NCBI GenBank assembly: GCA_964465285.1
Contig: CAYXJG010000004.1
Location: 1 to 37,327 of the forward strand
Direction of reading: 5' to 3'
DNA length: 37,327 nucleotides
Source of the DNA: an uncultured bacterium
GTDB lineage: Bacteria > Cyanobacteriota > Cyanobacteriia > CAKZMO01
Shown: positions 1 through 37,327 of the stretch, in pieces
How the letters are laid out: every line of letters starts with the position of its first letter
How positions within the stretch are numbered: position 1 is the first letter of the stretch
The notes under the pieces: model-generated
The model's database searches: none
Seen by the model: only the letters and a program-made list of their open reading frames with translations
Told to the model about the DNA's origin: nothing
Made by a program: the position numbers and the translations under genes

Positions 1-46
1 CCCGCCGCCCCTCTCCTCCGGTATCTTTAATTGAGTCGCAGATCCC
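1..46. mobile_element. Right part of a family F4 palindromic element, cut by the window edge
   Basis: Ends CCGGTATCTTT...GCAGATCCC|TTA like the copies at 586-671 and 1412-1503. Confidence 0.7.
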
Positions 47-484
47 TTATGGAAGATATTTTTGGACGACGTTCCATCCGGTCAGGCCAACTGCCAGGAA
101 GCCCAAGAATAAAACTCCATTAAGACTGAGGTGGAGCGTTCGCGCCCACGGTTTGCCTGCGCTGATTTGGGTCGCGCTCCAGGCAGAGGCTAGGGTAAGT
201 GTCACAGCCAAGATTCCGACAGGCAGATGAATAGAGTGGCCCAAGTCGCCGTATTCGCCCAGGGTGCCTATGATGCCAATTGCAAACAGCACCAACACCA
301 GCACAACGAGTAGGCTACCCAGTCCATAATGCACAGGACGCAACCAGGACGGGCAGCTTTTAACTCCCTGACGTGTCCACCGCAAGGTACCCCCGGTGAT
401 AGCCAATACGACATAGAGTGTCATGGACAACCCCATAGACCATGCGGCAATTCGCCAAAGCCAGAGGAAGGAAGGTAAATCCAA
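47..484 (-). CDS. DUF4079-like membrane protein
   Basis: 145 aa, about 4 hydrophobic helices with His residues; MDLPSFLWLWRIAAWSMG start resembles a conserved cyanobacterial family. Confidence 0.7.
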   Translation of the reverse strand: MDLPSFLWLWRIAAWSMGLSMTLYVVLAITGGTLRWTRQGVKSCPSWLRPVHYGLGSLLVVLVLVLFAIGIIGTLGEYGDLGHSIHLPVGILAVTLTLASAWSATQISAGKPWARTLHLSLNGVLFLGFLAVGLTGWNVVQKYLP

Positions 485-585
485 CTGTCAATTCCAGTAA
501 CATCATCATGGGATTACGCTCTACTTAATTATCCCCGAATATGGACACTGTGACCTCTCAACGCAACCGTCCCCATTTAGAATTA

Positions 586-671
586 GGGACTTGCAAAAAA
601 ATAAAGGACCCGGAAAAAGCAGCGGACTACGCCCGCTGCTTTTTCCGGTATCTTTTTTAGCCGCAGATCCC
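586..671. mobile_element. Family F4 palindromic MITE-like element
   Basis: TTA|GGGACTTGC...GCAGATCCC|TAA; central hairpin CCGGAAAAAGCAGCGGAC-TAC-GCCCGCTGCTTTTTCCGG. Confidence 0.8.
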
Positions 672-814
672 TAAGTGGGTTTTGGGGGTAGACGTAGTGA
701 GTCCGCCTCCAAAAAGCGCATTCTCTGATCCTAGGCAAATGTTCAGCCATAACAAGATGAGCAATGCGCGCTTTGCTCGCCTTGCTCATCGGGTACTATC
801 GACTGGGTCAGCTA

Positions 815-1228
815 CTAGAACTGGGGTGCCATTGCCAGGGCAAGGGGCTTCATAGGCTTTGTCCTCTCTATCCTCGCCATCACAGCGGAGGGATGGGCTG
901 GCAGCGGTTCCTCAGAATTTCCAAGATAAGACAACTTTTCATCATCACTGTCTACCTGGGGATCACCATAGTCATCATCTATCTGGAGACGCTTACAGGG
1001 AATGGTGTCTGAAAGAATTGCGCTGGCCATCATGCCACAGTGAATCTCAAGCTGGGCATCTGAAACGGATTCAAAGATCAGGCGTTGACCTGGAAACACA
1101 ACACGCTCGAAATACCAGTTGGGAACATTGGTGATCCGGGCAACCTGCATTTTGCTGGTTGCATTAACGTAGCAGCAGACAATCTTATCGTTTGTACTGT
1201 TAGGAAGGGGATCAAAAATTTGAGTCAT
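815..1228 (-). CDS. DUF1830 domain protein
   Basis: MTQIFDPLP...CCYVNATSKMQVARITNVPNWYFERVVFPGQRLIFE matches the cyanobacterial DUF1830 pattern; start moved from 1330 to the ATG at 1228. Confidence 0.8.
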   Translation of the reverse strand: MTQIFDPLPNSTNDKIVCCYVNATSKMQVARITNVPNWYFERVVFPGQRLIFESVSDAQLEIHCGMMASAILSDTIPCKRLQIDDDYGDPQVDSDDEKLSYLGNSEEPLPAHPSAVMARIERTKPMKPLALAMAPQF

Positions 1229-1411
1229 AGTAATTGAGGAGCTTTTTACAAAATTATTATCTTCATATGTGAACGTTATCATCCTGCGATCCCCATAGCT
1301 GTAAAGCCGACTACCAAGTGATTCCTGCAATTCGCTGGAAATCCAGCGCTGGCATGTGAAACAAAATATTTATGAAAATCGCTTGAACTTTGAAGACTCT
1401 TTAATTTTTAA

Positions 1412-1503
1412 GGGACTTGCAAGAAAATGAAAGTACCCGGAAAAGAGCAGCGGGCGCAGCCCGCTGCTCTTTTCTTCCGGTATCTTTTTTAGCCACAGAT
1501 CCC
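1412..1503. mobile_element. Family F4 palindromic MITE-like element
   Basis: TAA|GGGACTTGC...ACAGATCCC|TAA (3-bp duplication); hairpin AAAAGAGCAGCGGGC-GCA-GCCCGCTGCTCTTTT. Confidence 0.8.
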
Positions 1504-1529
1504 TAACCAGTAATTAAGTAGGATATGAT

Positions 1530-1633
1530 GACGACTTGGCAAAGTTCTCAAATTCACAACGAAAAACTAGGGGGTTGGGGCGCGCTCAGCGCGCCCCAAC
1601 CCCCTAGTTTTTCGTGAAACTTGCCAAGTCGTG
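1530..1633 (+). mobile_element. Family F1 element, full copy
   Basis: TIR ACGACTTGGCAA/TTGCCAAGTCGT; perfect 26-bp central stem, loop TCA; TATGAT(G) direct repeat on both flanks. Confidence 0.9.
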
Positions 1634-1694
1634 TATGATGACGATGCGTTTAAGCTAGGACGATTGACTAAGGCTGAGATAGATTAGGCGAGAG

Positions 1695-3539
1695 ATGTGT
1701 ATGAAACTCTGGGGTGGTCGAGTCGGCACATGGATTAGAAGAAGAATAGGATGGTCGCTCAACCCTCATATACGGTATGGGGCGATCGCCCTGCTATTTG
1801 CCCTGGGGGCGATCGCCCTCAATAGCTGTTCCTCATCACTGTCCCTATTGCTGTATAAGACTGAGGCGGCTCAAGTGCCTCGCATCGTGTACAGCGAAAT
1901 TAGCGAGCCGAAGACCTTCAACACAGTCACGAGCCAGGAAGCCACCCTCATCTTTGATTTGCTCTACGAGGGGCTCCTCTCTGAGAATGCCATCACCAGC
2001 GAGCTAGAGCCTGCTTTAGCAGAATCCTGGGACGTGTCAGACGATAGTAAGAGGATTGTGTTCACTCTGCGAGAAGGGCTGAAATGGTCTGATGGCGAGC
2101 CTTTTACCACAGACGATATTGTCTTCACCTACAACGCCATCTACTTCAATCCTGCCATTCCCAGTGGCGAGCGCGACATCTTACGCATCGGTGAATCAGG
2201 GACATTCCCCAGTGTCCGCAAAATTGACGATCGCCGGGTTGAGTTTACTGTCCCAGAGCCGTTTGCGCCCTTCCTGCGCTACGCGGGGGGGCTATCTATT
2301 TTGCCTAAGCACGCCCTGGAAGAGTATGTCAATGAAACGGACTCATCGGGGAATCCCCGATTTCTCTCAGCATGGGGAACGGACACCGACCCCAGGGAGA
2401 TAATTGGCAGCGGTCCCTATCGCATGACGGATTACGCAACGCTCCAGCGGGTCACGTTTGAGCGCAATCCGTACTACTGGAAAGAGGATGATACAGGCAA
2501 CTCACAACCGTATATCGAGAAGTTCATTTTGCAAATTGTGGAGTCCACAGACGCGTCCCTCCTACAATTCCGCTCTGGAGGACTGGATGGCATCAGCGTA
2601 TCTCCTGAAAATTTCTCTCTCTTGAAGCGGGAAGAAGAAAGAGGGAATTTCACCGTCTATGATGCTGGCCCCCGTCCGGGCACAACGTTTATTGCATTTA
2701 ACCTGAATAAAGGATCTTGGGATGGAAAACCGTTAGTTGATCCAGTGCGATCGCGCTGGTTCAACACCAAGGAATTTCGGCAGGCTGTGGCCTATGCCAT
2801 TGACCGCCAAACGATGATTAACAACATTTTTCAGGGGCTAGGCGAGCCGCAAACCTCTCCTATCTCGGTTCAAAGCCCGTACTATGCTTCTCCAGAAGAA
2901 GGCATTAAAGCGTATAATTATGATCCCCAAAAAGCTCGCCAGCTACTACTCGATGCAGGGTTTCGCTATGATGAGAGCGATCGCCTGGTTGACTGGGATG
3001 GCAACCTAGTGCGGTTTAACTTCATCACCAACTCTGGCAACACAATTCGCGAAGCAATGGGATCACAGATCAAGCGAGACTTAGAGCAGCTTGGTATGGA
3101 GGTCGATTTTCAGCCCATCGCCTTCAACACCCTGGTCGAAAAGCTCACGAAGTACATGGACTGGGAATGTTTTCTTCTGAGCTTAACGGGCGGCATTGAG
3201 CCGAATGGCGGTGCAAATGTTTGGCTGACGGACGGGAGCTTGCATACGTTTAACCAAGCCTCCCCTGATAGTGAAAATCCCATTCAGGGGCGGGAGATTG
3301 CTGACTGGGAAGAAGAAATCAGCCAAGTCTATGTTCAGGCAGCCCAGGTGCTGGATGAGGAGCAGCGTAAAGCTTTATATACCCATTCCCAGCAGTTGAC
3401 CCAGGAGTATTTGCCTTTCATTTATTTGGTGAACCAGCTTTCTCTATCGGCAGTTCGGAATCGAGTGAAAGGCGTCCAGTATTCAGCCCTGGGTGGCACC
3501 CTCTGGAATGTAGAAGAGTTGAAGCTAAGCGCAGAGTGA
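1695..3539 (+). CDS. ABC transporter substrate-binding protein, peptide/nickel family 5
   Basis: Lipobox-like ALNSC; LEPALAESW...FTLREGLKWSDGEPFTTDDIVFT family 5 signature; exact start uncertain. Confidence 0.9.
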   Translation: MCMKLWGGRVGTWIRRRIGWSLNPHIRYGAIALLFALGAIALNSCSSSLSLLLYKTEAAQVPRIVYSEISEPKTFNTVTSQEATLIFDLLYEGLLSENAITSELEPALAESWDVSDDSKRIVFTLREGLKWSDGEPFTTDDIVFTYNAIYFNPAIPSGERDILRIGESGTFPSVRKIDDRRVEFTVPEPFAPFLRYAGGLSILPKHALEEYVNETDSSGNPRFLSAWGTDTDPREIIGSGPYRMTDYATLQRVTFERNPYYWKEDDTGNSQPYIEKFILQIVESTDASLLQFRSGGLDGISVSPENFSLLKREEERGNFTVYDAGPRPGTTFIAFNLNKGSWDGKPLVDPVRSRWFNTKEFRQAVAYAIDRQTMINNIFQGLGEPQTSPISVQSPYYASPEEGIKAYNYDPQKARQLLLDAGFRYDESDRLVDWDGNLVRFNFITNSGNTIREAMGSQIKRDLEQLGMEVDFQPIAFNTLVEKLTKYMDWECFLLSLTGGIEPNGGANVWLTDGSLHTFNQASPDSENPIQGREIADWEEEISQVYVQAAQVLDEEQRKALYTHSQQLTQEYLPFIYLVNQLSLSAVRNRVKGVQYSALGGTLWNVEELKLSAE

Positions 3540-3546
3540 GGCGGCT

Positions 3547-4320
3547 GTGACCCAACCGGATAACATTCAAGCACTTCTCCAGGCCGTTGCCCTGGGAGAG
3601 ATGAGTCCTGATCTAGCGTTTAACAAACTGCGATATTTGGATTTTGAACCTGTTGATGAATTTGCCAAAGTGGATCATCACCGGGCGCTGCGCACAGGTT
3701 TCCCAGAGGTAATTTGGGGGCCAGGAAAGACCCCAGAGCAAATTGTCAAAATTATTCAGGCGATGCGCGATCGCACCTCTGTCGTGATGGCAACCCGCAT
3801 TGAGCCAGGGGTCTATAACGTGCTGAGGACGCACCTGCCCGACCTTCGCTATTTTTCCCAGGCGAGAATTTGTGCGATCGCCCCTGATCATCCTTTGCCC
3901 GAGCACCCTGGCACCATTACCCTGGTGTCGGCGGGTACCGCTGACCTTCCGGTCGCTGAAGAAGCGGCGGTGACGGCTGAGTTATGCGGCTTTCGCGTTG
4001 ACCGATTGTGGGATGTGGGGGTATCAGGCATTCACCGCCTGCTCGACCATCGGGATATTCTTGCCAATGCCCACGTCATTATTGTGGTAGCGGGGATGGA
4101 AGGGGCATTGCCCAGCGTCGTCGCCGGGTTGGCAAACTGCCCTGTCGTTGCTGTGCCCACCAGTGTGGGTTATGGGGCTCACCTGAACGGTATTGCGCCC
4201 CTGCTGACAATGCTCAACTCCTGTGCCACAGGCATCGGCGTCGTAAATATTGATAACGGTTTCGGTGCTGCGATGATGGCAGGGCAAATTCTCCGCACCG
4301 CCGCCCGTTTACAGGCATAA
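3547..4320 (+). CDS. larB: LarB/CpmA family PurE-like protein (nickel-pincer cofactor biosynthesis / circadian phase modifier)
   Basis: AKVDHHRALRTGFPEVIWGPGKT, SAGTADLPVAEEA, VAGMEGALPSVV, PTSVGYG and VVNIDNGFGAA motifs. Confidence 0.9.
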   Translation: MTQPDNIQALLQAVALGEMSPDLAFNKLRYLDFEPVDEFAKVDHHRALRTGFPEVIWGPGKTPEQIVKIIQAMRDRTSVVMATRIEPGVYNVLRTHLPDLRYFSQARICAIAPDHPLPEHPGTITLVSAGTADLPVAEEAAVTAELCGFRVDRLWDVGVSGIHRLLDHRDILANAHVIIVVAGMEGALPSVVAGLANCPVVAVPTSVGYGAHLNGIAPLLTMLNSCATGIGVVNIDNGFGAAMMAGQILRTAARLQA

Positions 4321-4713
4321 CACCTAAAACAACAAGGCGTTTCACAGAATCTAGAGTATAAGAAGCATCAGGAAAGCAATTACTCCGAGTAAAGGTAATA
4401 CTTCAGACGTCCAGTCACGCTCATCTACATCGCTCATCTACATATCGATGAAACCCACAATTGATGCAATTATACTGATTTCCCTTAGAGACAATGGTAT
4501 GTTTCTCACACTTAGGGCATTCAACCATACTCAATGCGCTTTGATGGCTATTAAAAATGGGATCAGAAGATCGGTTATTTTTCATGGAAATTTAGCTAGT
4601 AATCTTAGCTTCAAAGAAATAGCCTGCATTTACGTACACTGCAAAACGAAGAATTGGCAGAACTTGAGCCCCAAAATTAAGTTTTTCAAACACAGAAGGG
4701 ATTAGGGATCTGC

Positions 4714-4817
4714 CACGACTTGGCAAAGTTCTCAAATTCACAACACAAAGATAGGGGTTTGGCGCGCGCTCCGCGCGCCCCAAACCCTCATTCTGGTGTG
4801 AAACTTGCCAAGTCGTG
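4714..4817 (+). mobile_element. Family F1 element, slightly decayed
   Basis: CACGACTTGGCAAAGTTCTCAAATTCAC...GTGAAACTTGCCAAGTCGTG; loop TCC; no clear target duplication. Confidence 0.85.
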
Positions 4818-5058
4818 TAAACATCAAGGCGAGAGACATCTTTATCTTTCTAAATAGATGTAAAGAAGTGCAAAAGGTCTGCGGGTATAGAGTGACAACG
4901 CGAGGGCAAGGTGCAGAGGAGGCGATCGCCCCGTTTCAGCGGGACGCAGGGGGCATTCTACCGAGAATCTAATGATTCGCAAATCCTTGATTTACGGTTA
5001 TCATTACGGTCATTCGCACTACCGTCTAGCTTGGAGGCGTCTGCATGGAGGCACGGTC

Positions 5059-5634
5059 ATGATTAGCGTTGCACCGCCTATCGGGAATTATGCTCCAGAT
5101 TTTGAGCTGCCTGATGTTCACGGCACCGTTCACCACCTCACCCGATATTTAGAAACATGGCAAGCCATCGTTGTTGTCATGCTTTCAAGTCAATGCCCTG
5201 ACGTACGCTCTTGCATTCGTGAGCTAAACGCTATTCAGGCAGAATTCGCATCTCAACAAGTCACAGTCATCGGCATTAATGCAAACGATGAAAAACAGGT
5301 TCCAGAAGACAGCTACAGCCAGATGAAAGGATTTGTCGAGGCCTATAGTATCCAGTTTCCCTACTTGCGAGACGTGACCCAGGATGTTGTCCGAACCTTC
5401 ACAGCAGAAACGACTCCCCAGGCGTTCTTGATTGATGCTGCTGGGAAAATTCGTTACATCGGTGCTGTTGGCGATTCAGGAGGAACCGCACAGTCAACGG
5501 CACCTCAGCCCCCATCTTCTCCGCTCAGGGAGGCGATCGCTCAACTCCTTGCCGGGGAGGCGATCGCCGTTCCGATTACCCAGGCAACCGGGTGCCCAAT
5601 TCGATGGCGCAAAGCCGCTGGCTACACCCTGTAG
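5059..5634 (+). CDS. Thioredoxin-fold AhpC/TSA (redoxin) family protein
   Basis: [43 protein letters not shown]; GGAGG upstream of ATG 5059. Confidence 0.85.
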
Positions 5635-5740
5635 GAACCGTGCAGAACTGCTACCTCCCTTTGCCCGTCCCAGAGGTTCGTGCTTTTGCTACATCTGCTG
5701 TTATCTTAAGTGGGAAACCTTCAAAACTAGGCGGTGTCGC

Positions 5741-6469
5741 ATGGGGACAACATATCAGCGCATTTTGCTCAAGTTAAGCGGCGAAGCACTCATGGGGGAC
5801 TTACAATACGGCATTGACCCCGCTGTTGTACAAAAAATTGCCCTTGAGGTTGCCGATGTGTGTAATACCGGAGTTCAGGTCGCCATCGTTGTCGGTGGCG
5901 GCAATATTTTTAGGGGGGTCAAAGGAGCGGCATCGGGCATGGATCGAGCCACTGCTGACTATATTGGTATGATTTCAACGGTCATGAACGCCATGACTTT
6001 GCAAGATGCCTTTGAGCGCAACGGCATTCCTACACGGGTACAAACGGCGATTGAGATGCAGGAAGTGGCAGAACCCTACATTCGTCGCCGGGCCATCCGC
6101 CATCTGGAAAAGGGGCGATTGGTGATTTTTGGGGCGGGATCCGGCAATCCGTTTTTCACCACAGACACCACTGCGGCTCTCAGAGCTGCCGAAATTAACG
6201 CTGAAGTGTTATTCAAAGCCACTAAAGTTGATGGTATTTATGATTCAGACCCGCGTACAAATCCTGATGCAAAGCGCTACCAGAGTTTAACCTACAGCCA
6301 TGTGCTCACCCATGATTTGCGTGTAATGGATAGTACGGCGATCGCACTGTGTAAAGATAACAATATTCCTATTATGGTGTTTGACTTGTCTGTAGCGGGC
6401 AACATTCACCGAGCAGTAATGGGAGAACCCATTGGAACGATTGTTGGAGGAACCTGTGAAGTTATCTGA
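5741..6469 (+). CDS. pyrH: UMP kinase
   Basis: [38 protein letters not shown]; start moved to ATG 5741. Confidence 0.97.
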
Positions 6470-7004
6470 AGCCGAGAGTTTGATGCAAAAAGCTGTTGAA
6501 GCAACCCAGCGCTCATTCAACACCATTCGGACAGGGCGTGCTAATGCGTCAATCCTGGATCGGGTGATGGTGGAATACTACGGTACCCCCACGCCGCTTA
6601 AATCCCTGGCGAACATCAACACGCCTGATGCATCAACAATTACTATTCAACCCTACGATCCGGGCAGCCTGTCACTCATCGAGAAGGCCATTTCCCTCTC
6701 AGATGTGGGGCTGACTCCAACGAACGATGGCAGTATTATTCGCCTTAATATTCCGCCGCTCACTAGTGAGCGGCGCAAGGAGTTTGTTAAAGTGGCTGCC
6801 AAGTTTGCAGAAGAGGGCAAGGTCGCTATTCGTAATATTCGCCGGGATACCATTGACAGCATTCGCAAAGACGAAAAGAACAGCGATATTTCTGAGGATG
6901 AGTCCCGTGATCTGCAAGATGACGTGCAAAAAGCAACGGATAAATACGTCAAGAAAATTGACGACCTTCTGGCAGAGAAAGAAGAGGACATCATGAAGGT
7001 TTAG
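6456..7004 (+). CDS. frr: Ribosome recycling factor
   Basis: [33 protein letters not shown]; GTG start after GGAGG, overlapping the pyrH end. Confidence 0.97.
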
Positions 7005-7031
7005 CCGTTGGTCAGCTCTAAAATTTAGAGC

Positions 7032-7123
7032 AGTAGCTTGGCATAATGAAAACCAGATGGAAAGCCTGCACCGCCTGCTGCACAGGGCTTTACGGGTTGT
7101 CTAATTGGTGATACTCATCTACT
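7032..7123. mobile_element. Family F6 element, decayed
   Basis: AGTAGCTTGGCATAAT...CTACT|TA; internal similarity to 35728-35830. Confidence 0.65.
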
Positions 7124-7125
7124 TA

Positions 7126-7172
7126 CACGACTTGGTAAAGTTCTCAAATTCACAACGAAAACATAGGAGTTT
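7126..7172 (+). mobile_element. Family F1 element, left half only
   Basis: CACGACTTGGTAAAGTTCTCAAATTCACAACGAAAACATAGGAGTTT, then similarity stops. Confidence 0.8.
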
Positions 7173-7183
7173 TGAGAATCAGC

Positions 7184-7218
7184 CAAAATCCAAAACCGCA
7201 AATCTAAAATCCAAAATT
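7184..7218. repeat. Heptamer tandem repeat (STRR-like)
   Basis: CAAAATC CAAAACC GCAAATC TAAAATC CAAAATT. Confidence 0.65.
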
Positions 7219-7222
7219 AACA

Positions 7223-8902
7223 TCACTCGACGGCCTGAAGGTATTTCTGGTCTGCTGTTGAGGGGGTTGATGACAGGTTGCGTCGGTGGAGAGCGCTGTA
7301 GGGAAGCACTCGCTGAATTTCGTGAATGGTGGTGATGCCAGCAGTGACTTTGGCGATCGCCGCTTTCCGAAAGGACTCAAACCCGGTTTCCTGCAAGTAG
7401 TGGTGCAACTGAGTCAGGGTACCTTCATAGATAATCTGACGAACGACATCATCCACGTCCAGCAATTCGATAATGGCTTCCCGTCCCATGTAACCAGACT
7501 GGAAACACTTGGCGCATCCCCGTCCCTTTCGCCAGGAGGCGGCATGGGCGCGATCGCGGGTCAGCCGCAGCAGCTTCAAGTCTTGGTCGGTGGGGGAGTA
7601 AGATTCGGCACAGTGGGGGCAAACCCGCCGCACCAAACGCTGGGCTACGATGCCTAACAGAGCATCGCTGATCAGGCTGGGATCGGGACCAATATCCTTT
7701 AAGCGAGGAATGGCGCTGACAGCATCATTCGTGTGCAGGGTCGTGAGTACCAGGTGTCCAGTTAGTGCTGCCCGTACCGCCGTTTCAGCAGTTTCCTCAT
7801 CCCGTACCTCACCGACCATAATGATGTCGGGATCTTGCCGCAGGATGGCTCGCAGTCCTGCCGCAAAAGTCATACCTGCTGTTTCATGCACCTGGGTTTG
7901 GGTGATGCGAGGAAGTATATATTCCACTGGGTCTTCCACCGTCACCACGTTGACGTACTCTGTGGCGACCCGCTGCAGGCTGGTGTAGAGGGTGCTGGTT
8001 TTTCCCGATCCCGTCGGCCCGGTAAAGATGACCATGCCCTGGGGTTGATGGAGCCAGTTTTGATAGGTTTTGAGAGCTTTGGGGGTAAATCCCAACTCCT
8101 CAATGGTGGAGAAGGGATTTTCCTGGGGCAGCAGTCGGATCACCACCTTTTCTCCCCCCACGCAAGGTAAGGTACTCACTCGCATGTCCAACCCTACATC
8201 AAGGCCCTGGCCTGAGGAGTAGCGCTCACCGATGCGGGCATCCTGGGGGCGGCGGCTCTCAGCAATGTCCATATCTGCCATGACTTTGAGGGCCACCACG
8301 GCACGGCGGCTAATGTCTTGGGGCAACGTGGTAATGTCGCGCAGAATGCCATCGATACGGTAGCGCACCAGCAAACCGCCTTGGGTTGGTTCTAGGTGAA
8401 TGTCGCTGGCGCGGTTACGGAGGGCACCGGAGATGATGGTTTTGATGCGGCTGATCTGGTCTGCTGCCTTAGACAAGTAAAGTTCCGTAACTTCGCAAAT
8501 GTCTTCGCTATCAACCTCACCCGTGAGAGGGTTCACCAATCCTGTGCCTTGAATTTCCTTGAGGTCAGAAAATTGGAGGTGAAACCAGGATCGATAGCAC
8601 TTTTTGCTAATGGGGATGATTTTAATGTCTGTCAGGGTGCGATCGCCCAGTTGCTTGACTTGGGCATCGGAGAGCTGAATAGGACTGCCCAGAAAATAGC
8701 AGTTTTGCCACAGCAGGAGAGGTAGGACAGGGGGAATACTTTTGGGGTCAGGAAAATCTCTGAGGAAACGGTGAGTTAAATCCCGGTCGAGGAGCGAGAG
8801 GTTGACTATGCCGTGATTTACCAGCAAAGCGATCGCCTGTTCACAGGAAATTTCACGGCGTCGGAGCTGTTGCCAAGCAGAGGAAATAGCAGTTGAAGGC
8901 AT
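7223..8902 (-). CDS. GspE/PulE/PilB-family secretion ATPase
   Basis: ASDIHLEP, Walker A GPTGSGKTSTL, TVEDPVEY, LRQDPDIIMVGEVRD, His box TGHLVLTTLH, CPHC...CAKC zinc motif. Confidence 0.93.
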   Translation of the reverse strand: MPSTAISSAWQQLRRREISCEQAIALLVNHGIVNLSLLDRDLTHRFLRDFPDPKSIPPVLPLLLWQNCYFLGSPIQLSDAQVKQLGDRTLTDIKIIPISKKCYRSWFHLQFSDLKEIQGTGLVNPLTGEVDSEDICEVTELYLSKAADQISRIKTIISGALRNRASDIHLEPTQGGLLVRYRIDGILRDITTLPQDISRRAVVALKVMADMDIAESRRPQDARIGERYSSGQGLDVGLDMRVSTLPCVGGEKVVIRLLPQENPFSTIEELGFTPKALKTYQNWLHQPQGMVIFTGPTGSGKTSTLYTSLQRVATEYVNVVTVEDPVEYILPRITQTQVHETAGMTFAAGLRAILRQDPDIIMVGEVRDEETAETAVRAALTGHLVLTTLHTNDAVSAIPRLKDIGPDPSLISDALLGIVAQRLVRRVCPHCAESYSPTDQDLKLLRLTRDRAHAASWRKGRGCAKCFQSGYMGREAIIELLDVDDVVRQIIYEGTLTQLHHYLQETGFESFRKAAIAKVTAGITTIHEIQRVLPYSALHRRNLSSTPSTADQKYLQAVE

Positions 8903-9074
8903 GAATTTATCAGAGCAGGTTCATGATCTAAATAACACAAATCCTGCCGAACAGATACCTATTCCCCGATGATTTTTGATGACTCGAATCATTCCACATC
9001 AATTTTTCTGGCGACTCAGCCCCTCAAACATTCGTCAGCAATGACACCTGAGATATATGTGATATAGAACACAT

Positions 9075-9102
9075 AAAAAAGGAGCCTGTATCGCAGGCTC
9101 CT
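9075..9102 (-). terminator. Intrinsic terminator on the minus strand
   Basis: Minus strand reads AGGAGCCTG-CGATA-CAGGCTCCT followed by a T run, downstream of the HtrA gene. Confidence 0.65.
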
Positions 9103-9120
9103 GGCTGAGGAACGTTCTTA

Positions 9121-9222
9121 CACGACTTGGCAGGTTTCACGCAAAAACAGGGGTTTGGCGCGCGCTCCGCGCGCCAAACCCCTGTTTTTGCGTTGTGAAT
9201 TTGAGAACTTTGCCAAGCCATG
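9121..9222 (-). mobile_element. Family F1 element, full copy, reversed
   Basis: Perfect stem CGCAAAAACAGGGGTTTGGCGCGCG; (G)TTCTTA direct repeat on both flanks. Confidence 0.9.
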
Positions 9223-9261
9223 TTCTTAAATCTGTCTTGGAAATGAAGCCGATGATTTTTA

Positions 9262-9437
9262 AGTAGCTGGTGCTCTGTCATTTCTTGAAATTAGGGTCAA
9301 TCCCGGAGGGACTTACCCTAATTTTTAATTTTGACGCTGCACTAGGCACAATTAAAAACTAGGTGTAAAACCCTGCGCCGCCCGCTGCGCAGGCGGCGCA
9401 GGGTTTACGACGGGTTTTATAATTAATTATGCTACCT
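9262..9437. mobile_element. Family F6 element interrupted by an F7 element
   Basis: AGTAG-CTGG[F7]CTAG-GCACAATTAAAA...; hairpin AAACCCTGCGCCGCC.GC-TGC-GCAGGCGGCGCAGGGTTT. Confidence 0.75.
9271..9341. mobile_element. Family F7 element (71 bp)
   Basis: CTGG|TGCTCTGTCA...TGACGCTGCA|CTAG; central hairpin with loop GGA; inverted twin at 10777-10847. Confidence 0.8.
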
Positions 9438-9439
9438 CC

Positions 9440-10654
9440 CTATCCGGGCAATTCATCCAGCTCAGCGACAATTTCTCGGGATTCGTCCCCGCGCAACACT
9501 TGAATACGGAGAGTCTCTCCAACGGAACGGTCGGCGACTTCCTCTTGCAGATCTGCTGCTGTAGTCAAGGGCGTGCCGTCAATCTCGGTGATGACATCGC
9601 CAGCCCTCAACCCAGCCCGTGCTGCCGGGGAATTGGGAACGACGCGCATGATGAGAATGCCTTCATCCACAGTGGGATTCATGGGGCTGTTGGGGTCGTT
9701 TTTAAGCTGCTCACTCAGTTCGGGGGTGAGTTCCACCATTTGAACTCCCAGGTAGGTATGCTCAACCTTGCCTGTCTCGATAATTTCATCAGCAATCTCT
9801 TGCACTGTGTTAATCGGAATGGCAAAGCCAATGCCCTGTGCTCCCTGGATGATGGCAGTATTCATGCCGACCACCTTACCGGCGGTATTGAGCAGGGGGC
9901 CGCCAGAGTTGCCAGGGTTAATGGCGGTATCTGTCTGAATAAAGTTCACCCGCTTATCGGGAACGCCCACCTCGCTGCTGGTGCGACCCGTGGCGCTGAT
10001 GATGCCTGCGGTCACAGTGTTATCAAGCCCCAGAGGGTTGCCAATGGCGATCGCCCAGTCTCCAGGTCGCAGTTGGTTTGAGTCACTAACCGTTACCTTA
10101 GGTAAATCTGGATCATCAACCTTGATAACCGCGACATCTGTCGTCGTATCATAGCCCAGCACGTCACCGTTGATTTGGCGTCCATCTTTCAAGGTCACGG
10201 TTACCGTGTCCGCTCCTTCGACCACGTGGGCGTTGGTGACCACGTGCCCCTCATCATCCAGGATGAACCCAGAACCGACGCCTTGCTGGATCTGGTTGCC
10301 GGGGGGTATGGGCATGGAGTCCCCAAAGAAGCGTCGGAAGAGGGGGGAATTCGGAACCTGCTGGGTGACTCTGCGAGATGCGTCGATACGAACCACAGCA
10401 GTTCCTGTTTTCTCGACCACATCGCTGATAAAGCTACTGTTGATGGGTAGTCCCGTCACGACAGAACTGTCTTCAGTCACATCAGGAGATGCGGTTGAGC
10501 TGGTGTTGGGATTCGCAGGGGCAACGACCTCGGCGATCGCCTGGTCGCTGTTCATAGCATGCGGACTGGATGCCAGATAGCCCCCTGCGGTCGCAAGTCC
10601 AGCACCGAAGACAATGAGCGATAACGATGATAAGGATTGTTTGAAATTTGTCAT
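9440..10654 (-). CDS. HtrA/HhoA/HhoB-family serine endopeptidase with one PDZ domain
   Basis: GSGFI, VTNAHVV, DVAVIK, IQTDTAINPGNSGGPLLN; C-terminal PDZ; N-terminal signal or anchor. Confidence 0.95.
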   Translation of the reverse strand: MTNFKQSLSSLSLIVFGAGLATAGGYLASSPHAMNSDQAIAEVVAPANPNTSSTASPDVTEDSSVVTGLPINSSFISDVVEKTGTAVVRIDASRRVTQQVPNSPLFRRFFGDSMPIPPGNQIQQGVGSGFILDDEGHVVTNAHVVEGADTVTVTLKDGRQINGDVLGYDTTTDVAVIKVDDPDLPKVTVSDSNQLRPGDWAIAIGNPLGLDNTVTAGIISATGRTSSEVGVPDKRVNFIQTDTAINPGNSGGPLLNTAGKVVGMNTAIIQGAQGIGFAIPINTVQEIADEIIETGKVEHTYLGVQMVELTPELSEQLKNDPNSPMNPTVDEGILIMRVVPNSPAARAGLRAGDVITEIDGTPLTTAADLQEEVADRSVGETLRIQVLRGDESREIVAELDELPG

Positions 10655-10776
10655 ATGCTTTTCCTTTGGCGATACGTCGTTTTGAAATGTGTGGGTGCGA
10701 TGGTGTTGAGATGTGATTGGGATGCCTGCTGATGAAGCCTCCAGGTGTTATGGCACTTCGTTCTGCCTCTACCGAG

Positions 10777-10847
10777 TGCAGCGTCAAAATTAAAAATTAG
10801 GGTAAATCCTGGAGGGATTTACCCTAATTTCAAGAAATGACAGAGCA
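10777..10847. mobile_element. Family F7 element, inverted relative to 9271-9341
   Basis: CGAG|TGCAGCGTCAAAATTAAAAATTAGGGTAAATCCT-GGA-GGGATTTACCCTAATTTCAAGAAATGACAGAGCA|CTAG. Confidence 0.8.
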
Positions 10848-11029
10848 CTAGTTATGTTTTTACTTTAAGAAAGCGGTGTCAACGTCGTGTGACAGCCATG
10901 TGACATCTCAACCGAGAAAAAGGGTTTAGCGTATTCACAGCACTTGTACGCTGAGGCTAAACACAGCGCCATTGAGGAGTCGGCAATGGTCTGCCCTGGC
11001 ATCATTCCCTGGCATTACCCCCTTGGCAT

Positions 11030-11181
11030 GGGTGTATCCCACACGACTTGGCAAAGTTCTCAAACCCCTATCTTTGTGTGAAACTTGCCAAGTCGTGTAT
11101 CCCACTTTTGTTGGGTAGGCGGGCTGCGCCCGCCTACCCAACAAAACAAAATTAATCAATTTGCAAAAGTGGGATGCTCCC
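11030..11181. mobile_element. Family F2 element with a nested F1 copy
   Basis: GGGTGTATCCCACTTTTG...CAAAAGTGGGATGCTCCC flanked by 8-bp CTTGGCAT duplication; hairpin TTTTGTTGGGTAGGCGGGC-TGC-GCCCGCCTACCCAACAAAA. Confidence 0.85.
11042..11097 (+). mobile_element. Family F1 element, internally deleted (56 bp)
   Basis: Both TIRs intact, TATCCCA duplication, left stem arm and loop missing. Confidence 0.85.
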
Positions 11182-11207
11182 CTTGGCATTACTGTTGAAG
11201 AGAAACG

Positions 11208-11216
11208 TGATATAGT
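11208..11216 (+). promoter_or_regulatory. Putative extended -10 promoter for the riboswitch leader
   Basis: TGaTATAGT about 10 nt before the aptamer. Confidence 0.45.
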
Positions 11217-11225
11217 ATCGACTAC

Positions 11226-11336
11226 AAGCTGGGGGTGCCTTTCACCTAAATGCCTTTCACCTAAATGGAGGCTGAAATGGAGGCTGAGATTACACCCTTA
11301 GAACCTGAATCGGTTAACGCCGACGGAGGGAAGCGA
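11226..11336 (+). promoter_or_regulatory. TPP riboswitch (THI element)
   Basis: GGGGTGCC...GGCTGAGATTACACCCTTAGAACCTGAATCGGTTAACGCCGACGGAGGGAAGC has the GCUGAGA, ACCC, GAACCUGA and GxAGGGA conserved blocks in order. Confidence 0.9.
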
Positions 11337-11383
11337 GTTTTGTGTGGAACGAATTTTGTGTGAAACGAATTTTGTGTGGAACG
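11334..11383. repeat. 16-nt tandem repeat, 3 copies
   Basis: CGAGTTTTGTGTGGAA CGAATTTTGTGTGAAA CGAATTTTGTGTGGAA CG. Confidence 0.9.
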
Positions 11384-11706
11384 GAGGCGCTGCCCTAAGC
11401 TCTGGTGCTGGCTCTAGCGCATGTTCAGACAGGGCCTATGGATTGGGCGTGATGGGTTGGGCAAACGGCTTCAGCTTCTTGTTTAGGTAGGCTTGGTGTA
11501 GCTCGCGTTTATGCGCCTGCATCGAGGCAGCATCAAGCAGGGCTGGAATGGATGGTGTGTAAGCATCCACGGAGTCCTTCTCTCAATCCCCTTGGCCCAA
11601 AAGGAGGACAATCCGTTCCCATCGTCACAATTCAGCTCCCCCCGTCGTGTTTGCTGTGCGTATTGGTTATCGACCGCGCACGAATCACGAATTAAGGGGA
11701 ATAGTT

Positions 11707-13176
11707 ATGTCCATTCGCTCACTTGCGTTCATCATTACCCTGGTCACTGTCACCATCTTTGCCCTGTTTGGGCTGTTGGCGCTGCGGCGGCGATCGCTCG
11801 ATGTCGAGGAATTCATTAGCCACCGGAGTCAGGTGGGAGAGGGGATGGCGATCGCCACCATCGTCGCATCGGTGATTGGAGCTTGGCTGCTGCTGAGCCC
11901 TGCTGAGGCAGCGACCTGGGCAGGGGTGCCGGGCATCATCGGCTATGGGGTAGGGCAGGCGGCTCCGCTCATTGCCTTTGCCTGGATTGGGCCGCGTCTG
12001 CGGCAATTGATGCCTCAGGGGCACTCCCTCACGGAATATGTCTGGTACCGCTTTGGGGCGGGCATGTATAGCTTTACCGTCATCATCTCCATCTTTTATA
12101 TGTTCGTGTTTTTGTCCGCCGAATTGACGGGCATTGCCCTGGCGCTGAACTTGATCGGGGATATCCCGCTGGTGTGGACGGTGCTGGTGGTGTCTACAGC
12201 CACGCTGATCTACACCACCTATGGCGGGCTGGGAGCGACGATCTTTACCGATACGCTCCAGTTTGGCGTGATTCTGCCTCTGCTGCTCATCATCTTCGTA
12301 GTGATTATCAGCAATCTGGGAGGCTTGGGAGCTGCCTTTGCTCCCCTGACTGCCCCTGACGCGCCGCCCTTGCTCTCGCTCACCTTTGGCCCTGGGGTAG
12401 AGTTTGGGTTTGCTCTAATCATTGCCATTCTCACCGCGAATCTCTTTCACCAGGGGTTTTGGCAGCGAGTCTATGCCTGCCGGGATGCGAAGACCTTGGC
12501 GCGCTCCTACTGGATTGCAGGATTGGTCGTCATTCCGATGGTGATTCTCTCAGGAGCGTTGGGACTGATGGCAGCAGGGTACGGCGTTCCCCAGGAGCAG
12601 GCATCCGTCGCCCTGTTCGCCCTAGTGAATGAGGTCATGCCCACTTGGGCGCTGATGCTGGTGCTGATTCTGTCCCTGGCACTGGTGATGAGCAGCATGG
12701 ATACGCTGATTAACGGCATTACCAGCACCATTACCAGTGATCTGTCGAGATGGCGATCGCACCTCCCCTCTGGACAGCTTTTGCGGATTGCCCGAGCGCT
12801 GACTGTGATCGTTACCATCCCCTCGATTCTGATTGCCTCCCAGGGCTACAGCGTACTGTATCTGTTTCTCGTTGCCGATCTGGTCTGTGCGGGGGCTGTT
12901 TTTCCTGTATTCTATGGGCTGTATTCCAGGCAGTTCAGCAGCAACGCCGCGCTCATCAGTTCTGCCGTAGGCATTGTGGCCGGACTGCTATTTTTCCCAA
13001 AGCCTGATTTCACGCCCCTGGTGCCGATTCCCCTGGCAGGCAGTTTTTTGATGAGCTTTGGGGCAGCCCTGGTTATTTCGACAGGATTAGCCCTGATTTT
13101 GTCTCAAGTCTCTGGAACACGGCAAGCGCCCTATGATTTCTCCATTCTTGAGCAGCGAGTCCATAGCCTCAAATAG
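11707..13176 (+). CDS. Sodium:solute symporter, probable thiamine or thiamine-precursor transporter
   Basis: About 13 TM helices; SLTEYVWYRFG, YTTYGGLGATIFTDTLQF, QGFWQRVYA, ALVMSSMDT SSS motifs; AAGGGGA before ATG 11707; substrate inferred from the riboswitch. Confidence 0.88.
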   Translation: MSIRSLAFIITLVTVTIFALFGLLALRRRSLDVEEFISHRSQVGEGMAIATIVASVIGAWLLLSPAEAATWAGVPGIIGYGVGQAAPLIAFAWIGPRLRQLMPQGHSLTEYVWYRFGAGMYSFTVIISIFYMFVFLSAELTGIALALNLIGDIPLVWTVLVVSTATLIYTTYGGLGATIFTDTLQFGVILPLLLIIFVVIISNLGGLGAAFAPLTAPDAPPLLSLTFGPGVEFGFALIIAILTANLFHQGFWQRVYACRDAKTLARSYWIAGLVVIPMVILSGALGLMAAGYGVPQEQASVALFALVNEVMPTWALMLVLILSLALVMSSMDTLINGITSTITSDLSRWRSHLPSGQLLRIARALTVIVTIPSILIASQGYSVLYLFLVADLVCAGAVFPVFYGLYSRQFSSNAALISSAVGIVAGLLFFPKPDFTPLVPIPLAGSFLMSFGAALVISTGLALILSQVSGTRQAPYDFSILEQRVHSLK

Positions 13177-13272
13177 GTCTCGATGAACACTGAGGGACTT
13201 GCTGTACGCGAGCTTGCATAGACCCGCATCAATCATTCAGGAGGCAATTCTTCCAAATGCCCCCTTGAGATG

Positions 13273-13486
13273 CACGACTTGGCAAAGTTCTCAAATTCAC
13301 AACGAAAAAATAGGGGTTTGGGGCGCGTGGAGCGCGCCCCAAACCCCTATTTTTTCAGCAATTCTCATTATGGAAATGTAGGCGACCTTTTTGTCCCCTA
13401 CATTTGTACAAGTGAGCGCCTATAGGGCGCGAAGTTTCCCAAAATGAGAATTGCTGCTATTTTCTCGTGCAACTTGTCAAGTCGTG
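13273..13486 (+). mobile_element. Family F1 element with a nested F3 copy
   Basis: F1 termini with TGAGAT(G/A) flanks; right arm split by the insert. Confidence 0.88.
13356..13456. mobile_element. Family F3 element
   Basis: TIR CAGCAATTCTCATT/AATGAGAATTGCTG; flanks CTATTTTTT/CTATTTTCT. Confidence 0.85.
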
Positions 13487-13502
13487 TGAGATAACCACTC
13501 GG

Positions 13503-13907
13503 CTACCCTGAAACTCCAGCCAGTTCAGTTTCTTTCGCCATGCGCTCTCGGAGTTGCTGCATCAAGTTATCCGAATTCCGGTGAGCTTCCCACCGCCCCG
13601 ACCCATTCCCTGCAATGCTCCAGGTTCCCGACATAAAATCTTCAGTTTCAGCAACGGTGCCCGTGTAGGAAATGGGATAGGGCGTTGACGTCACATATTT
13701 TTTGCTAAAGCTGATGCGGCGTCCTGTCACATCCCCGCTGATTTGGGCTTCACCCAGTGGCCCATCATCCAGAATGCGCCCTGACAAACTGTTGCCTGCT
13801 TGCACCAGCGTTGCCTCAAACCGCGTTTGCGTCCCGTTCTCCCAGTATGTTCCGAGCCAAGTACCACTAATATCTGCCATCGGTGTTTGAACCTGTTGCT
13901 CAATCAT
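13503..13907 (-). CDS. Conserved hypothetical beta-rich protein
   Basis: MADISGTWLGTYW...ISFSKKY...YTGTV...MSGTW; the true start may be ATG 13880. Confidence 0.7.
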   Translation of the reverse strand: MIEQQVQTPMADISGTWLGTYWENGTQTRFEATLVQAGNSLSGRILDDGPLGEAQISGDVTGRRISFSKKYVTSTPYPISYTGTVAETEDFMSGTWSIAGNGSGRWEAHRNSDNLMQQLRERMAKETELAGVSG

Positions 13908-14029
13908 TGCTTATCTGTTTAGCAGACCCATACCAATGCTGAAGAGCATCGCCATTGACCTGCACTCTGAACCTGAATTGTAACGCCCCAGACAACCTGC
14001 GCGTCAAATCCAGTACAGCATCACAATGA

Positions 14030-14133
14030 TACGACTTGGCAAAGTTCTCAAATTCACAACGCAAAGATAGGAGTTTGGGGCGCGCTTCGCGCGCCCCAAA
14101 CTCCTATCTTTGCGTGAAACTTGCCAAGTCGTG
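14030..14133 (+). mobile_element. Family F1 element, full copy
   Basis: Perfect stem CGCAAAGATAGGAGTTTGGGGCGCGC with loop TTC; ACAATGA 7-bp duplication. Confidence 0.92.
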
Positions 14134-14285
14134 ACAATGAAAAACCAGGGCCAATCCATCTGGGACTGACATTTCTAAAATTGACAGGGCGTACGTTTGG
14201 TTGTTTGGCACAGGCGATATCTCAGCCCCTCCACGAGATTTTTAGTGTCGTATCATAGATTTGCACCACACGTTGGGTACTCTTA

Positions 14286-14382
14286 GGAGCAAGGATTAAA
14301 TAAAATCCAATTTTGGTGAAGCGGTGCGGCGATGCCGTACCGCTTCACCAAAATTTGGTTCAAACTATTTAATTCTCGTTCC
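14286..14382 (+). mobile_element. Family F5 element
   Basis: TTA|GGAGCAAGGATTAAATA...TATTTAATTCTCGTTCC|TAA; hairpin TTTTGGTGAAGCGGTGCGGC-GAT-GCCGTACCGCTTCACCAAAA. Confidence 0.82.
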
Positions 14383-14584
14383 TAAGGCTGAGTTTCTGGA
14401 AAAATTCTCCTGTGCAGAGCGTGCGCTTCTGGGAATAGTGAGCGACTGCTCTTGACCCTGAAGATTTGATCGATAAGATACGAGTAGCCTTCTGTGCTTT
14501 TGTAAAGTAGAGGTGTGGGCTAGACCTACACGTTAAGCATGTTCCATTTTCTGGCACTATTCACCACCCATCTCTCAGGAACCT

Positions 14585-17302
14585 ATGTCAGCTTCTTCCT
14601 CGCATTTGCCCAACTCTGACTCTCATCAACCTATGACCCATGAGGCGATCGCCGTTGACGCGACTGTCATTGATGTTGAAGTCGTTCCCGAAGCCGCACG
14701 CAGCACGCCACCAGCATCGACAGCGGAAGCAGCCGTACCAGACGCTGGCGAAGGCAAAGGTGGGCAGGAGAACACTCCAATGCCAAGTCAGGGAGGAGCC
14801 CTCACCACTACTAAGGGAAGCTTTTCGGCATTCTTAGCACCGCTGAAGCAGGACACCTTTAAGCAGGTGGTCACGGATGTTGAGCAAAAGCTAGAAGTGG
14901 TCAACCAAACCCTTTCAATGCTCGACTCCCTGCTAGATAGCCAGGGATTTGATGCCATCCTGGACGAGATGCTGCGGTCTATCACCCTGAAAACAGGGGA
15001 ACTTTTGAATGCTGACCGCACGACGATTTATTTGTTAGACGAAGATAAGAACGAACTGTGGTCAATCGTTGCAAAGGACGAGAAGGGTAATAACTTAGAA
15101 CTCCGGTTCCCCGCGACAAAGGGAATTGCTGGAGAATCTGCTACCTTCAAGAAGGTCATCAATATTCCTTTTGACTTCTATGATGATCCACGAGCAGTGT
15201 TCGCCAAACAAAAGGATCAGGAGATAGGCTATCGCACCTACACCATGCTAGTGCTGCCGCTACTGGATACGGAGGGAAATCTGGTTGCCGTTGTTCAATT
15301 GATCAACAAGCTTAAACAGGACTATGTTCCCCAAGCTCCCCTGGCAGAGAAGATTGATCTAAACGGCTTTACCCAGGCGGACGATGATTTATTCGACGAA
15401 TTCGCCCCCTCTATTCGCCTCATTCTTGAATCTTCGCGCTCTTTCTACAAAGCAACCCAGCGTCAGCGGGCGGCTTCAGCCTTGATGAAAGCGACTAAGG
15501 CGATGAGCCAGAGCAGCCTTGACCTGGAAGAAACCCTGAAGCGGGTCATGGACGAGGCGAAGGAACTCATGCAGGCGGATCGTAGTACCCTCTGGCTGCT
15601 AGACGAGGAGAAGGGGCAACTGTGGACAAAGATTCCTATTCAAGGGCAGCTCCAGGAAATCCGCATTCCCAGGGATGCGGGATTTGCTGGACAGGTTGCC
15701 CAGACCGGGGAACCCGTGCTGATTCCCTTTGACCTGTATGACCACGAGAATGCAGACACTGCTAAAAGCACCGATAAGAAGACAGGCTACCGCACCTGCA
15801 GCATGTTGTGTATGCCTGTGTTCAATGCAAAGGACGAATTGATTGGCGTGACGCAGTTGATCAACAAAAAGCGCCAGGGTGATTACCCCAACTATGATCC
15901 GGCTGACTGGCCTGATGCACCTGACTGCTGGAAGGCAAGCTTCAACCGCAATGACATGGAGTTCATGAAGGCATTCAACATTCAGGCTGGGGTTGCCTTG
16001 CAGAATGCCAAGCTGTTCCAGACGGTAAAACAGCAGGAGCAGATGCAGCGGGACATTTTGCGATCGCTCTCCAATTCTGTCCTCTCCACGGACAAGGAAG
16101 GGCGCGTCATCGCTGCCAATGAAAGCGCCCTACAGCTTCTAAATCTCCCTCCGGAAATCTCCATCGCAGGGCAGCATGTCAGGGATCTCATTAACATCGA
16201 GGAACGGAGCTTTGCTGAGTGCATTGACAGTGCCCTCCATCCCCAGAAAAAGCAAGACCGGGAGCAGTATTATCCGGAGCAGACCCTTGTATCGAAACCG
16301 GAGAATGCTCAGGCAGGCGAGCAGCACAGCATCAACCTGTCCATTAACTCTATTACCAACGTGGAAGACGCCAGTAATGTCCACGGGGCCCTAGTGGTGA
16401 TGGATGATATTAGCGATGAAAAGCGGCTGAAAAGCACCATGTACCGCTACATGAGCCAGGAAGTGGCGGAACAGCTTCTGTCCTCCGGGGAAGTGCGGCT
16501 GGGGGGCGATCGCAAGGACGTATCGGTGCTCTTCTCAGATATCCGCAGTTTTACCACTATCGCGGAGAGCATGGACGCCGAAGAACTGGTAATGATGCTA
16601 AACGACTACTTTGAGCTGATGGTGGATGCCGTTCTGGAACACAAAGGCACCCTCGACAAGTACATTGGGGATGCCATCATGGCCGTGTTTGGCTCTCCCC
16701 TGAAGCTAGAAGACCACGCCTGGCGATCAGTGCAGACCAGCATTGAAATGCGTCATCGGCTAGAACAGTTTAATGGCGATCGCCAACGCTGTAATCTGAT
16801 GCCCATCAGCATTGGCATTGGCCTCAACTCAGGTAACGTCATCAGTGGCAACATTGGCTCTAGTAAGCGCATGGAGTTTACGGCTATCGGCGATGGCGTT
16901 AACCTGGGTGCGCGGCTGGAAGGAGCAACCAAGCAATACGGCTGCGATATTGTGATGAGCGAAAACACCTATGAGCCCTGTAAGGACAAGGTTTGGGTGC
17001 GAGAGCTAGACCGCATTCGCGTCAAGGGTAAAAATAAGCCCGTTGGTATTTATGAACTGGTGGCATTGAAATCGGAAGAGGTTCCTGCCCGGCGTATTGA
17101 GCAGATTGAACGCTACCATCGGGGCAGGGAATTCTATCTGGCACAAAAGTTTACCAAGGCAATGGGGGCATTTGGCGGCATTCTGGAAGACATTGACCGC
17201 AACGACAAAGCGGCCCAGGTACAGCTCAGGCGTTGTCAACACTGGCTTGAAAATCCGCCCACCGGTGACTGGGATGGGGTGTGGTCGCTCACGGAGAAAT
17301 AG
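14585..17302 (+). CDS. cyaB: Class III adenylate cyclase, GAF-GAF-PAS-cyclase-TPR (CyaB1-like)
   Basis: Two GAF domains with QLINK...F...D motifs, PAS, FSDIRSFTT, DKYIGDAIMA, FTAIGDGVNLGARLE, WDGVW tail. Confidence 0.92.
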   Translation: MSASSSHLPNSDSHQPMTHEAIAVDATVIDVEVVPEAARSTPPASTAEAAVPDAGEGKGGQENTPMPSQGGALTTTKGSFSAFLAPLKQDTFKQVVTDVEQKLEVVNQTLSMLDSLLDSQGFDAILDEMLRSITLKTGELLNADRTTIYLLDEDKNELWSIVAKDEKGNNLELRFPATKGIAGESATFKKVINIPFDFYDDPRAVFAKQKDQEIGYRTYTMLVLPLLDTEGNLVAVVQLINKLKQDYVPQAPLAEKIDLNGFTQADDDLFDEFAPSIRLILESSRSFYKATQRQRAASALMKATKAMSQSSLDLEETLKRVMDEAKELMQADRSTLWLLDEEKGQLWTKIPIQGQLQEIRIPRDAGFAGQVAQTGEPVLIPFDLYDHENADTAKSTDKKTGYRTCSMLCMPVFNAKDELIGVTQLINKKRQGDYPNYDPADWPDAPDCWKASFNRNDMEFMKAFNIQAGVALQNAKLFQTVKQQEQMQRDILRSLSNSVLSTDKEGRVIAANESALQLLNLPPEISIAGQHVRDLINIEERSFAECIDSALHPQKKQDREQYYPEQTLVSKPENAQAGEQHSINLSINSITNVEDASNVHGALVVMDDISDEKRLKSTMYRYMSQEVAEQLLSSGEVRLGGDRKDVSVLFSDIRSFTTIAESMDAEELVMMLNDYFELMVDAVLEHKGTLDKYIGDAIMAVFGSPLKLEDHAWRSVQTSIEMRHRLEQFNGDRQRCNLMPISIGIGLNSGNVISGNIGSSKRMEFTAIGDGVNLGARLEGATKQYGCDIVMSENTYEPCKDKVWVRELDRIRVKGKNKPVGIYELVALKSEEVPARRIEQIERYHRGREFYLAQKFTKAMGAFGGILEDIDRNDKAAQVQLRRCQHWLENPPTGDWDGVWSLTEK

Positions 17303-17392
17303 GGATTAAATAAAATCGAATTTTGGTGGAGCGACGCGACATTGCCGCGTCGCTCCACCAAAATTTGGTTCAAATTATTTAATTCTCGTTCC
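17302..17392 (+). mobile_element. Family F5 element abutting the cyclase stop codon
   Basis: GGATTAAATAAAATCGAATTTTGGTGGAGCGACGCG...TATTTAATTCTCGTTCC|TTA; same orientation as 14286-14382. Confidence 0.82.
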
Positions 17393-17476
17393 TTAGAAGC
17401 CTTGATTTGGCAAAGCCTGATGTACAATCACAGCAAATATTGTGTTGGACAACCATGTTGCTAGGAGCTTAGGCCA

Positions 17477-17755
17477 ATGAATAAAGGCGAATTGGTAGAC
17501 AAGATTGCTGAGAAATCAGGCGTTACAAAGAAACAGGCTGATGCCATTCTCACGGCTGCCCTGGAGAGTATTATTGAAGCGGTCAGTAATCGACAAAAGG
17601 TAACATTAGTAGGATTTGGCACATTCGAGTCCCGCGAGCGCAAGGCTCGGGAGGGGCGTAATCCCAAAACGGGAGAAACACTTACGATTCCAGCAACGAC
17701 AGTACCGGCTTTCAGCGCAGGTAAGCTATTTAAGGAAAAAGTTTTAGAAGACTAG
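17477..17755 (+). CDS. hup: DNA-binding protein HU
   Basis: MNKGELVDKIA...VTLVGFGTFESRERKAREGRNPKTG...PAFSAGKLFKE. Confidence 0.97.
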   Translation: MNKGELVDKIAEKSGVTKKQADAILTAALESIIEAVSNRQKVTLVGFGTFESRERKAREGRNPKTGETLTIPATTVPAFSAGKLFKEKVLED

Positions 17756-17799
17756 TGCGCTAACGCAATGGGGCACATAAAAATTAAATCACCAGAGAT

Positions 17800-17836
17800 T
17801 GGGGAACAGGAGTATCCTGCTTCCCCTTTCTTTATT
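17800..17836 (+). terminator. Probable intrinsic terminator after hup
   Basis: GGGGAACAGGA-GTA-TCCTGCTTCCCC followed by TTTCTTTATT. Confidence 0.65.
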
Positions 17837-17940
17837 TACGACTTAGCAAATTTCAGGCAAAAATAGGGGTTTGGAATGTGCAGAGCGCGCCCCAAACCCC
17901 TATTTTTGCGTTGTGAATTTGAGAACCTTGCCAAGTCGTG
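17837..17940 (-). mobile_element. Family F1 element, reversed, partly decayed
   Basis: TACGACTTAGCAAATTTCA...GAGAACCTTGCCAAGTCGTG; flanks TTTATT/TCTATT. Confidence 0.85.
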
Positions 17941-18010
17941 TCTATTCTTCCTCTATCAGGAAGCACATGGCCTGCCCAACTTCCCAGGTACCCTAGATGG
18001 AAAGAAGCGC

Positions 18011-18379
18011 TTAGGCGATCGCCGCAACCTCGGTGGGATAGCCGACCGCTTTCCATGCGGGTAAGCCGCCCCGAAGCTCAGATACTGACACATATCCTAC
18101 CTCACGCAGCATTTCTACTGATACGGCTGTTTCTTCATCCGTTTCGCCGTAAATATAGATATCGCGCTCTTTTTCAAGATTAGATTCGACAGTGCCGACC
18201 AACGCACCTGCGGGAATAGAAACAGCACCTGTGATGTGTTCGGTGTTGAACGCTTTGCGATCGCGCACGTCAATGATAGTCAATGCGGGCTCTCCCCAAT
18301 CCAAACGGGTCTTGAGGTCTTGCACGCGGGACTGAGGCCGCATTGGAGAAGGAGTCGGGAAACCAGGGAAGATAGCCAT
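18011..18379 (-). CDS. Rhodanese-like domain protein
   Basis: LDWGEPALTIIDVRDR..FN.EHITGAVS, LRGGLPAWKAVGYP; no Cys anywhere, so probably non-catalytic. Confidence 0.88.
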   Translation of the reverse strand: MAIFPGFPTPSPMRPQSRVQDLKTRLDWGEPALTIIDVRDRKAFNTEHITGAVSIPAGALVGTVESNLEKERDIYIYGETDEETAVSVEMLREVGYVSVSELRGGLPAWKAVGYPTEVAAIA

Positions 18380-18483
18380 GTGTAATTACCATAAAATGTT
18401 CCTACCCTTGCATCTTAGCAACATTTTGTAAAAGTTTCAACATATTTCTTAACTAAAACCTGTTTGCCCAGTCTGCGGCGGCG

Positions 18484-19464
18484 TTACAGCGATCCACGTT
18501 GAAAGACTCTGCCAATGACCTCTTCCACTGGCGGGTCGGTCACCGTCATGTCGATGATGTTGAGATGGGAGAGAATTCGGGCGATCGCCCCTGGCAACTG
18601 CTCCCGCTCCACAATAAACCGGGCAATTCGCCCATCTACAGACTCCAGTTCCCCATACTGAGCCAGCTTCTCTTCAGGATGGATATCCGCCATTTCCACC
18701 GTTACTTCCCGGTAGGGAGCAAACTGATTGAGCAGGTTATCGAGGCTGCCATCATAGATGAGTTGTCCCTGGTACATTAGCAGTACCCGCTCACATAGGG
18801 CCGTGATATCTGCCATGTAGTGGCTGGTCAGCAGTACTGTCGCTTGGTGGCGCTGGTTGTATTCCTTCAAAAACTCTCGCACATTCACCTGGGCATTCAC
18901 ATCAAGCCCCAGGGTTGGCTCGTCCAGAAACAACACGCTTGGCTGGTGGATGAGAGCGGCTAGCAGCTCAGCTTTCATGCGCTCTCCCAGAGACAGCTTA
19001 CGCACAGGCTGAGTCAGCTTGCGGCCAATGTCGAGCATGTCGCTTAATTCACCAACCCGACGACGAAACTCTGAGTCGGAAATGCCATAGACCGCAGCAT
19101 TAATCTTCAAGGAATCTAGGGTAGGCAAGTCCCAAATAAGCTGCTGCTTCTGTCCCATGACAAGGGTAATGGTTCTCAAAAACGCAGGTTCCCGGCGGAA
19201 TGGAACCCGTCCGGCGATCGCCAATCGGCCCCGTGAAGGATGAATCAACCCGGTCAGCATTTTCAGGGTTGTGGTTTTGCCTGCTCCATTAGGCCCAAGG
19301 AAACCGACCACTTCCCCAGGCTCAATCTCGAAGGATACATGCTTTACTGCATCTACCATTCGATAGTTGCGCTGGAAAAAATGGGTCAGCGTCCCCTTCA
19401 ACCCTGGCTGTTTGACTGCCACAGGATACGTTTTTCCTAAATTCTCAACTTCTATGATGGCCAT
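18484..19464 (-). CDS. ABC-2 type transporter ATP-binding protein
   Basis: GPNGAGKTT, LSLGERMK, LFLDEPTLGLD, TSHYM; start moved to MAIIEVENL at 19464. Confidence 0.92.
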   Translation of the reverse strand: MAIIEVENLGKTYPVAVKQPGLKGTLTHFFQRNYRMVDAVKHVSFEIEPGEVVGFLGPNGAGKTTTLKMLTGLIHPSRGRLAIAGRVPFRREPAFLRTITLVMGQKQQLIWDLPTLDSLKINAAVYGISDSEFRRRVGELSDMLDIGRKLTQPVRKLSLGERMKAELLAALIHQPSVLFLDEPTLGLDVNAQVNVREFLKEYNQRHQATVLLTSHYMADITALCERVLLMYQGQLIYDGSLDNLLNQFAPYREVTVEMADIHPEEKLAQYGELESVDGRIARFIVEREQLPGAIARILSHLNIIDMTVTDPPVEEVIGRVFQRGSL

Positions 19465-19591
19465 AGCCGGGTGTCCAGTAATGGGGTAATTTCTGAAAGT
19501 ATAGCGAGGTGCAAACTGATGAAGCATACCCAGGATTGTTTGTGTGGCGGCAGGCATAACCAACGCCTGCATCCAAGGCAAGGTTAAAGAC

Positions 19592-19670
19592 AATCAAATT
19601 TTGATAAAGTCGTGGAGCACTGGCGCGCGGCTCCTCCAAAATTGGGTTCAAATGATTGAATTCCCGTTTT
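19592..19670 (+). mobile_element. Decayed family F5 element
   Basis: CCAAAATTGGGTTCAAATGATTGAATTCCCGTT resembles the F5 right arm; hairpin eroded. Confidence 0.55.
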
Positions 19671-19845
19671 TGATGCCTCATAAAATGTAACGAAATATGT
19701 GCTCTCTTGCTTTGCGAAAGGCAGCAACAATCTGCAACAGTCGCTATATTAACCAGAGCATTAGGTTGCGGGAACACTAGGTTGCGGGAACACTAGCGTC
19801 AGTTGAATTTTTAGTTGGATTTAAGTAAGCCCACGTTTGGTCTAC

Positions 19846-21630
19846 ATGCTGGATGATTTAGCATCTACACTTTTATCTAGCAGCTTTATGCCTTATGGAA
19901 GCTGTTATCTATGGAACCCAAGGTTGGTGGGTCTACATGCCGCTGCCGACCTGTTAATGGCGATCGCCTACTACTCGATTCCTGTGATGCTGTTTAGCCT
20001 CGCATTCAGGCGGAGAGAACTACCGTTTCGCCAGCTTTTTATTCTATTCAGCCTATTTCTTCTATTCTGCGGTACAGCTCATTTGCTGGAAGTTTGGGTT
20101 CTCTGGCATCCAACATATTGGCTCACAGGAGCCGTTAAAACTCTAACCGCGATCGTATCGATTATGGCCGCGTTTGAGCTGTACTCAGTCATTCCTAAAG
20201 CCTTGCAGTTGCCTAATCAGGAAGAGTTGGAACAGGCGAACCAGAGGCTACAGCAGCAGATCGCAGATCGGCAGAAAGTTGAAGAGTCTCTCCGACAGTC
20301 CGCCGATCGCCTGCAAAAAGCTCTTGATTTTGAAGCATTGCTGAAGCGCATTACCGATAAGGCGCGGGATTCACTGGATGAGAGACATATTTTGCAAGCG
20401 GCTGTTCAGGAACTGGGCAAGGAACTGGGCGTTCGTTCTTGTAATGCAGCCCTTTACGACCTGTCTTCAAAAACAGCGGTGGTGCATTATGAGTATGCCG
20501 ATTCCACCGTTCCTGTGCAAGGCCGGGTGATGAGCATGGAGAACGCGCCAGAACTTTATAAGCAGCTCCTGGCTGGGCAACACTTTCAATTTTGTTCGCT
20601 GTTTCCCAACCCTCAGCGGGGCCACGTTTCGATGCTGGTGTGCCCGATTTTGAATGATCAGGAAGTGCTGGGCGATTTGTGGCTAATCAATGGAGTAGAC
20701 TATGCCTTTAAGGATTTAGAGGTGCGTTTGCTTCAGCAGGTGGCAAATCAGTGTGCGATCGCCATTCGCCAGGCAAGGCTCTACCAGGCAACGAAAGCTC
20801 AAGTGCAGGAATTGAAGCGGCTAAACCATCTGAAGGATGACTTTCTCAGTACCGTGTCTCACGAACTCAGGACACCCGTGGCGAATATTAAGCTGGCGAC
20901 CCGGATGTTGTCGCTCATCATCGAGCAGAGCAGTTCGGCGGGCGATCGCCCCAGCCATGATGCATCTATGCTCGCAAAACCTGCGTCAGAAAAGTCATTA
21001 AGCAGTAGCAAAGCAGCCCATTATCTCAAAATTCTTCAAGATGAATGCCAACGGGAAATTGGTCTAATCAACGATCTGCTTGACTTACAGCGCCTGGAGA
21101 CAAACCACACAACACTGAATATTGAACCAATTAGCCTAGATGACTGGCTGATAAAAGTTGTGAAACCTTTTGAAAGTCGGGCATCTAGCCGCCAACAGCG
21201 ATTGGCGCTCACGACTGTCGATGCTCCTCTTCCTATTGTCCACACAGATTCAGTAAGCCTGGGACGCATTCTCACGGAGTTGCTCAACAATGCCTGCAAA
21301 TATACACCACCGGGCGAATCGATTCTAATGAATGTCCAGGCAGAACATTCAGCCATGAAATTTACGGTAAGCAATTCAGGCATCGAAATTCCCAAACGGG
21401 AAATTCTCCACATCTTCGACAAGTTTTATCGGGTGCCCAGTGCTGATCCCTGGAAGCAAGGGGGCACTGGCCTGGGCTTAGCACTGGTGAAAAAGCTGAC
21501 GGAGTGCTTGGGTGGCGAGGTGGAAGTCGAAAGTCAGGAGATGGTGACCAAATTTACCATTCAGATTCCTCTTGAGTTTGAAGCATCCCTGCCCCTAGCG
21601 ACGGCTGAATTCAATGGAACTGTCTCCTAA
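19846..21630 (+). CDS. Sensor histidine kinase with ethylene-receptor-type TM domain and GAF
   Basis: DLLMAIAYYSIP and FCGTAH in 3 TM helices; GAF; H-box VSHELRTP; ELLNNACKY; GGTGLGL; start uncertain (19837, 19846 or 19888). Confidence 0.88.
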   Translation: MLDDLASTLLSSSFMPYGSCYLWNPRLVGLHAAADLLMAIAYYSIPVMLFSLAFRRRELPFRQLFILFSLFLLFCGTAHLLEVWVLWHPTYWLTGAVKTLTAIVSIMAAFELYSVIPKALQLPNQEELEQANQRLQQQIADRQKVEESLRQSADRLQKALDFEALLKRITDKARDSLDERHILQAAVQELGKELGVRSCNAALYDLSSKTAVVHYEYADSTVPVQGRVMSMENAPELYKQLLAGQHFQFCSLFPNPQRGHVSMLVCPILNDQEVLGDLWLINGVDYAFKDLEVRLLQQVANQCAIAIRQARLYQATKAQVQELKRLNHLKDDFLSTVSHELRTPVANIKLATRMLSLIIEQSSSAGDRPSHDASMLAKPASEKSLSSSKAAHYLKILQDECQREIGLINDLLDLQRLETNHTTLNIEPISLDDWLIKVVKPFESRASSRQQRLALTTVDAPLPIVHTDSVSLGRILTELLNNACKYTPPGESILMNVQAEHSAMKFTVSNSGIEIPKREILHIFDKFYRVPSADPWKQGGTGLGLALVKKLTECLGGEVEVESQEMVTKFTIQIPLEFEASLPLATAEFNGTVS

Positions 21631-21674
21631 TACACCTGGCTCATGCCAGAGGTGCAGTTAGCTCAGATAAGTTA

Positions 21675-21796
21675 ACCTGAGTTTGGATTAAGCGATTTTT
21701 GGGGGCGGACGCAGTGCGTCCACCCCCCAAAACCGCATTCTCTCGTCCGTGACGCGGAGGACAGAATGCAGTTTTGAGCTTATCCCGAGTTGACGT
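21675..21796. mobile_element. Family F8 element
   Basis: TA|ACCTGAGTTTGGAT...ATCCCGAGTTGACGT|TA imperfect TIR enclosing two hairpins; a further end-like AACATGAGTTCG follows at about 21805. Confidence 0.55.
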
Positions 21797-21871
21797 TAAG
21801 TTCAACATGAGTTCGATGGCTGAGGATGCCCATCAATCCAGAAGCCCACTTGATGAGTTACTGACTACAAT

Positions 21872-21915
21872 CACGACTTGGCAAAGTCCTCAAATTCACA
21901 AGGAAAAAACAGGGG
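21872..21915 (+). mobile_element. Family F1 element, left half only
   Basis: CACGACTTGGCAAAGTCCTCAAATTCACAAGGAAAAAACAGGGG. Confidence 0.8.
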
Positions 21916-21927
21916 AAGGTCTTAATA

Positions 21928-22419
21928 TTATTCTACAGAAGCAAAATGTGCTTTTAGCTTGGCCTCCTGTTCGTTAGAAAGGTTGGACTGGATAAGTTCC
22001 ATTTGATTCCCAGAAAACGCTTCTAGTACCTTGTCAATGGTGGCGTTTTCACTCATTAAAAACAATGCAGACGTTCCTTCAGTCACTTTGTTGCGCACAT
22101 CTTTGATGAATTGGTCATTGATGCCATAGTCAGCAAAGTGACCGGATAAAGCACCGGACAGTGCCCCCACTGCCATGCCGAAAATAGGGACAAAGAAAAG
22201 GAGGCCAAACAACATGCCCCAGAAAGCACCATCCAATGCTCCAAATGCTTCCATATTCAAAGCCTGACGGGTTTTAGGTTTCTTTTTACCCGGTTCCCAG
22301 TAAACGATAGCAGCATCTTGAATTTTGATGAGGTGCTGCTTTTGCAGTTCAACCAGCTTGGCGATCGCCTTCTCAGCACCGTCAACAGTATTGAACTTCC
22401 AAACGGTTAGATTAGCCAT
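21928..22419 (-). CDS. DUF1269 family membrane protein
   Basis: IQDAAIV, GALDGAFWGMLFGLLFFVP.FGMAVGA, DYGINDQFIK, GTSALF, LIQSNLS; GGAGG before ATG 22419. Confidence 0.88.
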   Translation of the reverse strand: MANLTVWKFNTVDGAEKAIAKLVELQKQHLIKIQDAAIVYWEPGKKKPKTRQALNMEAFGALDGAFWGMLFGLLFFVPIFGMAVGALSGALSGHFADYGINDQFIKDVRNKVTEGTSALFLMSENATIDKVLEAFSGNQMELIQSNLSNEQEAKLKAHFASVE

Positions 22420-22892
22420 AATACGGCCTCCACAATTGTAAATTTCATAAAAGATAATTTCCTGAAACAGACATGAGGGCACTAGAGGTTCGGCCCAAAC
22501 ATCAAATTCCTCTTCTTGTTGTTCCAATCAGCCAATCGTTTAGAGATGCTGCAAGATAAATAATTACCCGAAAATCATGATAACCTGAGATGACATTTTC
22601 AATATTAAGTTCGGACATAAGGTTCGACATAAGAAGTATTTCAGCGCATCGCATTTTGCATCAGATCGCCCCTGAATCAATGGGCTAGAATGCTTGACCA
22701 ATCGGAGATACAGTCTCGCTATTCAAAATTTGCGAGTTTTCCAGGGTCTGTACTCGGAGCGCACAAAATTCATATATCAAGAGAAAACCTCCTGGTATGC
22801 TCCGTATAGGAAATTGTTTTATTCTGAATTGCCACTTTTCTTAAAATTTTCTAACATATTGCCGCTCTGACAACGTCTCCCATGCCAACGGT

Positions 22893-22995
22893 CACGACTT
22901 GGCAACGTTCTCAAATTCATAATGAAAAATAAGGGTTTGGGGCGCACTCCGCGCGCCCCAAACCCTTATTCTTGCCTGAAACCTGCCAAGTCGTA
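22893..22995 (+). mobile_element. Family F1 element
   Basis: Both TIRs present, stem variant AATAAGGGTTTGGGG, loop TCC; no clear duplication. Confidence 0.85.
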
Positions 22996-23036
22996 TTTGC
23001 AATTTTTTGTTCTGTCTGTCGAAGGGGCGGCTTGCT

Positions 23037-23190
23037 ACGCCAGATGTAGTCCGTCGCTCCCAGGATATGCGCCAGTCAACGGTACTAAATGTGGGTTGAA
23101 TCTGGGAATCTTGAGATTTGTAATAGATTTTGTAATAGATGTAGCGTTACATCATGGGTATTCTTGGCATAAATACGCTATATTTTGTCT
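23037..23190 (+). promoter_or_regulatory. Cluster of candidate NrdR boxes
   Basis: ACGCCAGATGTAGTCC (23037), GTACTAAATGTGGGTT (23082) and ACGCTATATTTTGTCT (23175) fit the CnAnATnTnG core; upstream of a dcd/thyX operon. Confidence 0.5.
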
Positions 23191-23533
23191 ATCGCTATTC
23201 GTTGACTGTGCTAGATAAAGCAGGACGTACACAAACTCTATAGAGAAGGTAGGAGTGAAAGGGCATTTGTGCCGTCTACATCCTCTCTTCGACTGTCTTT
23301 ATTAACGGTCAGCGTATAATACACGCAGTCAGTACAGAGTTACTAAGGAGTTGATTGTCGTTCCGTGTGCATCCCATAGGTTTTTAATGAATGTTCACAG
23401 GACGGATACAAGGTTTTATCCAGCACGCAGGTGGGGGGAGCGGGCTACGTCCACTATCTTCCACAGCGTTGCGTAAGCCCTAGTTCAGATGAATTTCTAG
23501 AATTCCTAGCGCTCACTTACCGTCATATTGGTT

Positions 23534-24070
23534 ATGGTTTCTCAACTCGAAAGCCCCCTCCGTGATTCTCAGCCCCGCTTTCCCCATCTGGTTGAAGGTC
23601 TCATTCAGGTCTTCACTTGTCCCCATCGAGGATTTTTTACAAATGTTATGGCACAGGCTCTACGGGTCTCGGGGCAGGGCAACCCCGTTTTGATTGTGCA
23701 GTTTCTTAAAGGAGGCATTGCCCAAGGCCACTCACATCCTGTCCAGCTTGGTCAGCATTTGGATTGGCTTCGATGCAATTTACCCCGCTGTATCGACACG
23801 CCTCACCTGGAAGCTGAAGAGGTAGCAGCACTCGCTGACCTGTGGCAACATACGCAGCAGGTCGTCCTCGCGGGAAAATATTCGATGGTTGTGCTAGATG
23901 AATTGAGTCTCGCGCTCAAGTTTGCGTTGATTGACGAGAACGAAGTGCTTACATTTCTGAAAAAGCGACCTAAGCACATCGACGTGATTTTGACCGGACC
24001 GGAAATGCCCCCTACCCTTGTGGACATCGCTGATCAGGTCACCGAACTACGCCGCACTCGCCGCACTTAA
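23534..24070 (+). CDS. CobA/BtuR/CobO-like corrinoid adenosyltransferase homologue with degenerate P-loop
   Basis: GLIQVFT, VLIVQFLKGG, VVLDEL, RP.HIDVILTG, ADQVTELR; canonical GxGKGKTT absent. Confidence 0.8.
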   Translation: MVSQLESPLRDSQPRFPHLVEGLIQVFTCPHRGFFTNVMAQALRVSGQGNPVLIVQFLKGGIAQGHSHPVQLGQHLDWLRCNLPRCIDTPHLEAEEVAALADLWQHTQQVVLAGKYSMVVLDELSLALKFALIDENEVLTFLKKRPKHIDVILTGPEMPPTLVDIADQVTELRRTRRT

Positions 24071-24127
24071 TGGATCATTTAGATTGATTAGTCAGGAACA
24101 GCTAACCCCTAGCAGTAGGAATATGCC

Positions 24128-24727
24128 ATGATCAAAAATGACGCTTGGATTGCTCGCATGGCTGAGCAGGGAATGATTATGCCCTTTGAGCCGAGTCTAA
24201 TTCGAAATGTTGACCGGGGGACAGTCGGGTCTCTGCGCCCGGTGATTAGCTATGGGCTGTCGTCTTACGGCTATGACTTGCGACTGTCACCGGCGGAGTT
24301 CCGCATTTTCCGCCATATTCCTGGTGAGGTGGTCGATCCTAAGCACTTTAATCCCAACAATTTGGAAACGACTACCCTCCATTCTGACGACAGCGGCGAG
24401 TTCTTTATTCTCCCTGCCCATTCTTACGGTCTGGGCGTGGCTCTAGAGCGCATTGCTTTACCCGATAACATCACAGTGATTTGTATTGGCAAGAGTACTT
24501 ATGCTCGTTGTGGTATTATTGCCAACCTTACTCCAGCAGAAGCCGCATGGCGCGGTCACTTAACTCTAGAGTTCTCAAACTCCTCTAGTGCAGACTGCCG
24601 CATTTACGCCAACGAAGGTATTGTGCAGTTACTGTTTCTTGAGGGAGAAACCTGCCAGGTAAGCTATGAGGCTCGAAGAGGCAAGTATCAGGATCAGCCT
24701 GAAAAGGTCACCCTAGCAAGGGTATAG
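24128..24727 (+). CDS. dcd: dCTP deaminase
   Basis: ISYGLSSYGYDLRL, GKSTYARCG, TPAEAAWRGHLTLEFSN, YANEGIVQ, GKYQDQ. Confidence 0.95.
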   Translation: MIKNDAWIARMAEQGMIMPFEPSLIRNVDRGTVGSLRPVISYGLSSYGYDLRLSPAEFRIFRHIPGEVVDPKHFNPNNLETTTLHSDDSGEFFILPAHSYGLGVALERIALPDNITVICIGKSTYARCGIIANLTPAEAAWRGHLTLEFSNSSSADCRIYANEGIVQLLFLEGETCQVSYEARRGKYQDQPEKVTLARV

Positions 24728-24736
24728 GGAGGATTA

Positions 24737-25459
24737 ATGAATAAGTTTTGTGTTGAAACGATCGCCGCAACACCCAACCCCCAGCAGGTGATTTGGACGG
24801 CGATGCACCAGGACTACTCGGAAGGGTATGTGTTTGATGAGCGCGATCGCTGGCCTGATGAGGAAAAAGCGGGAGAACTCATCATCAAGTACCTCCTAGC
24901 TGGGAACCGAGGCCACTATGGCCCTCTAGAGCATCCGCAAATAACATTAAATGTGGGCTTTTTCCCCCACTCGATGATGCAACAGCTCCGCACCCACCGG
25001 GTTGGCATCAGCTTCGATGTACAATCCTTTCGCTATACAGGACGACGCATTATCGACGCGGCAGATGGAAAGAAAGATGTGGAGGACGTATTTTACCTGC
25101 GTCCGATGGGTCAGTATGATAACCGCCAGGGAAAGCATTACCAGTACACCGCTGAGCAGCGAGAAGAGGACGTTCGCTGGTGCCTAATGGCATGCAAACG
25201 CTATAAGCAGCGTATTGAAGAAGGGCTAGCTGAAGAGCATGCCAGAGGGTTGATTCCCTTTGATGCACGGCAAAACTTTGTGCTGAGCTGTAACACCCGC
25301 AGCTTAATGCATCTACTGGATTTGCGCTGGAAAAAAGACGCCCAGCTTGAGGCGCAGAAGTTTTGCGAACTGCTGTATCTGAGGTTTGAGGAGTGGTGTC
25401 CGGCGATCGCCCGGTGGTATGAAGAAAATCGCGCAAAAAAAGCAAGGCTCTCTCCTTAA
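24737..25459 (+). CDS. thyX: FAD-dependent thymidylate synthase
   Basis: GHYGPLEH, QLRTHRVGISFDVQSFRY, EHARGLIP, NTRSLMHLLDLR, AQLE. Confidence 0.93.
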   Translation: MNKFCVETIAATPNPQQVIWTAMHQDYSEGYVFDERDRWPDEEKAGELIIKYLLAGNRGHYGPLEHPQITLNVGFFPHSMMQQLRTHRVGISFDVQSFRYTGRRIIDAADGKKDVEDVFYLRPMGQYDNRQGKHYQYTAEQREEDVRWCLMACKRYKQRIEEGLAEEHARGLIPFDARQNFVLSCNTRSLMHLLDLRWKKDAQLEAQKFCELLYLRFEEWCPAIARWYEENRAKKARLSP

Positions 25460-25567
25460 TGCCACTGCAACATCATGTATATCCAGCGATTAGAATGACG
25501 ACATAGATTGTCATCATTGAGTGCAGGCATAGACAAGCGATCAGTGCTTAGAAAAATGAGGCATCTG

Positions 25568-25795
25568 CAGCAATTCTCATGATGGAAGTTTAGGGGCAAA
25601 CACGACTTGGCAACGTTCTCAAATTCACAACGCAAAAATAGGGGTTTGGGGCGCGCGGAGCGCGCCCCAAACCCCTATTTTTGCGTGAAACTTGCCAAGT
25701 CGTGGGCAAAGATGTCCCCTGAGGCCGCCTTTTTACCCCTAAATCCATACACGTGAGTTGCCCATAGGGCGCGATTCCCAACATGAGAATTGCTG
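25568..25795. mobile_element. Family F3 element with a nested F1 copy
   Basis: GGCATCTG|CAGCAATTCTCAT...ATGAGAATTGCTG|GGCATCTG, perfect 8-bp duplication. Confidence 0.9.
25601..25704 (+). mobile_element. Family F1 element, full copy
   Basis: GGCAAA 6-bp duplication; perfect 26-bp stem; loop GGA. Confidence 0.93.
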
Positions 25796-25870
25796 GGCAT
25801 CTGGAACTCAGTTGTGATAATCTAAGAACTCGCGCTATACTAGAGACCGCGCTATCCTGAATAAGAACGA

Positions 25871-25947
<77 letters not shown>

Positions 25948-25952
25948 CTTGA

Positions 25953-25983
25953 AAAGCCCTTGCAACACGCAGGGGCTTTTTTT
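25953..25983 (+). terminator. Intrinsic terminator after the tRNA
   Basis: AAAGCCCTTGC-AACAC-GCAGGGGCTTT followed by a T run. Confidence 0.8.
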
Positions 25984-26017
25984 GTGTCATTCTTCACGGC
26001 TCAAAACCGCCAAAAGA

Positions 26018-26121
26018 AACGACTTGGCAACGTTCTCAAATTCACAACGCAAAAATAGGGGTTTGGGGCGCGCGGGTCGCACCCCAAACCCCTATTTTTG
26101 CGTGAAACTTGCTAAGTCGTG
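26018..26121 (+). mobile_element. Family F1 element
   Basis: Near-identical to 25601-25704 with a mutated hairpin apex. Confidence 0.88.
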
Positions 26122-26185
26122 AAAGGAACTATCCTAAAGGCTTTCCCAGATTATTCTGGAAGGACACTGCTCAAACCGCTAATCC

Positions 26186-27145
26186 ATGTCTCGATATTTC
26201 CTGAAGCGCATTCTGATTTCTGTGCCCACTCTGCTTGCCATCAGCCTTGTCATCTTCCTGATTCTGGCGCTGGCCCCGGGCGATCCATTAGCAGAAATTG
26301 CGAATAATCCCTCCATTTCTGAAACAGTGCGGGAAAACATCCGCCGATCCTTTGGTCTCGACCAGCCCCTTCACATTCGCTATGTCAAGTGGCTGTGGGC
26401 TCTGCTTCAGGGAGATATGGGATATTCGTTCACAAGCCGAAGCCCCGTCAGCGAGCTATTGCTACAGCGCCTGCCGACGACCCTGGCTGTGGTCGGCATC
26501 GCCTACGCCATCAGTATTGCCCTCGCTTTTCCTTTGGGCATTGTATCTGCGATTAAGCGGCATTCTCTGGTCGATCAGTCTCTTACCACGATCGCCTTTA
26601 TCGGCATTTCATTGCCCCCTTTTTTTACGGGACTACTCTTCATCATTGTGTTCAGCGTTCAGTTGGGATGGTTTCCGTTTATTTACGACAGCACCCTGCG
26701 GGTGGATGACTGGCAGTCCTTTCTGGCACAGGTGCGGCAGTCCGTCATGCCTATTGCGGTGCTGGTGCTGTTCCAGACGGCAGTGCTGATGCGGTTTATC
26801 CGGTCAGCAATGACCGAGCAACTAAGCCAGAACTATGTCCGCACCGCCTATGCGAAGGGATTGCCCCACCTGCGCGTCACCCTCTGGCATGTGCTGCGAA
26901 ATGCGCTCATCCCTGTAGTGACTTTAATCGCCCTGGATGCGCCAACGGTGTTTACGGGAGCACTGATTACTGAGCAGGTATTTCGGGTGCCTGGGATGGG
27001 GGCACTCCTCATCGATTCCATCTTTCGAAATGACACCCCCGTGGTGCTGGCAATCACGATTGTCTACGCCGTGCTCGTCGTCATCTTTAATCTAGTGGCT
27101 GATGTGCTGTATGCCACGCTCGATCCTCGTGTTCAACTGCGCTGA
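26186..27145 (+). CDS. Peptide/nickel ABC transporter permease (DppB/OppB-like)
   Basis: LAPGDP, GLDQPL, GDMGYS, EAA loop NYVRTAYAKGL, HVLRNAL, LDPRV. Confidence 0.93.
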   Translation: MSRYFLKRILISVPTLLAISLVIFLILALAPGDPLAEIANNPSISETVRENIRRSFGLDQPLHIRYVKWLWALLQGDMGYSFTSRSPVSELLLQRLPTTLAVVGIAYAISIALAFPLGIVSAIKRHSLVDQSLTTIAFIGISLPPFFTGLLFIIVFSVQLGWFPFIYDSTLRVDDWQSFLAQVRQSVMPIAVLVLFQTAVLMRFIRSAMTEQLSQNYVRTAYAKGLPHLRVTLWHVLRNALIPVVTLIALDAPTVFTGALITEQVFRVPGMGALLIDSIFRNDTPVVLAITIVYAVLVVIFNLVADVLYATLDPRVQLR

Positions 27146-27169
27146 GGATACAGGATTGCATAGTTCCCA

Positions 27170-27271
27170 CATGACTTGGCAACGTTCTCAAATTCACAAT
27201 GAAAACATGGGCTTAGGGCGCGCGGAGCGCGCCCCAAGCCCATGTTTCTTCGTGAAACTTGCCAAGTCGTG
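27170..27271 (+). mobile_element. Family F1 element between the two permease genes
   Basis: Stem variant AAACATGGGCTT/AAGCCCATGTTT, loop GGA. Confidence 0.87.
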
Positions 27272-27401
27272 TTTCCTATCCTGCTGATTCTTCTTCGTCG
27301 GGTGATTTTCAACAAATAATGAGGTTGAGACGCAGTCCAAACGCCCTAAAATCATTATCTTCATACCACTCTTCTTTGTTGTACGCCTTGTCGAATATCC
27401 G

Positions 27402-28319
27402 ATGACATCCTCTATTTCTCCTCCTTCAACGACATTAGTGCCTGCTGTTATGCAATCTCCGTGGCAGCAGGCATGGAAGCGGTTCAAGCGCGATCGCACG
27501 GCGCTGGTAGGCAGCGTTATGCTGCTGCTCATCATGATGGGCGTGCTGATTGTGCCGCTGTTTTACACTGTTCCCATCGACCAAATTGACTTTGGGCAGT
27601 CGAGCCAGCCTCCCAGTTGGGAGCATCCCTTTGGCACCAACGATTTAGGGCAAGACCAGTTAGCCAGAATACTGGCAGGGGGACGCATTTCCCTGGCAGT
27701 AGGTGTCGCGGCGATGCTGGTCGCAATTCTGTTGGGCAGCGTGATTGGGGCGATCGCCGGATTCTACGGCGGCATTCTCGACTTGCTGCTAATGCGGATC
27801 ACCGATTTATTCCTGGCGCTACCGCAACTGCCCGTGCTGCTGCTGGTGCTGTATCTGTTTCGGGAGCCTGTGGGAGCGATCGCCGGAGCTGAGGTGGGAA
27901 CCTTTGGGCTGGTGGTGGGGGTCATCGGCATCCTCAACTGGATGTCCGTGGCGCGGCTGGTGCGAGCCAGTTTCCTCAGCCTACGAGAGCAGACCTTTGC
28001 GCGGGCTGTCCGCGCCCTTGGCGCTCGACCCTGGCGGTTGATGTGGCTCCACCTCATGCCCAATGCCCTGAGTCCGGTCATCGTTGCTGCAACCCTGGCG
28101 GTCGGCACCGCCATTTTAACGGAATCGACTCTCAGCTTTTTGGGCCTGGGCTTTCCGCCCGATGTTCCGACCTGGGGCCGTATGCTCTACGATGCCCAAA
28201 ACTACCTGGAAACGGCACCTCACATGGCGCTGTTTCCAGGAGCCGCGATTTTCCTGACAGTGCTGAGTATTAACTACATCGGGGATGGTCTGCGGGATGC
28301 GCTGGATCCAAGAGGGTGA
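27402..28319 (+). CDS. Peptide/nickel ABC transporter permease (DppC/OppC-like)
   Basis: HPFGTNDLGQD, GGRISL, ARLVRA, ESTLSFLGLG, GDGLRDALDPR. Confidence 0.93.
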   Translation: MTSSISPPSTTLVPAVMQSPWQQAWKRFKRDRTALVGSVMLLLIMMGVLIVPLFYTVPIDQIDFGQSSQPPSWEHPFGTNDLGQDQLARILAGGRISLAVGVAAMLVAILLGSVIGAIAGFYGGILDLLLMRITDLFLALPQLPVLLLVLYLFREPVGAIAGAEVGTFGLVVGVIGILNWMSVARLVRASFLSLREQTFARAVRALGARPWRLMWLHLMPNALSPVIVAATLAVGTAILTESTLSFLGLGFPPDVPTWGRMLYDAQNYLETAPHMALFPGAAIFLTVLSINYIGDGLRDALDPRG

Positions 28320-28332
28320 AGAGTCATGAGGT

Positions 28333-28436
28333 CACGACTTGGCAACGTTCTCAAATTCACAACGCAAGGGTAAGGGTTTGGCCCGCGCGGAGCGAGCCCC
28401 AAACCCTTATTCTTGCGTGAAATTTGCCAAGTCGTA
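28333..28436 (+). mobile_element. Family F1 element
   Basis: ATGAGGT 7-bp duplication; loop GGA. Confidence 0.88.
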
Positions 28437-28459
28437 ATGAGGTAAAGAGTCATAAATGA

Positions 28460-28521
28460 AGCAGAGCGGCATCGCCGCGCCGCTCTACTAAAATTGAGTT
28501 CAAATTATTACTTCTCGCTCC
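28460..28521 (+). mobile_element. Partial family F5 element overlapping the 3' end of the pentapeptide gene
   Basis: GCGGC-ATC-GCCGCGCCGCTCTACTAAAATTGAGTTCAAATTATTACTTCTCGCTCC|TAA. Confidence 0.7.
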
Positions 28522-29146
28522 TAAGTTTTGTCCCAACCGTGCAGGCATCCACCAAGCTGGTGCCGCTCAAGTCCGTACCATCTAGGTCGGCACAGAGTAA
28601 ATTGGCACCGTTGAGATTGGCTCCGGCAAGATTGGCATTCCTCAAATCTGCTTCTTCCAGGTTTGCTTCCGTAAGAATAGCCCCCTGGAGATTAGCCTGA
28701 CTCAAATTGGCACCGCTCAGGTTAGCATTGCTGAGGTTTGCGCCGCGCAGGTCAGCCCCCCGGATGTCAACGCCTTCTAAGTCAACGCCCATAAGGTTGG
28801 CACCGCTGAGGAAAGCAGCGGCAAGGCTGGTGTTGCGGAGGTTCGCCTGCATCAGGTTTGCTCCCTTGAGGTTTGCCCCCCGCAGATCTGCCTCTGACAA
28901 ATCGGTTTGCATCAGGTTTGCCCCTGGAAAATTAGCCCGCAGGTCGCAGTTGAGGAACTTGCATCCAGTTAAGTTCGCACCATCAAACCGCGTGCCGTTC
29001 AACCGGGCATGGCTCAGGTCTGCTCCAGTCAGAATAGCTCCAGATAGATTAACGCGGCTCAGATCTGCATGGGTGAGGTCTTCATCTTCCAGGTTGGCAC
29101 CTGCAAGGTGGATGACCTTGCCAGCCCGAATGTCATCAATATCCAT
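28508..29146 (-). CDS. Pentapeptide repeat protein
   Basis: Near-continuous A(N/D)Lxx repeats over about 190 aa. Confidence 0.95.
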   Translation of the reverse strand: MDIDDIRAGKVIHLAGANLEDEDLTHADLSRVNLSGAILTGADLSHARLNGTRFDGANLTGCKFLNCDLRANFPGANLMQTDLSEADLRGANLKGANLMQANLRNTSLAAAFLSGANLMGVDLEGVDIRGADLRGANLSNANLSGANLSQANLQGAILTEANLEEADLRNANLAGANLNGANLLCADLDGTDLSGTSLVDACTVGTKLRSEK

Positions 29147-29186
29147 AAAAATAAAAAACGATTGCTAAAACCAGCCTAATCCTACA

Positions 29187-29286
29187 AGTAGGTGAACACA
29201 ATCAATTACAAAACCCGTAGAGTCTTGGGCCGCCCGCGCGGCAGGCAGCGCAGGGTTTTACGGGTTTTTAATTGTGCCAAGCTACT
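29187..29286. mobile_element. Family F6 element, reversed and decayed
   Basis: AGTAGGTGAACACAAT...TTAATTGTGCCAAGCTACT|TA with remnant CGCAGGGTTTTACGGGTTTT arm. Confidence 0.72.
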
Positions 29287-29345
29287 TATTTCAGAATCCA
29301 TGCTAAGAATCAAATGGATTTGCCATGAAAGTTAATGTTTTAGAG

Positions 29346-30794
29346 CTACTGAGCCGAACTCACTAGATTGTCAGCATCGTGAGAATCCAGAAGCCAGAGT
29401 CCTGCGGCAATCTTGGGGACATCGACCGACAGGCTCATGCCCTGGCACAGCCCTCCTACCAACAAAGTAAGGACTTCAACTAATTTGGGGTCCCACCGAT
29501 CGCCCGCTTTTTCGGCACACCGAGCAAGGGCTGCTTGCAGAGCCTCGGTATTAACATCCCCGTTAAATCGCTGGGTACTCGGACTCGCAGGGGCAAGTTC
29601 AGAGCAGTGGTGCTGAAATTCGGCTACCAGTCCCAAAATACGCGATTCTAGAGGAATTGCATCACCAGAGAGCTGGGCAGGGCTGCCCTGACCGTTCCAC
29701 CATTCCGTCAGGTGGGTGACGATCGTGGCGATCGCCCGTAGTCTCGGCATGGTTCGCAATACCTGGGTTCCGGGCACCAGTGGGCAAAAAGGGGCGTCGG
29801 TGACAGCGTCCCCGTAGGTGGGCTGTGGTGACGGGAGCATGGCGCTTGTCCCTTGAAGAAGAGCCAGCCGATGGAGCAGTCCTCCTAGCCGCAGCCGATG
29901 GAGCTGCCAGCCAGGGAGATCAAGAAGCTGCCCCATGGCTTCTGCCAGAGCCGCCACTTCCGCCCCTGCTTTGGAATTGCGCACATCGGCTTGGTCAAGC
30001 AACTGCGCTACCCGCAGAAATGCTTGTAGTTCATTCGATAGGATATTTTTATCTAAGTGCCAATGATCAGATTCAATGAGCACCGAGGGTGGCTGTGTAG
30101 GAAGACCAGGGGAATGCTGGAGGTATTCCACCACCCGCATGACAATGCGATCGACCCCTTCTATGGCCGTCTTACTTGCCGGAACGCCTTCGTTGGTGGC
30201 CATCGCTGATTCAATGGACTGTACCTGCTGGGTTAGCTGATCCGCCAATGTCAGATTGTATTCCTGAATCTTGGCGATCGCCAGATGCGCCGTCTCCACC
30301 ACGAGTCGAGGCTCAAAGGTCCAAAACCCGTAGAACTTGCGCTCCAGATCGGTTTCGGGTCGTCCTAGGGCAGCATAGTCCTCGTCAGACAATTCCTGGC
30401 ACAGCACCATCGCCGTATAGTTGGGCGACACAATGATCAGGTGCCACTCCTGGGCGACAGGATCAGTAGGGTCCAGGCTCACTAAGTCTACATTAGGCTT
30501 CTGGCTCGTGGGATGCTCGCTAAACTTGCCATCGGGAGCCGCCATGATAACGATGTGGTCAGACTTCTGGGCGATCGCCCCGTACCGCTCTGCCTCTTGC
30601 AAATACCACTTCCCTTGTTGGAAGGCCGTAATCATCAGGGGTGTACAGGAGGATTCCAGAATAGAATCCTCTAGAGCATGGCAGAGTGCCACCAGCGTGT
30701 TCTTGTAATACACACCAAAGTTGAGGGGGCGCTTAGTCTGCCCGCCACTGCGATGCTCATCTGCAAGTTGTCTTAAAACCGAACCCTCACGCAT
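29346..30794 (-). CDS. DICT sensory domain plus degenerate HD-GYP domain protein
   Basis: LVALCHALED, TAFQ, QEWHLI, FYGFWTFEP (DICT); LLHRLA, EWWNGQGSP..LSGDAIPLESRI, WDPKLVE (HD-GYP-like). Confidence 0.8.
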   Translation of the reverse strand: MREGSVLRQLADEHRSGGQTKRPLNFGVYYKNTLVALCHALEDSILESSCTPLMITAFQQGKWYLQEAERYGAIAQKSDHIVIMAAPDGKFSEHPTSQKPNVDLVSLDPTDPVAQEWHLIIVSPNYTAMVLCQELSDEDYAALGRPETDLERKFYGFWTFEPRLVVETAHLAIAKIQEYNLTLADQLTQQVQSIESAMATNEGVPASKTAIEGVDRIVMRVVEYLQHSPGLPTQPPSVLIESDHWHLDKNILSNELQAFLRVAQLLDQADVRNSKAGAEVAALAEAMGQLLDLPGWQLHRLRLGGLLHRLALLQGTSAMLPSPQPTYGDAVTDAPFCPLVPGTQVLRTMPRLRAIATIVTHLTEWWNGQGSPAQLSGDAIPLESRILGLVAEFQHHCSELAPASPSTQRFNGDVNTEALQAALARCAEKAGDRWDPKLVEVLTLLVGGLCQGMSLSVDVPKIAAGLWLLDSHDADNLVSSAQ

Positions 30795-30806
30795 AATCTC
30801 TCTCGC

Positions 30807-32393
30807 CTATCTAATCGCAACCAGTTCCCGCGTGGACTCTGTCAGCGGTGCCGACAGAGCCTCTTCCAACTCCGCACAGCCCAATCGCTGCTCTAGAATC
30901 GCCATCACTTCTCGTCCAAAATCATTGGGATTCCGCTGCCATGCCTCCAAACACACCTCCCCAAAGAATGAGCCCAGAGGTTCAGGATTCCACAGCAGTT
31001 TCCGTGCCGTCCAGGGCATCAGACTCATCGGATCGTAGTCTGGCTTCAGGATTTCGTGTTTCAGGGCATAGCCTTCCAGGTGGGTATGGGGCTGGAGGCC
31101 GATGAAGAAGATGGCAGGCTCTACTTTGTCAGCACCGAAAATGCGCTCCAGTTCCCGATGGTAAGCGATGGTCTGGCGAATTGTCTCTGGGCGTTCATCA
31201 ATCACGTTAAAGGAGTAATTGACGGACACCAGATCGTTAAATCCAGCAGCTTTGAGATCTCGGCAGTTCTCCAGCACCGTCCGCAGGTTGTAGCCCATTC
31301 TCATTTTTCGAACGAGTTCCTGAGAGCCACTGGTGATACCAATCTCAAAGTAATTCATCCCCGTTTTTACCATCAAGTCGCACAGTTCGGGGGTCAGGTT
31401 ATCCGCCCGAATATATGCTGCCCAGTGAATATCCTCCATGCCTGCGTCCAGAATCTTTTGCAGCAGTTCCACTACATCATCAATGAAGCGGCGGGCGGGA
31501 ATGAACTGGGCGTCGGTGAACCAGAAGTTGCGAATGCCCCGGTCATAGAGCTGGCGCATTTCTGCTACCACCTCATCAGCAGGGTTGATACGTACCTGCT
31601 TGCCCTCGACCACTGTATAGATGCAGTAGCAGCAGTTGTGGGGGCATCCACGCTTCGTCTGCACCCCGACATAAAAATCTTGATCCTGAAAATAATATTC
31701 AAACTCAGGCCAGATCTGACCAATGTATCCGTAGTCGCAGGCAGACTTTTCAATGGGAGTGGGGCTTTCATGAATCATGCGATCGCGCGGCTCGGTTTCA
31801 CCCACCACATAGCAGCGCTCATCTCCAAAATTTTGCCCTTTCAGGAGTTTCTCTAGCAAGGCTTCTCCTTCCCCAACGGAAACAATGGTTCCCTCAGGCA
31901 GCATGGAACTCATCTGTTCATAGAAGACGCTGACGGCACCACCACCAACCACTACCCGCGCATCAGGATTGTACTGTTTTGCTCGCTTAATGCCTCGCTT
32001 AATCAAACCCGCGTTACGCCACAGCTCTGTGTAGTAAGCAGTAGTCACCTTCAGTCCCCCCAAAGCACCCCGAAGCCGGGTAAAGGGATTTTTTGCGTAG
32101 TAAAACTCGAAGGCATGTTGCAGGGGGTTGCCACCCCGTCCACCGACAGGCGCGTAAATCTGAATGTCTCGCCAGGAAAACACAAGCAGGGTCGGTTTGA
32201 ACTCATCAATGCACCGATCCAGAGCCTTTGAGAAGTCTAGAGGCGGAATCGCACCTAGGTCAAAAATACGCTGCTCTAGGTCTGGAAAAGCCTTGTGAAC
32301 GTGATCCGCCAAATAAACCACACCAATCGGAAAAATAGGGTTACAGGGCAGGCGCACATAGAGAATGCGTTGACTTGCTTGTGCGCAGCACAT
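30807..32393 (-). CDS. Radical SAM protein of the cyanobacterial Slr0320-like (PSII high-light acclimation) type
   Basis: RILYVRLPCNPIFPIG; QTKRGCPHNCCYC (CxxxCxxC); start could be 32393 or up to 32501; subfamily is from recall. Confidence 0.85.
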   Translation of the reverse strand: MCCAQASQRILYVRLPCNPIFPIGVVYLADHVHKAFPDLEQRIFDLGAIPPLDFSKALDRCIDEFKPTLLVFSWRDIQIYAPVGGRGGNPLQHAFEFYYAKNPFTRLRGALGGLKVTTAYYTELWRNAGLIKRGIKRAKQYNPDARVVVGGGAVSVFYEQMSSMLPEGTIVSVGEGEALLEKLLKGQNFGDERCYVVGETEPRDRMIHESPTPIEKSACDYGYIGQIWPEFEYYFQDQDFYVGVQTKRGCPHNCCYCIYTVVEGKQVRINPADEVVAEMRQLYDRGIRNFWFTDAQFIPARRFIDDVVELLQKILDAGMEDIHWAAYIRADNLTPELCDLMVKTGMNYFEIGITSGSQELVRKMRMGYNLRTVLENCRDLKAAGFNDLVSVNYSFNVIDERPETIRQTIAYHRELERIFGADKVEPAIFFIGLQPHTHLEGYALKHEILKPDYDPMSLMPWTARKLLWNPEPLGSFFGEVCLEAWQRNPNDFGREVMAILEQRLGCAELEEALSAPLTESTRELVAIR

Positions 32394-32643
32394 ATCGCCT
32401 ACTGCTGGAGTCCTCCGTTTGTTATTCTGCCTCCGTTTGTTATTCTGTCTGTTGTTCTGTAGTTCAGGCATTAGTTCAGGCATTATGCCCCTCTGAGTCA
32501 TTCTGCGCGACAGTCATCTCTATATCCAAGCAAGGGGATAAAGCCCCTTGTTTAAGATCCATTGAGTCTTAAGCATAAGAAATGTTCACATATCTTTACG
32601 ATACCATCCTCATCTTGAGAACGCATCCGACATTAATCTTTGT

Positions 32644-32733
32644 CAGCAATTCTCAATTATGGAAGTTTAGGGGTTTGGGGCGCGCGGGGCGCGGGCCAAA
32701 CCCCTAGTTTTTCGTTAAACTTGCCAAGTCGTG
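32644..32733. mobile_element. Chimeric element: F3 left end fused to F1 hairpin and right end
   Basis: CAGCAATTCTCAATTATGGAAGTT-TAGGGG-TTTGGGGCGCGC...AAACTTGCCAAGTCGTG. Confidence 0.82.
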
Positions 32734-32736
32734 TGC

Positions 32737-34779
32737 CTACATACCTGCTCCCCTCTGCCAGATTTTGATGCTTTCATCGGCGCTACCACTCACAAGCTCA
32801 TGGCCCTTTGGTGAAAACGCTAGGCTGTTGACGCTCCACACGTGATTCAGAATGCACAGCCGATGGATGTGATCAGGAATGACGGGCGATCGCCCGTCCC
32901 CTTGCGCCTCTTCTTTGAGTGTTTCTCCTTCGGGTGCCAATGGGCAGTGATACCCTTCCTCGACCTGTGATGAGTTTCCTGTCTTATCTTCCAGCGACCA
33001 GATCTGTACACAGGTGTCGTCACCGCCGCTGGCAAACAACCAGGCGGCAGGACTTGCTGCAATAGAATGAATCGCATCTTTATGGGCCTGGATCGTCTTC
33101 ATGGGAACGGCCTGTTTCACGTCCCAGAAAGTCAGATCGCCATCGTCGCCGCCACTGACCATTACCCGCCAGTCGAAGCTCAGCGCCATAGCTCCAATGC
33201 GATCGCGATGACTGTGAAAGGTGTTGACCAACTCTGCTGTCCGTAAATCCCACAGGCGAATGGTTTTGTCGTAACTGCTGCTGAGGAGCGCTTTGCCGTC
33301 AGGACTGATCGATAAATCACTGATCCGGTTTTCATGGTGCCAGATGCGCTCGATGAATTCCCCCCGCTCTAAATCCCAGAATTCGATCGCTCCATTGGCT
33401 CCTCCGCTGACCAACAGGCTCCCATCAGGACTAATGGCGATCGCCGAAATCAACCACTCAGCACTAGACAGGGTGCTAATCAACGTGCGATTGCTCAAGT
33501 TCCACAGCTTGATGGTGCCGTCATCGCTGCCGCTGACCAGAGCAGTACCGTCTGGAGTGAAGTGCAGGGCGTTGACGCGATCGCCATGACCATTATGGTT
33601 CCAGAGCGATCGCCCCTCGATGGTGTGCAGTTTTGTTCCTGTTTGCAGGTTCCACAGAATAATGCGGTGGTCGGTGCTGCCACTGGCGAGCACCTGCCCG
33701 CTGGGACTCACGGCAACGGTGGTTACCGACCCCGAATGCCCCGTTAGTTGGTGGGCGCAGTACCAGGGCTGACCCCGTTCCGGTGCTGCCACCGGGGAGG
33801 GGGCTGGCGATAATGTGGGTTCTGGGGCATATCCGGCGATCGCTGCAATGTCTTTGGGAATAGCGTAGCTGAGGCGACGGCTGCGGGTGAAGTCAAGTTC
33901 CAAGGGGGGCGATCGCAGATCCTTAAGTGCTGCCGTCGCCGTGCGGTAGCGCTGCTGCACCGACCGTCGCAGCATCCGGTTCAGCACATAGGCCAACTCA
34001 TCGCTAATCGGCTCCAGCAGATAGTCCTGCCATACCCAATCATCTTGACTCACGGAAAACAACTCAAAGGGGTGCATTCCCGTAAGCAAATGCACACAGG
34101 TGACACCCAGACTGTACAGGTCGCTGGAAAACACCGCCTTGCCCATGGCCTGTTCCGGTGCCAGATATCCCGCACTGCCGATGACCGTCCCTGTCCGGGC
34201 GAGAGCCGTCCCCGTCGCCCGTTTGGCGGAGCCAAAGTCCACCAGCACCACGGGACTGTCGATAATGGGAGCAATCAGGTTTTGGGGCTTGATGTCCCGG
34301 TGAATCACCCGCCGCTTGTGGATAAAGGCGAGGACAGGCAGCAGGTCTTCGAGTAGCTGGCGAATGCCGTCTTCATCGAAGGGGCCGCCCTCTTGTAGAG
34401 CTACTTCGAAATTTTCCCCGTCAATGAACTCCTGAACTAGATAGTTGCCGTCCTCATCCTCTACATAATCCAGCAAAGCGGGAATCTGGGGATGTTCGCC
34501 CAACTCCTCCAGCCGATCAACTTCCTGGCGAAACCGTTCCAAATCCTCCGCCGGTGAATCGCTTCCGTCACCAGGAAACACATGCTTAATAACGCAGCGG
34601 GGGCGATCGGGAAACTCATCGTCAACAGCCAGATAGGTCTTGCCAAAGCCGCCCTCGCCGATGGGTTCCAGCGCCCGGTAGCGATCGCCCAGCAACAGAG
34701 AATGGCCGCAGGCTGTGCAGTAGAAGTCAGTATCGGGGTTTTCGGGCGACGGACACTCTGGGTTGAGGCAATAGCTCAT
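32737..34779 (-). CDS. Ser/Thr protein kinase with WD40 repeats
   Basis: MSYCLNPEC zinc prefix, IGEGGFGKTY, HRDIKPQN, DFG, APEQ, then about 7 GH...WD-type repeats; start moved to 34779. Confidence 0.94.
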   Translation of the reverse strand: MSYCLNPECPSPENPDTDFYCTACGHSLLLGDRYRALEPIGEGGFGKTYLAVDDEFPDRPRCVIKHVFPGDGSDSPAEDLERFRQEVDRLEELGEHPQIPALLDYVEDEDGNYLVQEFIDGENFEVALQEGGPFDEDGIRQLLEDLLPVLAFIHKRRVIHRDIKPQNLIAPIIDSPVVLVDFGSAKRATGTALARTGTVIGSAGYLAPEQAMGKAVFSSDLYSLGVTCVHLLTGMHPFELFSVSQDDWVWQDYLLEPISDELAYVLNRMLRRSVQQRYRTATAALKDLRSPPLELDFTRSRRLSYAIPKDIAAIAGYAPEPTLSPAPSPVAAPERGQPWYCAHQLTGHSGSVTTVAVSPSGQVLASGSTDHRIILWNLQTGTKLHTIEGRSLWNHNGHGDRVNALHFTPDGTALVSGSDDGTIKLWNLSNRTLISTLSSAEWLISAIAISPDGSLLVSGGANGAIEFWDLERGEFIERIWHHENRISDLSISPDGKALLSSSYDKTIRLWDLRTAELVNTFHSHRDRIGAMALSFDWRVMVSGGDDGDLTFWDVKQAVPMKTIQAHKDAIHSIAASPAAWLFASGGDDTCVQIWSLEDKTGNSSQVEEGYHCPLAPEGETLKEEAQGDGRSPVIPDHIHRLCILNHVWSVNSLAFSPKGHELVSGSADESIKIWQRGAGM

Positions 34780-35193
34780 GTATCCTAGGGTTAATGGATG
34801 ACGACTTAGAAAAGCGAGGACGACATTAATCAATCAATAATCAATCAACTCAAATCAAGGTGCTGTAGATTGAGTTGCTAAATGCACGTGATGGTTTTTG
34901 CATTTCCAAACTCACCAATCAAGTGCCACGCAGTGAGTTATTGGCAGAACATACGCAAATTCTCTCTGCTGAGAAGATTCGCTTGGATGGTGATGGATAC
35001 AGCCCGCTATCATCCAAAAATTTGCGTACAATTTTTGTACCCTCTAGGCGATCGATCGAATCAGGCACGATAGCACTGCTCATTACCTCGAATGTTCTCC
35101 TTGCATCTCCCATTGTTTAGTATATTGATGCGATACGACAACGGCTGGAAAAAAATTTGCTTGACCTTCTCCTGGTTGCCTTCCCCTGCATTA

Positions 35194-35289
35194 GGGATTA
35201 GCCAGAAAATAAAATCCGAGAGAGGAGCGGCAGGCTGAGCCTGCCGCCCCTCTCTCGGATTTTGGGTATTTTATTTTCCCGCAAGTCCC
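35194..35289. mobile_element. Family F4 element, reversed variant
   Basis: TTA|GGGATTAGC...GCAAGTCCC|TTA; hairpin AAAATCCGAGAGAGGAGCGGCAGGC-TGA-GCCTGCCGCCCCTCTCTCGGATTTT. Confidence 0.78.
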
Positions 35290-35645
35290 TTAAGGGAATC
35301 TATTGGGCTCCTGAATGTAGTGGCCTATGAATGTAGTGGCATAGTGCTCGACGGCGTAAATAGCCCCACTGTTTTTGATAGGCAGAACTCCCTGGCACAT
35401 AAAGAATCCCCATTCTGCCTTCATCCTTCTGACTTCTGACTTCCGATACTCGTGGGTGGGACGCTCTTTGCGCGCCCCGCTCACCAAGTAAAATCTACTC
35501 GGTGAACAAGCTAGAGCACTGGAGCAAAGGATTGAGCCACATAAAACACACTGGCCACTAATAAATCGATTAGTAAATAGATGATTAAAAACAGGCATCA
35601 ATGGGGAATACACTAAAGTGGTTCTTGCTTAGGAGCGCTTACTTA

Positions 35646-35843
35646 GGAACGAGAATTCAATAACTTGAACCAAGCTTTAGTGATGCGGCGCGGCATCGTC
35701 CCGTCGCGCTACTAAAATTGGACTTTAAGTAGCCTGGCACAATTAAAGACCAGATGTAAAACCCTGCGCCGCCTGCGCAGCAGGCGGCGCAGGGTTTTAC
35801 GGGTTTTATAATTAACTGTGCTCGCCTACTTATTTAGTCCTTG
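35646..35843 (-). mobile_element. Family F5 element, reversed, with a nested F6 copy
   Basis: TTA|GGAACGAGAATT...AAAATTGGACTTTA[F6]TATTTAGTCCTTG. Confidence 0.75.
35728..35830. mobile_element. Family F6 element (103 bp)
   Basis: TA|AGTAGCCTGGCACAATTAA...TTAACTGTGCTCGCCTACT|TA; perfect stem GTAAAACCCTGCGCCGCCTGC with loop GCA. Confidence 0.85.
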
Positions 35844-35899
35844 ATTGTTAACTTTGACAGGAATTGAGATTCATCCAGTAAACGGAGAGATGAGAATCT

Positions 35900-37153
35900 A
35901 TGGCAAATTGGCATATTGAATCCTATCAACTTAAACGACGAGATATATTGCGCGGTACGGCTGGTTTGGGTGCTGGGCTTTTGCTCTCAAAGCTCACTGG
36001 CTGCGCCAGTTCGTCTGATGCAGAGCAAGGGAATGGAGCATCTGGAGGGGAAAGTGGCGACCCGGTGAAAGTTGGATTAGTAGCCGCTATCACAGGAGCC
36101 TCAGCCCTTTCTGGCGAAGCGATTACCCGTGGCTTGACCATCGCCCTGGAAGAAATTAATGCTAAGGGTGGTGTCATGGGAGGCCGTCCTTTACAGCTTG
36201 TCATTCGGGATGACGAGTCCACCCCAGCGAAGGGCGTTGCTGCTGCACGGGAGTTGATTGAACAAGAAAATGTAGCGATCGTCTTTGGAGGGCTAGATTC
36301 TCCCGTATCGTTGGCAATGCTGGATGTCATTCACGAGCTGGAAGTGCCCTATATGGGCGTATGGGCAGCCGCCACGGGGATTACCCGCAACGACTTCGAT
36401 CCCAACTATGCCTTTCGAGTGTCCGCTAACGACAACATCGTAGACAACTTCTTGACAAAGTATGTGAAAGACACCTACGGCGTTGACAAGGTCGGGCTGG
36501 TGCTGATCAACAATCCTTGGGGGGAGTCCAATGAGGCGGGCTTCAAGGAGTGGGCCCCGCAGCATGGCTTGGAGATTGTGGGCATCGAAAAATTCAATAA
36601 TGAAGACACTGACATTTCACCGCAGTTGACGCGATTAAAAGATGCGGGTGCAGACGCTCTGCTCATGGTGGCTAATGCGGCTCCCGGTGCCCAGGCGATG
36701 AAGTCGCTGGTGCGGATTAACTGGGATGTGCCTGTCATTTCCCACTGGGGCATCTCTGGAGGGCGTTTCCCTGAACTAGCAGGCCAGGACGCCGCTGACA
36801 AGGTTGTCTTTGTGCAGACCTATAGTTTTCATGGGGAGCAAAGTCCTGTCGGTGAGAAGGTGTTAGGGGCATTGCAGGAGAAATACAACCTGTCGGGGCC
36901 GGGGGATATTTTGGCTCCAGTGGGCACTGCAAATGCCTACGACGCCATGCATCTGTCGGCTCTTGCCCTAGATACAGCAGGAGCAACCGATGGGCCTACG
37001 GTTCGGGATGCGTTCTACAATATCCCTACCTTTGAAGGGCTGATTAAGACGTACACTAATCCTTTTACTCCAGATGACCATGACGCATTGGGCGAGAATG
37101 ACTATATTCTGGTTCGCTGGGATGGTGAAGACATTGTTCCTGTGGAATCCTGA
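35900..37153 (+). CDS. ABC transporter substrate-binding protein (LivJ-like fold), Tat-type lipoprotein
   Basis: LKRRDIL twin-arginine, LTGC lipobox, VKVGLV, EEINAKGGVMGGRPLQLVIRDDE, YAFRVS, ANAYDA. Confidence 0.9.
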   Translation: MANWHIESYQLKRRDILRGTAGLGAGLLLSKLTGCASSSDAEQGNGASGGESGDPVKVGLVAAITGASALSGEAITRGLTIALEEINAKGGVMGGRPLQLVIRDDESTPAKGVAAARELIEQENVAIVFGGLDSPVSLAMLDVIHELEVPYMGVWAAATGITRNDFDPNYAFRVSANDNIVDNFLTKYVKDTYGVDKVGLVLINNPWGESNEAGFKEWAPQHGLEIVGIEKFNNEDTDISPQLTRLKDAGADALLMVANAAPGAQAMKSLVRINWDVPVISHWGISGGRFPELAGQDAADKVVFVQTYSFHGEQSPVGEKVLGALQEKYNLSGPGDILAPVGTANAYDAMHLSALALDTAGATDGPTVRDAFYNIPTFEGLIKTYTNPFTPDDHDALGENDYILVRWDGEDIVPVES

Positions 37154-37327
37154 GACATAACGGCGTGCAACGGCGCTAGGTTGACAAAGGTTATGGGCCA
37201 CCGGATTCGCACAGGCATTGTCAGACAGGCTCTGACAGTACATCAAGGCCACATAACTGACCTGACTGATTTGGAGTGGCGCGCGCCGCGCGCTACTCTA
37301 TAGCGCTGTGCAAGCGCACTAAATACA

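Follow-up and report, generated by a model that had tools for sequence, protein, structure and literature searches.

Loop inversion and arm-to-arm copying of changes in the palindromic cores of MITEs of a mat cyanobacterium

The genome of this mat cyanobacterium contains thousands of small non-coding mobile elements belonging to at least nine families, and their long palindromic cores undergo a DNA-level process in which the loop is inverted and changes are copied from one arm to the other. We newly found that the loop occurs both ways round in eight families, that it flips between otherwise identical F1 copies, and that rare changes are mirrored across the stem. On balance we favor, with some confidence, the explanation that the elements are type II DDE MITEs of an ordinary kind (about 80 to 125 nt, non-coding, and having only TIRs in common with autonomous insertion sequences [ISs]), and that inversion and arm conversion in their palindromic cores arise by a generic process resembling template switching.

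The window analyzed here comprises an entire contig (37 kb) from a cyanobacterial MAG assembled from short reads. The profile search of the window returned 38 rows, representing 36 distinct element loci of nine MITE families (Table 1). Thus, the short mobile palindromes of a preliminary description (about 30 elements in at least eight families) are real and lie where it had placed them. An inverted-repeat search gave 37 pairs in total, and among the 25 pairs listed, many had arms of 21 to 28 nt, 95 to 100% complementary, with a spacer of 1 to 7 nt; direct repeats formed at least 60 families. The MITE nature of the elements is also backed by nested insertions inside the window, and the F1 copy at 11037..11097 has a 7-bp duplication, TATCCCA, as read from the sequence. 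Empty sites, for which the preliminary description had called, do exist in relatives: in all four relatives retaining both flanking genes, the gap that F1 fills at 27171..27271 is unoccupied. In a correction to the earlier description, family H adds a ninth family, one that has no central hairpin.

Table 1. Elements located in the window
Feature	Position	Strand	Evidence
Family A MITE, right half	1..53	+	profile 55-105 of 105; truncated by contig start
Family A MITE with 16-bp stem and TWA target duplication	582..677	+	profile match
Partial family E element with only the first hairpin	672..731	+	profile 9-68 of 113; direct-repeat family
Family A MITE	1407..1508	+	profile match
Full-length F1 MITE with perfect arms of 28 nt	1531..1633	+	inverted and direct repeats, profile match
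F1 MITE, full length	4715..4817	+	direct repeats, profile match
Family C MITE, TA-flanked	7032..7126	+	profile match
F1 MITE, left half only	7127..7174	+	profile 1-48 of 103
F1 MITE, full length, reverse orientation	9121..9220	-	inverted repeat, profile match
Family D MITE, CTAG-flanked	9264..9348	-	profile match
Family C MITE	9342..9439	+	inverted repeat, profile match
Family D MITE	10770..10855	+	inverted repeat, profile match
F1 MITE, hairpin mostly deleted, within left end of F2 copy	11037..11097	+	direct repeats, profile match
F2 MITE (7-8 bp target duplication family), left TIR split by F1	11095..11183	+	inverted repeats, profile match
F1 MITE split by nested F3 MITE at 13354-13458	13274..13495	+	inverted and direct repeats, profile match
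Full-length F1 MITE with perfect arms of 27 nt	14031..14133	+	inverted repeat, profile match
Family B MITE, TWA	14282..14388	+	inverted repeat, profile match
Family B MITE, begins at stop codon of ORF 14585-17302	17295..17398	+	ORF list, inverted repeat, profile match
F1 MITE, reverse orientation	17838..17939	-	profile match
Family B MITE, diverged	19580..19674	+	direct repeat, profile match
Full-length family E element with two hairpins	21681..21793	+	profile match
F1 MITE, left part only	21873..21915	+	profile 1-43
F1 MITE	22894..22994	+	inverted repeat, profile match
F3 MITE containing nested full F1 MITE (25602-25704)	25564..25803	+	inverted repeat, profile match
F1 MITE	26019..26121	+	inverted repeat, profile match
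F1 MITE, gap unoccupied in relatives	27171..27271	+	inverted repeats, profile match, relatives' gaps
F1 MITE, 7-bp target duplication ATGAGGT	28334..28435	+	direct repeats, profile match
Family B MITE, right two-thirds	28456..28527	+	profile 37-109
Family C MITE	29184..29287	-	inverted repeat, profile match
Chimera: F3 left terminus with F1 hairpin and right arm	32647..32748	+	F1 profile 15-103
Family A MITE, diverged subfamily	35190..35294	+	inverted repeats, profile match
Family H MITE, CTAG ends, without central hairpin	35340..35455	+	profile match
Family B MITE	35640..35731	-	profile match
Family C MITE, perfect 21-nt arms	35727..35835	+	inverted repeat, profile match

Genome-wide, the numbers of de-duplicated loci and full-length copies were as follows: F1, 1309/804; A (TWA), 454/276; B (TWA), 481/242; C (TA), 328/238; F3, 305/148; F2, 93/66; D (CTAG), 79/48; E, 44/26; and H (CTAG, hairpinless), 81/45. 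The nine profiles, among which I_1_60 is merely the right half of family A, cover 5.1% of the assembly. As had been claimed, ends and target duplications differ by family, the latter being judged against shuffled pairings of flanks. Among 487 copies of F1, the flanks matched as an exact 6-mer in 24% and as an exact 7-mer in 18%, compared with 0 to 0.2% after shuffling; T was at position 1 in 65/89 and A at position 7 in 68/89. The 8 bp attributed to F2 was found in 13% of 30 copies, but 7 bp was commoner (37%), and for F3, to which 8 to 9 bp had been attributed, 9 bp was found in 48% of 123 copies. TWA matched at both sides in 75% of family A (shuffle, 34%) and in 45% of family B (shuffle, 21%). 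TA flanked 101/166 copies of family C, and families D and H had CTAG flanks, the shuffle control being uninformative for C, D, and H because their site is fixed. Family E, with two hairpins, is located within a longer repeat, since its flanks are conserved.

Full-length parent ISs for F1 and F3 were found in the same genome. The single-copy F1 parent (G000:C154:2362-3859, 1498 bp) has perfect 18-bp TIRs equal to the F1 termini, a right end matching the F1 left arm over about 24 nt, and, like F1, a T-N5-A target duplication of 6-7 bp. Its 448-aa ORF matched NF033540 IS701 (E=1.5e-35 and 123 bits, the cut-off being 150 bits) and PF13546 DDE_5 (45 bits; cut-off, 27), by which it is classified as an IS701-family IS; counting against this, the duplication of F1 is longer than the 4 to 5 bp or so of IS701. 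Among eight related transposase loci in other genomes, four had the 13-nt terminus or a one-base variant at both ends (L081-L083 and L085) and two further loci had the terminus at one end (L084 and L088); L081 has a 7-bp and L082 a 6-bp target duplication. The F3 parent (C59:12887-14307, 1421 bp, single-copy) encodes a weakly IS4/IS701/ISAs1-like DDE protein different from that of the F1 parent, which, together with the differing target duplication types, supports the earlier proposal of several unrelated transposases. The assembly yielded no parent IS for A, B, C, D, E, F2, or H; judging from the type of duplication, the TWA, TA-flanked, and CTAG-flanked families may be moved by IS5/Harbinger-like and IS630-like enzymes. 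Both parents have only the terminal 16 to 24 nt in common with their MITE, and therefore the hairpins were not inherited from the parent IS, contrary to one reading that the preliminary description had left open. Indeed, the hairpin was absent from both parents and from five related IS copies in other genomes, the best hairpin-to-IS match being 8 nt (E=0.84). The central hairpin of F1 and F3 is thus a MITE-specific core and not part of the IS.

The eight hairpin families have consensus stems of 16 to 27 bp, a 3-nt loop, and a 5'-C...G-3' closing pair, which accords with the shared design first described (a stem of about 17 to 26 bp with a 3-nt loop), H excepted; the cores, compared by eye, have no sequence in common between families. 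In all eight, the loop was found both ways round relative to the asymmetric arms, at about 50:50 in five (counted on correctly oriented copies, for which the two strands differed by 45 bits on average). F1 had GGA 190/TCC 175, TGA 74/TCA 67, and TTC 26/GAA 21, and the counts were 129/94 in A, 73/63 in B, 80/71 in C, 17/16 in D, and 31/22 in F2. F3 (TGA 76/TCA 24, and 17/13) and E (10/5 and 14/5) were skewed, so flipping is not saturated everywhere. A non-stem control in family B gave 171/0. Both orientations were present inside single stem haplotypes, and in F1 orientation was random at every backbone distance (same/flipped, 4/6 at d=0, which is identity at all 100 other positions, and 30/27 at d=1), with no trend out to d=12. 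In the relative G001 (GTT 12/AAC 9), the asymmetric outer stem holds its orientation while the loop flips. Near-loop mismatches were linked to loop orientation at pairs 2, 6, and 7 (p=0.019, 0.039, and 0.0069, which fail Bonferroni correction for 18 tests), and at a distance of at least 13 linkage was found in 0/11 tests. The minor loop alleles TGA/TCA and GGC/GCC equal GGA/TCC after the palindrome gains one pair. This distribution across copies suggests that loops flip in situ.

The arms, too, show exchange. In 8/8 families, compensated cells were more numerous than in any of 20 shuffles or any slid register (F1, 1380 versus a maximum of 296). Rare both-sided complementary pairs, observed/expected, were 101/2.05 in F1, 13/0.4 in A, 8/0.65 in C, 6/0.45 in D, 6/0.05 in F3, and 5/0.55 in B, and mirrored rare changes beat every shuffle in six of the eight families, these mirrored counts being inflated by small subfamilies because the shuffle controls ignore relatedness. 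The rare-variant rate per site was the same in the stem (0.0125) and the unpaired arm (0.014). For rare alleles on opposite arms, 33 to 53 nt across the loop, 47 mirrored pairs were observed versus 0.96 expected, by which phasing across the element center is largely kept. Stem mismatches had no wobble bias (G:T+T:G, 426; A:C+C:A, 395), and the constraint therefore acts on DNA rather than RNA. Beside the loop, at pairs 1 to 7, rare changes were mostly unpaired (9 mirrored versus 122), an excess that a simple perfecting model does not predict.

In the explanation that we favor, each family would be mobilized in trans by its own DDE transposase, F1 by the 1498-bp IS701-family IS and F3 by the 1421-bp IS. 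In the core, the 3-nt loop and a variable portion of the inner stem are inverted against outer arms that are asymmetric and stay fixed, and changes are copied from one arm to the other. Both probably result from template switching during replication or repair at perfect inverted repeats, or from an equivalent exchange of strands through a cruciform. No dedicated system would be needed, as palindromic DNA would behave in this way generically, and the common design (GC-rich tip, minimal 3-nt loop, and C...G closing pair) would be the end state of a perfected palindrome. In excerpts of published work, template switching perfects quasipalindromes in E. coli (PMC7202029) and explains stems that are perfect, compensatory changes spanning several bases, and inverted loops (PMC8794818), footprints that the MITEs share (perfected palindromes, compensatory multi-base changes, and loop inversion), and in plastid DNA small hairpin-associated inversions are described as pervasive (PMC12371153). 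Template switching leaves unexplained the very presence of a hairpin in the most abundant families; as a speculation, the central fold-back might be a hinge bringing both ends of about 100 bp of stiff DNA together for any transposase.

We consider it rather unlikely that the loop is reset at each mobilization, by gap repair through the palindrome after excision or through a fold-back single-strand intermediate in each copy made, with resident copies fixed thereafter. Such a reset predicts the random orientation seen between identical F1 backbones, and it is also favored by mirrored rare changes being common even though resident stems decay at the unpaired-arm rate. However, very fast flipping in situ yields the same pattern, and no step at the element center is known for DDE cut-and-paste or copy-out chemistry. 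In addition, quasipalindromes are described, in an excerpt of PMC7202029, as mutational hotspots of template switching. Mis-threading of near-identical repeat centers between loci in the short-read assembly, leaving only the family-level 50:50 as real, would cover part of the copy-level patterns (independence of loop and backbone, and saturation at d=0). Of 1266 contig ends, 674 are no more than 150 bp away from an element, Logan contigs of the source runs are broken inside every element, and some copy-level associations could be blurred because the element center is about 50 nt from unique sequence. Nevertheless, the in-phase rare alleles and the near-loop linkage (uncorrected p) both need correct phasing across the center and therefore count against this artifact, which we regard as quite improbable; besides, an assembled loop-arm joint needs its k-mer in the reads, and by this reasoning both orientations exist in DNA.

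The preliminary description had proposed a common amplification step or host factor acting on the hairpin, as a candidate for an undescribed system. A common process stands, in that loop inversion is shared by 8/8 families and mirrored changes by 6/8, but nothing shows that it amplifies the elements or depends on a dedicated host factor, and the reading favored here is a generic mutational process, not an amplification system or a new enzyme. A dedicated host- or element-encoded factor, resolvase-like or HUH-like, driving shared amplification would fit one design with the same 5'-C(NNN)G-3' closing pair in eight families with unrelated ends, hairpins not inherited from the two parents found, and the extreme MITE load. 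Telomere resolvases (ResT/TelK) are an enzyme class acting on palindromic DNA, and the genome encodes one ResT/TelK-like protein (855 aa; telomere-resolvase catalytic domain, 64 bits). Its gene, however, is present in 11/31 genomes, patchily among relatives, without tracking F1: G003 and G014 have F1 without a match, whereas G008, G010, and G012 have a match without F1. Only ordinary MITEs adjoin it, and cyanobacterial hairpin-telomere replicons, described in an excerpt of PMC3558466, give it an ordinary role. Neither a Y1/HUH (RAYT-like) nor a TnpB gene was found in the 97%-complete assembly, every family has target duplications of the staggered-cut DDE type, two have matching IS parents, the cores lack a common sequence, and hairpinless H still reached 81 loci, all of which makes such a factor improbable. 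Core-only loci accounted for 1/1309 F1 loci; the hairpin core is not independently mobile.

Selection at the RNA level, in which the hairpins would be retained for a host function as intrinsic terminators or stabilizing stem-loops and the common design would reflect that role, seems very improbable. MITE transcripts have been discussed as possible terminators (PMC10969869, in excerpt), several copies score as terminator-like, and sites with a stem followed by a T-run numbered 34 versus 20.1 +/- 5.1 expected in 1-20000 and 25 versus 19.4 +/- 4.8 expected in 17328-37327, many being MITE hairpins scored in several registers. Against this, wobble pairs are not tolerated, both loop orientations are equally frequent, and no Rfam family matches any element. 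Moreover, F2 and the first E hairpin have a T-run upstream and an A-run downstream on both strands, and, as read from ORF and element positions, the elements lie in convergent, tandem, and divergent gaps alike.

The window is the entire contig C4 of a draft genome of 633 contigs and 5.45 Mb (completeness, 96.97%; GC content, 51.4%), in which the cyanobacterial HIP1 octamer GCGATCGC is present 7264 times. The sequence was found in three runs, all from a single metagenome study of a microbial mat (word shares of 0.93, 0.75, and 0.48), indicating that the genome is a metagenome bin; it derives from short reads, and associations at the level of single copies could blur if reads were mis-threaded between copies. 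Inverted-repeat and direct-repeat scans revealed short palindromic elements by the dozen between the genes of the window, and when the window was mapped on the genome, 31 of its segments proved to be repeated, some of them with over 1500 matches. We made profiles of nine families (F1, F2, F3, A, B, C, D, E, and H) from the window copies and searched them against the genome. Loci were de-duplicated and oriented, since nhmmer lists each near-palindrome once per strand; the orientation of F1 was well determined, with a mean of 45 bits between strands. The window itself holds 36 distinct element loci.

The consensus lengths of the nine families range from 81 to 123 nt, below the MITE ceiling of about 600 bp, and the elements are non-coding, the repeats spanning overlapping open reading frames (ORFs) in places. 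Terminal inverted repeats (TIRs) were present in all nine families when both ends were compared, with 91% consensus cells in the 12-nt TIR pairs of F1. The consensus folds of eight families contain a central stem of 16 to 27 bp with a 3-nt loop (two stems in E), and the closing pair is 5'-C...G-3' in every hairpin family; the consensus fold of H is without a central hairpin. Thus, the preliminary description of short hairpin MITE families was right in substance as to target site duplications (TSDs), stems, and 3-nt loops, and only its TSD lengths needed small corrections, from 8 bp to 7 to 8 bp in F2 and from 8 to 9 bp to 9 bp in F3. Family E has two long hairpins in tandem, flanked by conserved AACCTGA on the left and TGACGTTA on the right; since this conservation extends beyond the profile, the real repeat unit is longer than defined.

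Families of short elements, their abundance in a de-duplicated genome-wide profile search, their flanks, and rare alleles that pair across the stem
Family	Loci	Full-length copies	TSD or flank	Rare two-sided pairing alleles (shuffled expectation)
F1	1309	804	TSD 6-7 bp, T-N5-A preference; well above shuffled controls	101 (2.05)
A	454	276	TSD TWA, middle base same on both sides; above shuffled controls	13 (0.4)
B	481	242	TSD TWA, middle base same on both sides; above shuffled controls	5 (0.55)
C	328	238	TA-flanked; fixed flank, duplication indistinguishable from fixed target	8 (0.65)
F3	305	148	TSD 9 bp; above shuffled controls	6 (0.05)
F2	93	66	TSD 7-8 bp; above shuffled controls	2 (0.25), weak
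H	81	45	CTAG-flanked; fixed flank, duplication indistinguishable from fixed target	
D	79	48	CTAG-flanked; fixed flank, duplication indistinguishable from fixed target	6 (0.45)
E	44	26		2 (0.9), weak

We conclude that the elements are MITEs of type II, belonging to IS701-like and to other DDE transposons, and that their load is unusually high. Type II MITEs are defined, in a MITE review, by similarity to an insertion sequence (IS) that is confined to the TIRs and by movement in trans by that IS (PMC10969869); such TIR-confined similarity was seen for F1 and F3. The prokaryotic members (Correia, ERIC, Nezha, and MaeMITEa-h of Microcystis) are likewise short, non-coding, intergenic, and multi-copy, with TIRs, TSDs, and stable stem-loops, and have only the TIRs in common with the mobilizing IS. 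They differ from the elements described here, which have near-perfect palindromic cores with 3-nt loops in both orientations. Microcystis NIES-843 also has eight co-resident MITE families, but the scale differs: 517 copies and 1.8% there versus 1309 loci in one family and at least 5.1% here (PMC2779907). Copy numbers given in the MITE review reach 711 at most (PMC10969869), again versus the 1309 loci of F1. The profiled families together occupy at least 277 kb (5.1% or more of the assembly), and, as far as our literature search reached, this MITE load is among the heaviest cited for any prokaryote.

Such a load explains the poor assembly of genomes of this sort. Of the 1266 contig ends, 674 fall no more than 150 bp from an element of the nine families, so that the counts and coverage are lower bounds; fragmentation of this genome is largely due to MITEs, and the true copy numbers are above our counts. 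In one run (X1), the summed contig depth for window positions 9001 to 29000 reached about 24,000 over the F1 core versus about 10 to 12 over unique DNA, which suggests that the mat contains far more F1-like sequence than the bin, contig depth being distinct from copy number and other organisms being possible contributors. The strands of F1 loci were skewed in the window (13 of 15 on the plus strand) and on three further contigs (C3, 10:3; C66, 7:0; C77, 6:0). Genome-wide, the over-dispersion of F1 orientation per contig was not significant (chi-square, 64.1; 48 df; P = 0.06), and F1 orientation did not correlate with GC skew.

Mobility of these MITEs is supported by three kinds of sequence comparison, i.e., nested insertions, an unoccupied gap in relatives, and unequal abundance among congeners. 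Nested copies within the window (F3 in F1, F1 in F3, and F1 in an F2 terminus) bring their own TSDs. The preliminary description had proposed a search for empty sites in close relatives, and for one gap occupied by F1 the orthologous gap was without F1 in four of four relatives; the comparison concerns F1 absence alone, as intergenic DNA does not align at about 78% identity (the nearest genomes compared have about 70 to 79% identity in coding DNA). First-look candidates numbered 1334 versus 321, 71, and 52 among congeners, and F1 with its hairpin was found in three of three genomes of the genus, two of four of one sister genus, and none of nine from three further genera in the family. Both flanks are the same in just one pair of F1 copies, inserted at the same position in two H copies on contigs C139 and C52. 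The stems of these two copies are quite different, which suggests that they are probably independent insertions at one site, i.e., a hotspot rather than shared descent.

A parent IS of F1 was identified on contig C154. It is 1498 bp long, with perfect 18-bp inverted termini that equal those of F1 base for base. The match between its right end and the left arm of F1 extends over about 24 nt, and both ends of the IS carry the left-arm form of F1. Its intact single ORF (448 to 453 aa) encodes a DDE transposase that matched NF033540 (IS701; E = 1.5e-35; 123 bits, under the curated 150-bit cutoff) and PF13546 (DDE_5; 45 bits, over the 27-bit cutoff). The size of about 1.5 kb, the one DDE ORF, and the short TIRs accord with the IS701 family, whereas the TSD of 6 to 7 bp with a T-N5-A preference differs from the 4 to 5 bp usual in that family. 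Eight related transposase loci (62 to 86% identity) occur in other genomes, in Leptolyngbya, Leptolyngbyaceae, Thainema, and Acaryochloris records. Six of the eight have the 13-nt terminus, intact or with one base changed, at both ends in L081 to L083 and L085 and at one end in L084 and L088, and the clean 7-bp TSD of L081 and the 6-bp TSD of L082 have the same signature as the F1 MITE.

The parent IS of F3, on contig C59, is 1421 bp long and encodes a different DDE protein, weakly IS4/IS701/ISAs1-like. Both parent ISs are single-copy in the assembly, and the hairpin is absent from both of them; between the F1 hairpin and its IS, no match was better than one of 8 nt (E = 0.84). In this draft, which is without short contigs, no parent of A, B, C, D, F2, or H was found near the matches to DDE_Tnp_1, DDE_3, DDE_Tnp_1_2, and DDE_Tnp_4, nor was a parent of E found in the assembly. 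Long pairs of termini considered as candidate parents were mostly two separate MITEs bracketing host genes, and among these pairs the F3 parent alone was real.

We further characterized the central hairpins by reading the loop orientation against the outer arms, which are asymmetric and about 99% conserved among the 804 oriented F1 copies. Each F1 loop occurred in both orientations, namely, GGA 190 and TCC 175, TGA 74 and TCA 67, TTC 26 and GAA 21, AGA 22 and TCT 12, and GCC 18 and GGC 16. Every hairpin family had both loop orientations, which were about equally frequent in A, B, C, D, and F2 and unequal in F3 and E. A short control sequence of B outside the stem gave 171 to 0. Single stem haplotypes contain both loop orientations, and among GGA/TCC copies the orientation was random at each backbone distance up to d = 12 (same/flipped: 4/6 at d = 0, 30/27 at d = 1, and 75/59 at d = 2). 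In the related genome G001 (loops GTT 12 and AAC 9), the asymmetric outer stem of a subfamily is fixed in orientation while the loop flips, and hence the inverted tract lies inside the perfect inner palindrome. The minor F1 loops TGA/TCA and GGC/GCC are exactly what results when the palindrome grows one pair further into the GGA/TCC loop.

Asymmetric mismatches 2 to 7 pairs from the loop were linked to loop orientation (P = 0.019, 0.039, and 0.0069), and none of 11 tests at 13 or more pairs from the loop showed linkage; given 18 tests, the linkage near the loop is suggestive only. The symmetry of mismatch types (A:C versus G:T and so on) was dropped as evidence of flipping, since strand-symmetric mutation gives the same result. 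No locus was seen in both loop states; Logan contigs of the three source runs end inside every element, so that the loop state of individual loci is unreadable there. The loops seen most often in F1, D, A, F2, and C, when read from one strand, are GGA, GCA, or GAA closed by C...G, and B, E, and F3 do not fit this pattern; 5'-C(GNA)G-3' triloops form unusually stable DNA mini-hairpins.

The stems varied while largely keeping their pairing. Columns of the 27-bp F1 stem vary by up to 31%, yet just 2 to 5% of mid-stem pairs are unpaired, and 186 copies have perfect stems. We counted 1380 compensated cells in F1, and in all eight hairpin families the compensated cells exceeded all shuffles and all slid registers, in controls that ignore relatedness among copies. 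Wobble-type mismatches (426) were no commoner than A:C types (395), indicating no RNA-type tolerance, and rare variants per site were equally frequent in the stem (0.0125) and in the unpaired arm (0.014), indicating that the stem is not shielded from mutation. Nevertheless, of the 505 rare alleles in the stem, 221 lie opposite a base that pairs with them, and the excess of mirrored alleles is beyond two independent point mutations; concerted arm-to-arm copying can give such an excess. Rare mirrored pairs lying 33 to 53 nt apart across the loop numbered 47 versus 0.96 expected, which implies that phasing across the element center was largely kept despite the short-read bin. In the GC-rich tip of F1 (pairs 1 to 7 from the loop), 9 alleles were mirrored and 122 unpaired, and about half were mirrored in pairs 8 to 23; the tip seems to be exempt from arm-to-arm conversion or more mutable.

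Replication template switching at the palindromic core would both invert the loop and copy changes from arm to arm. In published accounts, template switching makes Escherichia coli quasipalindromes "perfect or more perfect" (PMC7202029), and in RNA genes it gives inverted loops, perfectly paired stems, and compensatory changes of several bases (PMC8794818); hairpin-associated small inversions are described as pervasive in plastid DNA (PMC12371153). As in those accounts, the arms here are made complementary, more than one base changes at a time, and the loop turns round between perfect arms. Because loop inversion, perfected stems, and compensatory changes are the published footprints of template switching, our analysis favors a generic DNA-level process as the most likely cause of the hairpin dynamics. 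The published cases concern orthologues and reporter genes, whereas here there are thousands of paralogues in one genome, and the process appears saturated in five of the eight families. We found no earlier report of loop flip-flop in bacterial MITEs in the literature searched; the saturated flip-flop with arm-to-arm conversion across eight unrelated families, read from paralogous copies, is a new observation. Template switching does not account for the presence of a hairpin in all of the most abundant families, nor for the hairpinless H remaining at 81 loci. It may be conjectured that the central fold-back serves a stiff 100-bp element as its hinge, and F1 with its intact single-copy IS701-family transposase is a tractable pair for testing whether it aids transposition of about 100 bp.

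The preliminary description had favored a common step or host factor acting on the hairpins. Such a shared hairpin-dependent step would process the palindromic core at each mobilization and boost copying of very short elements; the agent may be an intermediate, either folded back or cruciform, or else a host enzyme, for instance a chromosomal ResT/TelK-like protein. This idea draws on the random loops of otherwise identical copies, on hairpins foreign to the parent ISs, and on their recurrence in families with at least four kinds of transposase, and if true it would mean an undescribed host-level amplification route on which several unrelated MITE lineages converge, but we regard it as improbable. 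Of the two kinds of gene that the preliminary description named, HUH/Y1 (RAYT-like) and protelomerase-like, the former was not encountered: the Y1/HUH transposase profile (PF01797) had no match in the 96.97%-complete assembly, while the control matched in 6 of 14 genomes, and TnpB was not found in the 97%-complete assembly either. The latter does exist, as an 855-aa ORF with a ResT/TelK telomere-resolvase catalytic domain (PF16684; 64 bits; Synechococcus elongatus matched as a control) and a long, coiled-coil, low-complexity tail rich in Lys, Ser, and Thr. Its homologues, however, occur in 11 of 31 related genomes, discordantly with F1, and only ordinary MITEs adjoin the gene; compared with solved protelomerases, the protein gave no sequence match, its sole match being a coiled-coil one, myosin. 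Cyanobacterial hairpin-telomere replicons offer an ordinary role for this gene (PMC3558466), which could mark a linear replicon or prophage.

REPINs, which are mobilized by RAYT, resemble the elements in being symmetric long hairpins of about 100 nt with conserved ends, a compensated variable middle, and hundreds of copies. The elements differ in having TSDs and DDE-type IS parents in a genome without a RAYT/Y1 gene, and to our knowledge REPINs have neither TSDs nor such parents. Compensated hairpins in a mobile repeat are also described for REPINs (PMC3116915). The F1 core was core-only at 1 of 1309 loci, which is internal to a contig, and does not behave as an independently mobile module. 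In this it is unlike the Nostoc SDRs of Elhai and co-workers (2008), which are reportedly very short cyanobacterial repeats associated with hairpins and, in some cases, nested in MITE-like contexts. No Rfam family matched any element. Some copies of F1, A, B, C, and D have a terminator pattern (GC-rich stem with a T-run right after it), and in F2 and the first E hairpin the T-run is upstream; a side effect on transcription is thus possible, judging from these motifs, but a terminator role cannot explain the orientation-independence or the missing wobble tolerance.

Should the generic, template-switching reading be right, this genome would be a natural experiment on perfect-palindrome evolution with thousands of replicates, allowing loop inversion and arm conversion to be estimated family by family without orthologues. 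It would also bear on the long-standing question of how stems gain compensatory changes, and covariation in a repeated hairpin would be no proof of RNA function.

Coordinates of features in the window and on other contigs of the genome
Feature	Location	Strand	Remarks
F1 in F2 terminus	window 11037		nested insertion
TPP riboswitch	window 11221-11348	+	RF00059, 61 bits
ORF	window 11647-13176		adjoins TPP riboswitch
F3 in F1	window 13354		nested insertion
E element	window 21681-21793		example of two tandem hairpins
Overlapping ORFs	window 25590-25907		example spanned by repeats
F1 in F3	window 25602		nested insertion
tRNA gene	window 25871-25944	+	RF00005, 62 bits
ORF	window 28508-29146	-	contains direct repeats
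Direct repeats	window 28657-29099		spaced 15 nt
F1 parent IS	G000:C154:2362-3859		
F3 parent IS	C59:12887-14307		
ResT/TelK-like ORF	G000:C349:2540-5104	-	
F1 copy in H	G000:C139:2083-2185		pair sharing both flanks
F1 copy in H	G000:C52:13466-13568		pair sharing both flanks

Besides the MITEs, the window contains a TPP riboswitch between an F2 MITE and an ORF, with an F1/F2 MITE pair directly upstream. The tRNA gene lies between an F3::F1 composite and an F1 copy and is 93 to 100% conserved in 30 of 30 relatives. The direct repeats within the minus-strand ORF have the periodicity expected for a pentapeptide-repeat protein.
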